DNA from: Phycisphaeraceae bacterium
GTDB taxonomy: Bacteria; Planctomycetota; Phycisphaerae; Phycisphaerales; Phycisphaeraceae
Assembly: GCA_963674705.1 (NCBI GenBank)
Contig: OY771506.1
Coordinates: 1,728,001-1,792,000, forward strand
Length of the DNA: 64,000 nt
Direction of reading: 5' to 3'
Below, piece by piece: positions 1 to 64,000 of the stretch. Numbering within the stretch: position 1 is the stretch's first letter; every line of letters begins with the position of its first letter. The position numbers and the translations under genes were made by a program. The notes below the pieces were generated by a model. It made no database searches and had not been told where the DNA came from. It saw only the letters and a list, made by a program, of their open reading frames with translations.

Positions 1-959
1 TCGGCGAGGTTCTGTTGCAGCAATGCGCCGGATAGATGGGCGCCGCCTTCGGTAAAAACATTCATGGCTCGGTGTGTCTGACTGAGGTGCTCGAGCAAGG
101 GGCGCAGGTCGAGTTGCTTGTCGGTGCCGGGTAACGTGGGCAGGCCGAGCAGTTCGACGCCTTTGTCGGCCATGGCTTTTAGGCGGTCGGATTCATTGTC
201 GAACAGCTTCTCATGAATCGCGATCGTCAGCGGGGCCTGGTCGAGTGTGTTCAGCAGGTTGCATTCTTCAGGCAGGCTCAGGCGGGGATCGATCACGACG
301 CGTCTTGCGATGCGTTTGACTTCGACATCGCGTGCGGTGAGAGTCGGGTTGTCAGCGCGGACGGTGCCGATGCCGACGATGATGGCGTCGACGCGGGCGC
401 GGACCTCGTGGACGCGTTTTCGGGATTGTTCGTTGCTGATCCACTTGCTGTCGCCGGTGCGGGTGGCGGTTTTGCCGTCGAGGGTTTGTGCCCATTTGAC
501 GATGGTCCAGGGCAAGCCGGTCCGGCCTCGTTTCAGGTACGCCTCGGCAAGTTGCTCGGCTTGCTCACGGCAGATGCCGACTTCGACCTCGATCCCGGCT
601 TCACGGAGCATCGGCACCCCCCCGCCGGCGACGGGCTCGAACTCGTCCGCTATGGCGATGACGACGCGTTTGATGCCCGCCTCGATCACGGCCTTGGCGC
701 AGGGCGGCTGCTTGCCGTAGTGGCAGCAGGGTTCGAGTGTGACGTAAATGGTTGCACCTGCTGGATCAATGCCATTTTGCCGGCACTGTTCAAAAGCTTC
801 GGCTTCGGCGTGCAGGCCGCCGTATCGGCCGTGGAACCCGCGAGCGAGGACTTTATCGTCTCGCACGATCACCGCACCGACCATCGGATTGGGTTCGACC
901 GAGCCCTGCCCTTGCCGGGCCAGGCGGATCGCTTCGAGCATGAAGTCTTCGTCACGCAT
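1..959 (-). CDS. ribD: Riboflavin biosynthesis deaminase/reductase RibD (3' end runs off the window)
   Basis: Manual minus-strand translation from ATG 959: MRDEDFMLEAIRLARQGQGSVEPNPMVGAVIV...HAE...YVTLEPCCHYGKQPPC (deaminase Zn motifs). Absent from the ORF track because its stop lies outside the window. Confidence 0.93.
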   Translation of the reverse strand, partial: MRDEDFMLEAIRLARQGQGSVEPNPMVGAVIVRDDKVLARGFHGRYGGLHAEAEAFEQCRQNGIDPAGATIYVTLEPCCHYGKQPPCAKAVIEAGIKRVVIAIADEFEPVAGGGVPMLREAGIEVEVGICREQAEQLAEAYLKRGRTGLPWTIVKWAQTLDGKTATRTGDSKWISNEQSRKRVHEVRARVDAIIVGIGTVRADNPTLTARDVEVKRIARRVVIDPRLSLPEECNLLNTLDQAPLTIAIHEKLFDNESDRLKAMADKGVELLGLPTLPGTDKQLDLRPLLEHLSQTHRAMNVFTEGGAHLSGALLQQNLA

Positions 960-1018
960 GTCGCCATGATATAGTGATAGAGAACTAAAACCATCCAACC
1001 CGGGCGATAAGGGGCTCA

Positions 1019-1972
1019 ATGATGAAGTGGATCGTAAGGATCGGAATCCTGCTGGTACTGGTTGTCGTGGTGCTTGCCGTGGTCGGCTACGTCATGATCG
1101 ACAAGATCACCAAGACCGCGATCGAGAAAGGCGGCACCTACGCGATGGGCGTCGAGACTAAACTCGATGACGTGAGTATGGGCCTGTTTTCCGGCGAGAT
1201 GTCCATGAACGGGCTGTCGGTTGCGAACCCCGAAGGATTCAACGCCGAGCACTTCCTCAAGCTAGGCGATGGCCACGTCAAGGTGACGGTTGGTTCGTTG
1301 ATGAGCGACAAGGTCGAGGTACCCACGCTTAATCTCAACGATATCGAGATCGTGCTGGAAAAAAACAAGGGTAAGGCCAATTACGACGTGATTCTTGAGA
1401 ATCTTGCCAAACTCGGCGGCGAAGATGAAGGGGCCGTGCAAGATACCGAAGAAGGCAAGAAGTTTGTCGTCAATGAGCTTTTGATCACGAACGTGAAGGT
1501 CAAGGCCGAGGTGGTCGGGGACCTGTCTACCACCATCGAGATCCCCGAAATCAAACTCACCGATATCGGCAGCGACAGCGATAAGGGCGTACTGCTGAAG
1601 GACCTGAGCGGTATCGTCGTGGCGGCGATCCTCAAGAGCGTGGCGAGTCTGCCGGGTGACCTGTTGCCCGGTGATATCGGCCAGGGTCTGCAAGGCGGCC
1701 TCGAAGCCATCGGTGGACTGGGCGAATTCAGTGTTCAGGTGATCGGTGATGTCACCAACGCGGCAGGCGAAGTGGTGGCCGAGGCCGGCAAGATTGTAGG
1801 TGAGGCGGCAGAGAAACTCGGCGAAGGTGTCGAAGGCGTCGGCGAAGCAGCCAAAGGCATCGGCGAAGGGGCCGGCAAAGCCGTGGAAGGCATCGGTGAA
1901 GGGATTGGTGGCTTACTCGGTGGCAAGAAGAAAGAGGAATCCAAGGATTCGGACACGGATTCCAAAGAGTAG
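1019..1972 (+). CDS. AsmA/DUF748-like membrane-anchored protein
   Basis: N-terminal TM helix, then an AsmA-like beta-rich region (GLSVANPEGF) and a Gly/Glu-rich low-complexity tail. Confidence 0.6.
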   Translation: MMKWIVRIGILLVLVVVVLAVVGYVMIDKITKTAIEKGGTYAMGVETKLDDVSMGLFSGEMSMNGLSVANPEGFNAEHFLKLGDGHVKVTVGSLMSDKVEVPTLNLNDIEIVLEKNKGKANYDVILENLAKLGGEDEGAVQDTEEGKKFVVNELLITNVKVKAEVVGDLSTTIEIPEIKLTDIGSDSDKGVLLKDLSGIVVAAILKSVASLPGDLLPGDIGQGLQGGLEAIGGLGEFSVQVIGDVTNAAGEVVAEAGKIVGEAAEKLGEGVEGVGEAAKGIGEGAGKAVEGIGEGIGGLLGGKKKEESKDSDTDSKE

Positions 1973-2205
1973 CGACCGATTGACCCGTTAAATCCAGGCA
2001 ACTCATCGGGGGAAGCTATCCACTGGTCATGCCTTGGTTTCAGTGATTTATGCACTGGAGACCAGCAATATATTATCACCCGGACCCAAACCCCTTAATT
2101 ACTGAAAACAAACATCTTATGGATTATTATGCAGAATAATATGCATCTGTCGTGTAAAATGGGGCTTTAAGTTATAGAATATTAAGGTATACTTCCTATA
2201 TCTGA

Positions 2206-3342
2206 ATGGATGCAACAGAGTCCAGGTTGATTGCTGGTTGTATGACTGGCACGAGTTTGGACGGATTGGATGCATCTCTGGTCGAGGTGACCGGGCGTGG
2301 CCTGGGAATGTCGGCCAGGCTGATCGGAATGGTCAGCTTCAGTTTACAGGGTTTGGCGGATGTGCTGAGCCCGATGACGGAAGGCAAACCGCACTCACCA
2401 TTGGATTACTTGTGTGCGGCCAGACAATTAGGCGAGCTGCATGCGGACGCGGTCGATGCATTATGCCGTGCTCATTTGCCGGCGGATAGACGTCTAAGCA
2501 TGGTGGTGGCTCATGGTCAGACGATCTGGCATGCACCCAAGTCGGGTGTGAGCTGGCAGTTATTTGACCCTGAGCCAGTCGTTCGACGATTAAGCGTGCC
2601 GGTATGTTTCAACCTGCGACAGGCGGACCTGATCGCGGGTGGAGAAGGCGCACCGATCACGCCGATCAGCGATTGGGTGATGTTTCGTCATCCGGATCGT
2701 GACCGAGTGATTATCAACCTGGGTGGGATCAGTAACGTGACCCACCTGGCTGGCGGAGGATCGCCGGAACAGATATTGGGTGGGGACCTCGGCCCCTGCA
2801 ACCTGCTGATTGATGGTGTGGTACGACGTTTGTACCCGGAACAGCGTTTCGACACGGATGGCAAGATTGCCCGGCAAGGACGTATTGATTCGGAGGTTTT
2901 AGGCTTGATTGAGCGTCATCCGGCATTCCAATCACAAGCCAAGCGCTCATTGGGGCGTGAAGACTTTACCGTCGGCTGGGTAAATGACCTGGTTGATCGG
3001 CTTTCAGTTTCGTTATTACCCGCCGACATTGTTGCATCGGTGGTAGATGCGGTGGCTCGTTTAGTAGGGAAGTCACCTATGGTCCGGGCGGATGAGGCGG
3101 TGCTTGCCGGTGGCGGAGCACGGAATGCTTTTTTAGTTCAGAGATTTGCGGACACTTTGCCTGTGACAAACGTCTTATTGTCGGACAAGCTTGGTATTCC
3201 GATCGAGGCCAGAGAGTCTGCGGGTTTTGCCGTGTTAGGGGCACTATGTGAGGATCGGGTCCCGATCTGCCTGCCACAGATCACTGGATCGAAGTGTCCC
3301 GGTGTATCCGGGCATTGGGTTCTGCCGGGAGTTACAATGTGA
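2206..3342 (+). CDS. anmK: Anhydro-N-acetylmuramic acid kinase
   Basis: GCMTGTSLDGLD, HGQTIWH, DLIAGGEGAP and NLGGISN motifs; adjacent to murQ. Confidence 0.92.
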   Translation: MDATESRLIAGCMTGTSLDGLDASLVEVTGRGLGMSARLIGMVSFSLQGLADVLSPMTEGKPHSPLDYLCAARQLGELHADAVDALCRAHLPADRRLSMVVAHGQTIWHAPKSGVSWQLFDPEPVVRRLSVPVCFNLRQADLIAGGEGAPITPISDWVMFRHPDRDRVIINLGGISNVTHLAGGGSPEQILGGDLGPCNLLIDGVVRRLYPEQRFDTDGKIARQGRIDSEVLGLIERHPAFQSQAKRSLGREDFTVGWVNDLVDRLSVSLLPADIVASVVDAVARLVGKSPMVRADEAVLAGGGARNAFLVQRFADTLPVTNVLLSDKLGIPIEARESAGFAVLGALCEDRVPICLPQITGSKCPGVSGHWVLPGVTM

Positions 3343-4334
3343 TTAAGACTAACGTGAAAGAACTACCCAACCGTGGCCACCTGACGACCGAACAGCGCAG
3401 CCCAGCGTCTGCGGCGTTAGATAACGTCTCGACCGAATCGGCTTTGCGCATCATGAATGCGCAGGACATGGACGTAGCGGTCGCTGTGAAGGAAGCGATT
3501 CCATCAATCGCCAAGACGGTTGATGATATTGTCAAAGGCATGCGCCACGGCGGCCGGCTGGTTTATATCGGTGCAGGCACATCCGGTCGGCTCGGTGTGC
3601 TGGACGCCAGCGAAATCCCCCCCACTTTCCAGGCAGACCCCAATCAGGTTATCGGCATCATTGCCGGCGGCGACACGTCCCTGCGTAAAAGCAGCGAAGG
3701 CAAAGAAGACGACTTTAACGGCGCCGTCCCGGAACTCGAAAAACTTAATCTCGGTCCCAATGATACTTTGATCGGCATCGCTGCCGGCGGAACGACGCCT
3801 TACGTCTGGGGGGGTATCCACTACGCCAAGACATGCGGCGCAACAACCGCGATCATCTGCTGCGTCCCGGTCAAGGCGCTGCTTCGTCGTAAGAAAGCAC
3901 CGGTGGTGACCGGCAACGGTGTCGTCAACACGCCCCCGCCACCGAGTCTGCCGGCTGAAATCGATCACCAGATCGAACTGATCGTCGGGCCTGAAGTCGT
4001 TACCGGCTCGACACGCCTTAAAGCAGGGACCGCGACCAAGCTTGCCCTGAACATGCTTACCACCATCACGATGGTGCAGCTTGGCAAGGTCTGGGGCAAT
4101 CTCATGGTCGATCTGCGTGCTTCCAACGCCAAGCTCACCGACCGCGCGATACGCATCATCTGCTCGCAAACAGATCTGGATCGGCCCAAGGCCGCGGAAC
4201 TGTTGTCTCGTGCCAACGGCCTGGTCAAGACTGCTTTGGTTATGGAACTGCGGAGCATTAGCGCCGAGCAAGCCAACCGCCTGCTTCAAGAGCATAATGG
4301 TCAGCTACGACCGATCCTCGGTCCGCCGCGGTAA
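3339..4334 (+). CDS. murQ: N-acetylmuramic acid 6-phosphate etherase
   Basis: TEQR, GAGTSGRLGVLDASE and GPEVVTGSTRLKAGTA motifs; GTG start at 3339 overlaps the anmK TGA (GTGA). Confidence 0.95.
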   Translation: MIKTNVKELPNRGHLTTEQRSPASAALDNVSTESALRIMNAQDMDVAVAVKEAIPSIAKTVDDIVKGMRHGGRLVYIGAGTSGRLGVLDASEIPPTFQADPNQVIGIIAGGDTSLRKSSEGKEDDFNGAVPELEKLNLGPNDTLIGIAAGGTTPYVWGGIHYAKTCGATTAIICCVPVKALLRRKKAPVVTGNGVVNTPPPPSLPAEIDHQIELIVGPEVVTGSTRLKAGTATKLALNMLTTITMVQLGKVWGNLMVDLRASNAKLTDRAIRIICSQTDLDRPKAAELLSRANGLVKTALVMELRSISAEQANRLLQEHNGQLRPILGPPR

Positions 4335-4365
4335 GGAAGTATGAGTCGTAATTGAATGTGAGTTA

Positions 4366-4397
4366 AAACGGGCCTTGGGTATCACCAAGGCCTGTTT
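4366..4397. terminator. Hairpin, probable intrinsic terminator between convergent murQ and the response regulator
   Basis: aaac-g-GGCCTTGG-gtatca-CCAAGGCC-t-gttt. Confidence 0.5.
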
Positions 4398-4503
4398 ATC
4401 ATTTCGCTGTGTAACACGGGTCTGCGCAAATGAAAAAGCCGCGTAGGCTATTACGCCGACACGGCTCGGTTCTCATTTTCCCGGGATCTTCCCTGAAGAT
4501 CAG

Positions 4504-5082
4504 TTAATAGACAATCGCGGTCACGTCTTCGATGGCTTCAACCACCTGTCGAACGTGGAAGGGCTTCTTGAGGTAGCTGTCGAATCCGTTCTGCACCAGG
4601 TGCTGAGCCTGGCCGTCGGTCAATTTGCCGCTCATGGCGATGACCTTGGTTAGTTGCAGATCGTCGTTACCCCGGATCAGTTTCAATACATCCTCACCCT
4701 TGACGTCGTTGAGATGCATGTCCAGCAGCATGACGTGCGGTCGGAACTTCTCACACTCAACGCCGCAGGCGAAGCCCGAGTGCGCGACGCGCACCTCGTA
4801 GTTGGCTTGCTCGGCCAGCACCTTCTCGAGGACCTCGACCGTTTCGGATTCACCGTCAACGATCAGGACCCGCATCTGGCCGGACTGTAAGCCGTCCATC
4901 GGGATGCTGTGGGCTTTCATGAATTTGATCAGGGCGTTCAGCGGTATCCGCCGGTCCTTCGACCCGGGGATCCGGTAGCCGCGAAGCTGTCCGGAATCGA
5001 ACCACTTGCTGACGGTCCTGGGGGCCACATTACAAATCTTGGCCACTTCACCCGTGGTCAGGATGTCTTTTTGCCTTGGCAT
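4504..5082 (-). CDS. Response regulator with N-terminal excisionase/MerR-like HTH and C-terminal receiver domain
   Basis: LTTGEVAKICNVAPRTVSKWFDSG HTH; REC motifs VLIVD, LLDM, KPF; RBS-like GAAAGGTG before ATG 5082. Confidence 0.85.
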   Translation of the reverse strand: MPRQKDILTTGEVAKICNVAPRTVSKWFDSGQLRGYRIPGSKDRRIPLNALIKFMKAHSIPMDGLQSGQMRVLIVDGESETVEVLEKVLAEQANYEVRVAHSGFACGVECEKFRPHVMLLDMHLNDVKGEDVLKLIRGNDDLQLTKVIAMSGKLTDGQAQHLVQNGFDSYLKKPFHVRQVVEAIEDVTAIVY

Positions 5083-5269
5083 GCGCAGATCACCTTTCTC
5101 CTGAAACACTCCTGCCAGACGCTTCACCCGGCGCCCGACAAAGAGATACATCGGTTAGGTGCGCCAGATGATTAAGGTGTCACAAAAGTAAATAATGGAT
5201 ATCCCGGATAACCGCCACCGGACTTACAAACACACATTCGGCCTATAAATACCGAAAAAAACACGCACT

Positions 5270-5515
5270 TCATCCGCCTGATACCGGGGGGATCAATGCC
5301 AGTTCGTCACCATTTTTTAATAGATGGTCTCCTGGCACGTATTCATGATTAACAGCGGTGGCTATCTGTGAAAGACGCGTTTTTAGCGCAGGAAAACGAT
5401 CTGTTAGCTCTCGGATTGCATCACAAACGGTTGCGTTATCGGACAAGTCCAGCGTGTACGAAGCCTGTCCAACATCATGCGCAAGCGCCGCAAAAAAAAG
5501 TACATTCACTTGCAT
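5270..5515 (-). CDS. moaD: Molybdopterin synthase sulfur carrier subunit
   Basis: 81 aa, LFFA near the N-terminus, C-terminal PPVSGG. Confidence 0.92.
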   Translation of the reverse strand: MQVNVLFFAALAHDVGQASYTLDLSDNATVCDAIRELTDRFPALKTRLSQIATAVNHEYVPGDHLLKNGDELALIPPVSGG

Positions 5516-6762
5516 ACACCACGTCCGATCATACGCAAAAAGGGGACGACTTCGCCTTCGTTGACGATCATTTTTTTCTTTGGCAAGCGTACAAATCCAT
5601 CTGCGTTAGCGGTGTGTGCCAGGTCGCCTGAGTTTTGCCAGCCGATAACGCGTGCCTTACCCGGACAGTCTTTTGCTAGTTGCGCGCATCGGAATGCTTC
5701 GCGATTGGGGTTAGGCTTGACCGTTTCGGTAAGTGAGACTTTGTCCCAGGCAAGCGAGGCATCCATCCCGGACAACTTGAGGATGATAGGCCAAGCAAAC
5801 AGGTGGAATGTTGCTAACACGCTGACGGGATTGCCGGGCAAACCAATAAACAGCGCACCTGTCTCATTTTTCTGCTTTGCAATCAGTACAGGTTTGCCGG
5901 GCTGGATCGCGGCGCCTTTGATAATTGTTTCAAAACCGAGTTCCTTGATTGCCCATGGGACGAAGTCGCGCGCACCGGCACTGACGCCGCCAACCGATAA
6001 CACGAGGTCTGATTTGTCCACGGCTTCACGTAACGCCGAAAGCGTCGCTTCCTTATCATCACAGACATGGACGTGATCCAGCCGTTCAACGTTGAGTTCA
6101 TGTAGAAGCGCATCGAGCATCGGGCCGTTGGCGTTTCGGATCTGTTGAGGGGCTAACGATTCGGTTGCAGTGGCTGCCGGCCGCACTTCGTCGCCGGTGC
6201 TTATGAGTGAAACACCGGGCTTGCGGTAAACGATAGGCATCACGCAGCCGACGGCAGCTGCGATACCGATGTGTTGCGGCGTTAACACCCGCCCCGTTTC
6301 GATCAATACATCCCCGCATCGCGCATCCGAACCACTTACGTGAATGAAAGCCCCGGCATTCACACGGTCCACCTCAAAGCGTACCTTACCGTCACGTTCT
6401 TCCGCCTGCTCCAGCGGGATCACCGCGTCAAACGCATCCGGCACTGAGGCCCCGGTTGCGATCGCAACGACACCATCTCCATAATTCAATGAGGCATCTA
6501 ATTCACTACCCGCCGACACGCTCGCCAACACGTTAAATACAACTTTATTATTGACCTTGCTGCTGCGTACCGCGTATCCATCCATCGTTGAACGATTAAA
6601 CGGCGGCTGGTCCCGGTCGGCCAGGATCGGCTCCGCAAGCACGCAGCCCAGTGCTGAAGCAAGCGGAACCGGTTCGGGTTCCAGTGCTTCAATCGATGCC
6701 AATACTTGCACCAGAGCCTCGTCGTAGCCCGGCAGGTTGTGTGTAGTTGGTTCGTGGACCAT
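5506..6762 (-). CDS. moeA: Molybdopterin molybdotransferase
   Basis: PPFNRSTMDGYA, STGDE, GGVSAG and PGKP...GLPGNPVS motifs; start uncertain (6762-6789). Confidence 0.92.
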   Translation of the reverse strand: MVHEPTTHNLPGYDEALVQVLASIEALEPEPVPLASALGCVLAEPILADRDQPPFNRSTMDGYAVRSSKVNNKVVFNVLASVSAGSELDASLNYGDGVVAIATGASVPDAFDAVIPLEQAEERDGKVRFEVDRVNAGAFIHVSGSDARCGDVLIETGRVLTPQHIGIAAAVGCVMPIVYRKPGVSLISTGDEVRPAATATESLAPQQIRNANGPMLDALLHELNVERLDHVHVCDDKEATLSALREAVDKSDLVLSVGGVSAGARDFVPWAIKELGFETIIKGAAIQPGKPVLIAKQKNETGALFIGLPGNPVSVLATFHLFAWPIILKLSGMDASLAWDKVSLTETVKPNPNREAFRCAQLAKDCPGKARVIGWQNSGDLAHTANADGFVRLPKKKMIVNEGEVVPFLRMIGRGVCK

Positions 6763-6784
6763 GCCTACATGATACGCCATCGGG

Positions 6785-6799
6785 GGCATAATTCTTGCA
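6785..6799 (+). promoter_or_regulatory. Candidate sigma-54 (-24/-12) promoter for the HAD gene
   Basis: GGCATAATTCTTGCA = GG-N10-GC with TTGCA, about 50 nt upstream of ATG 6848. Confidence 0.4.
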
Positions 6800-6847
6800 C
6801 GGATTAGCTGTTTTGCTCATCACACCGAGGGGCCCTAAACTCTGGCC

Positions 6848-7531
6848 ATGCTTAAAGCGATCGTATTTGATTTTGACGGCGTAGTGGTCGATTCCGAGCC
6901 GCTGCATTACCAGGCCATCGTGGAAGTCAGCAAACAGTTGGGGTTTTCGTTTGATTACGAGCAATATCTCAACAAATATATCGGCTACGACGACCGGGAC
7001 GTGTTCCGCGTGATTCTTGAAGCAGCCGGCAAGCCTGTTGAAAACGCCACCGTGGTTGAGCTATCCAAACAGAAACAACTCGTGTTTGAGAAGCTGGTCA
7101 ACAGCGGCGCCGCCGCGATCCCCGGGGCGGTTGAACTGATTGATGAGGCCCACGGCCAGATCCCCATCGCGATCGCTAGCGGTGCGACGATGCTGGATAT
7201 CGAATTGATGCTTCAGTGTCTTGGTCGGCGCGATTGTTTCGAGACGATCGTCTCCGCGGACCAGGTCGAACGATCCAAGCCCGATCCGACGACGTATCGC
7301 ATGGCTGTCGAGCAACTGGCTGAGAAGTATCCCGACTTGAAACTGACACCGGGCGAATGCCTGGCGATCGAAGATACCGCGGCGGGCATCGAAGCGGCAC
7401 GTGGCGCGGGATTAATGACGCTTGGGATTTCAACGACAGGGCCGGCATCGCTGTTGTCACGGGCACACCGTGTAAATCCCGGGCTTGAAGGCGTCACGCT
7501 CGAACAACTGCGCAAGTGGTACGACGAGTGA
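6848..7531 (+). CDS. HAD-superfamily phosphatase (beta-PGM/CbbY-like)
   Basis: DFDGV motif I, KPDP, IEDT..GI.AA. Confidence 0.88.
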   Translation: MLKAIVFDFDGVVVDSEPLHYQAIVEVSKQLGFSFDYEQYLNKYIGYDDRDVFRVILEAAGKPVENATVVELSKQKQLVFEKLVNSGAAAIPGAVELIDEAHGQIPIAIASGATMLDIELMLQCLGRRDCFETIVSADQVERSKPDPTTYRMAVEQLAEKYPDLKLTPGECLAIEDTAAGIEAARGAGLMTLGISTTGPASLLSRAHRVNPGLEGVTLEQLRKWYDE

Positions 7532-7597
7532 ATGTGTTGATCGTTTGATAGACCAAGACCCATTACTGTTGTATTTGATAGGACTGTTTGGAGACAG

Positions 7598-8965
7598 ATG
7601 AGCGATTCAGCCCCTTTAATGTTGAGCGTGAGTGGGATGCGCGGCCTGGTGGGCCGATCCATCACGCCTGATGTTGTTGCACGTTATGCGGCAGCTTTTG
7701 GCAGTTGGTTAAGACAATCCACTGACGCGGCCACGCCGCATGTTGTTCTCGGGCGAGATTCCCGGCCGTCGGGGCAGATGTTTGAGATGGCTGCTGCCGC
7801 GGGCTTGATCGCTGCTGGTTGTCGTGTCACACGCATCGGCATCATCAGCACGCCCGGTGTCGCCATCATGATCGGCCACCACAAAGCCGAAGGCGGTATG
7901 GTTATCACCGCCAGCCACAACCCGATCATCTGGAACGGTGTGAAAGCCCTACGTCATGACGGCGCAGCGCCCCCCGCTGACCAGGCGGCCCAGATCATTC
8001 AGCGTTATAAAGATAGTGACCTGGATTACGTTCCCGTTGAACAACTGCACGCAAGCGGTGAAGACAACACCGGCGTGAAAGTCCACGTCGACAGCATACT
8101 ACCGCACGTCGATGTGCAAGCCATTAAAGATGCGAAGCTCAAGGCCGTGGTGGATAGCGTGAACGGCGCGGGCGGTGATGAAGCGAAAGCCTTACTCAAG
8201 GCGCTGGGAGTTGAGATCGTTCATATGTATCCCGAGCCGACAGGCATCTTCCCGCATACACCTGAACCGACCAAGGAAAACCTTACCGAGCTGAGCGCAA
8301 AGACGGCTGAATGTGGAGCCGCCATCGGCTTCGCACAAGACCCGGACGCAGATCGTTTGGCGGTGGTCGATGAAAAGGGAACCTACATCGGCGAGGAATA
8401 CACGCTGGCGTTATCTGTAATGCACTTGCTCGAATCCGGTGGTACAGCGGTCGCCAACCTGTCCACCAGCCGGATGATCGACGACATCGCGGCGAAGGTC
8501 GGCGCGAAAGTTCAACGCACGGCGGTCGGCGAAGCAAACGTGGCAGCGGGCATGGCACAATGTAGATCGGTCATCGGCGGCGAGGGTAACGGCGGCGTGA
8601 TCTGGAGCAAGGTCAGCGGCGTACGCGACAGCCTCGTCGGCATGGCCCTACTACTGGAACTGCTTGCTAAACGCGGTAAACCGCTCAGCGAACTCGTCGC
8701 TGAAGTCCCCGCATACGCCATCGTCAAGGATAAGGTTGATGCGACTCAGCAACTGATCGATCAGATCAAGCCCATTCTCTCTGAAGCATTCAAAGACCAG
8801 AAGCTCGATACTCAGGACGGCGTGCGTATTGATTGGCCCGACCGTTGGGTCCACGTACGCCCGAGCAATACCGAGCCGATCATTCGCTTGATTGCGGAAG
8901 CTTCAACGCAAGACACAGCCGAGAAGATGATCAGCGATGTGCGTGCTGCACTCGGCTTGGGCTGA
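7598..8965 (+). CDS. Alpha-D-phosphohexomutase (phosphoglucosamine mutase/phosphomannomutase)
   Basis: TASHNP, DPDADR, GGEGNGG and RPSNTEP motifs. Confidence 0.9.
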   Translation: MSDSAPLMLSVSGMRGLVGRSITPDVVARYAAAFGSWLRQSTDAATPHVVLGRDSRPSGQMFEMAAAAGLIAAGCRVTRIGIISTPGVAIMIGHHKAEGGMVITASHNPIIWNGVKALRHDGAAPPADQAAQIIQRYKDSDLDYVPVEQLHASGEDNTGVKVHVDSILPHVDVQAIKDAKLKAVVDSVNGAGGDEAKALLKALGVEIVHMYPEPTGIFPHTPEPTKENLTELSAKTAECGAAIGFAQDPDADRLAVVDEKGTYIGEEYTLALSVMHLLESGGTAVANLSTSRMIDDIAAKVGAKVQRTAVGEANVAAGMAQCRSVIGGEGNGGVIWSKVSGVRDSLVGMALLLELLAKRGKPLSELVAEVPAYAIVKDKVDATQQLIDQIKPILSEAFKDQKLDTQDGVRIDWPDRWVHVRPSNTEPIIRLIAEASTQDTAEKMISDVRAALGLG

Positions 8966-8997
8966 TCATTTGAATGATAAAAACAGATCGTGATGAA

Positions 8998-9546
8998 TCA
9001 CCAGTCTGAACGGATCATCGCCTCGGCGTTCATTCGTGGTTTATCCACCGGCGTGAAAGCGACCTTCAAGAGCGTGGCCTGCTTGGCGATACGCAGGTTG
9101 TCTACGCCCAGGCGGAACAGGTAGCCGCGTGTGATCGGGTCGTAATGCTCTCGTTGTTGGGCGAGCGTCATCGTTTCCGCATTCCATGTGTATAGCAAAC
9201 GTTGTGGGGCGCTTCCCAGTGATTCATCGACGCTGTATAGCTCGATCCTGAAGGTCCCCGCCGCCTTCATCGGGTCACCCATCTGGTCGAACAACTCGAA
9301 ACGCGCTTCGAGGATCGCTCGGCCGGACTCCTGGATGAACCGCGTTGACGGATAAACCCGGATACTGGTCGGCTCCGGCGTCCAATACACCGCTGGTTGT
9401 CCCGGAGGCTCAGGGCTCTCGTTTATCGCCGGCGTTGTCTGTTGCGCCGGCGGCGCCTCGCAGCCCACAATCAGCAACAACATCAGGCACACCAACCACC
9501 TGATCGATGAAGTCGCTACGCCCGTGATGTTTATCCGTGGACCCAT
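8998..9546 (-). CDS. Hypothetical lipoprotein at the distal end of the phage-like operon
   Basis: Hydrophobic stretch plus lipobox-like IVGC; start placed at ATG 9546 within ORF 8998..9798. Confidence 0.6.
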   Translation of the reverse strand: MGPRINITGVATSSIRWLVCLMLLLIVGCEAPPAQQTTPAINESPEPPGQPAVYWTPEPTSIRVYPSTRFIQESGRAILEARFELFDQMGDPMKAAGTFRIELYSVDESLGSAPQRLLYTWNAETMTLAQQREHYDPITRGYLFRLGVDNLRIAKQATLLKVAFTPVDKPRMNAEAMIRSDW

Positions 9547-9581
9547 ATGCTGAAAAAGAATAGATCGCTTACCCGCCTGTA

Positions 9582-9827
9582 TCAAGAACCGCCTGAATCT
9601 TCCACGTTCGTGGCGACACGCTGGGCGTCGATCGATGCCTCGGCCTTCACATATCCCAGCGACGTCGCCAGGATCACGAGCAACGAGGTAATCGACGTCG
9701 ATGCATCCACGATCGCGCTCTCTTGGCCGGGCCAGAACAGCACGATCAGGGCGGTGATCTGGGCGGAGACCGCCAGGATGAACTTCCGGCTGGCCCAACG
9801 GGGTATCGTCGTTTGTGTTTGTGACAT
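9582..9827 (-). CDS. Small 2-TM holin-like protein
   Basis: 81 aa, SRKF followed by two hydrophobic helices and a charged tail, a pattern common in phage holins. Confidence 0.5.
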   Translation of the reverse strand: MSQTQTTIPRWASRKFILAVSAQITALIVLFWPGQESAIVDASTSITSLLVILATSLGYVKAEASIDAQRVATNVEDSGGS

Positions 9828-9863
9828 AGGGAATTCCTTGGATTCGTTTTTGAAGGTTTTGTC

Positions 9864-10121
9864 TCAGGACGGAAGGATTTGCTTGATAATCGTCTCGGTT
9901 ATATTCAATAGCCGCGATGCTCGGATCAGGGTTGCTTCGTTGATGCCGGCTTCTCGCATCGCTGCGATGAACTGTGGGTCATCCCGGAGCAACTGCACCG
10001 CGGATTCCACCAGACGCACCCGATCGATCGCCTCGGCCAGGTGAGGGTGCCTCGCCGCCCATTCATTCCAACGGACATCGATCTTCTCGCTGACAAGCGT
10101 ACGCAGTTCCTGGCTACTCAT
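9864..10121 (-). CDS. Hypothetical protein (85 aa)
   Basis: ATG 10121 overlaps the end of the upstream gene; same strand as the operon. Confidence 0.55.
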   Translation of the reverse strand: MSSQELRTLVSEKIDVRWNEWAARHPHLAEAIDRVRLVESAVQLLRDDPQFIAAMREAGINEATLIRASRLLNITETIIKQILPS

Positions 10122-10611
10122 TTGTCGTGTTCCTTTGCATGACATCAAATCCATGTAACAGTTGCTCGAGGTTGTCACCGGTAATATCTTCAAGCAGCCC
10201 TTCTTGCTGTTCGATTAGTACGATGGCTCGTTTTGTTGCTGATGCAGCGGTGCGTAAGTTTTCGGCACGACCGCGTTGTGCTTCAGCCAAACTTGCCTGG
10301 TGCGTCAACAGGGTCTCTCTTGCCATCACATACACAGCTGTGGCTTCACTTACCCATTGCGGTGTTAGTTGTTCAGCCCGTTGCAGATCATGCAGGTATG
10401 CATCCTCAAGTGCATCGAGGTTATTTCGTGTATTAGCCTGCTCACGTTCAGCATCGTCTTCGAGCCTTGCGGATTCTTCGGTTAGTGCACGCTCTGTGAT
10501 CTGTAGCAGCGGCACGACGGATGAAGGTGTGCTGCATCCGCAAAGAATAATGATCGCAGAAAGAGCCAGAAACAGCAGACTCCATTCAGATCGTCTTGTG
10601 ATCCATGTCAT
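10114..10611 (-). CDS. Coiled-coil lipoprotein (possibly spanin-like)
   Basis: Signal peptide with lipobox-like LCGC, then a long helical, heptad-like region; lies between holin-like genes. Confidence 0.5.
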   Translation of the reverse strand: MTWITRRSEWSLLFLALSAIIILCGCSTPSSVVPLLQITERALTEESARLEDDAEREQANTRNNLDALEDAYLHDLQRAEQLTPQWVSEATAVYVMARETLLTHQASLAEAQRGRAENLRTAASATKRAIVLIEQQEGLLEDITGDNLEQLLHGFDVMQRNTTNE

Positions 10612-10855
10612 GATGCATCTTCTCCAGGAGTTCTTTGAGTTGCAGTTGAGTCCGGTCGAATCGCGCAATCGCACGCGTGTTCTGCCTGACGAGCTTGACT
10701 AATGTGTTCAGCTCGTGGTGTTGTTGCTGTAGATGGATGTGGGCCTCATTAAGCTGCGCCTCACGCTTGCGCGACATCAAACGCTCCCACACCCAAAGCA
10801 TACCCATCAGGCCCGCCACGCCGAACTGTGTCAGCGGTTGTATCGCATCCATCAT
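10586..10855 (-). CDS. Single-TM plus coiled-coil protein, BhlA/UviB-holin-like
   Basis: QFGVAGLMGMLWVW TM segment, then RKRE and a coiled coil. Confidence 0.45.
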   Translation of the reverse strand: MMDAIQPLTQFGVAGLMGMLWVWERLMSRKREAQLNEAHIHLQQQHHELNTLVKLVRQNTRAIARFDRTQLQLKELLEKMHHDMDHKTI

Positions 10856-10877
10856 CTTGAACACCTCTTGTGTGGTG

Positions 10878-12653
10878 CTAGTAAACCATCGTTATGGCAG
10901 TGGTTCGGCCACGCGTCGGATGCATGGCAAAACGTGTTTGGACCGAACGGATAGTTCCGCCAGATCGTGTTGCCGATTGGGGGAGCCCGTCGATAGCCTT
11001 GTCTAACCCCTTGACTTCAAGCAACCGATCACCTGGTTTAAGGAAAGGTCTGGTTCCCGTAAGCACAAGCGTTGCACTAGCGCCTCTTATATGGCTACCG
11101 TTGGCGTGCCTTGTAACACGATCGGTCAACCATGCGAACATAGCCTGTTGGTCATCAGATATATCCGCCTGCAAGTTTCCCATCGAAAAATCCGAGTAAT
11201 GAATGCTTTGCGGATCTATCCTGGCAAATCGGAACTGATCCGACACATCTAACACTTTCGGATCAAGCGTGCAGCGGAACGGATTACCAAACCAGCGGCT
11301 TAATTCGATAGGCTTTGGGCTTGTAAGACTGGCTGTTACACGCACGCGTGCAGTGCCGTTCTTCGCTGCCGCCAGGAAGTCCATGGGTAGTGTTTTCGGA
11401 TCGAGATAAATCCCAGCCCGATCGGTCAGGATAGCTGAGGCCATTACAATGCTGACCCAACTACTGCCAGCATTAACGCTGACTTCGATTTCAGGCTTGC
11501 GTGGATCGCCCCACTCATCGAGTGTCAGGTTGTCTTCAAAGCGAAGCGGCTGTGGATTGATACCGCTGGTGCTGAAGAACGCATTCAAGTTGAATGCCTG
11601 GCCACGGTTATATGGTGACAGAGTGTAATAGCCATCTTCATTGAGTACCCAACGCCGATATACGTCGGCATACAAAACAAAGTTCGAGCTGTCATCCTTG
11701 TCGTACTCGTCATCAGCCCGTCCTTCCAGTGCAGGGTCCCAGCCGCCGACCAAATCAAACGTTGATTCCACTCGCCAGCCGTCGGCTCGGGCGATCCAAA
11801 GTCGAGCTGCGGATGTGGGTTGTAGGGTGTTGACCTCGATCACCTCGCCGATGGGGTTGCTCTCACTTGGCCAATTGATTCTGATCGGCCGACCAGCCGA
11901 CGCTGGGCGAACGACGCGGCGCTCGATGATGACACCGCTCTCACATGATAGATCACGTTGAACTACCAGATCGTACGTATCAAGCAGGTCCTCAAGTACA
12001 TCGCGTATCGGTTTGCGTAGATCGACCGTCTCCGACAACACACATTCTGAAAGCTGACGGGGTAGACCAGTTGTTGATAATTCCAAGTTGGCTAATGCAG
12101 ATAAAGTCCTGATCGCCTCGCCCACGGTCCACACTAAGCCTGAATCTTCTTGTAGAACATACACCCACGAGCCATTGAATATGACCTTGTTGGCGGAACA
12201 ATTAGCACTTACGCCGATCTTTAAGATCCCCGAATCCATCGTAAATAAGATTCCGCCTGCCCCGATCCACCAGATATCGGTCATTGATTTGTCTGTCAGT
12301 TCGGTCCATGCATCACGCAATTCAAAATGTAATTCGTGTGTGCCTGCCGCTTCGGAAGTATCAAGCTGATAAAGTCGGCCGTTCGATAATACGGACCATT
12401 TTGTCAGCCCGTCTGATAGCTGTAAGGGGATAGCAATCGTGGCTTGAGCATTGAGCCATCGTGAGCGGGTACATGATGTGATTGTGGCATCGTTTGAGAC
12501 AAGTTGCGATGTACGAATGTCTAATGGGCCGGCGACATGATGCGACGCGACCGAAAGGCGTGGTTCCGGGACGCCATCGATCAGCACGACAGGTTCAGGA
12601 TCGTCGGTGATGGCTGATTTCGCTAATTTGTCAAGAGATGCGCAAGCGGTCAT
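10878..12653 (-). CDS. Putative virion structural protein (tail-tip/hub-like), 591 aa
   Basis: Long ORF translationally coupled (ATGA overlap) to the upstream gene; position and size fit a hub/Tal-type protein; no motif-level proof. Confidence 0.4.
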   Translation of the reverse strand: MTACASLDKLAKSAITDDPEPVVLIDGVPEPRLSVASHHVAGPLDIRTSQLVSNDATITSCTRSRWLNAQATIAIPLQLSDGLTKWSVLSNGRLYQLDTSEAAGTHELHFELRDAWTELTDKSMTDIWWIGAGGILFTMDSGILKIGVSANCSANKVIFNGSWVYVLQEDSGLVWTVGEAIRTLSALANLELSTTGLPRQLSECVLSETVDLRKPIRDVLEDLLDTYDLVVQRDLSCESGVIIERRVVRPASAGRPIRINWPSESNPIGEVIEVNTLQPTSAARLWIARADGWRVESTFDLVGGWDPALEGRADDEYDKDDSSNFVLYADVYRRWVLNEDGYYTLSPYNRGQAFNLNAFFSTSGINPQPLRFEDNLTLDEWGDPRKPEIEVSVNAGSSWVSIVMASAILTDRAGIYLDPKTLPMDFLAAAKNGTARVRVTASLTSPKPIELSRWFGNPFRCTLDPKVLDVSDQFRFARIDPQSIHYSDFSMGNLQADISDDQQAMFAWLTDRVTRHANGSHIRGASATLVLTGTRPFLKPGDRLLEVKGLDKAIDGLPQSATRSGGTIRSVQTRFAMHPTRGRTTAITMVY

Positions 12654-14791
12654 GCGGATGCTCCTTGTACCTGCAGGTATGCTGTCGGCGTCCCTGCAGG
12701 CTCAAACCAATCAGAGAAAGGTGTGTATTGCTCGACACCATCGTGCGAAGCAAACCGCCAGCGATAACGCGTCTTTGTTGTGGGGAGCGGCAAAGAGACT
12801 TCGATAGTATGGCTCAATACGTCGAAGTCAGGCGTGTCAACAACAGTTACCGCTTGACCGGTCACCTGGTGCAGCAGTTCAATCCATTGAATACCTGAGT
12901 CGCCAAGTCTGCTACTCCAGATGGCCGACAGTCGAACCTCACCATTTTCAATACATAATGGCCAAGCTTCGACATCAGGCCAGGCAGGCATCGTGATCGT
13001 TTGAAGTAACGCACCATCCACGCGCTCGACACAGATGCTCCTGCTCGATGCCTCGAGCCTGCCTTCAGAATCACTGCGACGAATCACATAGTGCCAGATG
13101 CTGTTTGAGGCCGGCAGGTCGTTACTCAAATTGATAGAAGTTGAATCGGCCGACAACACATAACTTGGCGACGTTACATCCATCTCTTCCAGTGATGCCA
13201 ATGGCCCGAATAATTCGATCCCCTGCTTGGGCATCATGACCTTCATCAACGGGTCACCCACCAGATAAAAGCCAGATCGCAATACAGGCTGTGCGACATG
13301 CCATGCTTCCGCCAGCGTCCAGCCATGAGTGAGTGCGCCAAAGAACGCATCCACGTCAGGAATCGCCGTAATGGGATTGTCGCGACAGGATGCAATAGCT
13401 GCAGCGTATCCCGCATGAATCGGCGTATCGATCCAGTTACCCGGTGTTTCACTACGTAACGTCGTCGCTGAAGCCCCAAGGTATAGTTGTACGCATACCG
13501 CTCTCTGGCCCGGCGGATCAACAAAGATATTGGGGTCAGGCAATGACGAATCCCAGCCCCAGTAAACGCCATCGCCAGACACATCAGCGAAACTCGCTTC
13601 TTCGTTGCTTGCCGGATCGCCACTTAACACAATCGGTAATCGGGTTTGCATGCTACCCATCCCTGTCGTCCAATCCAGCATGCCGGTAAACGCCTGTTGA
13701 TAAGTTGGCTCATCCCCGACGAACGGATCGAAGTAGATCGTGGATTCTGCACTGTTAAGCCCCGAGTTATTGATTGTTGTCGCGCTATCGAGCACGTTGT
13801 ATGCCTGCTGTAAATCATGCGCATCGAAACGCGCCGTCATTCTGACGCCGGATAGATCGTTAAAAGAGAGCCGTTGGAGTTCGGCCGGGGAGGCATTCGG
13901 ATTGGTTAACATACCTGCAGTTAGATTGTTGGTATGTATGAGCGCAGGAATCGCTTCAATCGGCCCCTGTCCCGTGAAGTCGACGTATCCGGGCGCTCGG
14001 TAACCTATCAATATGCCCATGATCTGGTTCATCAGATGATTGTCAGTCAGATAATCATCAATCTGATTAACCATCGACACATACTCAGCCGCATCAATTA
14101 TCTCTGTTACAGGCAAAACCAAACCAAGAAGATTAGCAAACGGTATGTCGTGTAATTGCCGGTATGCCTCGACCCATAGTGCCGCATCGGCAACCGCCAG
14201 GTTGTACACCACCAGCCAGCGTGCCGGATCTCCTGCGTGCTCTTGCGCAGGCTGCACGGTCACCGGTCCGATGTATTCATCCGCAAGTATCAATTCATCC
14301 AGAAATAACTCACCCGTTACATCGGTCTGCTTATTAATAACACCGAACAGGATGGTCTTGATCCCAACACCGCCCAGATCAGCACTTGGATGATCCACTA
14401 GCACACCATTGACCCAGAGATTCAAGACTCCCCCGCTGCTATCCAACGCGACTTCAATACATTGCCACGAGATCACACCATCCAGGATTGCCGACGCATG
14501 TACAATACCGGGTGTGCTTGCAGTGATAGTGCGAGAAGACGAGTCATAGCTGATGCGCAGTACTTCTTTACCTTGTTGATCCAGTCCTGCAAGCAGCACC
14601 AGGCACCCCCCATTGATCTGTCGGGGGTTCAGGACAAAACGAATATGTAGAAGCGACTTCTCGTTCTCCAAATCATGTCGGATATATCTGCCCTCATCAC
14701 CAGATGACAAAGTCACTTGCAGGCTTCGGCCTCCGTCCTTCGGCCGATCGGGAAATGTGCATGTGTCTGTTTGGTTCAGCATCGTGCCCAT
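12650..14791 (-). CDS. TIGR03790-like domain protein with N-terminal beta-sandwich
   Basis: WLVVYN...YRQLHDIPFANLLGL and GWTLAEAW...LVGDPL match my recollection of the TIGR03790 pattern; ConA-like N-terminus (WQCIEV...LWVNG...FLDELIL); no signal peptide. Confidence 0.55.
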   Translation of the reverse strand: MGTMLNQTDTCTFPDRPKDGGRSLQVTLSSGDEGRYIRHDLENEKSLLHIRFVLNPRQINGGCLVLLAGLDQQGKEVLRISYDSSSRTITASTPGIVHASAILDGVISWQCIEVALDSSGGVLNLWVNGVLVDHPSADLGGVGIKTILFGVINKQTDVTGELFLDELILADEYIGPVTVQPAQEHAGDPARWLVVYNLAVADAALWVEAYRQLHDIPFANLLGLVLPVTEIIDAAEYVSMVNQIDDYLTDNHLMNQIMGILIGYRAPGYVDFTGQGPIEAIPALIHTNNLTAGMLTNPNASPAELQRLSFNDLSGVRMTARFDAHDLQQAYNVLDSATTINNSGLNSAESTIYFDPFVGDEPTYQQAFTGMLDWTTGMGSMQTRLPIVLSGDPASNEEASFADVSGDGVYWGWDSSLPDPNIFVDPPGQRAVCVQLYLGASATTLRSETPGNWIDTPIHAGYAAAIASCRDNPITAIPDVDAFFGALTHGWTLAEAWHVAQPVLRSGFYLVGDPLMKVMMPKQGIELFGPLASLEEMDVTSPSYVLSADSTSINLSNDLPASNSIWHYVIRRSDSEGRLEASSRSICVERVDGALLQTITMPAWPDVEAWPLCIENGEVRLSAIWSSRLGDSGIQWIELLHQVTGQAVTVVDTPDFDVLSHTIEVSLPLPTTKTRYRWRFASHDGVEQYTPFSDWFEPAGTPTAYLQVQGASA

Positions 14792-15476
14792 GAAACCCCC
14801 GATGCCGTGGCGGCTTGGTAGTGTGCGTAAATGCGTTCAGTAGATAGCGCATGGTCATAAATCGCGAGTTCGTCCAATGAACCGTAATTAAAATCACTAT
14901 TGGCGGATTGATTAATCAGAAGTGTTGAATCCGCCGTGTTGATGATCGTGCTGCCGGCTCCTGCTAGTACTGAAGCAGACAACAAAGCACTATCCAAGTA
15001 GAGCGAGAATTCATCACAGCGCGTTGCACCAATAGGGAATGTTAACACCAGGTGATGCCATTGTTCGTCAAGTGAAAGACCCGTGACGCCAAATCGGCAA
15101 TTAACCACTGCTACGGATACTTCATCGGTGGTGTACGTCATTAACAGCCTTGTGCCCGCAGATGTATTTCCGTAGTTGATACCGCGATAGGCCACTGTGC
15201 TGCTATTAGCTTTAAACCATAGTTCAATCGTGCGCTCGCTTGCACCAACCGGGAGCCAACCGGTCTGGCTTACACGCAGCCCGCCTGTTCCATTTGATTC
15301 AACAGCCGTATCGCTATCGAGAATCAGTGGCCCGGTCGTCCCCCATGTCAATACACCATCAACTTGAGCGTCTTGGTTCCCGGTTTCATCATGAGCGGTT
15401 GGGCCGTTTGATCCTCCCAGTCGAAGATACATCAACGGGGAATCCGCCATGACTTCGCCGCGATAACTGAGCCGAC

Positions 15477-16521
15477 TAGAGCGTCTTCCAATCTCATGTA
15501 GCATACCCGCAGCTGCGGAAGTAGTTGCGGCACTCGTCCAGTGATACCGCACGCAACGCCCGACCGATCGCCTCAATCAGTTTGTCGCTGGTCCGCGCGG
15601 CGGCGGCACGCAGCAGGGCTTTGACCTTGCTCCACATCTTCTCGATCGGGTTGAAGTCCGGTGAGTACGGCGGTAAGTACCACAGGTCACAGCCCGCCGC
15701 TTCGATCGCTTCACGCACCCCGCGCACCTTATGCGACGCCAGGTTATCCATCACGACGATCTGGCCTTGCTTTAGTGCCGGGGCCAGGCAACGCTCGACG
15801 TAGCCGCGGAACAGCGCCGCATCCGTCGCGCCGTCGAAGGCCAGCGTCGCCCGTTGGATCACACCCTCACAACCGATCGCGCTGAGCATCGTCGTCGTAC
15901 GCCAGTGGCTGTGCGGCGCCGCGGCGTCCAGCCGGCAACCGCGTCCGGCCCAGCCCCGCAGGCGGGTCATGTTCGTCCTCGCGCCCGATTCATCCAGGAA
16001 AACAAGCTGCTTAGGCTCGATGAACCGTGTGGCGATGCGGAAGTTCACACGCTGCTGCTTCACATCCGCGCGGTCCTGCTCGCTGGGCCGTAATGACTTT
16101 TTTTAAACGTCCACCCCAGCTTCCAACGCACCGTCCGCCACATCGTGCCCAGCCCGCAACGGATGCCCAGCTCACGCTCACAACGCACACGCAACGCATC
16201 CAGCGTCGTGTCCGGCTTCTGCTTGAGCATCGCATGTACACGCTGCAGGTCTTTGCCGGCGAACCGGCTGACGTAGTCGCCGCCCTGAGGCCGCGGCGCG
16301 ATCCCCTCGCCTTCACGACGCCGTTGCTTGAGCCGACGCACCCACGAGGCGCTGACCGAGAACCGCTTGGCCACCTCACGCGTGCCGTGCCCGGCATCAC
16401 ACGCCGCCAACACCCGCTTCCGCAGATCCATTGAATATGCCTTCATCAAAGCCTCCTTGCTTGAAGGCACAGCATAATCACTTGTGTACAAGGGCGCTAC
16501 AGTGGCGTGGAAGATGCTCTA
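15477..16521 (-). mobile_element. IS630-family insertion sequence with TA target duplication
   Basis: Ends TAGAGCGTCTTCCA (15477) and TGGAAGATGCTCTA (16508-16521) are 13/14 inverted repeats including the duplicated TA; GC visibly higher than the flanks. Confidence 0.93.
15494..16446 (-). CDS. IS630 transposase (two ORFs joined by a probable -1 frameshift)
   Basis: OrfA MKAYSMDLR HTH; OrfB DDE motifs FLDESG, VMDNL, LPPYSPDFNPIE; TTTAAAAAAAG at about 16097-16107, where -1 gives KKSLRPSEQDRADV. Confidence 0.9.
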
Positions 16522-16612
16522 ATAGGTGGCGCCTGCAACTCGCCCCATGCAGGCACCTGGAAGTCAATATGTTTATATACAGTCATGCCGCTTCTCGCCG
16601 ATTGGTTAGGGA

Positions 16613-17065
16613 TCAAACACTGAAAATATGTTCGATACGCCGATCGAGTATTTGTGTGATCTGTCCGGATGCGATCGTGACTTCCGCCAGTTTCAGGTGC
16701 GCCGTGCCGGGCCAGCCAATACCATCTAGCCCCGCACCAATACCAGCTTGGCCGGCGTCGTTGAATAGCCACAGGTAAACTGTGTCGTTGTTATAGGCAG
16801 CAAGTTCTAGCGTTTGCCCGGCACATTCGAGCACTACCCCCGAGATACTCGCCCGACCCGGTGCAATCAGCACACTTGTGCCCGAGCCACCGTCACGACA
16901 GACACGCAATGCACCCAAAGAGGATTCGGCCAATAGATGAAGCGTGCGTATCAGCCATTCGTAATAGGGCTGCAGGCCGTTCGGTGGGTACTCAAAACCG
17001 GCAACCGCATGCCGAGTACCGACAAGGCTATCGATTTCGATGCTGGTAAGTTCCTGGATAGGCAT
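16613..17065 (-). CDS. Hypothetical virion-associated protein (150 aa)
   Basis: ORF within the phage-like operon; V.IAPGRA.I.G and LAEVTI...ITQILDRR resemble tail/baseplate-associated domains. Confidence 0.5.
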   Translation of the reverse strand: MPIQELTSIEIDSLVGTRHAVAGFEYPPNGLQPYYEWLIRTLHLLAESSLGALRVCRDGGSGTSVLIAPGRASISGVVLECAGQTLELAAYNNDTVYLWLFNDAGQAGIGAGLDGIGWPGTAHLKLAEVTIASGQITQILDRRIEHIFSV

Positions 17066-17099
17066 GTTGTGATCCGATTCTTTATTTGTTGCTTGCTGG

Positions 17100-17831
17100 T
17101 TACGCGATCCTGTCCCACACAAACGTGCTTGGCGAGTTAAGTTGAAGACCTGTTACTGCCGGCGGCAGAAGTTCGGTATTTTGCGTAAGCTCAACTGGCA
17201 ACGCGACCGACTCGCCCACGCCGCTGCCGGCTGAAAGATTCAACGCGTGTTCACCCGCGTCGGTTGCGCATTTCCATCGCCACATCGTCCCGCCATAGCC
17301 CAGTGCACCAGCCCCAAAATCACCGATGCCCAAACCCAAGCCAAACGCATCGTGGAATGTAATACTTCCATCCGCCAACTCCCCGGACTTCATATCAATG
17401 TCAGTCCAAAGAGGACTCTCGCATACGACGCGCCCGTCCAATTCGACTTGGATCAAAGTATCGAACGGCAATGACTCATCACGGATCACATCAATTGAAA
17501 GTGAATCCGATATGCGGGGTTGCCATGCTTTCAATAACCCCGGCTGTGCCCGCCATACTGCGTCCGTTTCATCCATCGGCACCGCAAGCAATTCAACACG
17601 ATGTGGCCGCGTTCGGTCCAGCTCAATCATCACTTCACGCTGAGATACATCCAGTGTCACATCGAATAATGCATCATCCACGTAGATTTGTACCAGACGC
17701 TGCCCCTGCTGCGGCGCCCGCCACCACACGTGCGCCAGGTTTGGATGTTCGCCACCTGTTATCGCAACTGGCCTGGCCAGCACCAGTTCAAATACATCCT
17801 GCGTTGCGTTCGTGGTGATGAAGCTACTCAT
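17100..17831 (-). CDS. Hypothetical virion-associated protein (243 aa)
   Basis: ATGA-coupled to the upstream gene; Gly-rich GLGLGIGDFGAGALGYGG segment. Confidence 0.55.
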   Translation of the reverse strand: MSSFITTNATQDVFELVLARPVAITGGEHPNLAHVWWRAPQQGQRLVQIYVDDALFDVTLDVSQREVMIELDRTRPHRVELLAVPMDETDAVWRAQPGLLKAWQPRISDSLSIDVIRDESLPFDTLIQVELDGRVVCESPLWTDIDMKSGELADGSITFHDAFGLGLGIGDFGAGALGYGGTMWRWKCATDAGEHALNLSAGSGVGESVALPVELTQNTELLPPAVTGLQLNSPSTFVWDRIA

Positions 17832-18196
17832 GGCTTCACCTGCAGATATTCGATCGTGTAGTCACACCTCCACCGGGCACCGATGCGTATAAACGCACCC
17901 GACTTGAAACTGATCATCACACAGTCTGTCCACGCCTTACCATGCTCATCAAATAGAGTGTGTGTCAGACCATCAAGCTTGCTCTGTATCGCATCAATCA
18001 GTGCCTGCAAATCCAATGACGTATCCGCGATTAAACAGCCAACCTGGTCTATCTGCCTGACTTGCTTGCCTTCGATGTCCAGCCGTGCGCCGTAAGAGCC
18101 CGGTGTATTGCGGATCGTATGACGAAGCTTGATCGGCCCCATTTGCAGCACAGCCGTGCCCGAGGCAAATATGGCGTCGTTATCAAGTAGTACCAT
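17828..18196 (-). CDS. Hypothetical protein, possibly tail-tube/Dit/GpU-like fold (122 aa)
   Basis: Size, position and a G...R.I...G.L...LQALID...TL.DEHG.W pattern reminiscent of tube-initiator proteins. Confidence 0.35.
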   Translation of the reverse strand: MVLLDNDAIFASGTAVLQMGPIKLRHTIRNTPGSYGARLDIEGKQVRQIDQVGCLIADTSLDLQALIDAIQSKLDGLTHTLFDEHGKAWTDCVMISFKSGAFIRIGARWRCDYTIEYLQVKP

Positions 18197-18226
18197 GATA
18201 GTGCTCTCAATGGAGTTGCTATTTAT

Positions 18227-18865
18227 TCAGATCCGCGTCATGACGGTGCTGCCAAGCGCGATCCGTCGATCCACGACACCATCACCATCTACATCCAGCA
18301 GCACCGTTGCTTCCGCGCACGCCTCCCTGAAACGTCTGCGGTATTCACTCGCTTTCAGCATCAACGTGTCGTTATCTCCCACCAATGATGCTGCTCCGCT
18401 ATAGATCACTTCGAGTGTGCCCAGTGCCTCAATCCGTGCGAGTAGATCGATCGACATCACTGAAGATTCACCCACTTCACACGCTGCATCTTCATGCTCG
18501 ACACCAATCAGACGCATCAAGCCTGTGTGTACAACTTCGGCCTGGGGGCTGAATGTCCGCGCGATCAGCTCAAGGTTGGATCCGTCACCCCCCGGTATAG
18601 CCGCTTCCATATCCGATGCCCGCGGTAACGACACCTGAAGCGTATTTGCATCAATACGCTCCAGGACTTCATGAACGACACGGTTAAGCAACACAACACA
18701 TCCTGCATCAATACCCGCGGCGACGAAGTCCGCTGAATCGCTGGTCAACGTCGTGCCGGTGAGAACAGCATCTTCCACCTTCAATCGCTGCTGTGCTGCG
18801 AAAGGCACATCCTCAAACACGGCGGGTTCAATCGCCAACAGGTCTCGGTCGGTGGTAAAGCTCAT
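18227..18865 (-). CDS. Putative head-tail adaptor/head completion protein
   Basis: Directly downstream of the capsid gene; helical C-terminal half ending LDVDGDGVVD; GAGG RBS. Confidence 0.45.
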   Translation of the reverse strand: MSFTTDRDLLAIEPAVFEDVPFAAQQRLKVEDAVLTGTTLTSDSADFVAAGIDAGCVVLLNRVVHEVLERIDANTLQVSLPRASDMEAAIPGGDGSNLELIARTFSPQAEVVHTGLMRLIGVEHEDAACEVGESSVMSIDLLARIEALGTLEVIYSGAASLVGDNDTLMLKASEYRRRFREACAEATVLLDVDGDGVVDRRIALGSTVMTRI

Positions 18866-18899
18866 GACTTACCTCGATAAATATGAGTTGGATGGAATT

Positions 18900-18927
18900 G
18901 TGTCGGCAGCGTTCAAGCCGCCGACAC
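18900..18927 (-). terminator. Stem-loop downstream of the major capsid gene
   Basis: Minus strand GTGTCGGCGGC-ttgaac-GCTGCCGACAC, an 11-bp stem with one G-U pair; weak U tract. Confidence 0.45.
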
Positions 18928-18979
18928 TTTGAAATAGAAGGTTGCGATCAAATTCGGGATTAAGATTCAGGGGTCAGCT

Positions 18980-20149
18980 TCAGGCATCCGCAAGCCCATC
19001 GATCAGGCCATGCCCTTGCTCGTTACGCAGTTCGAGTGTGTACTCGCCGATCACCTGGCCTGCCTCGCGGTCACCTGTCGAAGCCAGTTTCTTGAAGCCG
19101 AAGCTCCTGCCGGTCAAAGGCAAGACATCGATCCGAGATGAATCCAAGAGCAAAACGGTATCGGTCGGTACCCACCGCGACAGGACCACCCGACAGACGC
19201 CGAAGTCGGATTCATATGTGCTGACCATGTCCCGATAGCGAGAGCTGCTCTCACTGTATCCTCTGCTGCCGGAGATGAAGCTGTTGATCCGTCGCTTCTG
19301 ATATCCACCAACCAGAATCGTGTCGATGTTGCCGGCCGACTGCTCCCAGATTAGACGCAACGCAGTGTTGAGTTGATCTTCCGTCAGTTGGTTCGATCCC
19401 GTGCCGACACCTTCAGGGAATCCATCGACTCCATTCGTGAAGATGTTGGTTTCCAGGAACGGGATGATCCCCTTCATGGTCCTTCGGGTTGAAGCATCGC
19501 CTTGGGGATTCGCTGAGGGGGCTACGCCGTTGATCACGCAGTTCTCCAGGTCGCGGATCAACTCGCGCAGGCGCTCCTGTTTCTGGTAGTCCAGCTCATC
19601 GCTTAGGCCGATCTGGTTTGCAGCCAGTTGTGAACCCGAAACCTCGACGCTTGCCGTGAAGATTTGTGTGTGGTTGGTTCGCCGTACACGGTTGGTGAAT
19701 CGTGCGCTCGGTGCATCGTCACCTTCCAGTGCCGCGTTGCCTAGAATCCTGATGGGTGAGTCATCAACCAGGCCCTCCGCTGTTGTCCCGCCATAACCAC
19801 GGATGACGGTCAGGTCGTCTGCCGCTACGTTGGTCACGAGCATGACTTCGCCGGACCCTGCGACACGGATCTGATCGCCCACTCGGAAACGATCACCGTG
19901 CCCAACCGTAAAAGTTGCTTCGGTCATCGGCGATGAAATCACCGGGTCCTGAATACTGTCAGTATTCGGAAGCAAAGAGTCTTCCAACCATTCATGCACC
20001 GTGCTGCCTGTCGATCTTTGAGGATCGCCCAAATGATCGAGTAATGGCGTTTCGAACGGGCTGATGATCCCGATGATGTCGGAAATATCTTCGACGATCT
20101 CAGGCAGGCCGGCGCCGGCAGAATAGGTGGCTTTTCCTGTAAACGACAT
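18980..20149 (-). CDS. Major capsid protein (HK97 fold, DUF5309/SU10-like)
   Basis: EDISDII..ISPFETPL, HEWLEDSL, EGDDA, NHTQIF...VSGS, YESDFG and GEYTLE motifs; follows portal and scaffold. Confidence 0.85.
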   Translation of the reverse strand: MSFTGKATYSAGAGLPEIVEDISDIIGIISPFETPLLDHLGDPQRSTGSTVHEWLEDSLLPNTDSIQDPVISSPMTEATFTVGHGDRFRVGDQIRVAGSGEVMLVTNVAADDLTVIRGYGGTTAEGLVDDSPIRILGNAALEGDDAPSARFTNRVRRTNHTQIFTASVEVSGSQLAANQIGLSDELDYQKQERLRELIRDLENCVINGVAPSANPQGDASTRRTMKGIIPFLETNIFTNGVDGFPEGVGTGSNQLTEDQLNTALRLIWEQSAGNIDTILVGGYQKRRINSFISGSRGYSESSSRYRDMVSTYESDFGVCRVVLSRWVPTDTVLLLDSSRIDVLPLTGRSFGFKKLASTGDREAGQVIGEYTLELRNEQGHGLIDGLADA

Positions 20150-20209
20150 AGTATTTGTCCTTGTTGTTAGATTTTGAGTTCAGTGGTTTGAGACGAGTAG
20201 ATCGGCCGG

Positions 20210-20740
20210 TCAATCACGGGGTCGACGCACCCTCAGGTAACGCAGCAGATCACGTCGATCACCGGTCCTTGCCGCATCCTGAGCGGCGAGTTCGGCCGGG
20301 TCGTGGCCGGGAGTTTCAATCGTTGGCGCCATCGCCGACGATCCAGCCTCCGTTCGACGACGAAACAGGTAAGGTTTGTGACGCTTCAGGTCTTTCACCG
20401 CCATCGTCACATCCGGCTCATCCATCATCAGCACCGCTTGCTCGGTCAACAGCCGCGCCGCTTCAAGGTCAACCGTGTCGGCTTCCATCAGTAGCGCATC
20501 AACCTGCTGGCGCCTTTCCAGTGCCGTGATTACCTGGTCCGCCTCGGTGAGTTTGGTTCTTAAATCACCAAGCTCCGTATTCAATTGCTCGAGCTGCTGC
20601 TCTGCTGTCTGTGCTCGTTTGCGATAGCGGATCGCTTCACTGACTGGCACAAGCTTCTCACCTCCGATCCCTGGTTGTTGTTCGTCAACAATCACACCTT
20701 TCGTTTCAGGCGAAGATGTATCTTCGATCGATTCAGTCAT
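20210..20740 (-). CDS. Capsid scaffolding protein-like
   Basis: Between portal and capsid; EAIRYRKRAQ coiled coil, LKRHKPYLF, basic C-terminal helix. Confidence 0.7.
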   Translation of the reverse strand: MTESIEDTSSPETKGVIVDEQQPGIGGEKLVPVSEAIRYRKRAQTAEQQLEQLNTELGDLRTKLTEADQVITALERRQQVDALLMEADTVDLEAARLLTEQAVLMMDEPDVTMAVKDLKRHKPYLFRRRTEAGSSAMAPTIETPGHDPAELAAQDAARTGDRRDLLRYLRVRRPRD

Positions 20741-20791
20741 ATGTCTTCCTGTGGGATTGATTGTGAACGGTGAAGTAAAGCACGCCGGTTG

Positions 20792-22264
20792 TTAAGCCGG
20801 GATCGTGTTTGGCAGTTGTGGCACAGCGCTTTCGGTGTATCCCAGTTCGGTCAGGACCTGTTCACGCGGCACGCCGACTTCCAGTTTCATCAGCGCGTTA
20901 CGCAGTAGCTGCGAATCCGTATCAGGCAAGGGTTCCGCCCAGTCGAGACGCACACCGCGTTCTTCCGGACCGTTCGGGAAGATGCCATAGACATCCGCTG
21001 CGTGAAGCACGAGTTCGCAAATGGATTCGATCCCGTGTCCATAGGTCAGCCGCTTCTTATCAACCTTGGCAAGCAGACCCATCATCACGATGCGTAGCGC
21101 GTTTTCGCTTGTCAGGTTGCCAACCTTTGCCCGCAGTAAACCAGCGGCCAGCGGACTGACCGTACTCGCTTTGTCCATCGCCTCACGGATGTCTGAGATG
21201 TGTGAATCTTCAGATGGGCTTTGTCCGTCCCCGCCGAACTCGATGATCTGCGCATCGGGATTGTCTGTCTGCCACATCTGCCCCGGCCCGACCGGACGCT
21301 CCGTGAACTTCTCGATGCCTTTACCCAGGTACATCTTGAATGACTGGAACGTTACCCGGTTGGCGCGATCCGAAAGGCGCGTGTTCAGTTCATCCTGTAG
21401 CGGGATCAAAGGCTCAACTTCGCTCAAACCTTCATAGAAGAACGGCTGTGAGAGGTTCTGGATATGGATAACCGGAACACGCCCCAACCGGTTCACACTT
21501 TCCGATACCAGCTTGCGACCGCCACCGAACACGCCCGGCCGAGCGCTGTATCGTTGATACATTTCGGTGGTCCACACCTGCGTGTCTTCGATCACCGACC
21601 GTTGCCTACGCCCCACCCCACCAAGCACGCGGTTGCGAACCCGGCTGAAGAAGTGTTTTTGTTCGACCTCTGGTGCCCATCGGCGCAGGTGAAGGGCGTA
21701 GGCATCAAGCCGGCGGTAGTCGCTCTGATTAACAATTGGGATCGCACGCGGTGCTTCGATCGAGTCCAGCACAATCCGGCCTGCATCGTCGCCTTCCACG
21801 ACACGCACCAGCACATCAACCGTGCCATAGACCGCGCCGAGCAACCCCAGGTCCTGGAAGAACCTCGCGCCACCATTGTGCTTGAATACACGACGAATAA
21901 ATGCCTGGATCTGCTCCGCCCGTTTGGGGTCACCCACTGCGCTCTGGATGATCAACGGCTTGCCGAACATGAAGCTGACAATCGTATTGATACGCCAAGC
22001 GATATCGTTCTCGATCACGACCTCACGTGCGGACCTCGCCCCGCCCGGCCCTAGGTCGTGGGGCGTGGTCAATCTTGCCGGCAATCCCTCTGCTTGTGCC
22101 AGTTTGTACCGCGGTCCAGAACGATCTGCACGAACAGGATTCCGGTAGTAGTCCCACAGCCGACGCAAACGTGGCTCGGTTTCCTTCTGATGTCTGTCAA
22201 TCAGCGAATCGAGCAAGGCCGGGGCAATGGTGGCTGGAATCGTTGCGGTTTCGGCGTGTTGCAT
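20792..22264 (-). CDS. Phage portal protein (SPP1 gp6-like)
   Basis: RLWDYY, N..W.I..IV.FMFGKP, NRLGRVPVIHIQN, GLSEVEPLIPLQDELN and TSENALR motifs. Confidence 0.88.
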   Translation of the reverse strand: MQHAETATIPATIAPALLDSLIDRHQKETEPRLRRLWDYYRNPVRADRSGPRYKLAQAEGLPARLTTPHDLGPGGARSAREVVIENDIAWRINTIVSFMFGKPLIIQSAVGDPKRAEQIQAFIRRVFKHNGGARFFQDLGLLGAVYGTVDVLVRVVEGDDAGRIVLDSIEAPRAIPIVNQSDYRRLDAYALHLRRWAPEVEQKHFFSRVRNRVLGGVGRRQRSVIEDTQVWTTEMYQRYSARPGVFGGGRKLVSESVNRLGRVPVIHIQNLSQPFFYEGLSEVEPLIPLQDELNTRLSDRANRVTFQSFKMYLGKGIEKFTERPVGPGQMWQTDNPDAQIIEFGGDGQSPSEDSHISDIREAMDKASTVSPLAAGLLRAKVGNLTSENALRIVMMGLLAKVDKKRLTYGHGIESICELVLHAADVYGIFPNGPEERGVRLDWAEPLPDTDSQLLRNALMKLEVGVPREQVLTELGYTESAVPQLPNTIPA

Positions 22265-22304
22265 AATTGGCGGTACTCACAGGGTTGCTTCGTCGCGGCC
22301 AAGG

Positions 22305-22318
22305 GCATCATGCGTGCC
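22305..22318 (-). promoter_or_regulatory. Candidate sigma-54 promoter for the portal-capsid operon
   Basis: Minus strand GGCACGCATGATGC = GG-N10-GC with GGCACG, 40 nt upstream of the portal ATG. Confidence 0.5.
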
Positions 22319-22522
22319 CCACACCCTTGGCGAATCGCCTGCTTTTGAGCGCATGAAGACAGCGGGTAATGAGGGGGCCTGCTAATAAACCTCGTGATGA
22401 TCCCGTACAAGCGATTTGAGATACGCCACCAATAAGGTAAGGAAAATGTTAGGTATTGTGCGCATCAAATTGGCTATTTCGGAGTTGCATTTGAGGTCGA
22501 GTGGTGATTAAATGTGCGTAGT

Positions 22523-24130
22523 ATGGGCCGCGCTGAACAAGAATTAGTCATCTTGGAACAGATCAGCCAAATCCTTGGCGATGGTCTTGAGCTGAGCCAA
22601 GTCTTTCAACGCGCTATGGCGTTGCTGAGCGATCGGCTGCATATCCAGCGTGCAGCACTTGTTTTATGGGATCAGGCAACAGATCAGCTTCGCACGGTCG
22701 CCAGCATCGGGCTTAGTCCCGATGAGCAGAAACGGGGGCGTTACGCGATCGGCGAAGGGGTCACCGGACAGGTGCTGGCTACCGGTGAGCCCGCTATTAT
22801 CCCGGATGTCCTCAAGCACCCCGAGTTCCTCAACCGCACCGGAAGCCGGAACAAGGTCGCTCAAGAGAATCCCAACACCAAGATCAGCTTCATCTGCGTC
22901 CCCGTCCGTGATGGCGGGCAGACCGTCGGTACGATCAGCATCGATAAACCCTACATCGATGAAGAACTCCTGCATTCCGACGCCAGGCTGCTGACCATCA
23001 TTGCCGGCTCGATCGCCCAGACGATACGTATCCACGACCTGATACAGGTTGAAAAAGATCAATGGCTGGAAGAAACCCAGCAACTGCGCGACAACCTTCG
23101 CGGTAAGTACAAGTTCGACAACATCATCGGCTCCAGCCCGGCGATGTTGGATGTGCTCGCCACCATCGGCCAGGTCGCCAGCAGCCGCGCCACCGTCCTG
23201 CTCCTGGGCGAGACCGGCTGCGGTAAGGAACTGATTGCCAAAGCGATCCATTACAACTCACCACGCGCCGACCAACCTTTGGTACGGGTTAACTGCGGCG
23301 CTTTATCCCCGCAATTGCTCGAATCTGAATTGTTCGGCCACGTCAAAGGCGCCTTCACCGGTGCGGTCAAAGACAAGATAGGCCGATTCGAAGCCGCCGA
23401 CACCGGCACGATATTCCTCGATGAAGTCGGCACGCTCGATCCGCAATTGCAGGTCAAGCTGCTGCGCGTTCTGCAGGAACGTGAGTTCGAACGCGTCGGT
23501 GACCACCGCACCATCCAGGTCGATGCCCGTGTGATCGCTGCCACTAACCTCGACCTTGAAGAAGAATGCCGAAAGGGCAACTTCCGCGAGGACCTTTACT
23601 ATCGGCTCAACGTCGTGCAGATCAACCTGCCGCCGCTGCGTAAAAGACGCGAAGACATCCCCAGGCTCATCGACTTCTTCCTCGATAAGTACAACGATGA
23701 AAACCAACGCAACCTGCGCAAGATCAACCGCGAAACGCTCAACACACTCTTGCGTTATCCCTGGCCGGGCAACGTCCGTGAACTGGAAAACGCGATGGAA
23801 CGAGCCGTCGTTCTTTCGACCGGCGAAGAATTTTCCGACGATTTGCTGCCGCTGCAGATCCGCTTGTTCTCCAAACAAACACGCGGCGAAACCACCGATG
23901 CCTCGATCGAATCACTCGCGGCAAGGCTCGCTGAGCATGCCGTCAATGAGTATCAGACCTGCGAGGGCGAGGTCTACGACATCGTGATCGGTGAAATCGA
24001 AAAGCAGCTTATCCGAGAGGCGCTGGACTACAACAACGGCGTCAAGGTGCGCACCGCAGACTTCCTCGGCATCAACCGCAATACATTAAATAAAAAGGTT
24101 AAAGACCTCGGCATTGATCCCGAGGGTTGA
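22523..24130 (+). CDS. NifA-like sigma-54 enhancer-binding protein (GAF-AAA+-Fis HTH)
   Basis: GAF domain (GEGVTG), [41 protein letters not shown]. Confidence 0.92.
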
Positions 24131-24131
24131 C

Positions 24132-24803
24132 CTAGGCCGCCCGGCGTCGGCGTGATCGGCTGGATCGTCGATGATCCTGACTCACCGGCTGGAAGCGCAG
24201 CTGGCCGTTTCTTTTACTGACCACGGAGTGGCCGCGCCGGTCGTGACGCGACTTACGCCGCCTGATCCGTTGATATTGTGTCGTAATCGACTTGGTCGGG
24301 AAGTAACCGAGGAAACTCGCCACCAGACCCATGGCTATCCCGCCGATCAGCATCGGCACGTACAGACCCGAGCCCATGCTGTACATGTTGTGAAACGCAC
24401 TGAATACCGAGGACACCGTGAAGAATGAATTCTCACTCCCATGGATCGTCGTACTCAATTCTGTGAAGCTGATTTCCGGATGAGCGTACCAGAACGGCCG
24501 ACCGATGAAGTACGCCATCGCATACAACGGCCCCATCGTGATCGGATTGGTTACCCACACGCTCGCGATCGCTGCCGGCCGGGATGCGTTGAACATCCAT
24601 GCGATCACCAGCGCCAGACCCATCTGGAATCCGATCGTCGGCAGGAATGCGACAAACAATCCGATGGATACGCCCAATGCGATCCGTCTCGGGCTTGTGT
24701 GCAATGGAAACGCCAGTCGTAGCCGCCTCTGGTATTCCCATAGATAACCACCACCGGACCGGCCTGGTGCCTGCGCCATATTCTGGGGGTGATTCCCTGG
24801 CAT
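24132..24803 (-). CDS. DUF2062-family membrane protein
   Basis: SPRRIALGVSIGLF..F.P..G, WVTNP.T. Confidence 0.75.
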   Translation of the reverse strand: MPGNHPQNMAQAPGRSGGGYLWEYQRRLRLAFPLHTSPRRIALGVSIGLFVAFLPTIGFQMGLALVIAWMFNASRPAAIASVWVTNPITMGPLYAMAYFIGRPFWYAHPEISFTELSTTIHGSENSFFTVSSVFSAFHNMYSMGSGLYVPMLIGGIAMGLVASFLGYFPTKSITTQYQRIRRRKSRHDRRGHSVVSKRNGQLRFQPVSQDHRRSSRSRRRRAA

Positions 24804-24954
24804 ATATCACGCTATCGGCAGGCTGATGCCGGTACTTATGAACTCGCCAGTCGAGAAAATGCGGTCTATCAACATACTCTCAACTAATACCGTTATCCGG
24901 ACACGCTCTAACCGGATCATGACATCCTCACTTTCAACTGTTTATCATGATCAC

Positions 24955-25428
24955 ATGTCTCACCTTTCACGTCAGAACGAGGCCCGGCGTCTTATCGAGA
25001 TCTATGGTCGGGATGATCAACGCCCCATCATGGACGTGATCGAACGCCAGTTCATGGTTCTGCACCACCGCTCGCAGGTTTTGCTGGGTTTGACCGGCAT
25101 CGTCATCACCACCACCGGCTTCTCCGGCAGGCTGATTGCGGGGACCAACGACCTCGCTAAGTGGTTGATTATCTCAGGTGTTATCCTCGTTATGGTCGCC
25201 GCCACTACCGTCTGTTTCGGCGTCCTGCACCTGCGCTGGTTGACCCAGCAGCCCGGTGATGAGCTTGATCACTGGCTGGATCGAGCCCTTGAATATCGCG
25301 ATCGAAAAACCCGTTTCTATCGGGCTGGGATTGTCATCACCATGATCGGCCTGACGCTCTACGTCGGCTCGATCTTCATCATGCTGCTCTTTCCCCATGA
25401 CTTTCCCGGGATTACCTCTGTCCGCTAG
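24955..25428 (+). CDS. Hypothetical membrane protein (3 TM)
   Basis: Three hydrophobic segments; start placed at ATG 24955. Confidence 0.6.
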   Translation: MSHLSRQNEARRLIEIYGRDDQRPIMDVIERQFMVLHHRSQVLLGLTGIVITTTGFSGRLIAGTNDLAKWLIISGVILVMVAATTVCFGVLHLRWLTQQPGDELDHWLDRALEYRDRKTRFYRAGIVITMIGLTLYVGSIFIMLLFPHDFPGITSVR

Positions 25429-25504
25429 CCGCGAACCGCGTTCAGCGTCCGATACAATATCTTGTCCTAACAGGATTTGTCGGTATCAGCCCCCCTTATA
25501 AGGT

Positions 25505-25533
25505 TTGACACCGCCCGGGGGCCCTGTTAGCTT
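25505..25533 (+). promoter_or_regulatory. Candidate sigma-70 promoter
   Basis: TTGACA-N17-TAGCTT upstream of ORF 25605. Confidence 0.45.
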
Positions 25534-25604
25534 TACCTATCAGTACGGGTGCTCCCTCCGCACCCGCTCGATCCCTACGATACACGCCGCCTGAGAGGAC
25601 CCTG

Positions 25605-26657
25605 ATGCGAATCCGACGATGCCCCTTTTGGCTCCTGACGGTGCTTTGGGTAGTCATTTGTGGAATTGGTGGGCAGACGCTGTTCGCTCAGGAGTCGATC
25701 CCCCAAGACATCATGGGCGCTCAGACACTGTCTGACTCAAACAAGGATACCATCAACCGTTTTCTTGATTACTGGGTCATGCGCCTGCAAAGTGATGAAG
25801 CGTCGGAAGTCGCAGAAGCCCGCGCCGCTTTGATCGCTCCGATGTCCTTTGGCTCGCAAGCTTTTCTGGATTACTACCGACCGAATCTTGCCAAGCGTGT
25901 CATCCCGTTGATCGGCCCGGACAACCAGTTGATGACACGGCTCAATGTCGCCATTATCAGCGCCAAACTAACGGGCAACGAGCTGGTCGCCCTGCTTCAG
26001 GCCAGCGCCAATGACGAAAGCCCCGCGGTCCGCTACTGGATCGCCAAGTCCGTCGGTGAAGCCGCTAAGGCCAAAGCGTTCGATCAGACGCAACAGCAAG
26101 CCGTACTCACAGTCCTCGCCGATCGCCTTAAGGCCGAAGATTCCTCGTTAGTGCTGGAACAGATCCTGGTCGCACTGGCTGAGATTCAACTGCCCCAGGC
26201 AATCACGACCATCCTCGAAGGTCTGGACGCCCGCGTTGCTTTCCATCAGGCCAACCCGGACGCCCGCTACAAGCCCGTGCAGAACGGCATGCAGCAGCTT
26301 TGGAGCAAGCTCATCGCGCTCCGCACCAATGGGCAGAACGTCACCAAGGACCTGCACGAACTCGGCCGAATCGCTTACCGCTACTACTCACTGATTGCGG
26401 ATCAGATGCCGGATTATGAAAACCCCCAGGAAGGCGACACCGCTGCTGAGCTGATGAAAGACGACAAGGCCCAGATGGCGCGACGCTGCTTCCAAGTCAT
26501 GGAATACGTCGTCACCGATGTCGCTAATGGTGTCGCACCCCAATTGATCAATACCAATGTCGCCGCCGAACTGACCGTTTCCCGCGACCGTTGGCGCGAT
26601 ATCTTCATGGCCTCGCCGTTCAACTTCAACGAGAAGCAGCTATCGGTAACCGAGTAA
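25605..26657 (+). CDS. Exported HEAT-repeat-like helical protein
   Basis: Signal peptide; DESPAVRYWIAKSVG HEAT-like unit. Confidence 0.6.
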   Translation: MRIRRCPFWLLTVLWVVICGIGGQTLFAQESIPQDIMGAQTLSDSNKDTINRFLDYWVMRLQSDEASEVAEARAALIAPMSFGSQAFLDYYRPNLAKRVIPLIGPDNQLMTRLNVAIISAKLTGNELVALLQASANDESPAVRYWIAKSVGEAAKAKAFDQTQQQAVLTVLADRLKAEDSSLVLEQILVALAEIQLPQAITTILEGLDARVAFHQANPDARYKPVQNGMQQLWSKLIALRTNGQNVTKDLHELGRIAYRYYSLIADQMPDYENPQEGDTAAELMKDDKAQMARRCFQVMEYVVTDVANGVAPQLINTNVAAELTVSRDRWRDIFMASPFNFNEKQLSVTE

Positions 26658-26704
26658 CATCTGCCGGAACAATTGCTTAGATTTAATGTTGGATACTTCG
26701 GGAC

Positions 26705-27109
26705 TTACAGCCCCATCCCCGGCCCGGCTGCGCCGCCCTGTTGCCCTTGGCTGGTCACGCCCACTGCTTCCGCTGCCGTGCTCTGGCCGTACATCGCATC
26801 ATCCAGCTCGCGGACCAGGTCCACGTAATCCATCTGAGCCAATTGGAACTCCCGAAGCACCAGGTTGTGCACCACCGCGTTCTGTAGCTCCTGCATCTTA
26901 TGCTTATCAGAGACCTCGATCGGCTGACCCATCATCTCCTTCTCCGCGATCGCATGCAGGTGGCGGTTCAGGTCGTTCAGGGCCCGCTGAGCCTCGGTAT
27001 CTTCACGGAGCTTCTTCACCGCCGATTCGAGCCGGCTGACCTTGGGATGGTCGTTCAGCATCTTGCCCAACTCTTTCGCGGCCTTGATTACTTGCTCGTC
27101 GTTTGCCAT
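26705..27109 (-). CDS. YlbF/YmcA (Com_YlbF) family protein
   Basis: AKELGKML..HP...helical pattern and size typical of the family. Confidence 0.65.
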   Translation of the reverse strand: MANDEQVIKAAKELGKMLNDHPKVSRLESAVKKLREDTEAQRALNDLNRHLHAIAEKEMMGQPIEVSDKHKMQELQNAVVHNLVLREFQLAQMDYVDLVRELDDAMYGQSTAAEAVGVTSQGQQGGAAGPGMGL

Positions 27110-27240
27110 CGGTTCCTCACTTATCGTTTCTATCATCAAAAGTTGATCTACGTTAGCATAGCTTGCCCGGGCCTATGATGCTCGGAGAAAGAAAAACAAC
27201 CACGGCAAGACATCGAATCCTGCCGATACCTGAAATAACC

Positions 27241-29598
27241 ATGTCCGACCGATATACCAGTACGATCCTTCGGCACATCGCCGATTCCCGCTACGAACCA
27301 CGCACCCTCCGCCAGCTCGCAAAAGACCTCGGCGTCGAGGATTCGGAGTTCGAGCAGTTCAAAGCCGCCGCCGAAGCCCTGCTCGAGGACGGCGGCGTTA
27401 TCCTCGGCTCGGCCGACACCATCGCCCTGCCACCGCCCGGCAAGGAAATGGTCGGCGTGTTCCGCGCCCATGAAAAAGGCTTCGGCTTCCTGCAGCCCGA
27501 CCAACTCACGCAGCACGGCGACCTGTTCATCCCCCCAGGCGCGACGCGCGATGCTATGAACGGCGACCGCGTCCGCGCCAAGGTCATCCACGAGAAACGC
27601 CGCGCCGGCACGGGTAAGTCACCCTTCGTCGGCCGTATCATCGAAGTTCTGCAACGCTCCGATCAGCAATACGTCGGCACGTTGCTCAAACGCGGTAAGC
27701 TGCATGTCGTGCAGGTCGACGGCCGACTCATGAGCGAGCCCGTCATCATCCGCGACCCGACCGTCAAGAACGCACGCGTCGGCGATAAGGTCGTCATCGA
27801 AATCGTTGAGTATCCACGTGACCGTAACGACGTCGCTGAAGGCGTCATCACCGAAGTGCTCGGGCCCGGCGGTGAACCTGAAATCGAAACGCGCTCCGTC
27901 ATCCGTGCGTTTGGCCTCGCTGAAAAGTTCCCACCCGAAGTCCTCGCCGAAGCCCGCAGTGTCTCACAGGCATTCGATCCCGACATCATTCCCGACGATC
28001 GTGAAGATCTGACCGATGTCCTGACGATCACGATCGATCCGCCAACTGCCAAGGATTACGACGACGCGATCTCTATCCGTCCGTGTAAGCATGGCAAGGA
28101 AGACGCGATCGAACTCGGTGTCCACATCGCCGACGTCGCGTACTTCGTCAAGCCCGGTTCCGCGCTCGATAAAGAAGCGTATGACCGAGGCAACAGCACG
28201 TACTTGCCGCGCCTGGTCGTACCGATGCTTCCCGAAGTATTAAGCAACGGTGTCTGCTCGTTGCAGGAAGGCGTCAACCGTTACGCCAAGAGCTGCTTCA
28301 TCAAGTACGATCAGGATGGCAAAGTCCTCAGTGAACGTTTCGCACGTTCCGTCATCCAGTCCAACAAACGTCTGACCTATCTCGAAGCACAGGCTTTGAT
28401 CGATGGCAACCTGCGCGAAGCACGCAAACACGCCAAGACCGAGCCGAAGTATCCCAAGCCCGTTGTCGCGGCGCTATTACAGATGAACGACCTGGCCAAG
28501 CGCATCCGGGAGCGCCGGCTCGAACAAGGCATGATCGTGCTGGGCTTACCTGAAGTCGAACTGATCTTTGATGACTCGGGCCGTGTCGTAGACGCCGAAC
28601 CAGAAGATGAGGCGTTCACACACACGCTTATCGAGATGTTCATGGTCGAGGCTAACGAAGCTGCAGCACGTCTGTTTGATAGTGCGGATGTGCCCATGAT
28701 CCGTCGCATCCACCCGGACCCCGATGCGCACGGCATCGACGACTTGCGCATGTTCGCACGTGTCGCCGGCTACAACATCCCCGCACGACCAAGTCGCAAA
28801 CAATTACAGACGCTGCTGCAAGCCGTGCAAGGCAAAACCGCGCAACGCTCGGTGAATATGGCAGTACTGCGTACGCTCAGCAAGGCCGAGTATTCCCCGA
28901 TGCTCATCGGGCACTTCGCCCTGGCTAGCGAACACTACACGCACTTCACCAGCCCGATCCGCCGATACCCGGACCTCGTCGTGCACCGCGGTATTGACGC
29001 CTACCTGAGAACTGCTGCTTCTATTACCGGCAAACGCCCGACCAATCGTAAGATCGGCAATCGCCTGATGGATGATGCGCTGGTCCCCGACGAGATGGCG
29101 CTACGCGAACTTGGCCGACATTGCTCCGCCACCGAGCGTAACTCCGAAAGCGCTGAACGCGAACTGCGTAACTATCTCGTGCTCGAACTACTCGCTGACC
29201 ACATCGGTGAAGACTACGGCGGCACCGTGACAGGCGTCACGGGTAACGGCGTTTACATTCAGATCGATAAGTACCTCGTCGACGGCTTCGTCCGCAGCAA
29301 CGACCTGCCCGGCGGCGCTAACGACCGATGGCAACTCAACCCCAAGACCGGCGCGCTGGTCGCCCAACGCTCCGGCCACGCCGTCACCATCGGCAACACC
29401 TTCACCGTCCGTGTCGCCGCCGTCGACCTCGGCCGCCGCGTTATGGAACTCGTTGTCCTCGCCGACCATCCTGCTGGCAAAGTCAAACATCGGAAACTCT
29501 CCCAAGGCAAAGCCAAGGCCGCGACCCGTACGTCGAAGTTGAAAAACAAACGCAACCAGACCAAACGAGCCTCAGGTCGTAAAGGACGAAGAAGGTAA
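27241..29598 (+). CDS. rnr: Ribonuclease R
   Basis: GFGF cold-shock domain, TIDPPTAKDYDDAIS, HFTSPIRRYPDL, S1 domain, basic tail. Confidence 0.93.
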   Translation: MSDRYTSTILRHIADSRYEPRTLRQLAKDLGVEDSEFEQFKAAAEALLEDGGVILGSADTIALPPPGKEMVGVFRAHEKGFGFLQPDQLTQHGDLFIPPGATRDAMNGDRVRAKVIHEKRRAGTGKSPFVGRIIEVLQRSDQQYVGTLLKRGKLHVVQVDGRLMSEPVIIRDPTVKNARVGDKVVIEIVEYPRDRNDVAEGVITEVLGPGGEPEIETRSVIRAFGLAEKFPPEVLAEARSVSQAFDPDIIPDDREDLTDVLTITIDPPTAKDYDDAISIRPCKHGKEDAIELGVHIADVAYFVKPGSALDKEAYDRGNSTYLPRLVVPMLPEVLSNGVCSLQEGVNRYAKSCFIKYDQDGKVLSERFARSVIQSNKRLTYLEAQALIDGNLREARKHAKTEPKYPKPVVAALLQMNDLAKRIRERRLEQGMIVLGLPEVELIFDDSGRVVDAEPEDEAFTHTLIEMFMVEANEAAARLFDSADVPMIRRIHPDPDAHGIDDLRMFARVAGYNIPARPSRKQLQTLLQAVQGKTAQRSVNMAVLRTLSKAEYSPMLIGHFALASEHYTHFTSPIRRYPDLVVHRGIDAYLRTAASITGKRPTNRKIGNRLMDDALVPDEMALRELGRHCSATERNSESAERELRNYLVLELLADHIGEDYGGTVTGVTGNGVYIQIDKYLVDGFVRSNDLPGGANDRWQLNPKTGALVAQRSGHAVTIGNTFTVRVAAVDLGRRVMELVVLADHPAGKVKHRKLSQGKAKAATRTSKLKNKRNQTKRASGRKGRRR

Positions 29599-29600
29599 TG

Positions 29601-29734
29601 TGGGTCTGGGGTCTGGGGACTGGTCAGAACTAAAAGCATACGATTTATGCCATCAAAAGCGCTATCATTGGATTACTATTATGATTGACCGATCATTGAT
29701 CGGCTTTCCGACTATACCCTAAACCCTACACCCT
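29601..29734. repeat. Opposed short heptamer arrays (GGGTCTG-like / CCCTACA-like)
   Basis: tgggtctggggtctgggg at about 29601 and accctaaaccctacaccct at about 29716. Confidence 0.4.
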
Positions 29735-29739
29735 CCCCG

Positions 29740-30792
29740 ATGACTCTCGCCGCCTGGCTGCACAACCTGGACCCGATCCTGTTCCACGTAGGGCCGATCC
29801 CTATCCGTTGGTACGGCCTTGCCTACCTCGGCGGGTTCCTCGTTGCGTTTTTCCTCATCAAGCGCGTCTGCCGGGTTGGTGTCTCCAGCCTGAAACCGGA
29901 AAACGCGGCCGATCTCGTCGTGTCTGTGGCGATCGGTATCTTCGTTGGCGGTCGGCTCGGGTATGTCCTTTTCTATCAGCCAAGCTTGTTGTGGGAGTTC
30001 GAGTTCAGCAAGGATTTGCCTTTTTGGGGCGCCCCTTTTTGGGGTGCGCTAGCTGTCAACCACGGCGGCATGGCGAGCCACGGCGGGATGATCGGCGGCA
30101 TCATCGGCTGCCTCTACTATGCCCATCGATTCAAACACAGCAGCCTCTACCTTATCGACCTCTTCGCCTTCTCAGGGCCGATCGGCATCTTCTTCGGCCG
30201 ATGCGCCAACTTCATCAACGGCGAACTACTCGGCCGACCCTGCTCCCCCGACTTCCCGCTCGCAGTCAAGTTCCCGCAAGAAATGCTCGACGAGATGCCG
30301 ACCGAGCAGCTTTACCAGATTTACGACCAGTTACCCCCGCCCCAAACGATCGATACGCAACTGCAATACTGGGACCCGACAGCCATCATCGACCTGGTCC
30401 ATCGCGGCAACATGGTCGTCACCCACGCGATCGAACCGTTCCTGACCCCGCGCCACCCGTCGCAACTCTATGCCGCGGTGATGGAAGGCCTGATCGTGTT
30501 TGCGGTGCTCGGCATCCTATGGGCTAAACCCCGCAAGCCCGGGACGATTGCCGGCACCTTCGCGATGGTCTACGCCGTGATGCGCATCCTCGACGAGTTC
30601 TTCCGTATGCCCGATGCGCACATCATGGACCAGGAATTCGCCACCTATCACATCACCCGGGGCCAATGGCTAAGCGCCCTGCTCTTCATCGCCGGCCTCA
30701 TCATGTTCATCGCCGCTCAAAGATCGAAGAAAGAACCGATGGGGGGCTGGCGAACTGGGAAAAAAGATTTGGCCACCGATAAACACGGATGA
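29740..30792 (+). CDS. lgt: Prolipoprotein diacylglyceryl transferase
   Basis: IRWYGLAY, GGRLGYVLFY, GGMASHGG, GRCANFINGEL and RHPSQLY motifs. Confidence 0.95.
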   Translation: MTLAAWLHNLDPILFHVGPIPIRWYGLAYLGGFLVAFFLIKRVCRVGVSSLKPENAADLVVSVAIGIFVGGRLGYVLFYQPSLLWEFEFSKDLPFWGAPFWGALAVNHGGMASHGGMIGGIIGCLYYAHRFKHSSLYLIDLFAFSGPIGIFFGRCANFINGELLGRPCSPDFPLAVKFPQEMLDEMPTEQLYQIYDQLPPPQTIDTQLQYWDPTAIIDLVHRGNMVVTHAIEPFLTPRHPSQLYAAVMEGLIVFAVLGILWAKPRKPGTIAGTFAMVYAVMRILDEFFRMPDAHIMDQEFATYHITRGQWLSALLFIAGLIMFIAAQRSKKEPMGGWRTGKKDLATDKHG

Positions 30793-30963
30793 ACACAGAT
30801 AAGGCTAAAGGCAAAAAAGAAAGAGTGATCCACAGATTGCGCAGATGACGCAGATTAAGAAGAATTTATTCTTATGAACACTCTCTTATCTGCGCAATCT
30901 GTGTAATCTGCGGATAAACCCTCTTCCTCTTATCCGTGTTTATCCGTGTTCATCCGTGGCTAA
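30769..30963. repeat. Nested palindromic intergenic repeat, copy 1
   Basis: Outer arms GCCACCGATAAACACGGATGAACACAGATAAG / CTTATCCGTGTTTATCCGTGTTCATCCGTGGC; inner arms built from GCAGAT/ATCTGC units. Confidence 0.8.
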
Positions 30964-30972
30964 TTAAAAAAC

Positions 30973-31914
30973 TCACGCCAACTCGATCCGCGGATCGATC
31001 CACGCATAGGCCACGTCGACGATGAGGTTGAACGTGATGAGCATGGAGGAGTAGGTCAGCACGACGCCGAGGATCAGGAAGCGGTCGCCGTTGATGACGG
31101 AGTTGACGAAGTGTTCGCCCATACCGGGGATGCTGAAAAGTTTTTCGACGACGAACGAGCCGGTCATCACGCTCGCTGCGGCCGGGCCCATGAAGCTGAG
31201 CACTGGCAGGTACGCGACCTTCAGTGCGTGTTCGAACAGCGCCTTATGTCGTGATAAACCTTTCGCCCGCGCGGTGCGGATGTAGTCGCTGGACATGATG
31301 TCCGCCAGTCCGAGCCGCACCAGTCGCGCAATGTACGCTGCCGGCATGATACCCAGCGTGATCGCAGGCAAAATAAGATGACTCGGTGAACCCCACCCCC
31401 CGACGGGGAACCACTGCAACAATCCCGCGAACACCGCAAGCAACACAGATCCCGTGACGAAGTTCGGCAGGCTGATACCCACCAGTGCTACACCTAAACT
31501 TGATAAGTCCGTCAACCCCCCGGGCCGAAGCGCACCGATCACCCCGGACACCGTCCCGAGTAATAACGCCACTGCCAGCGCCGCCGACCCCAGCATTACA
31601 CTCACCGGCAGGCTGCCCCCGATGATGGTCGAAACGCGCTCGTCCTGATAGTGCATCGAGGGCCCGAAGTCAGGCCAGGCGTGCTCGCCGCCAAGGACGA
31701 TCCCTTTCAGATAACTCACACCAAAATAAAACGCTCCACGATCAAGGTTGTATTGCCGCATCATCGCGGCGCGGATCTCTGGCGCAAGCTCGCGGCCGTC
31801 CTCCCGGCTAAGCGGATCGCCCGGCGCTACCCAGACAAGCAACAGCGTCACCGTGAATATCGCCGCCAGGATCAGCGGGAACTGCACCAGACGCCAGAAG
31901 ATCAATCGAAACAT
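30973..31914 (-). CDS. oppB: Oligopeptide ABC transporter permease
   Basis: APGDP, DFGPS and DYIRTARAKGL (EAA loop); ends DPRI. Confidence 0.88.
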   Translation of the reverse strand: MFRLIFWRLVQFPLILAAIFTVTLLLVWVAPGDPLSREDGRELAPEIRAAMMRQYNLDRGAFYFGVSYLKGIVLGGEHAWPDFGPSMHYQDERVSTIIGGSLPVSVMLGSAALAVALLLGTVSGVIGALRPGGLTDLSSLGVALVGISLPNFVTGSVLLAVFAGLLQWFPVGGWGSPSHLILPAITLGIMPAAYIARLVRLGLADIMSSDYIRTARAKGLSRHKALFEHALKVAYLPVLSFMGPAAASVMTGSFVVEKLFSIPGMGEHFVNSVINGDRFLILGVVLTYSSMLITFNLIVDVAYAWIDPRIELA

Positions 31915-31957
31915 ATCACCTCGCCTGTCACCGGTCTTCGACTACACACAATTGTGA

Positions 31958-33715
31958 TTACTTCTTCTTGCCAGCGTTACGGTCGACCGAAATCAACTCA
32001 AAACGCAACTGGCTCCAACCGTTCAGCACAAGCCCTTTTACCTGCTCGGGATTGAACAGACCAACCTGCACCGGGTGATAGATCAGCACCATCGGTGATT
32101 CCTTCACCAGGATCGATTCCGCCTGACGCAACAATTCCAGACGCTTCTGCGAGTCTGTTGCCACCGATGCTTCATCCATCAACCGGTCGTACTCGTCGTT
32201 CTTCCACTTGGTGGTGTTGTTTTCATCATCACCGCGGCGGATATCAAGCCACGTCGTCGGGTCGGCGTAATCACCGTACCAGCCAGTTCGACGGATCGTG
32301 TAATCCTGGCTGCGCGCCCGGGCCGCACTGATCTTGGATTCCACACCCTCCAGTGTGACATCCACACCAAGCTCTTCTTTCCACATCTTCTTAATCGCCT
32401 GGGCGACGTTTTCGTGGCCCGCTCCCGTGTTGTACAGGATAGACAAACCGGAAATCCCTTCGCCGTCGGCGTGCCCCGCTTCGGCCAGCAACTCACGCGC
32501 AGCTTCCGGATCAAACCTTGGCCCGTCTTCCACCGGCGGGTGATAGAAGTTCAATGCGGTTGGCGGTACGAAGCTGTAAGCGCTCGGCTCATTCAGCCGT
32601 GTGATCGAGTGTGTGATCTCATCACGGTTCACCGCCATCGCCAAAGCTCGCCGAACGCGCGAGTCATAAAGCGGATTGTCCTCACCCGTCTTCAGCTTTG
32701 GCAGACAGTTAAGGTTGTAGAAGTAAGTCCCCGCCATCGGCGTTATATGCACATCACTGCGATCCTGTCGGACCAGGTCGTACGCAATCTCCGGGATAAC
32801 GCTGGGTACAAAATCGATCACGCCCGTTTCATAAAGCAGCAACTGCGACTGCTCGTTATTAACGATCAACTCCATCACGGAGCTGTTCTTAAGCGATTCC
32901 TTATTCCAGTAATATTCGTTCGCTTCACAATAGTTGTATTGACGGTACTTCCGATCCTTCAACGTATAAGGCCCGTTGCAGATCAACCTATGTGGATCAT
33001 TCCAATAGGTCGCGTCATCAAGTATCTGACCCGACTCGGCATTGAACGCCACCGCCGCACTCACACTCTTTTCATGCACCGGCAGATACGTCGCGAACGC
33101 CAGCATGTCGATGAAGTACTCGGTCCGCTGTCTCAGGTGAATAATCAGCGTCTGATCGTCCGGTGCTTCTAAGCCGACCATCTCAACAAACTTCTTCTCT
33201 GCCTCCGCCCACATCACCTTGGCATCTTCTTCCGAACCGCCAGCGGTGCTGTACTTATCGGTGTAGGCTTTGAGTTGATCGCTGCGCCAGTGGAAGAAGT
33301 CTTCCGCCCCCTTGATGAAGAACATGAAGTGCCCGTAGCCCGCCGCGGTGTCCGGCAGCATCGCGCGTCGCCAGGCATAAACAAAGTCGTGTGACGTCAC
33401 AGGATCGCCGTTCGACCACTTCGCATCCTCGCGGATATGGAACGTGTACGTCAGCCCATCCTCGGATATCTCCCAGCTCTCGGCCATCCCCGGGTACGTT
33501 TCCATGTTGCTGAAGTCGAGGATCACCAACGGCTCAAACATCGCCCGCGTCAGTTGGATGTCCATCAGGTAGGTCATCCGCTGCGGATCACGGCTGTTGT
33601 GCTCGCTGGTGATGGAAAAAACAAAGTCCGCCTCCGGTCGCGGGCTCCCGAGGCCCCCGATCAGGATCGGGACGGTGAACATGATCAGAATCAGCGCAAC
33701 AATCCGCTTAACCAT
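31958..33715 (-). CDS. oppA: Peptide ABC transporter substrate-binding protein
   Basis: AESWEISEDGLTYTFHIR..AKWSNGDPVT.HDF; GWYGDY.DP. Confidence 0.88.
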   Translation of the reverse strand: MVKRIVALILIMFTVPILIGGLGSPRPEADFVFSITSEHNSRDPQRMTYLMDIQLTRAMFEPLVILDFSNMETYPGMAESWEISEDGLTYTFHIREDAKWSNGDPVTSHDFVYAWRRAMLPDTAAGYGHFMFFIKGAEDFFHWRSDQLKAYTDKYSTAGGSEEDAKVMWAEAEKKFVEMVGLEAPDDQTLIIHLRQRTEYFIDMLAFATYLPVHEKSVSAAVAFNAESGQILDDATYWNDPHRLICNGPYTLKDRKYRQYNYCEANEYYWNKESLKNSSVMELIVNNEQSQLLLYETGVIDFVPSVIPEIAYDLVRQDRSDVHITPMAGTYFYNLNCLPKLKTGEDNPLYDSRVRRALAMAVNRDEITHSITRLNEPSAYSFVPPTALNFYHPPVEDGPRFDPEAARELLAEAGHADGEGISGLSILYNTGAGHENVAQAIKKMWKEELGVDVTLEGVESKISAARARSQDYTIRRTGWYGDYADPTTWLDIRRGDDENNTTKWKNDEYDRLMDEASVATDSQKRLELLRQAESILVKESPMVLIYHPVQVGLFNPEQVKGLVLNGWSQLRFELISVDRNAGKKK

Positions 33716-33797
33716 GAGTCACAGTGTACTGTGACAGCGAATTCATCGCATGATGATTACAGAATATTATGCCGTTTCGGGTCCGTCACGGCATACT

Positions 33798-35018
33798 TCA
33801 GGGATTAACCGCCCTGTAATCGCGTGAGATCGCCACTTTCCGGGCCGTGCTGGTCTTCACACCGACCAGCTCCACCTCGTATCGCAGGCTCGCGCCGGGC
33901 GGGATCACCCCGCCAGCCGCTCCGCGTGAGCCATATGCCAAATAAGGCGGGATCTCGATCAGCCGTTTTTCGCCCTCCTGCATCCCCGCCACGCCCAGGT
34001 CCCAGCCGGCGATCACATCGCCCGTCCCGATCCGTAATTCCGTCGGCTCACCACGCTGGTACGTGTCGTCATACGTCTCCTGCTCCCGGCCGACATAGGC
34101 CCGATAATTCACCAGTACCGTGTCGCCTGGCTTGGCGATCTCACCCTCGCCCAGCGATTCCGTCGTCAGCCGAACGCCCGGCAAAATTCCCACCAGTTCG
34201 ATATCAAACTTCAATGTCCCGTCCGGCACGACCACGATCCCCGGGTAGGGCCCGCACACCAGCTCCGGGCTCAGGATCAATCGACGCTTCTCACCGACGC
34301 GCATCCCGACCAGCCCCTCGTCCCAGCCACGCGGCACCTCGCCCGACCAGACAATGAATCCCACCGGCTTGCCCGGCGCCGACCGATCAAATTCCTTGCC
34401 ATCAAACGTCGAGCCGACGTAGTTGATCAAGACATACCGGCCCGCGATGGCCGTATCCCCCGTGCCCGTCTTGAGAATCTTGTATCGCAAACCCGAGGAA
34501 GTCGAGATGTATCCCTCGGCGGTCAATCCCTGCTCGTAGTTAACCTGCTGAATCTCAACCGCATCATTTTTAAACAGGTGTTCAGCCGACGCATTTTCGT
34601 CAGCCGGCACTTCGTTTTCATCCGGCGTATCCTGTGGCGCGTTCGGCAACGGCCCATTTGAGTTATAGGACTTGAAGAAGTACCAACTCACCGCCGCGAT
34701 GATCCCCGCAAGGATCAACAACACGATCCACCGCATCGCGCCCGGGCCTTTGGCTTTACCGGTCGCATCATGCACCTGGGCTTCACTTCGTATCTTGCCG
34801 ACCTGGCGTGCCGTTTCCATCTTCTCGATCAGATCAAGATAGCGCTGCTCATCTTTATCAGACCCTTTACGCGTCAGCGCGCCGTAGTAGCCGCTGCCGT
34901 CGCTGCGTTTGACCGCATAAAAGATGCGGCCCTCGCTGTCGCGGATCGCTCTTTCCAGGTCCTGATCGCGTACTTTGACAGGCTGGCCGTCGTGTGGGCT
35001 GTGCACGATGATCGCCAT
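33798..35018 (-). CDS. Membrane-anchored tandem FKBP-type peptidyl-prolyl isomerase
   Basis: Two FKBP domains (GWDEGLVGMRVGEKRRL; GWDLGVAGMQEGEKRLIEIPPYLAYG) after a TM helix. Confidence 0.85.
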   Translation of the reverse strand: MAIIVHSPHDGQPVKVRDQDLERAIRDSEGRIFYAVKRSDGSGYYGALTRKGSDKDEQRYLDLIEKMETARQVGKIRSEAQVHDATGKAKGPGAMRWIVLLILAGIIAAVSWYFFKSYNSNGPLPNAPQDTPDENEVPADENASAEHLFKNDAVEIQQVNYEQGLTAEGYISTSSGLRYKILKTGTGDTAIAGRYVLINYVGSTFDGKEFDRSAPGKPVGFIVWSGEVPRGWDEGLVGMRVGEKRRLILSPELVCGPYPGIVVVPDGTLKFDIELVGILPGVRLTTESLGEGEIAKPGDTVLVNYRAYVGREQETYDDTYQRGEPTELRIGTGDVIAGWDLGVAGMQEGEKRLIEIPPYLAYGSRGAAGGVIPPGASLRYEVELVGVKTSTARKVAISRDYRAVNP

Positions 35019-35215
35019 GAAAACTTGCTCCTTGCCACGAAACGAAAACAGCAGCTCAAAACCATGAGCTGATAATCCCTCACTTCATCGGCATGGCAGC
35101 ACGTTTATGGACACAACCAACAGAGATGACAACCAAATAACATCGGAACTTCTTTGCGTCCGCTGAAGTTACACCCTCAAGATGTTCTTAGGCCTTACCC
35201 GATCCAAGGCAGGCG

Positions 35216-35485
35216 ATGAACACACCTTCTCACGAGTCTTCCGTCAACGACACTCAAGCGCCGGCGTCTCTGCCCGTGGAGTCTGGAATGAGTAAGCAAC
35301 AGATGATCGAGATGATCCGTCAACGCAACCGTTCGGCCTCGAACGAATTCCTCATCAAGTTCGATGAAGAAGCACTGCGGAATTACCTGAGTCGCCTCAC
35401 CAAGCTCCAGGACCACCGCGGCCGCACCACCGTCTGGGTCCGCTCCGGCATCTCCCCCGCCTCCATCACACGCCAGTGCGCCTGA
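35216..35485 (+). CDS. Small hypothetical protein
   Basis: 89-aa ORF with plausible composition, MSKQQMIEMIRQRNRSASNEFL. Confidence 0.55.
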   Translation: MNTPSHESSVNDTQAPASLPVESGMSKQQMIEMIRQRNRSASNEFLIKFDEEALRNYLSRLTKLQDHRGRTTVWVRSGISPASITRQCA

Positions 35486-35513
35486 CTTCACACAAACTTC
35501 CGCTTTGTCCGAT

Positions 35514-35547
35514 CCCCTCTCCCCGCGGGAGAGGGCTAGGGTGAGGG
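35514..35547. repeat. REP-like palindrome
   Basis: CCCTCTCCCcgcGGGAGAGGGctaGGGTGAGGG, a widespread REP-like motif. Confidence 0.55.
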
Positions 35548-35738
35548 CCGGAATGATTGCGTGTCAGATAAAAACACAATCACGCAAGAAACCCGGGATT
35601 TCGTGTTGTTCGCGCACACCGAATCTTTCCCGCCAAGCCCTATAATCAACCGATACATAGTGTCTGACGACCTGATTTGCGTAATCAGCGTCAGCACTGG
35701 CCCCACCGCGGCGACCCAACAGTGAAGGTACTTCAGGC

Positions 35739-37271
35739 GTGAGACTTCAACCGCTCATTCAAGGGCTCGGGCTCCGGCACATATCCGGCTCGGCCGACGT
35801 TGAATGCTGCGATATCACCGACGACTCACGCCAGGTCACCCCCGGCTGCCTGTTCATCTCACGCGGATCAACCATACAAACACCCGCCTACATCCTGCAA
35901 GCCATCGACAGCGGCGCTGTTGCTGTTATCAGTGAACCGCTCGATACCGAGCCACTGCCCGATAATATCGCGCACTACGTCGCCGATGCCGTAGATCAAC
36001 GACTGGCAGGTAAACTCGCGGAGCGATTCTTCGGCGAACCCGCCAAGCGATTAACCCTCATCGGTATCACCGGGACCAACGGCAAGTCCACCATCGCCCT
36101 GCTCATCCAACACCTGCTCAAAGCAGCGAACATCCAAACGGGCGTCATCGGAACCATCTTCACCGATGACGGCACGCCCGACGGCCGAAAGCCCGCGAGC
36201 CTCACCACACCCGGCGCGATCGACTTCTCTCGTTCGTTAGCCCGCATGGCTGATGCCGGCTGCGACGCTGTGGCTGCGGAAGTTTCCAGCCACGCACTTG
36301 AGCAAGGCCGCGTCGATGTCGCCGCGTTCAAGGTAGGTTTGTTCACCAACCTCACGCAGGATCACCTCGACTACCACAAGACGATGCAGGCCTACGCCGA
36401 GGCAAAATCCATCCTCTTTGCGCACCTGCTCAAAGACGATGGTACCGCAGTCATCAATCTCGATGATGCATACGCCCAGGCCGTGCTCGCAGACTTCGCC
36501 GGTGACATCCGCTGGACTTCGCTCAAACAATCACAAACCGATCGGCCCGGCTCGCTTTGCTACGCCGACCAGGTCGAGCTGCGCGCCGATTCGAGCACCG
36601 CGCGATTTATCGGGCCTTGGGGCGAAATCAAAACCACCATCCCGCTGATCGGTGGCTACAACGTCTCCAACACGCTCCAGGCACTCGCCGCGGCACACGC
36701 GATGACTAACAGCAGCGACACCCTGCGAACCGCGCTGCAGACGCTGCCGCAAGTGCCCGGCCGACTCGAACGGGTCAGCCTCCCATCAGACAATGAAAAC
36801 CAGCCGGATATCCCCACCGTGCTGGTCGACTATGCACACACGCCCGATGCGCTCGAAAATGCGATGTCCGCACTGCGACCGTTAACGCCCGGCAAACTTA
36901 TTGTCATGTTCGGCTGCGGTGGCGATCGCGACCGCACCAAGCGCCCGCTCATGGCACAGGCCGCCTGCCGAAACGCCGACCTGATCTACCTCACCTCCGA
37001 CAACCCGCGCACCGAAGACCCCGACACCATCATCAAAGATGCGCTGGTTGGTATCCCCGAAGCGCGTAAGCCCGATCTCGTCGTCGACGCCGACCGCGCC
37101 AAAGCGATCCGTATGGCTGTGCTTGCAGGCAAGCCGGGCGATACCGTGTTGCTTGCCGGCAAGGGGCACGAAGACTACCAGACCATCGGCCGGGAGAACA
37201 TCCACTTCGACGACCGCGAACACGCTCAACAAGCCCTGATCCAATGGGCCTGCGAAAAGGCAGCCCAATGA
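35739..37271 (+). CDS. murE: UDP-MurNAc-tripeptide synthetase (mDAP-adding)
   Basis: GITGTNGKST, EVSSH, NLTQDHLDYH, DYAHTPD, DNPR (DAP specificity) and AGKGHE motifs. Confidence 0.95.
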   Translation: MRLQPLIQGLGLRHISGSADVECCDITDDSRQVTPGCLFISRGSTIQTPAYILQAIDSGAVAVISEPLDTEPLPDNIAHYVADAVDQRLAGKLAERFFGEPAKRLTLIGITGTNGKSTIALLIQHLLKAANIQTGVIGTIFTDDGTPDGRKPASLTTPGAIDFSRSLARMADAGCDAVAAEVSSHALEQGRVDVAAFKVGLFTNLTQDHLDYHKTMQAYAEAKSILFAHLLKDDGTAVINLDDAYAQAVLADFAGDIRWTSLKQSQTDRPGSLCYADQVELRADSSTARFIGPWGEIKTTIPLIGGYNVSNTLQALAAAHAMTNSSDTLRTALQTLPQVPGRLERVSLPSDNENQPDIPTVLVDYAHTPDALENAMSALRPLTPGKLIVMFGCGGDRDRTKRPLMAQAACRNADLIYLTSDNPRTEDPDTIIKDALVGIPEARKPDLVVDADRAKAIRMAVLAGKPGDTVLLAGKGHEDYQTIGRENIHFDDREHAQQALIQWACEKAAQ

Positions 37272-38689
37272 CCATGATCGATGCCACGCCCGCAACATGT
37301 TGGACGCCTGACTGGGTGCAGCGCATCACCATCGGCCATTGGCTCACTGCCGAACCCGACGCCACAACCAAACTCACCGGCATCTGCATCGACTCGCGCG
37401 CCATCAAGCCCGGCCAGGTCTTTCTCGCCGTCAAAGGCGCTAACTTCGATGGGCATGACTATATAGATGCAGCATTCAAGCAAAACGCAGCACTCGTCAT
37501 TATCGATCGCAAAGAAGCCGCCTCTAATATAGATGCGCCCGGCGTCCTGCTTGTTGATGATACGATCGAAGCACTTCAACAGCTCGCCGCCGACTATCGA
37601 AAGCATCTGAAGCAAGCAGGCTGCACCGTCATTGCCGTCGCCGGGTCGAACGGCAAAACAACAACACGCCACCTCATTCACACCACCCTCGCTTCAACGC
37701 TCAAAGGCACGCAATCACCAAAGAGCTTCAATAACCACATCGGTGTCCCGCTTACGCTGCTCGGCGCATCATTAGATGATGACTACCTCGTTGCTGAAGT
37801 CGGCACGAACCATCCGGGTGAAATAGACAGCCTCGGCAAGATCCTGCTGCCTGACGCAGCGGTCATCACTTGCATCGGTAACGAACACATGGAGTATTTC
37901 ATCGATCTCGATGGCGTCGCCAAAGAAGAAGCCGCCATCACCCAGTATCTGCCTGACGGTGCGCCTCTGTTCATCGAGCAAAACGCACTTAATTGGGTAA
38001 GCAAAGCTCCGACCTTTAACAAGTCTGTGCAAGTATTACCTTATAAGGCAAACCTTGTCAGTGATGCCCCCCCCAGCCGCTTGCGGCTTAGCGCTTCTGC
38101 CACCATCAACCTCCCCCTGCCTGCCCCCCACGACGCCACCAACGCCTCCGCCGCGATCCAAATCGCACGCTGGATGAACGTCGACGACGACCACATCAAG
38201 CAGGCCCTCGAAAACGCCACGCCCATGCCCGGTAGGCTCGTCATCAAACGCTTCGGCCCGGCCACCGTTATCGACGACACATACAACGCCAACCCCGACT
38301 CCGTTGCTGCCGCACTCGATGTACTCAAAAACTATGCCGCAGACTCAGGCGCCCGCCGCGTCGCCATCCTCGGAGATATGCTCGAACTCGGTGCGATCTC
38401 GAAACAATCCCACGAAAATATCGGCAAGGCGCTCGTGCAGCTAGCTCAATCAGGCAAACTCCAGCAAGCCACGCTGATCGGCCCGCTCATGGCTGACGCA
38501 GCCGACACAATCGCACAAGCCGATACCAACCTGCACACAGTGCACTACCCCGACATCAATGAACAAACCTTCAAGGCCATCACCGATTCACTCGAATCCG
38601 GCGATATCATCCTATGCAAAGGATCACGCGGCCTGATGCTCGAACGACTGGTCAAGATGATAGAAACACGGTTCACACAACAACCATAA
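37268..38689 (+). CDS. murF: UDP-MurNAc-tripeptide:D-Ala-D-Ala ligase
   Basis: GSNGKTTT, NNHIGVP, DDTYNANP, LGDMLELG and KGSRG motifs; ATGA overlap with murE. Confidence 0.95.
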   Translation: MTMIDATPATCWTPDWVQRITIGHWLTAEPDATTKLTGICIDSRAIKPGQVFLAVKGANFDGHDYIDAAFKQNAALVIIDRKEAASNIDAPGVLLVDDTIEALQQLAADYRKHLKQAGCTVIAVAGSNGKTTTRHLIHTTLASTLKGTQSPKSFNNHIGVPLTLLGASLDDDYLVAEVGTNHPGEIDSLGKILLPDAAVITCIGNEHMEYFIDLDGVAKEEAAITQYLPDGAPLFIEQNALNWVSKAPTFNKSVQVLPYKANLVSDAPPSRLRLSASATINLPLPAPHDATNASAAIQIARWMNVDDDHIKQALENATPMPGRLVIKRFGPATVIDDTYNANPDSVAAALDVLKNYAADSGARRVAILGDMLELGAISKQSHENIGKALVQLAQSGKLQQATLIGPLMADAADTIAQADTNLHTVHYPDINEQTFKAITDSLESGDIILCKGSRGLMLERLVKMIETRFTQQP

Positions 38690-38758
38690 AAAAACAATAC
38701 CGAAGCACCCCCGGCAGCGGTTGCGTCGGCGTATGATACACAGCAAACTGCCCCAAAC

Positions 38759-39967
38759 ATGATTTACTTACTCGTCAAACACTTTGAACAAGCGATCGAC
38801 AACAGCACCGTGCTGGGGCCGCTCGGTGTGTTCCGCTGGGTCGAGTTCCGCGCCGTCTTCGCCATCGTGATCAGCTTCCTCATCGTCGTGCTCTTCGGCA
38901 AACGTACCATCCGTTGGCTCGTCAAACAGAAAATCGGCGACAACCCGACGTTCGACCACAAAGACCTCGACCGCCTGATGAAGCAGAAGGCCAACACCCC
39001 CACCATGGGCGGCATCCTCATCGCCGGCTCGATCTACGCATCCATCCTCCTGCTGGCCAATGTCTACAACTTCTACGTCATCATGGCGCTGGTGTGCTTT
39101 ACCTGGCTGTTCGTTGTCGGGCTTGTCGACGACTGGCTCAAACTCACCACCGCCAGGCGAAAGCCCGGCTCTCGCCACGGACTATACTCCGGCGAAAAAC
39201 TGCTGCTGCAGATCGGGCTCGCTGTCATCCTCGGCCTATTCATCCATCATTGGGGCGATTCCAGTGTCCTCTTCCCCGACCCCGACGTGCAGAAGATGAG
39301 CCACAGCCTCACGCTGCCGTTGATGAAGACGTGGGTGTTCCAGGATGGGTCTTATGTCCCCTCGCCGAACCTCATCAAACTTGCGCCTTGGCCGTTCGTC
39401 CTGCTCACGATTTTTATCATCACGTATTCATCCAATGCCGTGAACCTCACCGACGGAATGGACGGCCTTGCAGGCGGGACGATGGTCATCGTCGCTTCCG
39501 CGTTCATGGTGCTCTGCTTCATCGCAGGCCACACCGCGGGTGACTTCGTATTAGCCAAACGCCTGCTCGTGCCGCACATCCCCTTCAGCGATGAACTGGC
39601 CGTCGTCGCCGGTGCGATGGTCGGCGCCTGTCTTGGTTTCCTGTGGTTTAACTGTTCGCCCGCGCAGGTCTTCATGGGCGATTCCGGTTCGCTGCCGCTC
39701 GGTGGTTTGCTTGGTTTCGTCGCCGTCGTGATCCGCCAGGAATTCCTGCTCATGGTCATCGGCGGAATCTTCTTCCTCGAAGCGTTCAGCGTTATATTGC
39801 AGGTCGGTTACTTCAAGCTCACCGGCGGTAAACGCATCTTCAAGTGCGCCCCCATCCACCACCACTTCCACCTCTCCGGCTGGACCGAACAGCAAGTCGT
39901 CGTCCGCTTCTGGCTCATCAGCGCACTACTGACCGCCATCGCGCTGGCAACCATCAAGCTGCGATAG
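38759..39967 (+). CDS. mraY: Phospho-N-acetylmuramoyl-pentapeptide transferase
   Basis: TPTMGG, NAVNLTDGMDGL, FMGDSGS and APIHHHF motifs. Confidence 0.96.
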   Translation: MIYLLVKHFEQAIDNSTVLGPLGVFRWVEFRAVFAIVISFLIVVLFGKRTIRWLVKQKIGDNPTFDHKDLDRLMKQKANTPTMGGILIAGSIYASILLLANVYNFYVIMALVCFTWLFVVGLVDDWLKLTTARRKPGSRHGLYSGEKLLLQIGLAVILGLFIHHWGDSSVLFPDPDVQKMSHSLTLPLMKTWVFQDGSYVPSPNLIKLAPWPFVLLTIFIITYSSNAVNLTDGMDGLAGGTMVIVASAFMVLCFIAGHTAGDFVLAKRLLVPHIPFSDELAVVAGAMVGACLGFLWFNCSPAQVFMGDSGSLPLGGLLGFVAVVIRQEFLLMVIGGIFFLEAFSVILQVGYFKLTGGKRIFKCAPIHHHFHLSGWTEQQVVVRFWLISALLTAIALATIKLR

Positions 39968-40060
39968 GTAAATGGTCAATGTTCAATGTGGAATCTTCAA
40001 TCGCAGAACTGCGATCGATGATCAATAGCCCTCAAGCCGCTCGCGGCTTAGCGCTCTTCC

Positions 40061-40516
40061 TCACGGCGCTGTATATTCCCCCGTCGTCTCGTCAAACCCA
40101 ACCCCGATCAGTACCGGCCGCTCGGTCACATCATATTCCCAACCGTCGCTTGATGTTCCTTCGCCGAACGTCGTTACACTGCTGCTGTTTGTAAATGGAT
40201 TAACCGGCACCATCTTCAGGTAAGGCCCGTAATCCCCCGTCGCGTTGAGCGTGCCATCCCGGTCGGACTTGCTTATTAGAGCGCCCCAAAGGTCGTCGAT
40301 GTCAGGGTACGTATCATCGTGATCAAACTTATAACGTTCCAGCGCCATGCGCGTCCCACGCATCGTGTCAAGCATGGCTGAAGACTTCGCTGTCGTCGTG
40401 GCATTGGTGAACTTCGGAACCACCAACGCCGCGAGGATCCCCAGCACGCTGATAACAATCATCAACTCGACCAGTGTAAAACCTGCATTCCGCCCGAGGT
40501 AACGTATCTGCATCAT
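40061..40516 (-). CDS. Prepilin-type (GspG/pseudopilin-like) protein
   Basis: GFTLVELMIVISVLGILAALVVP methylation motif; GPYL...P.NPF. Confidence 0.85.
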   Translation of the reverse strand: MMQIRYLGRNAGFTLVELMIVISVLGILAALVVPKFTNATTTAKSSAMLDTMRGTRMALERYKFDHDDTYPDIDDLWGALISKSDRDGTLNATGDYGPYLKMVPVNPFTNSSSVTTFGEGTSSDGWEYDVTERPVLIGVGFDETTGEYTAP

Positions 40517-40690
40517 CTAAAAAAACCTTCATGGAATCAATCTGTGGACTGCAACTGTTATCGTTCCATGACAATCAGATATCCAGTTCCAACCGCGCAG
40601 ATAATAGGTCCACCACGTTTATCAGCTATCACATCATGCGCACAGGGTTACTCGGTTTCCTTGCCTTCGAGCGCACAAATCCCGTACAGC

Positions 40691-40709
40691 TGTTATCCGT
40701 GTGATAACA
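40691..40709. promoter_or_regulatory. Perfect palindrome, candidate transcription-factor site
   Basis: TGTTATC-N5-GATAACA upstream of the pilin-like gene. Confidence 0.35.
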
Positions 40710-40800
40710 CGATCTTATCGGTCATGCCTTTCATCAACAGTGTTGCATGGATGCGCACAGACACGTCCATGCGCCTATGGGTAGTGAACCAGGTGATCGA

Positions 40801-41670
40801 TCACAGCCGCGAATACCGCCACACCGCGCGGTACAGCCCCGCTACCTGTTCCCGTGGATGCACAGCCGGTGCGAACTTCGGGTTCAAGGGTTGTAGCCGA
40901 ACCAACTCGCCGTCCTCATCAAAGTACACACGCTTAAAGGTTGTCTCATGATCCGGCTCAAGCCTGACAAAACAATCACACCCGTCCGTCACATCCGCCG
41001 CCGGGCTGAACACGACGATGTCGCCCTCCCGATACTCAGGCAACATCGACTCGCCGTTCACCACCGCGGCAAAGGCATCCGGATCATCCAACCCCGGGCA
41101 ACTCACGTAATCGTCCGCGGCGCGGGCCGGGTAATCCAGATCGGTAAACCCGCACGGGTAACCCGCAGCGACCTTGTTGATAAGCGGGACGCGAGGCATT
41201 TGGGCTACTTGGTACGACGTTTGATCGTCATGCTCAATCGCGACAGTCTCGTTATGCGATGCTGTCGCACCCTCAACCGTGCCAAGCGCATTATCAATCA
41301 TCTTTCGCAGTTGCCCGCTTTGATACAAACCGTCAAGGTCCTTACCGATGCCTTCTTTGCTCCGCGCGCTATCCCGGATAAACCGCGCCAGCGCCCGGCC
41401 TCGCTTCGCATCATCCGACAACCGCTGTACCTCATCGCGCACACCCGCCGGCGCCCGCTCCCAGTCGCCGGTGCGCTGCAGCGAACCATCCGTGACCTGA
41501 AGCGCCGCTTCCAAAGCACGCAACAATGCCGTCGAAGGCGGATTCGCCACCCGATGGTTTTCGATCATCGACAGATAGCTCTTGGTCGATCCGACCGCCT
41601 TGGCCAGGTCCTCCAGTGTTAGCCCGAGTTTGAGCCGTTGCTCGTGCAGTTGTTCGCCGAGCGTGTGCAT
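40801..41670 (-). CDS. CI/LexA-like repressor (XRE HTH plus S24 peptidase)
   Basis: LTLEDLAKAVGSTKSYLSMIEN HTH; VAAG cleavage site, GESM (Ser) and TFKR (Lys); GGGAGG RBS before ATG 41670. Confidence 0.9.
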   Translation of the reverse strand: MHTLGEQLHEQRLKLGLTLEDLAKAVGSTKSYLSMIENHRVANPPSTALLRALEAALQVTDGSLQRTGDWERAPAGVRDEVQRLSDDAKRGRALARFIRDSARSKEGIGKDLDGLYQSGQLRKMIDNALGTVEGATASHNETVAIEHDDQTSYQVAQMPRVPLINKVAAGYPCGFTDLDYPARAADDYVSCPGLDDPDAFAAVVNGESMLPEYREGDIVVFSPAADVTDGCDCFVRLEPDHETTFKRVYFDEDGELVRLQPLNPKFAPAVHPREQVAGLYRAVWRYSRL

Positions 41671-41685
41671 CGTTGGCCTCCCGAA

Positions 41686-41703
41686 GTTCAAAATCCATTG
41701 AAC
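41686..41703. promoter_or_regulatory. Palindromic operator 1 (GTTCAA-N6-TTGAAC)
   Basis: GTTCAAAATCCATTGAAC between the repressor start and the divergent promoter; second copy at 42235. Confidence 0.7.
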
Positions 41704-41709
41704 ATTTGC

Positions 41710-41738
41710 TTGACAGCAGACCCAACGTCCGCGATAAT
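41710..41738 (+). promoter_or_regulatory. Near-consensus sigma-70 promoter driving the terminase module
   Basis: TTGACA-N17-GATAAT, 40 nt upstream of ATG 41779. Confidence 0.7.
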
Positions 41739-41778
41739 ACCCTAACAAATACCATACAAGTAGGGGGATTTCAAGCCC

Positions 41779-42195
41779 ATGTCTCCGAATCTCAGCCAGA
41801 TTTCCACCACCGCACACGCCCAGCGTCAGCTCAAACGCAAGCAGGTACAGGAGTTATTGGCACTTGCAGATTATTTGCCGGATAAGGACCGTGTCTTGAT
41901 CGAGCACGTCCTGGGCAAGGGTATGCCCGTCGCTCGGGTCGCCAAGCTCTATCAGCGTCCACCCCGCCAGCTTCAACGGCAGGCGACAAACGTCATTAAA
42001 CGCATGTCAGATCAGCTATTTAAGTTCGTCGCCCTGCACATGAATACCCTCCCGGCCGAGACGCGCACCACCGCCCGATACGTCGTCCTGCAAGGTAAAA
42101 GCCTGCGCGAAACCGCCCGATCCACCAACACAAGCCTCCACTACGTCCGCAGACACATGGATATCGTCCACGCCACCGCACGCTTGCTCGCCTGA
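41779..42195 (+). CDS. Small basic HTH protein (sigma region-4-like), probable regulator
   Basis: Two HTH-like repeats (LPDKDR.LIE...GMPVARVAK; LPAETR...VLQGKSLRETA); divergent from the repressor. Confidence 0.6.
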   Translation: MSPNLSQISTTAHAQRQLKRKQVQELLALADYLPDKDRVLIEHVLGKGMPVARVAKLYQRPPRQLQRQATNVIKRMSDQLFKFVALHMNTLPAETRTTARYVVLQGKSLRETARSTNTSLHYVRRHMDIVHATARLLA

Positions 42196-42234
42196 TCCAG
42201 CCCGCCGGGGCAAATCAATCACCCACCTGTTCAG

Positions 42235-42252
42235 GTTCAACCATCATTGAAC
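42235..42252. promoter_or_regulatory. Palindromic operator 2 (GTTCAA-N6-TTGAAC)
   Basis: GTTCAACCATCATTGAAC, 14 nt before ATG 42267; both copies are followed by ATT. Confidence 0.7.
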
Positions 42253-42266
42253 ATTGCGGAGCCGTC

Positions 42267-42941
42267 ATGCGCATCAATCTCGAACACGCCGTCGATTCTG
42301 CCGTCACCTGCTCGCCCAACGTCCTCGAAGTCGCCGCGATGTTCGGCCTGGGGATCGACCAGGATCGCACCATCCAGATCATCCCCCAAACCGAACTCAC
42401 CCTCTTGCCGGGCAAGATCGTCTTCATCACCGGCTCAAGCGGCGGCGGCAAGTCCACCCTCCTGCGCCTGATCCGCGAGCAACTGTCTAACGATGACGCC
42501 GCGCATGTCCTGTGCTTCGATCAACTCCCGCCTGTCGATGACCGCCCGTTGGTCGATTGCTTTCCAAACCGGCCGCTCGATCAGACGCTGCGACTGCTCT
42601 CGCTTGCCGGGCTCAACGACGCGTTCGTCATGCTCCGCAAACCCTCCCAGCTATCCGACGGCCAGCGCTACCGCCTGCGCCTCGCTCAAGCCATGGCCAT
42701 GACCGAAGAAGACGTCCTACCAAGCATCAAGAAGATCATCCTCGCCGATGAATTCTGCGCTACCCTCGACCGCGTCACCGCCAAAGTCATCGCACGCAAC
42801 GTCCGCAAATGGATCACAAACACCAGCGCCTGCTTCATCGCCGCGACCACACACGACGACCTGCTCGAATCCCTCGACCCCGACATCCTCATCGAAAAAC
42901 ACCTCGGCGAATTGCTTGACCTTCTCACAAAGACCGCCTGA
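42267..42941 (+). CDS. Stand-alone ABC-type ATPase (phage-associated type)
   Basis: GSSGGGKST Walker A, LSDGQRYR signature, ILADEF Walker B, ATTH; no permease nearby. Confidence 0.8.
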   Translation: MRINLEHAVDSAVTCSPNVLEVAAMFGLGIDQDRTIQIIPQTELTLLPGKIVFITGSSGGGKSTLLRLIREQLSNDDAAHVLCFDQLPPVDDRPLVDCFPNRPLDQTLRLLSLAGLNDAFVMLRKPSQLSDGQRYRLRLAQAMAMTEEDVLPSIKKIILADEFCATLDRVTAKVIARNVRKWITNTSACFIAATTHDDLLESLDPDILIEKHLGELLDLLTKTA

Positions 42942-43741
42942 TGCGTAGCACACTTAAACAACGCTTCAACACGCATCGCCATGATCGGCCTGACGAGCAA
43001 CTCACACTCGTCGAGGGCACAATGGCCGATTACAACGCGCTTAAGCAATACCACTACCGTGCCAAACGCCCCGCCACCGCAACACGCATCCTGGCGCTGC
43101 GTCATTCCGCACCCACTGCTGCGACACGTTTCAAACATGAGCCGCCGGCACAACAAACCGTTGCTGTGCTCATCGAGTCGCTACCAAGCCTGGCATGCAG
43201 GATGCGCAATCTCGCACTTAGCGAACGTTACGGCAAAGGCCTGACAGCTAAGCAGCAGGCAACGCTACTCAATAAAGAAGTCCGCGTGATCAGCCGTGTC
43301 GTTGTGCATCCATGCTGGCGCGGATTGGGCCTGGCGGTCCGTCTCGTCCGCGCTGCGCTTAGTGCACCCACAACCATCTACACCGAAGCGATCGCTGCGA
43401 TGGGTAAGGTCAATCCGTTCTTTACACTCGCCGGCATGTCTGCTTATCCCCGCCCGCCGCACGCTTGCGACACACGTCTCATCGAAGCGATGCAGAGTAT
43501 CAACCTGAAGCCTCACAACCTCGCCTTAATCGAACAAACCCAACAAACCATCGATGCACTTGCATCACCCATGCGCACCTGGTTTCTCAAGGAACTACAC
43601 CGCTGGTACCGCCAGAACGCCGGCCGAAGCAGCACGCACAGCAAAGACCCACACGACCACCTCCTCGCCGCCCGCCAGCGCCTCCTATGCGAAACCATCT
43701 ACTACCTCAAAGACAACCGCGAAGTAGTGGTTGGTGATTAG
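42941..43741 (+). CDS. GNAT-like acetyltransferase coupled to the ABC ATPase
   Basis: ISRVVVHPCWRGLGLA acetyl-CoA motif A; YHY near the N-terminus; TGATG overlap with the ATPase. Confidence 0.7.
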   Translation: MRSTLKQRFNTHRHDRPDEQLTLVEGTMADYNALKQYHYRAKRPATATRILALRHSAPTAATRFKHEPPAQQTVAVLIESLPSLACRMRNLALSERYGKGLTAKQQATLLNKEVRVISRVVVHPCWRGLGLAVRLVRAALSAPTTIYTEAIAAMGKVNPFFTLAGMSAYPRPPHACDTRLIEAMQSINLKPHNLALIEQTQQTIDALASPMRTWFLKELHRWYRQNAGRSSTHSKDPHDHLLAARQRLLCETIYYLKDNREVVVGD

Positions 43742-43838
43742 TGCTGAGTGATTAGCAAACCAATCTTCTGTGCTAACAGCTAAAGGCTAACGGCTAACGG
43801 CTCCTACCCTACACCCAACACCCTACACCCCACACCCT
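43724..43838. repeat. Heptamer tandem arrays (TGATTAG / CTAACGG / CCCTACA types)
   Basis: gctaacagctaaaggctaacggctaacgg then accctacacccaacaccctacaccccacaccct. Confidence 0.6.
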
Positions 43839-43847
43839 GCCACCCCC

Positions 43848-44423
43848 ATGCAATCCCAAACACTCCCCTTAACCGAACTCCACCCCCACCCCGCCAACAG
43901 CAACGTCATGCCCGCGCACCTGCTGGGCAAGCTCGTCAAGCATATCGGTGCGACCGGCCAATATCCGCCGATCGTCGTGCGCAAGCACAACAACGCCTAC
44001 CAGATCCTCGACGGCCACCACCGCGTCAAGGCCTTGCAACAACTCGGACGCGCCAATGCCAACTGCATCGTCTGGCAAGCCAACGATGAAGAGGCCCTGT
44101 TACTACTCGCCACGCTCAACCGCCTGCAAGGCCAGGACGATCCGCTCAAACGCGCACACCTGCTTAAGACGCTTGCCAAACATCACGACCCCGGTCTACT
44201 AAGCAAACTCCTGCCCGAACGCATCGAGCAAGTGAAGAAGCTGCTATCACTGGATGCAAAACCACCAAAGCCAACCTCGCCGCCTAATCTTGATGACATG
44301 CCGATCGCGGTCCACTTCTTCCTGTTGCCCGCACAGAAGCGGAAGCTATCGCAGTGCCTTAAACAATTAGGTGGGACGAGAGAGCAGGCGCTGATGAGGT
44401 TGGTTGATGAGAGAAGCCATTAG
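43848..44423 (+). CDS. ParB/sulfiredoxin-like N-terminal domain protein
   Basis: LHPHPANSN, PIVVR, YQILDGHHRV.AL, N.LQG. Confidence 0.8.
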   Translation: MQSQTLPLTELHPHPANSNVMPAHLLGKLVKHIGATGQYPPIVVRKHNNAYQILDGHHRVKALQQLGRANANCIVWQANDEEALLLLATLNRLQGQDDPLKRAHLLKTLAKHHDPGLLSKLLPERIEQVKKLLSLDAKPPKPTSPPNLDDMPIAVHFFLLPAQKRKLSQCLKQLGGTREQALMRLVDERSH

Positions 44424-44586
44424 CCCTTAGCTATTAGCCATTAGCTAGACACAAATCACCAGCTACCAACTACCAAGATACCCGCCCCTTCGCTGCGCTC
44501 AGGACCGGCGTTGGGGGAGAGAAGCCGTTAGCCATTAGCGATTAGCAATACCATTTCCACCCCCCACCCCCCACCCCCCCACACCC
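44409..44586. repeat. Heptamer arrays (CCATTAG type) and C-rich tract
   Basis: gagaagccattagcccttagctattagccattag, repeated as gagaagccgttagccattagcgattag. Confidence 0.5.
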
Positions 44587-44593
44587 TTCAAAT

Positions 44594-45055
44594 ATGCCCA
44601 ACAATATCGACAACACGAAACGCGCCGAATTGATCAACGACCTGATCCACGCCAAGCTCGATATCACAGAACTTGAAAGCCGTTACGGCATCACAGCCGA
44701 TCAGATTTCACAATGGGTCCGTGAGCCGGACAACTACAGCTGTCTTGCGGGCTTGAGCGTCGTTGCCGACATCCAGACGCAACTTTTGCTCAATCGCCTC
44801 CGCGCAAGCGCCGCCACGCAGTTGTTTGAGTTGGCGATGAAGCCTGTTGATGAAACAAAGGTGGCGCTGGATATCTCCCGACGGGCGTGCGTCGACCTGC
44901 TCAAGCTCGACCTGCCGCGTGCTGACACGAACAAGCAGTTTGCCAATAGCGACGATCAATCATCGTCCGCGCAGAGCCTGGACATGTTGCGTCAACTGAT
45001 CCAGCAGCCTGAAAACGACAACGTTGCACATGATACGGACGAGCGCGATGATTAA
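44594..45055 (+). CDS. Putative terminase small subunit (N-terminal HTH)
   Basis: ITELESRYGITADQISQW HTH, helical core; immediately upstream of and overlapping terL. Confidence 0.55.
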   Translation: MPNNIDNTKRAELINDLIHAKLDITELESRYGITADQISQWVREPDNYSCLAGLSVVADIQTQLLLNRLRASAATQLFELAMKPVDETKVALDISRRACVDLLKLDLPRADTNKQFANSDDQSSSAQSLDMLRQLIQQPENDNVAHDTDERDD

Positions 45056-46553
45056 ATCAGCCAAACACCCGCCCGTAAAAACCATCACGCAATTGCAAGC
45101 ACTTGAGCCGACCAATGACAGCGAGCTGCACCGTTTTGTTCAGTATGCGTTTGGTTTGAACGTTCCGCGCAAGCCGATCATCGAAGGCAATACCGCGCCG
45201 TTCGATTACCTGTCCCATGCTTACTTCGAGCCGACGCCCACACTCGGACACAACCCGACGCGAGACGCGGTCGTCTGGGCGAACCGTGGCGGGGGCAAGA
45301 CCATGCTTGGTGCGGCCGCGACGCTGCTCGACATGCTATTCAAACCTGGCATCCAGATCAGCATCCTCGGCGGATCGTTCGAACAATCCTGCAAGATGCA
45401 CGATCACCTGCTCTCACTGGTCGATCGACCGTGGTTCCGACACCTGCTGCGCAGCGAACCCACGCAGCGCTACATCGAACTGTTCAACGGCAGCCGGGTG
45501 CGCATCCTCGCCGGCTCGCAACGATCGATCCGAGGCGTACGCGTCCATAAACTCCGCTGCGATGAGGTTGAAGAATTCCAACGCGATGCATGGGAGGCTG
45601 CGCAACTCGTTACACGTTCCGGTTTCTGCGGCGAAAAGTTCATCCACGGCTCCGTCGAAGCGCTCTCCACAATGCACCGCCCCTTCGGGCTCATGGCTGA
45701 GATCACACACGGCCGCAATGATGAGGAAGCCAACGAAAGAAAACTCTTCCGCTGGTCCGCCATCGATGTCATCGAAAACTGCTCCCCGTTTCGCTCATGC
45801 GAAAGCTGCGAGCTTTGGCAGGACTGTCAAGGCAAAGCCAAACACGCCCGGGGCTTTGTCGCAATCGACGACCTGATCCATCAGAAGCAGCGCACCAGCA
45901 TCCGCACGTGGGCGGCCGAGATGATGTGCCAGGAACCCGAGGTAAGCCACTGCGTTTATGCGGAGTTCGATAAAACACAGAACGTCTGTAGCAATGTTCC
46001 CGAGGTTGAAACCGGTGCATGGATCGGCGGGATGGACTTTGGCCTGCGCAACCCCACCGTCATGCTCTGGGCACGTGTCGGCCCGCCAGATCACGACCCG
46101 ACACAGCGCACGATCCAAATCATCGATGAATACATCAAAGGCGAATTGATCTTCGATAAACACCTCGAAGCGATCCACACACGCGCCGAGTTGCAAGGTT
46201 GGCCACGCGTTGACTGGTTGGGTGCGGACCCGGCAGGTAACCAGCGCAACAGCCATTCTGGCGTCAGCGATGTGCAGGTCCTGCGCACCTCGGGCTACAC
46301 CGTCCGCACGCGTCAATCACACATCAGCGACGGTATCGAACGCATCCGCCGACGACTCGACCACGGCACCCTCTTCATCCACCCGCGCTGCCAGCAACTG
46401 ATCAAAGCGATCCAGTCCTATCACTACGATGTGAAAAATCCCCACCGAGAAGAACCGATCAAGGACGGGCCGGACCACCTGTGCGACGCTCTTCGCTATA
46501 TGGTTGTTAATTTGGAATTAGGATCGGGGAAGGTAGTTGTTGAGAGGTATTGA
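45048..46553 (+). CDS. terL: Terminase large subunit
   Basis: NRGGGKT Walker A, LRCDEVEE Walker B, GGMDFG nuclease start, ADPAG, DHLCDALRY; start could be 45030. Confidence 0.9.
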   Translation: MIKSAKHPPVKTITQLQALEPTNDSELHRFVQYAFGLNVPRKPIIEGNTAPFDYLSHAYFEPTPTLGHNPTRDAVVWANRGGGKTMLGAAATLLDMLFKPGIQISILGGSFEQSCKMHDHLLSLVDRPWFRHLLRSEPTQRYIELFNGSRVRILAGSQRSIRGVRVHKLRCDEVEEFQRDAWEAAQLVTRSGFCGEKFIHGSVEALSTMHRPFGLMAEITHGRNDEEANERKLFRWSAIDVIENCSPFRSCESCELWQDCQGKAKHARGFVAIDDLIHQKQRTSIRTWAAEMMCQEPEVSHCVYAEFDKTQNVCSNVPEVETGAWIGGMDFGLRNPTVMLWARVGPPDHDPTQRTIQIIDEYIKGELIFDKHLEAIHTRAELQGWPRVDWLGADPAGNQRNSHSGVSDVQVLRTSGYTVRTRQSHISDGIERIRRRLDHGTLFIHPRCQQLIKAIQSYHYDVKNPHREEPIKDGPDHLCDALRYMVVNLELGSGKVVVERY

Positions 46554-46555
46554 GC

Positions 46556-46729
46556 AGGGTGTAGGGTGTTGGGTTTAGGGTGTAGGGTATTGAGAATGAG
46601 CGCGGTGCAACCCCTGCGGATCATGATCCACAGGGAATAAGGGCGATAAACAAGAATAGAAAGAAACGATGAATGGAGCTTAGCCGATAACTTCTTGACC
46701 CTACACCCAACACCCTAAACCCTACACCC
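46556..46729. repeat. Inverted heptamer arrays forming a long hairpin between terL and the FHA gene
   Basis: GGGTGTA-type array 46556-46588 and its complement 46698-46729 (about 28/32 matches). Confidence 0.7.
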
Positions 46730-46733
46730 CGCC

Positions 46734-47195
46734 CTACTTCCTCTTCTTCCCAAACGGCAGCAGCGCCCGCAGCATCATTGTTGCGCCGGAGTCGTGCTCT
46801 CGGCGTTCGTTTTCCGCTTCGTGCAGGTGGTCGATCTCAGCCTGGAACTTTTTCTCCGCGTTGCGCTGGTAACGCTTGGCCTGCAGGTCGTCGTCGAACT
46901 CGTCGAGCGTGAACGCCATGATCGTGTGGCCGATCTGGATGGCGTCACCCTCGTGCAGGATCTTGAACTTGATGACACGTTCGCCGTTGACGAATACGCC
47001 GTTGTGGCTGTCCATGTCGACGGCGTAGTAGCAGCCGTCGCTTGACTCGAGCCGAACCTCCATGTGGTTGCGTGAAACGCAAGCGTCCTTGATCTGAGCG
47101 AGCAGTTTGCTGTCTCGGCCGAACATGAACGCACGCTTGCCGATGGTGTACCACTCGCCCTTGTTATTGCCGTTGAGCACAACGATTGTCGCCAT
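46734..47195 (-). CDS. FHA domain protein
   Basis: FGR, VSRNH, DMDSHNGVFVNG and GDAIQIG motifs. Confidence 0.88.
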   Translation of the reverse strand: MATIVVLNGNNKGEWYTIGKRAFMFGRDSKLLAQIKDACVSRNHMEVRLESSDGCYYAVDMDSHNGVFVNGERVIKFKILHEGDAIQIGHTIMAFTLDEFDDDLQAKRYQRNAEKKFQAEIDHLHEAENERREHDSGATMMLRALLPFGKKRK

Positions 47196-47357
47196 ACGAA
47201 GATGCCTCCCATCGACATGAAAGCCGACATGCCCCTGACCGAAGGTCAATCAGTGCACCGCAGTATAACCGCCAACCGCATGGGTTGGTCAAGTCCACGG
47301 TATCAAGATTCGGATGAATGCCTGTGCCGATAAAGTGAATTGCAGTACAACCCGGCA

Positions 47358-48815
47358 TTATTCCCGCAAATTGCTGCGCTTGATCAGGCACATCCTCACA
47401 TCGCCCGGGCGTGTCGTCCAGATAAGATCAGAGACGACAACCGCATCGTCACCATCGTTCCAAGGCCGAACGAGCCAGGCCGCATCAGGATCACCCTCAT
47501 CACCGGGGATATGGTTGTATCCCAACAGCGGTTGGATCGGCGTGTAATCCGTATTTTCGAAACGGATCGGTTCACCTTGCGTGTGAGACTGCACATCTTT
47601 ACAGAACGCAACGACGTTATCGCCGAGTTGATCGACCGCTGCGGGTGAGAAGAACAATTCGTAAATGGTCAGCACGATCGCAAAAATCAAGCCGAGCGCC
47701 GCCGGCTGCCACGGACGCAAACGCAACAGCCGTTTGCCTTCAACGATCAACCAGAACGCAGCAAGCACACCCGCCGCGGGGTACGCCGGCGCGAGGTAAT
47801 CTGCGCGCTTGCCGCCGGACAGGCTGAAGAAAATGATCACTAACAGCACCCACCCCATTGCCGCTCCAAGCGGACCGCTGAACCAATCCCGCTTCTGCTT
47901 CGCCGCGAACACGTGCCAGATGCCCATGGCAGCGAAGATCGACCACGGGAAAAACTTCGCCACGAAGTAGGCCGGCATCTTATATAGTTCGAGCACAATC
48001 CCGACGGGCCCGCCACGACCGACGCGCTCGACCGTTTCGTAGCCGAGGAACACTTCCTTGAAGTGGGCGGGATTACTCATGTAGGCGCTGTACGCCCACA
48101 CACCAAACAGCATGATCGCCAAAGGCAAACCCCACAGAATCCCCGACCGCAGCATTGCTTTCCAGTTGCCTGCAAATAGCTTCCCGCCTAACACGACATA
48201 AATCACAAGCAACAGTGCCGGCGGCCCCTTCGTCAACGCCGCGCCCGCCACGCAAAGCCACAGCACAACCTGTGCAACTAAAACTAGAAGTTTCGTACCC
48301 GCATCATCTCGTTTCACTAACAACCATGACGCCATCGCCCACCCGACAGTAAGAAATCCTGACAGCACCATGTCGGGACGAGCGGTGTAGCACAGTTTCG
48401 CGATGCTGTAGTTGGTAAGTAAGGCGATGCAGGCGATCGCGGCAAACGCATCAGGTAATGAAGCGTTGTCGTTTTCAGAATCCGCAAGCAAACGTCTGGC
48501 TGTCCACTTTGCCATGATCCATGTTGCGACGATCATCACCAGCGTCGCCAGCGTTGAAGGCAGCTTTAATGCAAACTCGCTGTGCCACCCCGCCGCGACC
48601 GCCGGCACGCCGATCCAGTTATACATCGGCGGCTTCGTCGCCGGCCTGCCCAGCATATCCATCGGCAACAGCCACCGCCCGTTCTGCACGATGTCCACCG
48701 TGTACGCCACCGTCTTCGGCTGATCGTTGTCATACAGATCGCTAGGCCCGGCCCAACGCCCGACCAACACCACCGCTGCGACCAATAGCAATATCAGGAT
48801 CGGCCAGTGCTTCAT
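47358..48815 (-). CDS. ArnT/PMT-family (GT-C) glycosyltransferase
   Basis: KPPMYNW, ARPDM, LTKGP and KRADYLAPAYP motifs; multiple TM helices. Confidence 0.8.
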   Translation of the reverse strand: MKHWPILILLLVAAVVLVGRWAGPSDLYDNDQPKTVAYTVDIVQNGRWLLPMDMLGRPATKPPMYNWIGVPAVAAGWHSEFALKLPSTLATLVMIVATWIMAKWTARRLLADSENDNASLPDAFAAIACIALLTNYSIAKLCYTARPDMVLSGFLTVGWAMASWLLVKRDDAGTKLLVLVAQVVLWLCVAGAALTKGPPALLLVIYVVLGGKLFAGNWKAMLRSGILWGLPLAIMLFGVWAYSAYMSNPAHFKEVFLGYETVERVGRGGPVGIVLELYKMPAYFVAKFFPWSIFAAMGIWHVFAAKQKRDWFSGPLGAAMGWVLLVIIFFSLSGGKRADYLAPAYPAAGVLAAFWLIVEGKRLLRLRPWQPAALGLIFAIVLTIYELFFSPAAVDQLGDNVVAFCKDVQSHTQGEPIRFENTDYTPIQPLLGYNHIPGDEGDPDAAWLVRPWNDGDDAVVVSDLIWTTRPGDVRMCLIKRSNLRE

Positions 48816-49063
48816 CACGGCAACAGCATAACGCATCACGCGCAATGACGGATCAACCCACGGTGTAACGGGTGCCACATCTTGATCGCGTAGCGACAAG
48901 GTGTGCTGCTGCCGACACACTTTGCTCCTGCGGAGTCAAAGTGTGGCACCCACCCCACTACGCGCCAAGTAGATCTGCTCTAACCAGGCATGAACAAACC
49001 ACACTTGTTTAGCAGGCGATCGAAGATCGCCGTGTTCCCACCGCATACATCAAAATGTCCCAA

Positions 49064-49789
49064 TCAATCTTCCTCATACACCGGCATCGGGATCATGTCC
49101 GTCGGCCCGCCTTCCAGGGGTTCGCCCAGGTCGATCTGCGGTTGTTTGCCTTCGCGCACCTGATGGACCCAGTTCACGAAGCTGCCATCTTCTAGATAGC
49201 GATAGAAGTCAACGCCCGGGCAGTCGGTTTGCGCCAAGTCCTTGTGGCCGCGGATCATGTCATCGGATACGCCATACTCCTGCGCGAGCCACGCCACGAG
49301 CTTCGCCGCCGACTCCGCCTGCTGCGGGCTGACGCGCTGCTCCATGAAGTTGCCCATCACCAGTACACCGATGTGGCCGTTGACGTCATATGTCGTGTTC
49401 GTCTCCGGTTCATACATCACCGGCCGACCCTCGAAGATCTTCCCGTCCGGCGCGATCAGAAAATGGTAAGGCAAGTCCGGCCAACCCTTGCCGCCGTCCT
49501 CCACCGACTTCTTGCCCCACGATTGCAGGTTCTTGATCTTCCGATACGGATCGCTGTCTTCCTGCCACGTCACGCCCGAATGATGCAGCGTGATAAACCG
49601 CGGCTCATGAATCCGATCCTCCGGCATCGGTAAGGGCTCCGACCCCCACTGCTCGGCAGTGACCATCGCCGGCTTCTTCACCTCAACCTGCGCCTGATCG
49701 TTTGCCGTCGCGCATGAAACAAGCGATAGCAGACTGATAAGCAAACAAAAAGACACGGGGAATGTAGATAGTTTCAGTTTGTTATGCAT
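49064..49789 (-). CDS. N-acetylmuramoyl-L-alanine amidase (Amidase_2/PGRP-like), probable lipoprotein
   Basis: ITLHHS, YHFLI..DG.IFEGR and GHKD...TDCPG motifs; LVSC lipobox-like. Confidence 0.85.
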   Translation of the reverse strand: MHNKLKLSTFPVSFCLLISLLSLVSCATANDQAQVEVKKPAMVTAEQWGSEPLPMPEDRIHEPRFITLHHSGVTWQEDSDPYRKIKNLQSWGKKSVEDGGKGWPDLPYHFLIAPDGKIFEGRPVMYEPETNTTYDVNGHIGVLVMGNFMEQRVSPQQAESAAKLVAWLAQEYGVSDDMIRGHKDLAQTDCPGVDFYRYLEDGSFVNWVHQVREGKQPQIDLGEPLEGGPTDMIPMPVYEED

Positions 49790-49829
49790 GGTCGTTTCTC
49801 GATCAATTAAAGTACAAACAAGAAGATTA

Positions 49830-50000
49830 TTAGCCACAGATGAACACGGATAAACAAGGATGGAAGAGTTATCCGAAGATTACGCAGATTTGCGCCGATT
49901 TACGAATACGAAAAGTGATTGAATCTTGAATCTGCGTCATCTGCGGACACTTCCTGTCTTCTTCATTATCTTATTCTTATCCGTGTTAATCCGTGGCTAA
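49830..50000. repeat. Nested palindromic intergenic repeat, copy 2
   Basis: TTAGCCACAGATGAACACGGATAA ... TTATCCGTGTTAATCCGTGGCTAA with inner GCAGAT/ATCTGC arms. Confidence 0.8.
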
Positions 50001-50015
50001 ATACAATCCCAACAA

Positions 50016-50924
50016 TCACCCCGGATCGATAAAGTCAATCTCACCACAATCCGGCACGATCCCTGCGTCCGAGGCTTCTTTTAATAAGCGTCGTACCGCT
50101 TCGCGGCCTTTCTCGCCGTAATCCAGCGTCCAATCGTTGACGTACATGCCGACGAACTCGTCCGCCAGGTCCTGGCCCATGTTGCGAGCCCAGTTCAGCG
50201 AGAACTTTACCGCCTCGTCGCGGTTCTTCAGTGCGTACTCGATCGAGTCGAGCAGCACACGGCATATCTCCGGCATGGCGTCGCCCATATCGCGACGGAT
50301 CGCGTTACCGCCTAACGGCAAAGGCAGCTTCCGCGAATCGGTCCACCACTTGCCCAGGTCGATCACACAGTGCAAACCCTCATCGCCATACGTGAGCTGG
50401 CCCTCGTGAATGATCAGGCCCGCATCATATTCGCCGGCCACGACCTTCGGGATGATTTCGTCGAACATCACGAACGATTCGTTGACATCGTCCTTGCTCA
50501 TCGCGTTTTCACTGAGCATCAGTTGCGCCGACAGCCAGGCGGACGTGCGGTAGCCGGGGATAGCCAGGTTTGCGCCCTTGAGGTCTTTGATGGTCATCGG
50601 CTTGGAAGACACGATCATCGGGCCGTACCCATCGCCCATGGATGAGCCGCAGCTTGTCAGTGCGTACTTGTCCGCGATGAACGGGTACTGGTGGATCGAC
50701 AGCGCGGTGATTTCCAACTCACCCTTGGCGCTGCGTTCGTTCAACGACTGGATATCTTCCAGCACATGCACGAAGTCGTACCGCCCTGTGTTGATCTTCG
50801 GCGTCAGCTTCGTGCCGTCCGGCATCACAAAGTTCGCCAACGGGTACCACATGAACGCATCATCCGGGTCCGGGCTGTGCCCGATGTGAAGTGTCTTCCG
50901 TCCTGTATCTGTCGAAGTATTCAT
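50016..50924 (-). CDS. mqnD: 1,4-dihydroxy-6-naphthoate synthase (futalosine menaquinone pathway)
   Basis: GHSPDPDDAFM, G.GYGP, IIHEGQLTY, LPLPLG and MYVN motifs. Confidence 0.88.
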   Translation of the reverse strand: MNTSTDTGRKTLHIGHSPDPDDAFMWYPLANFVMPDGTKLTPKINTGRYDFVHVLEDIQSLNERSAKGELEITALSIHQYPFIADKYALTSCGSSMGDGYGPMIVSSKPMTIKDLKGANLAIPGYRTSAWLSAQLMLSENAMSKDDVNESFVMFDEIIPKVVAGEYDAGLIIHEGQLTYGDEGLHCVIDLGKWWTDSRKLPLPLGGNAIRRDMGDAMPEICRVLLDSIEYALKNRDEAVKFSLNWARNMGQDLADEFVGMYVNDWTLDYGEKGREAVRRLLKEASDAGIVPDCGEIDFIDPG

Positions 50925-51148
50925 GCCCGGCAGTTTAGCGGTATCGGCCGGGGATGGCGAAATGGGCGCGACCGCCGGAATATAAGCCTATTTATGCGCT
51001 TTTGCCCTCCCGAACAGCCAACCGGGCCGACCACGTGTATGCCGGCTCGGATCACCTTAGAATAGATGCTGATGCGCGATCGCCCATTTATCTGCGCATC
51101 CACGCGTTGCAAACAGGCACCCTGACCGAAGCCAATCTGGAACTGTTC

Positions 51149-52411
51149 ATGATCGACTTCCTGAGATTCCGCTGGAACCGTATCCGAGAAAAACTGTGGG
51201 TCCGACCGCTGCTGATGTGTATCATCTCGCTCGCCGCTGTCTTGCTGGCGAAAACGATCGAGTTCACCCCGCTCTCTGAGCACCTGCCGGTGATTTCGAT
51301 CGATGCCATCGAAGCGCTGCTGACGATACTCACCGCGGGCATGCTCGTGATCGCCACCTTCGCGGTGGGATCGATGGTCGCCGCTTATACCAGTGCGGGC
51401 AACACCGCCACGCCGCGCACGTTCCCCCTCATGATCTCTGACGACGTCTCGCAGAACGCGCTGTCGACTTTCATCGGCGCGTTCATCTTCAGTGTCGTTG
51501 CGGTCGTCTTTCAGAAGCACGGATACTACGGCCAGGGCGGGCGCTTCGTCCTGTTTGTCCTGACCTGTTTTGTCTTCGTGATCGTCATCATGACTTTCGT
51601 CTATTGGGTCGACCGCATCGCTCGGCTCGGTAGACTCAGCCAGACCATCGACAAGGTCGAAGCCGTGACGTCCAGGGCCCTGCGCCGCCGACGCAACGCC
51701 CCGACGATGGGCGGACAACTCTTCGATACACTGCCAACCGATGCCCTGCCCGTTTACAGCCAAAGGTTCGGCTACGTGCAGCGGATCAACATCGACAGCC
51801 TGCAAAAACTCGCCAAGGATGCCGACGCCACCATCTATGTCGCCGCCCAGCCCGGCGCGTTTATCGTCCCGGGAAGGCCTATCGCGCATGTGCTGCACAA
51901 CCCATCAGATCCCGACAAACTCGACATCAACTGCCTCCAGCAGGCGTTCCTGATCGATGATGATCGAACCTTCGACAACGACCCGCGGTTCGGCCTGATC
52001 GTACTCTCCGAAATCGCAGGCAAAGCGCTGTCGCCCGCGGTCAACGACCCCGGCACCGCGATCGATGTGGTCGGCTCGTTTGTCCGCCTCTTTGCCGAGT
52101 GGGCTAAGCCCGCGAAAAACGGCAAACCACCCGCCTGTCATTACGACCGTGTTTTCATCCCCGCGATATCCGTCCACGATATGTTCGATGATGCGTTCTG
52201 GTCGCTTGCCCGCGACGGCGCCGGCTCAGTCGAAGTCATGAGCCGGTTGCTTAAGGCACTCGCTTCGTTCACGACGCTTGACGACCCGCATATGAAAGAG
52301 GCCGCGATCAGACACACACAACTTGTGCGCCAGCGTGCGGAACGGGCCATGTCTCAGGACGAAGACCTTGCGATCATCCGTGAGTTGTCGCGCTTCACGG
52401 AATCGGGATAG
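51149..52411 (+). CDS. DUF2254-family membrane protein
   Basis: TPR, DPRFGLIVLSEIA.KALSPAVNDPGTA. Confidence 0.82.
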   Translation: MIDFLRFRWNRIREKLWVRPLLMCIISLAAVLLAKTIEFTPLSEHLPVISIDAIEALLTILTAGMLVIATFAVGSMVAAYTSAGNTATPRTFPLMISDDVSQNALSTFIGAFIFSVVAVVFQKHGYYGQGGRFVLFVLTCFVFVIVIMTFVYWVDRIARLGRLSQTIDKVEAVTSRALRRRRNAPTMGGQLFDTLPTDALPVYSQRFGYVQRINIDSLQKLAKDADATIYVAAQPGAFIVPGRPIAHVLHNPSDPDKLDINCLQQAFLIDDDRTFDNDPRFGLIVLSEIAGKALSPAVNDPGTAIDVVGSFVRLFAEWAKPAKNGKPPACHYDRVFIPAISVHDMFDDAFWSLARDGAGSVEVMSRLLKALASFTTLDDPHMKEAAIRHTQLVRQRAERAMSQDEDLAIIRELSRFTESG

Positions 52412-52431
52412 CTTCCTTGTTCCGCTGACGC

Positions 52432-53904
52432 TCAGTGCGAGTTCTCACTCTTCTTAACCTGATACAGCGGGTTCGGCACAGGCATCTGCACATCCGCATC
52501 ATGCAGCCATGACGTGAGGCGCTTGTGTAGCTGCTCAACTATTTCCGGATACTTCGCCGCTACGTTCTGCGACTCGCTGATGTCTTCAGCGAGGTTGTAC
52601 AGCTCGATACGGTTGTCTTCGTAAAACTGGATCAGCTTCCAGTCGCCTGATCGGATCACGCTGCAGGGTGTCGCCGGATCGGGGTGACCCGCGCCGATGT
52701 AGTTCGGGAAGTGCCAGAACAGTGCATCGCGATCGATGCTTGCCGTCTGAGTCAGCAGCGGCATCAGGTCGACGCCGTCCACATGCTGCGTCGGCATCGC
52801 GGGCAGATCAACCGCATCCAGCAGCGTGGGATAGAAGTCCGTGCTGGTCACGGGTGTATCACACGTGCTGCCTGCTTCGATCACACCCGGCCAGCGCACG
52901 ATCAAAGGCACACGGATGCCGCCCTCATAGAAGTTCCCCTTGTTGCCTCGCAACGGCTGCGCCGATGTGTACTTGCCATGCCCGCCGTTGTCGGAATAGA
53001 AAACGACGATCGTGTTGTCCGCGAGGTCCAGATCTTCCAACGTCTGCAAGACACGCCCGACGTTCTGATCGACGTTATCCACCATCGCGGCGTACTTCGC
53101 GTTGTTTTGATGCTCACCCTTGGGTCGATCTTCATACTTGGCAAGGTCTTCATCCTTCACCTGGATCGGCGTGTGCACCGCGTAATGCGACAGGTAAATA
53201 AAGAAAGGACGATCCCTGTTCATCTTGATGAACTTGATCGTCTCGTCCGTCAGTCGATCCGTCAGGTATTCGCCTTCGTGGCCATCCTTAAAAAGCTGCC
53301 AGTTGATCCATGGATGATCCTTCGTCATCCGCCACTTGCCTTTGTAAGGATAGAAGTACGTGCCGGGGTTGCCCATGTTGTTGCCGGCGATGTTCATATC
53401 GAAGCCCTGCGCCTCGGGGTAGTACGCCTCATCCCAACAGACGTGCCACTTACCGATGCTCGCGCAGACGTAGCCCTGCTCCTTCAAAGCTTCCGCGATC
53501 GTCACCTCTTCCAACGGCAGGTTCTTGACGTAGTTGGCCGGGATCAAAGGCAAGGGCCCTTCCATCCGCAGGTTGCCCTGGATCGGGATCGCATGCGTGA
53601 TGCGCAGCCGGCCGGGATACTTGCCCGTCAAGATCGCCGCACGCGTCGGCGAACACACCGAACAGGCCGCATACGCCTGAGTGAACTTCATCCCCTCACC
53701 GGCCAACCGATCGATATTAGGCGTGTCATAAAAATCGCTGCCGAAACAACCCACATCCGTCCAGCCCAGGTCGTCGATCAATATGAAAACAATATTCGGC
53801 AGCCGATCAGGTTCAACAACCTCCGGCGGCTCCGCTTGAACGCGCACGATCGTAGCCAGTCCAATCAACAACACTGACATCAAAAGCAATCGAGACATGG
53901 TCAT
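52432..53904 (-). CDS. Formylglycine-dependent sulfatase (arylsulfatase-like), exported
   Basis: PNIVFILIDDLG, CSPTRAAILTG, GKWH, SDNG and YEGGIRVP motifs. Confidence 0.93.
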   Translation of the reverse strand: MTMSRLLLMSVLLIGLATIVRVQAEPPEVVEPDRLPNIVFILIDDLGWTDVGCFGSDFYDTPNIDRLAGEGMKFTQAYAACSVCSPTRAAILTGKYPGRLRITHAIPIQGNLRMEGPLPLIPANYVKNLPLEEVTIAEALKEQGYVCASIGKWHVCWDEAYYPEAQGFDMNIAGNNMGNPGTYFYPYKGKWRMTKDHPWINWQLFKDGHEGEYLTDRLTDETIKFIKMNRDRPFFIYLSHYAVHTPIQVKDEDLAKYEDRPKGEHQNNAKYAAMVDNVDQNVGRVLQTLEDLDLADNTIVVFYSDNGGHGKYTSAQPLRGNKGNFYEGGIRVPLIVRWPGVIEAGSTCDTPVTSTDFYPTLLDAVDLPAMPTQHVDGVDLMPLLTQTASIDRDALFWHFPNYIGAGHPDPATPCSVIRSGDWKLIQFYEDNRIELYNLAEDISESQNVAAKYPEIVEQLHKRLTSWLHDADVQMPVPNPLYQVKKSENSH

Positions 53905-54075
53905 CTAAACTCCGACAAGATCTCTCCAAGTATCACAACAACCATATTACATCCAACGCACGTTGACAATGAAAACTTCAACACAAAAGTATCACACAAG
54001 AAAGATGGAATATGTGCGCTTGGCGGATAAATATTTCTTAAAAAATGCTTCGGATATGCGTGGGAAGATATGAAG

Positions 54076-54844
54076 TTTAGCCACCGATGAACACGGATAA
54101 GAGAAACATAGCCGGGCTGGAAGTGAATTCGAGTGGTCGTGCCTAAAAGCTTTATCTAAGGTTGAGACTGTTCTGTTTCTGTCACCACTTGCAGGTGAGA
54201 TTCATCGGGCGGCACAAGCATCATTAATTCAAAGAACGGGGTTCTACGACTCCATTTAGATATATAACCTTCTTCCACCTTGCCCGGCTTTACCTCTCGA
54301 TAGACGTACCAACCTTCAAACATCGTTATCAGCTGATTCCCGGATTCGGTATCGTGTTGAACTAGGATAGCGGTTTGTGTTGTAGGCTTCTTCTTCCATG
54401 CTTCAAATGAGAATGACGCAGGAGCCTCTTCGCTTGTCGCGGGTGTTGCATTAATTCCACCGAGCCAATCGTATAAGCCCCCAAACCGAACACTAGAAGG
54501 GTCAAGTACAATCACTCGTATCTGGCTTGGATCGTCTGACTCACTCAGATAAACGTAGATGGGATATTGGGGCATGTAACCTATATCAACGTACTCCGGT
54601 TCTTCATCCGACCAATAGTGGATCCACGCCAACACCACGCACGTCAGAATCGCACCGATAATCGCGCCAATGACGAGTGACGGGTGGTGAGTTTTTGTCT
54701 GTGTTAGACTCATATCCGGATACCTTTAAGGAGTCTTCAACCCTAAAGGTATCGACATAAATCAGGAAATTATTCAACGGTGTTTATATAAACATAGACC
54801 TATAGGTATTGATTAATATGAATCCGTGTTCATCTGTGGCTAAA
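54076..54844. repeat. Palindromic repeat copy 3: 23-bp inverted arms enclosing a cargo ORF
   Basis: TTTAGCCACCGATGAACACGGAT (54076) and ATCCGTGTTCATCTGTGGCTAAA (54822-54844), 22/23 complementary. Confidence 0.75.
54156..54713 (-). CDS. Hypothetical single-TM protein, AT-richer than its neighbours
   Basis: 185-aa ORF with N-terminal TM helix, inside the repeat arms. Confidence 0.6.
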   Translation of the reverse strand: MSLTQTKTHHPSLVIGAIIGAILTCVVLAWIHYWSDEEPEYVDIGYMPQYPIYVYLSESDDPSQIRVIVLDPSSVRFGGLYDWLGGINATPATSEEAPASFSFEAWKKKPTTQTAILVQHDTESGNQLITMFEGWYVYREVKPGKVEEGYISKWSRRTPFFELMMLVPPDESHLQVVTETEQSQP

Positions 54845-54848
54845 ACTG

Positions 54849-55424
54849 CTACTCAGCTTCCGCCACGCGCTCACGGATCATCTTCATCAGGCGCGCTTCC
54901 ATGTAGGGGTCCCGGCCGATCGGTTCCCAGTACGTGCCGATGACGCCCTGCTCGCTCAGCGCTCTTGGGGTTGCGGCCAGGTCGGTGAAGACGGTTCGCC
55001 GGGCTGATCCGGCCATGCGGCGCGTGGGGACTTCCATGCGCTCGCGGATCACTTCAACCTCAAACGTGTAGCCATCGTCCGTGCTTGACGCTTCGTCCTT
55101 TGCAAACTGCACGTTCACGCGCCGCTGTTCATTGGAAAGCGTTGAGCTGATCGTCTGGTCGGTCGTCGTGTTCTGATCGTTCCAGACCTCGAAGATATTC
55201 GGCGAGCCCTGGCCCAACGTCGTGATCGTTCCGAACCGGTAGTCCCGCCGATCGATCACGTACCCCTTCTCTCGCAGCACGTCGATCGTTGTCTCGAAGT
55301 AGTCTTTATATTGTTCGCTGCTGATCGCGACCGGGTTATCGGCTTCAACAAGCTGCCGGGAGCAGCCTGCGCCTAAAAAACAGATCACGATAAGCAGTAT
55401 CAGGCATCGGTGTCGGCTGGTCAT
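54849..55424 (-). CDS. Hypothetical lipoprotein
   Basis: Signal peptide with GAGC lipobox-like motif. Confidence 0.65.
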   Translation of the reverse strand: MTSRHRCLILLIVICFLGAGCSRQLVEADNPVAISSEQYKDYFETTIDVLREKGYVIDRRDYRFGTITTLGQGSPNIFEVWNDQNTTTDQTISSTLSNEQRRVNVQFAKDEASSTDDGYTFEVEVIRERMEVPTRRMAGSARRTVFTDLAATPRALSEQGVIGTYWEPIGRDPYMEARLMKMIRERVAEAE

Positions 55425-55740
55425 GGTGCTATCAGTCTACCCGAGACCGGAAAAACCCGCTACGCCTCGATTAGCTGGGGTTTTTGCTAGTTATTGAAGC
55501 AAACGGTTCAACGTCTGACCGTCTTATCGAACCCACTAACGGCTAGCCCATCCCAACCCGATAAGTCGATAACCCTTCCCGCCAGACCCATATCCTGCGG
55601 AAACATTTGCACAACACTAAAGCACATCACTACCTGCACCGATCCTGAGATAGTCCGATGCGATGGTCCAGGGATCATCTTATCCGGGCCTTGGAGGCAA
55701 GGCCTCAAACCAGCGACAGCCTTTGAGCGGAGAAAGACTC

Positions 55741-56271
55741 ATGGCAACCGAAACGCAGACACAGTATACGCAAGACATCAGTGCCTCCGGCGGCCAGTCA
55801 TCATCCGATGGCGAACTGCTGCAGCTCGTGAGTTTCGAGGTCGGCGATGAAGAATACGCCGTCCCGATCCTCAGCGTCCAGGAAATCAACCGGATGATGC
55901 AGATCACCCGTGTGCCTCAGAGCCCCGAGTTCGTCGAGGGCGTCATCAATCTGCGCGGCAAGATCATACCCGTGATCGACCTGCGCAAACGCTTCGGCCT
56001 CACCGAGCTGGAGAACTCCGACGACGTGCGCATCATCGTCGTCGAAGTCGCCAACCGTGTGATCGGCTTTACCGTCGACCGCGTCAACGAGGTGCTGCGT
56101 ATCAGCTCCAGCATCGTCGAGCCCCCGCCGTCGATGGTTTGCGGCATCGATACCGACTACGTGCAAGGGGTCGGCAAGCTTGATGATCGCCTCTTGATCC
56201 TGCTTCACCTTGAGAAGCTGTTCTCGGCCGCGGAAATCGCGGAAATCGACCAGGGCCTCAAGGCCGCGTAA
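55741..56271 (+). CDS. cheW: Chemotaxis coupling protein CheW
   Basis: TRVPQSPEFVEGVINLRGKIIPVIDL. Confidence 0.93.
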   Translation: MATETQTQYTQDISASGGQSSSDGELLQLVSFEVGDEEYAVPILSVQEINRMMQITRVPQSPEFVEGVINLRGKIIPVIDLRKRFGLTELENSDDVRIIVVEVANRVIGFTVDRVNEVLRISSSIVEPPPSMVCGIDTDYVQGVGKLDDRLLILLHLEKLFSAAEIAEIDQGLKAA

Positions 56272-56361
56272 ATCTTTGTTCCCGGGTCCGCTGTCACAGG
56301 CGGGCCCGGAAAACTTTGATAGGGGCTGTTTCATCTCGGGGTAATAAGGGCAGGTAAACCA

Positions 56362-57207
56362 ATGGCACTCAAAAGCATCACACTGAGTCCCGCTCAGTTC
56401 GAGAAACTGCGTAAGGTCGTTTACGAACGTTCGGGCATCTACTTCCAGGATTCCAAGAAGTATGTTCTGGAAAGCAGGCTCTCGCGACGCCTGGAAGAAC
56501 TTGAGTTTGACGACTTCGACCAATACATCATGTTCCTGACCGCCGGCCCGTACCAGTCCGACGAGTTCCAGGAAATGTTCAACCGCATCACCATCAACGA
56601 GACCAGCTTCTTCCGCAACGAGCCACAACTGGAAGTTTTCGAACGCGAGGTTCTGCCTCAACTTCTCGAAAAACGCAGCAGCACCAAAACCCTGCGCATC
56701 TGGTCCGCGGCGTGTTCAAGTGGGGAAGAACCTTACACCCTCGCGATCCAGGTCCACCGCTCCCTCGGCGTCCGACTGGCGGACTGGCGCATCGAGATCC
56801 TCGGCACGGACATCAGCGAAAAGGTCCTCATGACCGCGCAGTCCGGCAAGTACCCCCACTACTCGATCCGCTCCGTCAACCCGATGGTGCTCAACCGCTA
56901 CTTCAAAGAAGAGGGCAGCCTCTTCGTGCTCGATCCGACGATCCAGAGCATGGTCAGCTTCCAGAAGCTGAACCTCAAGGACAAGCTGGCCGCCAAACGC
57001 TTCGGCAAGTGGGACGTCATCTTCTGCCGAAACGTCATGATCTACTTCGATGATGAAATGAAGAACCTGTGCGCCAACATGTTCCACGAACAGCTCCAGG
57101 ATGATGGGACATTGTTCATCGGCCACAGCGAAACACTACGCAATCTGAACGCTAAATTTGAGGCGCTGCCCTTCCCCCAGGGATTCGCATACAAGAAGGG
57201 CGCTTAA
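56362..57207 (+). CDS. cheR: Chemotaxis methyltransferase CheR
   Basis: TINETSFFR, IWSAACSSGEEPY, DVIFCRNVMIYF and GHSE motifs. Confidence 0.95.
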   Translation: MALKSITLSPAQFEKLRKVVYERSGIYFQDSKKYVLESRLSRRLEELEFDDFDQYIMFLTAGPYQSDEFQEMFNRITINETSFFRNEPQLEVFEREVLPQLLEKRSSTKTLRIWSAACSSGEEPYTLAIQVHRSLGVRLADWRIEILGTDISEKVLMTAQSGKYPHYSIRSVNPMVLNRYFKEEGSLFVLDPTIQSMVSFQKLNLKDKLAAKRFGKWDVIFCRNVMIYFDDEMKNLCANMFHEQLQDDGTLFIGHSETLRNLNAKFEALPFPQGFAYKKGA

Positions 57208-57222
57208 GAGAGGTAAACGAAC

Positions 57223-59598
57223 GTGTCTGACGCCATGGACCCAAGTCTGTTGCAGGACTTCCTGACCGAGTCGGGCGAGCTGATCGAACAGCTCGACGCC
57301 GACCTTGTCAAGCTTGAATCTGCAGATAGCGATGACGAAGCACAGGAACTGTGCAACGGCTGTTTCCGCGCTTTGCACACCATCAAAGGCGCCGCCAGTT
57401 TCCTAGGCCTCACCGCCGTCACCACCTTCGCCCACGCCGCAGAAGATGCGCTGAACCGTCTCCGTAAAGGTGAAGTCGGCGTGACCGAAGAGGTCATGGA
57501 TGCGCTGCTGCAAAGCGCCGACGTCGTCAAGGGTATGATCGAACAGCTCTCGGCCGGCGAAGACGCTCATGATGGCCCGGCAGGCCTGATCGCCACGTTG
57601 CACGCTATCGCCGAAGGGCCCGCGCAAACGGACGCCCCCGCCGACAGCGCCCCGGCTGCCGATAACGCCGCCGCTGCTTCCGATCAAGCACCCGCCAACG
57701 ATGATAAGCCCGGCGAACCGCTGCACCTGGGGCCGCAGAAGATCGACCTGCTCGAGTTCATGATCATCGACCTGCAGGACGCATCCAAGCAGATCGGTGA
57801 AGCCGTGCAAGGCCTGGGTAATGACGCCACCCTCGAAGAATCCGCGAACCATCTGCATGAAGTCTGTCAGGAGATGGAAAAGACCGCCGAGTTCTTCGAG
57901 CTCGATCAACTGACATCGCTTATCAAGGTCCTGACCTCGGTTTCTTCGAAGGTCGCCGAAACGCCACGCGAGATCATTGACGAAATCGCGGTGCGTATCA
58001 AAGCGGCTTTGAAGCTCATCGATCAGCAGACCGTGGCGCTCAACGATCAGCGCGCCTTGAGTTGGCCGTTGGATACCCTCTGCGAACGTCTGACGACACT
58101 GGCGGATGGCAAACCTCTTGACGATGATGTCAAAGGCAAACACGAGGGCGATCCGGACAAGCTGCTGCTTCTCGACGGTGTGATTACCGAAGTACCGGCT
58201 AAAGTCGAATCCGAGCCTGCACCACAAGTCGAATCTGCGACGCAAGCAGAACCTATGGCGGCAGTTGCACAACCCGAAGCCCCGGCAAGTGCTTCAGCTC
58301 AGCCCGCATCCGAACCCGACAAGAGCGCCGAGAAGCCGGAAGAAAAAGCCGCCGCCGCATCGCAGGCAGCAGCCAAGCCCGTCGCCGAGCAGACCATCCG
58401 CGTCGAAGTCAGTCGGCTCGAGTCGTTGCTCAACCTCGTCGGCCAGCTGGTCCTCAACAAGAACCGCATCCTCGCGCTGACACGCAACGTGAAGGATTAC
58501 GACGTCCCACAGGAAGTCGAGGAAGACTTCGCCAGCGCCGCCGGCGACCTGGATCACCTGATGAGCGAGTTGCAGGTCAGTGTCATGCGGACACGCATGC
58601 AGCCGCTGGCCAAGCTCTTCGATCGCTACCCGCGCGTGATCCGTGATATGGCGAGGATGACGCACAAGAAGATCAACCTCGACATCGTCGGCAAGGATAC
58701 CGAGGTCGACAAGACCGTTCTCGAACAGTTGGCCGACCCGCTGGTACATATCCTGCGCAACTCGGCCGACCACGGCGTGGAACTGCCCGAAGACCGTACC
58801 GCCTCGGGCAAGTCTGAGACCGGCACGATCAAACTCGAAGCCGAACACCAGGGCAGCCACGTCCGCGTCGCCATCACCGACGACGGCAAGGGACTCGACC
58901 GCGAAGTCCTTGGCGCCAAGGCTGTCGAGAAAGGCCTGACCACGCCCGAAAAACTCGAACAGCTCTCCGACGAAGACGTCTTCGGATTCATCTTCGCCGC
59001 CGGCTTCTCCACCGCCAAGCAGGTCAGCGACCTGTCCGGCCGGGGCGTCGGGATGGACGTGGTCCGCACCAACATCAACAAGCTCAATGGCACCATCAAC
59101 GTCATGAGCAAGAAGGGTAAAGGCACCACGATCGAGATACTGATCCCGCTGACCGTTGCGATCATGCCTGCCATGGTCGTCGGCGTCGGGTCACACCTGT
59201 ACTCGATCCCGCTTCAGAGCATCGTCGAAATCGTCAGGCCCGAACCCCAAGAAGTGAAGAGCGTTTCAGGACATCCGGTGATGCAGTTGCGCGATACCGT
59301 GCTGCCGCTGCTGGACATGCGTAAGCGTCTGAGTGAAACCCAGGTCGAGGACGGTGGACGCTTTGCCGTGGTCGTCGGTGTCGGCGGTCAACGTGTCGGT
59401 CTGTGTGTCGACAAGCTGGTCGGCCAACAGGAAATCGTGATTAAACCCCTGGACGATACGTACACACAGGGTGGTCCGTTCAGCGGCGCCACCATCCGGG
59501 AAGACGGCGACGTGTGCCTGATCCTGGACGTCGTACAGTTAATTCGTAGCAACAACAACACCAAGCAGGTCAACAGTGAATTGAAGGCGGCCGCCTGA
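57223..59598 (+). CDS. cheA: Chemotaxis histidine kinase CheA
   Basis: FRALHTIKG Hpt, HILRNSADHG, DDGKG, SGRGVGMDVV, C-terminal CheW domain. Confidence 0.95.
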   Translation: MSDAMDPSLLQDFLTESGELIEQLDADLVKLESADSDDEAQELCNGCFRALHTIKGAASFLGLTAVTTFAHAAEDALNRLRKGEVGVTEEVMDALLQSADVVKGMIEQLSAGEDAHDGPAGLIATLHAIAEGPAQTDAPADSAPAADNAAAASDQAPANDDKPGEPLHLGPQKIDLLEFMIIDLQDASKQIGEAVQGLGNDATLEESANHLHEVCQEMEKTAEFFELDQLTSLIKVLTSVSSKVAETPREIIDEIAVRIKAALKLIDQQTVALNDQRALSWPLDTLCERLTTLADGKPLDDDVKGKHEGDPDKLLLLDGVITEVPAKVESEPAPQVESATQAEPMAAVAQPEAPASASAQPASEPDKSAEKPEEKAAAASQAAAKPVAEQTIRVEVSRLESLLNLVGQLVLNKNRILALTRNVKDYDVPQEVEEDFASAAGDLDHLMSELQVSVMRTRMQPLAKLFDRYPRVIRDMARMTHKKINLDIVGKDTEVDKTVLEQLADPLVHILRNSADHGVELPEDRTASGKSETGTIKLEAEHQGSHVRVAITDDGKGLDREVLGAKAVEKGLTTPEKLEQLSDEDVFGFIFAAGFSTAKQVSDLSGRGVGMDVVRTNINKLNGTINVMSKKGKGTTIEILIPLTVAIMPAMVVGVGSHLYSIPLQSIVEIVRPEPQEVKSVSGHPVMQLRDTVLPLLDMRKRLSETQVEDGGRFAVVVGVGGQRVGLCVDKLVGQQEIVIKPLDDTYTQGGPFSGATIREDGDVCLILDVVQLIRSNNNTKQVNSELKAAA

Positions 59599-59618
59599 TA
59601 CTCAAGGAGAACAAAGCC

Positions 59619-60098
59619 GTGGATCAGTCCTACATCATCCCGTTCATCAAATCGGTACAGAACGTATACGAAACGATGCTGCAACTGCCCGTGCAGATGG
59701 GCCAGCCCGAGCTCAAGCAGCCCGGCGAAGCAGGTCACGACGTCTCAGCGATTATCGGCATGTCCGGTGACGTCGAGGGGTCCGTCGTGCTCAGCTTCCC
59801 CACCGCGACTGCCGAACGTGTCGTCGCCATCTTCACCGGCATGGAGCTCAAATCCGACCATGAAGATTTTGCCGACGCCGTGGGCGAACTGGTGAACATG
59901 GTCTCCGGCGGCGCCAAGGCGCAGTTCGGCGGCAAAGAGGTCACCATCAGCTGCCCCTCCGTCGTTATCGGCGAGAAGCACCAGGTGTACGGCCGCAAGG
60001 ACGTCGTCGCCATCTGCATCCCATGCGAGTGCGACTGCGGCGAGTTTAATGTGGAAGTATCGATCCGTCAGGGTGCCGGTGCTCCGGCCGCGGGTTGA
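59619..60098 (+). CDS. cheX: CheY-P phosphatase CheX
   Basis: VSAIIGMSG, DAVGELVNMVSG. Confidence 0.88.
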   Translation: MDQSYIIPFIKSVQNVYETMLQLPVQMGQPELKQPGEAGHDVSAIIGMSGDVEGSVVLSFPTATAERVVAIFTGMELKSDHEDFADAVGELVNMVSGGAKAQFGGKEVTISCPSVVIGEKHQVYGRKDVVAICIPCECDCGEFNVEVSIRQGAGAPAAG

Positions 60099-60181
60099 TA
60101 AAGGCATCTAGGTGGTTACCCGAATATATATAAACATAACCAGTGGCCCCTTCATGCCACAACGGACAGGAGCGAATTACG

Positions 60182-60550
60182 ATGAAAGTCATGCTAGTAG
60201 ATGACTCTAAGACGATGCGGAATATCCAGAAGGGTATCCTCACCCAGCTCGGGTACACCGAACTGGAAGAAGCATGCGACGGCCTGGATGCGCTGTCCAA
60301 GGTCGGCGCCTTCCAGCCCGAACTGCTGCTCGTCGACTGGAACATGCCCAACATGGACGGCCTCACCTTCGTCAAGAAGTACCGTGAGCAGGGACACAAG
60401 TCCCCCATCATCATGGTCACGACCGAAGCTGAAAAGTCCCGCGTCGTCGAGGCGATCAAGGCCGGCGTCCAGAACTACGTCGTCAAGCCCTTTACCCCCG
60501 ACCTGTTGGGTGAACGGATTAAAGAGACTCTCGAGCGTGTCGCGGCCTGA
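60182..60550 (+). CDS. cheY: Chemotaxis response regulator CheY
   Basis: LVDDS, DWNMPNMDG, MVTTE, YVVKPF. Confidence 0.92.
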   Translation: MKVMLVDDSKTMRNIQKGILTQLGYTELEEACDGLDALSKVGAFQPELLLVDWNMPNMDGLTFVKKYREQGHKSPIIMVTTEAEKSRVVEAIKAGVQNYVVKPFTPDLLGERIKETLERVAA

Positions 60551-60588
60551 TCCACTTGGGTCTACCACGGCGTGGATGGAGCTATCCT

Positions 60589-62064
60589 ATGGCCGCCGAG
60601 CAACACAAAACGCCGTCGGTCATCATCGCACCCGATAAGGCCACGGCCACCCTCCAGATTCCGCCCGGATGCGAACGGGCCCTGCTTACCGAGCAACTGC
60701 TCATCGGACAGATCACCGGCGCGGGTGTCGAAGTGACCGAACACACCACGCGGGTGATCCGTTCTTTTATTGCTCAGCCGCCTGACGATCAGGACAAGAC
60801 CATATCACTGGATATCGCGCACGCCACGCCTCCCGTGCACGGCATTGATGGCAAGGTCGTCTGGAACGATAAGGATAAAGATAAAGCAACCGCAGAAGAT
60901 CACGCCCAAACTTCTGACAAAGAGCCGGTCTCGTACTACGACCAGAGCGCGTTCCTCATGGTTGATACCGGCGATGAGATCGGTCGCGTGATCCCTCCCG
61001 AGCCGGGAGAGGACGGCCGGGATGTCACCGGCAAAACCATCTCCGCCAAGTCCGGAAAAGAAGCTCAACTTCAGATCGACGAGTCGATCATGCGCCGCTC
61101 AAACGGCACGCTCATCGCCCAACAGGACGGCGTGCTCTACCGTGAGCTCGGCAAGGCCATGATCCGAAAACTCATCCAGGTCAACGAATTCGTCGACTTC
61201 TCCACCGGTAACATCAACTTCGACGGTGACATTATCATCGGCAAGGGCGTCCGCGACTGCTTCGAAGTCACCGCCACCGGCAACATCGAAGTCAACGGCA
61301 TGATCGAGGCCGCAACCATCAACGCCGGCAAAGACCTCAACGCCAAGGGCGGCTTCGCCGGTCGTGAACGCGGACACGTATTCACCGGCGGCTGCCTGCT
61401 CGGCAAGTACCTCGACAACGTCGCCGGGCATGTCAAGCAGGACCTCAAGATCGATCGCGAAGTCATTAATTGCGAACTCAAGATCGATGGCCAGATATTC
61501 TCCCCGCAAGGTTCGATTATCGGCGGACGCATTATCCCCACCGGTGAAGTGCATATCGGAACGCTCGGCAGCGATGCCGGCGTCTTGACCGAACTGGTCA
61601 TCGGCTCCGTCCCCACCCTCGAGCCGTTCGCTTTCAAACTCGAAGACATCGCCGGACAGCTTTCCCAAGATGTTCAGAAACTCACAGACGAAAAAGATAC
61701 CATCGACAAGAACTCCACCAAGGGTCGTATGACCGCGATGGACAAAGAACGCGAAACCGAAATCATCTTCGAGTTGTCTATCCTGGGAAGCCTGCTCGAT
61801 AAAGCACAGCGGACCCTCGACCTGGTCCGCACGGAAATCAATAAACGGCGGCGTGTCGATGTTAAAGTCGAACGCAGTGTTTTCTACGGCGTGAAGTTCG
61901 AGCTCGACGGCCGGTCTTACAAGATGAATCAGACTATTTCCGGGCCCGTACGTTTTGTCATGGACGGCAAAGCGTTTGTCTACAAAAAATCGGACGGCTC
62001 GGTTCAACCCATCGGACAGGTGGCCGACGTCCACGCGATCATCCCCGGTAAGTCGGCCGCTTGA
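60589..62064 (+). CDS. DUF342/FapA-family protein
   Basis: PPVHGIDG, GEDGRDVTGK, VDFSTGNINFDG and GSIIGG motifs. Confidence 0.8.
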   Translation: MAAEQHKTPSVIIAPDKATATLQIPPGCERALLTEQLLIGQITGAGVEVTEHTTRVIRSFIAQPPDDQDKTISLDIAHATPPVHGIDGKVVWNDKDKDKATAEDHAQTSDKEPVSYYDQSAFLMVDTGDEIGRVIPPEPGEDGRDVTGKTISAKSGKEAQLQIDESIMRRSNGTLIAQQDGVLYRELGKAMIRKLIQVNEFVDFSTGNINFDGDIIIGKGVRDCFEVTATGNIEVNGMIEAATINAGKDLNAKGGFAGRERGHVFTGGCLLGKYLDNVAGHVKQDLKIDREVINCELKIDGQIFSPQGSIIGGRIIPTGEVHIGTLGSDAGVLTELVIGSVPTLEPFAFKLEDIAGQLSQDVQKLTDEKDTIDKNSTKGRMTAMDKERETEIIFELSILGSLLDKAQRTLDLVRTEINKRRRVDVKVERSVFYGVKFELDGRSYKMNQTISGPVRFVMDGKAFVYKKSDGSVQPIGQVADVHAIIPGKSAA

Positions 62065-62114
62065 ATAGTCGATACAGAAGTATTCAAACTGTAATGGTTT
62101 GTTGGAGATAAATA

Positions 62115-63164
62115 ATGCGAGTATTAGTTACCGATGACTCTGCCTTTATGCGACGTGCCGTCAGCACGATGCTCAACGCCGATCCCGAAATCGAAGTGGT
62201 CGGGTTGGCGCAGAACGGCAGGGAAGCGGTCGACCTGGCTAAGAGCCTCAAGCCCGACGTCATCACTCTCGACATCGAAATGCCCGAGATGGACGGGCTA
62301 ACCGCCCTGCGCCACATCATGCGCAGTGCGCCGACGCAGGTCCTCATGCTCAGCTCGCTGACAACCGAAGGCTCCACCGCTTCGCTTCAGGCGCTCAAGC
62401 TCGGCGCCGCCGATGTGCTCGCCAAGGACCAGTCAAACTTCTCCATGAACATGAGCCACATCCAGGAAGACCTGATCCGGCTCGTGAAAGCACTGGCAAA
62501 ATCCAATCCGCACAAAAAACCGGCTGTCGTCAAATCCGCTTCCGCAAGGATCGAACTGCCTCGATACCGTTCGTCACAGTTCGACCTCGTCTGCATCGGC
62601 TCATCGACCGGCGGACCGCCCGTCCTCGAAACTATCCTCGGCGAATTGCCCGCCACCACCAAACCACCCATCGTCGTCGCGCAGCACATGCCCGAAATCT
62701 TCACGCGTTCCATGGCTGATCGACTTAACAAGCTATGCCACCTCAACGTCAAACACATCGAGGAACGTGAACTGTTGCAGTCCGGCAACATATACATCGC
62801 ACGCGGCGGTATGCACGTGCATATCCGAAAGTCGCCCTCCGGCAAGTTCGAAGCACGTATGGATAACGAACCAACCTCCGCTATCTACAGACCAAGCGTC
62901 GATAATCTCTTCGATACCGCGGCGGATGCATCAGGCTCTCGCACACTCGCTATCGTCTTGACAGGCATCGGCTCAGACGGCCTGGAAGGCGGTAAAAAAC
63001 TTCATGCCGTCGGCGGAGAGATACTCGCACAAGACGAACAGTCCTGCGTCGTCTATGGTATGCCCAAGTCCGTCGCGCAAGCCGGCATCATCAAAGCCGC
63101 CCTTTCACCGACCGATATCGGCAAATCACTCATCAGCCTCTCGCAATCTTCCATCGCCGCGTAA
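62115..63164 (+). CDS. cheB: Chemotaxis methylesterase CheB
   Basis: REC domain plus GSSTGGP, QHMP, RPSVD, LTGIGSDG and VYGMP motifs. Confidence 0.95.
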   Translation: MRVLVTDDSAFMRRAVSTMLNADPEIEVVGLAQNGREAVDLAKSLKPDVITLDIEMPEMDGLTALRHIMRSAPTQVLMLSSLTTEGSTASLQALKLGAADVLAKDQSNFSMNMSHIQEDLIRLVKALAKSNPHKKPAVVKSASARIELPRYRSSQFDLVCIGSSTGGPPVLETILGELPATTKPPIVVAQHMPEIFTRSMADRLNKLCHLNVKHIEERELLQSGNIYIARGGMHVHIRKSPSGKFEARMDNEPTSAIYRPSVDNLFDTAADASGSRTLAIVLTGIGSDGLEGGKKLHAVGGEILAQDEQSCVVYGMPKSVAQAGIIKAALSPTDIGKSLISLSQSSIAA

Positions 63165-63171
63165 ACTCGAT

Positions 63172-63216
63172 TCGGGTATCGGGTATCGGGTATCGGGTAT
63201 CGGGTATCGGGTATCG
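63172..63216. repeat. Perfect heptamer tandem repeat (TCGGGTA)x6
   Basis: Six exact copies plus TCG just after the cheB stop. Confidence 0.9.
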
Positions 63217-63309
63217 AAATGCACACGCATGCTTGGTGTAATCGCGCACAATAAACCAGGCGTGATCACTTCATCGATCCACGCGCAGCTCATTGACTCA
63301 ACACGATCA

Positions 63310-64000
63310 TCAACTGTTCGGCGGCTGCGTTGCGTTCCACAACGCGTGCCACTTCAACGACCACAAATCTAAAATCGGAACGCGCCGCGCCGATCCATCC
63401 AGGAACGTTACGTTGATCGATTCACTGTGCCGATCCACGCACATCCGCTGAAGGTAATAAGGCGGGTATGCGTGCGGGTTCTGAAAATTATCAGGCAACG
63501 GTGTTTCCTCAAACGCCCAACCCATGTCCGCCCACGTGCTGTCACCAAACAGCGGCGTCTCCGTCGTCGCTACCAACTCATCAATCCCACGATCCAGCTT
63601 GCACTCTTCCGGGTCACGGCCGCTTGCAGTGATTCGACCTTTGATCGAATTCGGCACCACCTCTTCCAGCCAGTTGTTGTAACCAAACCCGCCGTAGTTC
63701 TGTGGAACAGAGTACTGACCCGATTCATACCACGCGTACTCCGCATCACCGGGGATCAACGAACCGGCAGGCATGTTGTCGTATTGCGGATCGGGTATCG
63801 GCGCGATCGGACACTCCAGAATCGAAATGTTCGTTGCGTAGTAAGGATACAGATCCACGTACCAGTGCTTGGGTGACAAACGCTTAACGAAGTAACCCTG
63901 ATAACTCCCCACCGCGCGTCCATCATGATCCGTCGCGTACATGAACCAGGCGGTGCCCATCTGTTTCTGATTGGATGCACACTTCATCGCCTTGGCCGAA
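63310..64000 (-). CDS. Planctomycete DUF1559-like prepilin-type protein (5' end outside the window)
   Basis: CASNQKQMG.A..MY..D and the C-terminal RH....NVTFLDGS motif. Confidence 0.75.
   Translation of the reverse strand, partial: SAKAMKCASNQKQMGTAWFMYATDHDGRAVGSYQGYFVKRLSPKHWYVDLYPYYATNISILECPIAPIPDPQYDNMPAGSLIPGDAEYAWYESGQYSVPQNYGGFGYNNWLEEVVPNSIKGRITASGRDPEECKLDRGIDELVATTETPLFGDSTWADMGWAFEETPLPDNFQNPHAYPPYYLQRMCVDRHSESINVTFLDGSARRVPILDLWSLKWHALWNATQPPNS

Follow-up and report, generated by a model that had tools for sequence, protein, structure and literature searches.

A split phage-derived head and packaging system in Phycisphaerae that may form a gene-transfer-agent-like particle

Gene transfer agents (GTAs) share hallmarks that include phage-derived genes without replication or integration functions, a distribution over several loci and vertical inheritance (PMC11841831). 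Few independent GTA lineages have been recognised, and their overall prevalence is an open question (PMC11841831). The RcGTA type of Alphaproteobacteria, including CcGTA and DsGTA, combines head and tail-tip genes in dispersed, vertically inherited loci that lack replication and integration genes, while Brachyspira VSH-1, Bartonella BaGTA, Desulfovibrio Dd1 and Methanococcus VTA represent independent domestications of different phages, also with dispersed loci (PMC11841831).

The window analysed here is a 64,000-nucleotide stretch of a Phycisphaeraceae bacterium genome (GCA_963674705.1, contig OY771506.1). The original prediction described two complementary modules, a head operon and a terminase module, and both proved to be real. 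We favour, with modest confidence, an ancient phage-derived head-and-packaging system, passed on vertically in Phycisphaerae at two chromosomal loci, that would likely form a GTA-like particle, since it displays the GTA hallmarks listed in PMC11841831. The proteins are unrelated to those of RcGTA: this system has an SU10-type capsid, an SPP1-type portal, a separate scaffold and its own CI-like repressor, whereas a protease and a tape measure are lacking and a tube is mostly absent. Its TerS carries an HTH-like N-terminus, and an ABC-GNAT-ParB set lies beside the terminase. Membership in the RcGTA family was rejected, as neither homology nor synteny links it to the HK97 portal, protease, tube and tape measure cluster. 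In contrast to VSH-1, BaGTA, Dd1 and VTA, whose tailed particles were demonstrated experimentally, the present system is class-wide and has repeatedly lost its tail tip. Our literature search, which covered papers outside subscription, retrieved no description of it.

The head operon occupies the minus strand from 8998 to 22264, and Pfam and PHROG profile searches bear out a co-oriented morphogenesis operon with portal, scaffold and capsid genes and without a terminase. The SPP1 gp6-like portal (490 aa, 20792..22264; PF05133 3e-18, phrog_64 2e-26; dN/dS 0.07) is followed by the scaffold (176 aa, 20210..20740; PF06810 8e-6, phrog_2303 4e-4) and by a major capsid protein of the SU10/DUF5309 family (389 aa, 18980..20149; PF17236 (SU10_MCP) 4e-88, phrog_1328 4e-80; dN/dS 0.028). 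The capsid protein matches only 9ny2 (1e-24), 9in6 and 7z45 in the PDB (E up to 1). Portal and scaffold are co-operonic with the capsid gene in 40/40 and 33/40 examined head loci, respectively, and an encapsulin was rejected on these grounds. Position and presence in 39/40 loci indicate that the next gene (212 aa, 18227..18865) encodes a probable head-tail adaptor; its Atlas result was a lead only, to the Mu gp36 cluster (score 0.93, 24% of members), and sequence and profile searches of the PDB with its family returned no match. Profile searches of the window likewise gave no match to a PF04860-type portal or protease, so that an RcGTA-type head is not indicated.

Predicted folds confirm the tail-tip-like genes of the original prediction, which include a Dit-like and a hub-like protein. 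The Dit-like, tube-fold protein (122 aa, 17828..18196; AF2 pLDDT 78; 22/40 loci) resembles SPP1 Dit (E 6e-4) and the monocin tip (Z 11.0, rmsd 5.0, 117 residues aligned), and a PDB profile search with its family was empty. The predicted gp27/VgrG/Tal-fold baseplate hub (591 aa, 10878..12653; AF2 pLDDT 75) matches VgrG (4e-10) and Mu gp44 (2e-7) in Foldseek, and the Atlas offered no named family for it above lead level. Between them lie a conserved protein with Gly-Phe-Gly repeats (243 aa, 17100..17831; 16/40 loci; no PDB profile match for its family), which by position is probably a tail-tip part, and a tail-fibre attachment-like protein (169 aa, 16613..17122; 13/40 loci), whose family profile matches the long tail fibre 8kec_A (E 1.2e-8). 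A 713-aa protein with a TIGR03790-like middle (12650..14791; 5e-11, below cut-off; 11/40 loci) is a probable tail-tip accessory. These genes suggest a stub tail of adaptor, Dit, hub and fibre in this lineage. Searches of this genome revealed neither a tail tube nor a terminator or tape measure, profile searches of the window gave no match to a sheath family, and a tube-like gene occurs in 19/151 class genomes, all in families f2 and f5.

A LamG (concanavalin-like) gene, a candidate receptor-binding protein, is broken in this strain. An IS630 element (15477..16524, minus strand; PF13358 6e-35; HTH ORF 16060-16491, DDE_3 ORF 15494-16063) separates a 5' piece of 20 codons (16525..16586) from a 3' piece (14776..15476; PF13385 2e-12) with an in-frame ATG at 15450. 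The two pieces are continuous in the sister genome L105, and the empty site is seen both there and in a contig of run X4. With 11 near-identical copies in the genome (98-100%), the element is recent and lies outside the system. The LamG gene has the highest dS of the module (0.82). The TerL motifs are intact, as earlier claimed; the interruption of the LamG gene departs from the original prediction, and delivery may be impaired in this strain as a result.

Tail parts are retained unevenly across the class. An orthologue of the hub is found in 39 of the 87 genomes that carry both capsid and TerL (about 45%) and is absent from all members of families f2, f8, f10 and f17. The missing tail tip in more than half of carriers is one of two features that sit poorly with a textbook GTA, the other being the HTH-like N-terminus of the TerS-like protein. 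Tailocins and eCIS likewise derive from domesticated phage structural genes and have a hub of gp27/VgrG fold; they keep the tail and dispense with head and terminase, whereas here the head and terminase stay and the tail is lost. A tailocin or eCIS was rejected on the presence of capsid, portal and TerL and the lack of a sheath family match. The persistence of head, adaptor and TerL where whole families have lost the hub is what would be expected of an anti-phage or tail-pirating capsid, an explanation we consider rather unlikely, in which DNA-filled or empty heads would hinder an infecting phage and an own tail tip would be optional. Such heads might take phage tails, as cf-PICIs do, or soak up DNA or head proteins; tail-less cf-PICI capsids are reported to use foreign tails (10.1101/2025.02.11.637232). 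Against this explanation, the carriers that keep the hub keep it intact, and in this genus it is under selection (dN/dS 0.24). The cf-PICIs resemble the present system in having their own capsid and terminase and are reported to form tail-less heads able to use phage tails. They are mobile and package their own DNA, whereas this system is vertical and lacks an integrase, att sites and replication genes, and a cf-PICI was rejected on the lack of integrase and replication genes and on the vertical inheritance.

The packaging block (40801-46553) contains every component that had been proposed for it. A CI/LexA-like repressor with an XRE HTH and an S24 peptidase (40801..41670, minus strand; PF00717 7e-16, PF01381 (HTH_3) 3e-10) probably starts at 41670, within an ORF that extends to 41817, and is present in 11/11 genus genomes. 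The remaining genes lie on the plus strand: a tandem sigma70-region-4-like HTH protein (41779..42195; TIGR02937 3e-7; 34/40 loci), a candidate activator; a soluble ABC-type ATPase (42267..42941; phrog_293 2e-29; 29/40 loci), fused in some loci to the adjoining GNAT acetyltransferase (42941..43741; PF13508 in 12/12 aligned members, PDB GNATs; 36/40 loci); and a ParB N-terminal domain protein (43848..44423; PF02195 7e-7; 17/40 loci). A TerS-like small terminase (44594..45055; phrog_2538 in 3/16 members) precedes the large terminase TerL, which has four invariant Cys (45024..46553; PF17289 7e-7, phrog_2 1e-14; dN/dS 0.10). The Walker A K/T, the Walker B D/E and three nuclease Asp of TerL are invariant in 48/48 homologues.

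In known GTAs, TerS has no DNA-binding domain (PMC11841831), whereas the TerS-like protein here keeps, where it was detected, an HTH-like N-terminus, with a match to 8vd6 (1e-6). This domain, together with the adjoining ParB and the possible DNA-marking ABC-GNAT pair, would suit site-directed packaging, in which TerS would initiate from a pac site on the chromosome and a fixed region would be packaged processively, as in lateral transduction freed of a phage genome. We regard this as improbable: the TerS-like gene was detected in only 12/40 loci, a further 5 having weak candidates, and the neighbourhood of the packaging block varies among families.

The two modules are parted by about 18.5 kb of ordinary host genes, as had been claimed: nifA-like, rnr, lgt, oppBA, FKBP, murEF-mraY and pilin. 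The reported lack of integrase, att and replication features also holds in the window. Profiles detected no replication, integration or excision genes among the likely genes searched (68/206 and 38/206 ORFs), and neither a tRNA nor an att-like direct repeat was found. No tyrosine integrase lies in the window, and of the genome's nine the nearest are found 113 kb and 89 kb beyond its limits. Among related loci, an integrase-like gene (tyrosine type only) neighbours the module in 1/80. A prophage was rejected on the absence of integrase, att sites and a replication module and on the parting of the modules by host genes, here and in other assemblies. Gene order is conserved among loci, and the distance between capsid and TerL ranges in the class from 2 kb to 981 kb. 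Since TerL directly precedes the portal in three relatives and the gap reaches its maximum elsewhere, the split is old. Misassembly or recent rearrangement as its cause was ruled out, as the same 25-kb split is present in assemblies G151 and G152.

Across 151 Phycisphaerae genomes, capsid matches were found in 90 and TerL in 97; 87 genomes have both, 51 neither, 3 capsid only and 10 TerL only. The modules thus co-occur and are nearly always single-copy; a single capsid match is the rule (79/90 carriers). The trees follow that of the RNA polymerase: of 37 splits in a 40-genome comparison with rpoB+rpoC, the head set shares 32, the packaging set 27, TerL 26, the portal 24 and the capsid 18, against 24/36 for rpoB versus rpoC and at most 3 with shuffled labels. 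In AU tests the portal is compatible with the exact topology of the host tree (p 0.14), which is rejected for the capsid, TerL, head (p 0.02) and packaging sets; rpoB and rpoC likewise reject each other's topology. Mean identity is 61% for the capsid protein and 69% for RpoB. Relative to the sister genome, dN/dS is 0.019-0.28 for 17 module genes, indicating purifying selection, and 0.007-0.16 for seven host genes. Single copy, co-occurrence, host-like trees, purifying selection, the lack of an integrase and the recurrence of the 25-kb split together indicate that the element is almost certainly domesticated and not a prophage, as the original prediction held.

Losses are nevertheless frequent. 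A capsid match is missing in 28/94 genomes of the family, one genome (G007) retains the packaging block alone, and the capsid gene is broken in four others (G093, G121, G135 and G016). Such losses and broken genes, together with the IS630 insertion, could be read as signs of a decaying prophage relic without present function. This explanation is largely refuted, and we give it hardly any weight, as reading frames and catalytic residues are intact across the whole class, the trees are host-like and dN/dS is 0.03-0.10 for capsid, portal and TerL.

The closest isolated phages share 32% identity in the capsid protein and about 24% in TerL. This capsid gene also occurs, as the only gene of the system, in three phage contigs of IMG/VR, surrounded by recombination, methylase and replication genes, and two of them nest within host families f5 and f15. 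Capture of the gene as a counter-defence could look like this, which would favour an anti-phage role. Searches of these contigs with PF04860, PF05133 and PF05065 returned no further portal or capsid, however, and the captured protein may therefore be their own capsid. The system also tracks the host tree, unlike defence systems, which are usually patchy and mobile. A single-protein query, a low-sensitivity search, returned no TerL relatives in IMG/VR.

Under the GTA-like reading, a stress signal would lead to RecA-type self-cleavage of the repressor, as its residues suggest: Ala-Gly and Lys are conserved in 29/29 homologues and Ser in 28/29. Self-cleavage through such residues is established for CI and LexA, and VSH-1 is induced by DNA damage. 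The HTH protein may then switch on the distant head operon in trans, a step suggested by conserved upstream motifs. A candidate late promoter, TGCGC-N~19-CAAGGGTG, lies upstream of the portal (22322..22353, minus strand); its pattern, derived from the same data in which it was counted, is found in 9/39 portal upstream regions against 0.2 expected, and in none of four control sets. Candidate operator repeats (TACCnAACA-like) overlie a sigma70-type promoter (41738..41760, plus strand). Their pattern occurs in 15/38 upstream regions against 0.5 expected, with 91 exact sites genome-wide, and the two copies in the window are variants of it. The terminase would fill capsids with pieces of the host chromosome; the genes for replication and excision are lacking, so there would be no own genome to package.

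Release would proceed via small membrane proteins. The genes towards the operon end comprise a small holin-like, coiled-coil gene (92 aa, 10586..10864; 24/40 loci; dN/dS 0.019), whose inferred role accompanies weak PHROG matches only; a putatively spanin-like lipoprotein gene with a coiled coil and a hydrophobic stretch followed by Cys (10114..10674; 12/40 loci); a conserved gene of no assigned function (109 aa, 9864..10193; 12/40 loci); and a holin-like two-helix membrane protein with two hydrophobic peaks (81 aa, 9582..9827; family profile 2e-24), which the original prediction had overlooked. A lipoprotein-like gene of uncertain membership (182 aa, 8998..9546; 12/40 loci), probably starting at 9546, is linked to the operon end and has the opposite orientation in family f8. 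The lysis-like label of the operon's genes reflects size and hydrophobicity only, and the operon has no recognisable endolysin.

The lack of a recognised endolysin and the variation of lysis-like genes among families would also be consistent with a particle that does not transfer genes, its DNA being stored in protected form, used as a nutrient or built into biofilm, or leaving the cell without lysis, perhaps in response to nitrogen. The cultured Poriferisphaera heterotrophicis ZRK32 is reported to release hexagonal particles of about 30 nm after nitrate or ammonium while its cells survive (PMC10945688), although their link to the system is putative. By our estimate the capacity of a 30 nm shell is about 3 kb, below the 21.9 kb genome assigned to the ZRK32 particle. 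That genome, Phage-ZRK32 (OP650935, labelled UNVERIFIED_ORG), matched 0/16 module profiles and nothing in the present genome. A NifA-like regulator lies divergent from the portal in 33/85 loci, which also fits nitrogen control, but sigma-54 promoters before the portal are not enriched (7/111 versus 12% in shuffles). Sigma-54 control through the adjacent NifA-like gene was rejected on this lack of enrichment in relatives, although the window has a GG-N10-GC site. Receptor-binding-like and hub genes moreover point to delivery into cells in many lineages, and we consider a non-transfer particle distinctly unlikely.

The GTA-like reading, if true, would add a further GTA lineage, domesticated independently and distributed across an entire class of bacteria that abound in the sea and in soil. 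A second planctomycete family has a sister system. A more speculative proposal, possible though on balance unlikely, is a class-wide, host-owned capsid without its own tail in more than half of carriers, whose heads of host DNA would rely on borrowed tails or uptake or act against phages, with phages capturing the capsid and the ZRK32 particles as its product. Tailocins show the opposite pattern of loss, since here head and motor stay and the tail goes. One cultured strain has already been reported to release small unexplained particles, and its RNA-seq data are public. The benefit to a host of packaging its own DNA would thereby become directly testable in cultured strains.

The window carries a real, ancient and domesticated phage head-and-terminase system, which is neither a prophage nor a member of the alphaproteobacterial RcGTA family of gene transfer agents (GTAs). 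Its genome is a single contig of 5.54 Mb, in which every structural and packaging gene is present in one copy. The head operon (8998-22264, minus strand) runs from portal through scaffold, a major capsid protein of the SU10/DUF5309 family, a 212-aa probable adaptor and a tail-tip block to four or five small membrane or lipoprotein genes. In the packaging block (40801-46553), a CI-like repressor faces genes for an HTH protein, an ABC ATPase, GNAT, ParB, a small-terminase-like protein (TerS) and the large terminase (TerL), with 18.5 kb of host genes separating the two blocks. Searches with ORFs picked as likely genes (68 of 206 against Pfam, 38 of 206 against PHROGs) confirm the original prediction of two complementary modules. 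Its claim that integrase and att repeats are missing also holds, as neither a tyrosine integrase nor an att-like repeat was found in the window, which is likewise devoid of tRNA genes.

The proposed morphogenesis operon stands for portal, scaffold, capsid, probable adaptor and tail-tip folds. The last comprise a baseplate hub with a predicted gp27/VgrG/Tal-like fold (10878-12653; pLDDT 75, best E 4e-10) and a distal tail (Dit)/tube-fold-like protein, also from predicted fold (17828-18196; Z 11.0, rmsd 5.0, 117 aligned); the family at 16613 matches a long tail fibre at 1e-8. Other parts require correction: an 81-aa two-helix gene (9582-9827) had been overlooked, no endolysin is recognised, and the LamG gene is split after 20 codons by an IS630 element (15477-16524). 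This gene is whole in the sister genome (L105), and a contig of sequencing run X4 crosses the empty site. The element, whose two ORFs change frame across an A-run, has ten further genomic copies, 11 in all at 98-100% identity, marking a recent expansion. In some relatives, terminator-like and tube-like genes, named by position and sequence pattern with no family match, lie between adaptor and Dit. Neither was found in the window's genome, which also gives no match to the tape measure PF10145 (the control matched 8 of 14 genomes).

Several features surround these genes. Intergenic heptamer arrays (ACCCTAC/ACCCAAC-like), probably REP-like, occur at 29702-29737, 43805-43855, 46554-46589 and 46698-46733, among 48 genome-wide, and an inverted pair brackets ParB-TerS-TerL. 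An ArnT-like glycosyltransferase gene (47358-48920) and an Amidase_2 gene (49064-49837) lie just past TerL; since they do not recur beside TerL in relatives, both are probably host genes. An ordinary chemotaxis cluster (cheW, cheR, cheA, cheX, fapA, cheB) occupies 55663-63164.

Among 151 evenly drawn genomes of the class Phycisphaerae, the capsid is present in 90 and TerL in 97; 87 carry both, 51 neither, 3 the capsid only and 10 TerL only, counts that describe the distribution rather than test it, since kin are not independent. Presence is mostly family-wide (7/7 in f2, 16/16 in f6, 15/15 in f15, 18/20 in f10), families f7 (0/8), f13 (0/5) and f19 (0/6) are without the system, and the window's own family has it in 66 of 94 genomes. 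Single-copy occurrence, as anticipated, is the rule: 79 of the 90 capsid-positive genomes give one match, the remainder being pieces or weak matches. The TerL-only genomes include five divergent cases, among them G005, G046 and G130, where TerL precedes a different portal and scaffold, four fragmented assemblies, and G007. The last (L243) is a complete genome in which the capsid search gave nothing and the entire packaging block is intact; perhaps that block serves a purpose by itself, or perhaps loss of the head is recent.

Outside the class, 12 genomes of the phylum sample match, including six of family f62 with a parallel head operon; in the four f62 genomes tested TerL lies elsewhere, in three of them downstream of an ABC-GNAT fusion. 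Stretches from f62 and its neighbours (L261-L268, L354-L358) show a sister split system, its capsid operon about 50% identical and set between host genes, its TerL up to 166 kb off and following the ABC-GNAT fusion at three loci. A related TerL elsewhere (L246-L249, L272) is accompanied by parts of the ParB-ABC-GNAT-TerS block and runs into a different head, in L246 a phrog_145 portal, phrog_206 scaffold and phrog_1357 capsid. All three genomes of family f9 have this arrangement, possibly a second domestication or a head swap.

Gene order is kept within both blocks across 40 genomes from 10 families, chosen because their long contigs include capsid and TerL, which fixes the counts of these two genes by selection. 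The portal is found at 40 loci, adaptor 39, GNAT 36, HTH 34, scaffold 33, ABC 29, repressor 26, Dit 22, hub 18, ParB 17 and TerS 12. TerL lies immediately 5' of portal in G085, G009 and G019 (the last not among the 40), and the capsid-TerL gap otherwise reaches 981 kb; the simplest reading is one ancestral operon, broken more than once. Misassembly or recent rearrangement behind the split is ruled out by the identical 25-kb split in G151 and G152. Integrase neighbours, expected to be absent, are rare, with an integrase-like gene at 1 of 80 module loci.

The tree set comprised 39 of these genomes (G124, which has no rpoB, was left out) and the window's own. Of 37 splits, the concatenated head genes have 32 in common with the rpoB+rpoC tree, packaging genes 27, TerL 26, portal 24 and capsid 18; rpoB and rpoC have 24 of 36 in common, and label shuffles at most 3. 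Well-supported conflicts with the host tree number 0-3. Four of five gene sets fail to fit the exact host topology in AU tests, yet rpoB and rpoC also reject each other, which leaves limited exchange a possibility. Compared with the sister genome, capsid has a dN/dS of 0.028, portal 0.070 and TerL 0.10 (0.019-0.28 across 17 module genes, low as expected), and seven host genes 0.007-0.16; module dS resembles that of host genes apart from the tail-tip block, where it climbs to as much as 0.82. Prophages also show low dN/dS, which alone is not diagnostic, and it is therefore the host-tracking trees that carry the case for domestication over a prophage. TerL catalytic residues, described as intact in the original prediction, are invariant in 48 of 48 homologues, as are four Cys, and the repressor's Ala-Gly and Lys are invariant in 29 of 29 (Ser in 28). 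Beside this conservation, a decayed relic is very improbable, even with the LamG gene broken here. The four Cys (residues 253-268 of TerL, 45024-46553), between the ATPase and nuclease parts, possibly form a metal site; TerL of several relatives has long inserts.

Control of the head operon offers candidates. A TACCnAACA pattern lies upstream of the HTH gene at 15 of 38 loci (0.5 expected). Upstream of portal, a bipartite TGCGC...CAAGGGTG pattern occurs at 9 of 39 (0.2 expected; 0 in four control sets); both enrichments are inflated, as the patterns were derived from the data in which they were counted. In the window, candidate features are a bipartite promoter site at 22353 and operator-like repeats at 41738-41760; an exact TACCnAACA stands at 22455, one of 91 genome-wide. 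Sigma-54 sites show no enrichment upstream of portal. A strongly conserved NifA-like activator gene (GAF-AAA-HTH; 22514-24130; dN/dS 0.007), divergent from portal at 33 of 85 loci, has only a candidate link to the operon.

Isolated phages are distant (capsid identity at most 32%, TerL about 24%). In three IMG/VR contigs, L111 (66%), L112 (58%) and L115, the capsid gene stands without the rest of the module (L111:7023-8183, L112:5970-7124, L115:2759-4024), in an early/replication region with RecT/RecE, exonuclease, resolvase, methylase, replication-initiator or DnaB genes. Terminal repeats are present in L111 and L112, and in L111 a scaffold fragment precedes the capsid gene. The L111 and L112 capsids nest within host families f5 and f15, support being modest, and the provirus L113 has the complete head module, with a truncated portal, next to genes for methylase, radical SAM and small terminase; genes thus seem to pass from the host system into phages.

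Our literature search found no published description of the system. Phage mention in the available part of PMC7947584 is limited to a prophage of another planctomycete class, the available part of PMC10582014 mentions no planctomycete, and the words phage, capsid and virus are absent from the class-wide genome survey PMC11266412. PMC10945688 describes hexagonal particles of ~30 nm from a culture of the Phycisphaerae member Poriferisphaera heterotrophicis ZRK32 given nitrate or ammonium; the genome it attributes to them measures 21.9 kb and has Pseudomonas-like genes. By our estimate a 30-nm shell holds about 3 kb, and this genome seems too large for it. The deposit (OP650935, L362, 'Poriferisphaera phage ZRK32') is labelled UNVERIFIED_ORG and unannotated, and no module gene was found in it. 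A connection between these particles and the module is a lead.

The system probably works like a GTA, and a GTA-like cycle is the mechanism towards which we lean, every step beyond gene content being conditional. Repressor self-cleavage would start the cycle, the HTH gene and terminase block would then be expressed, and the head operon would be switched on in trans. Lacking a genome to package for itself, the element would fill its heads with host DNA; packaging directed by pac sites is decidedly improbable, and TerS was found at only 12 of the 40 loci. The adaptor would close the filled head, a stub tail would be added where its genes survive, and particle release would come last.

Tail genes are kept unevenly. 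Of the 151 genomes, 51 gave hits to the hub profile, 41 once 10 partial matches to other proteins had been removed, and the hub occurs in 39 of the 87 genomes with both capsid and TerL; by profile search, families f2, f8, f10 and f17 keep heads and have no hub. Tube-like hits came from 19 of 151 genomes, all in f2 and f5, although divergent copies could escape this profile. Two other readings stand beside the GTA-like one: heads that act against phages or pirate their tails are unlikely but deserve consideration, and a particle that transfers nothing is doubtful, hubs persisting in many genomes. The tail is an optional part of the system, and what selection appears to retain, judged by the genes kept, is a sealed, DNA-filled head rather than an injection device.
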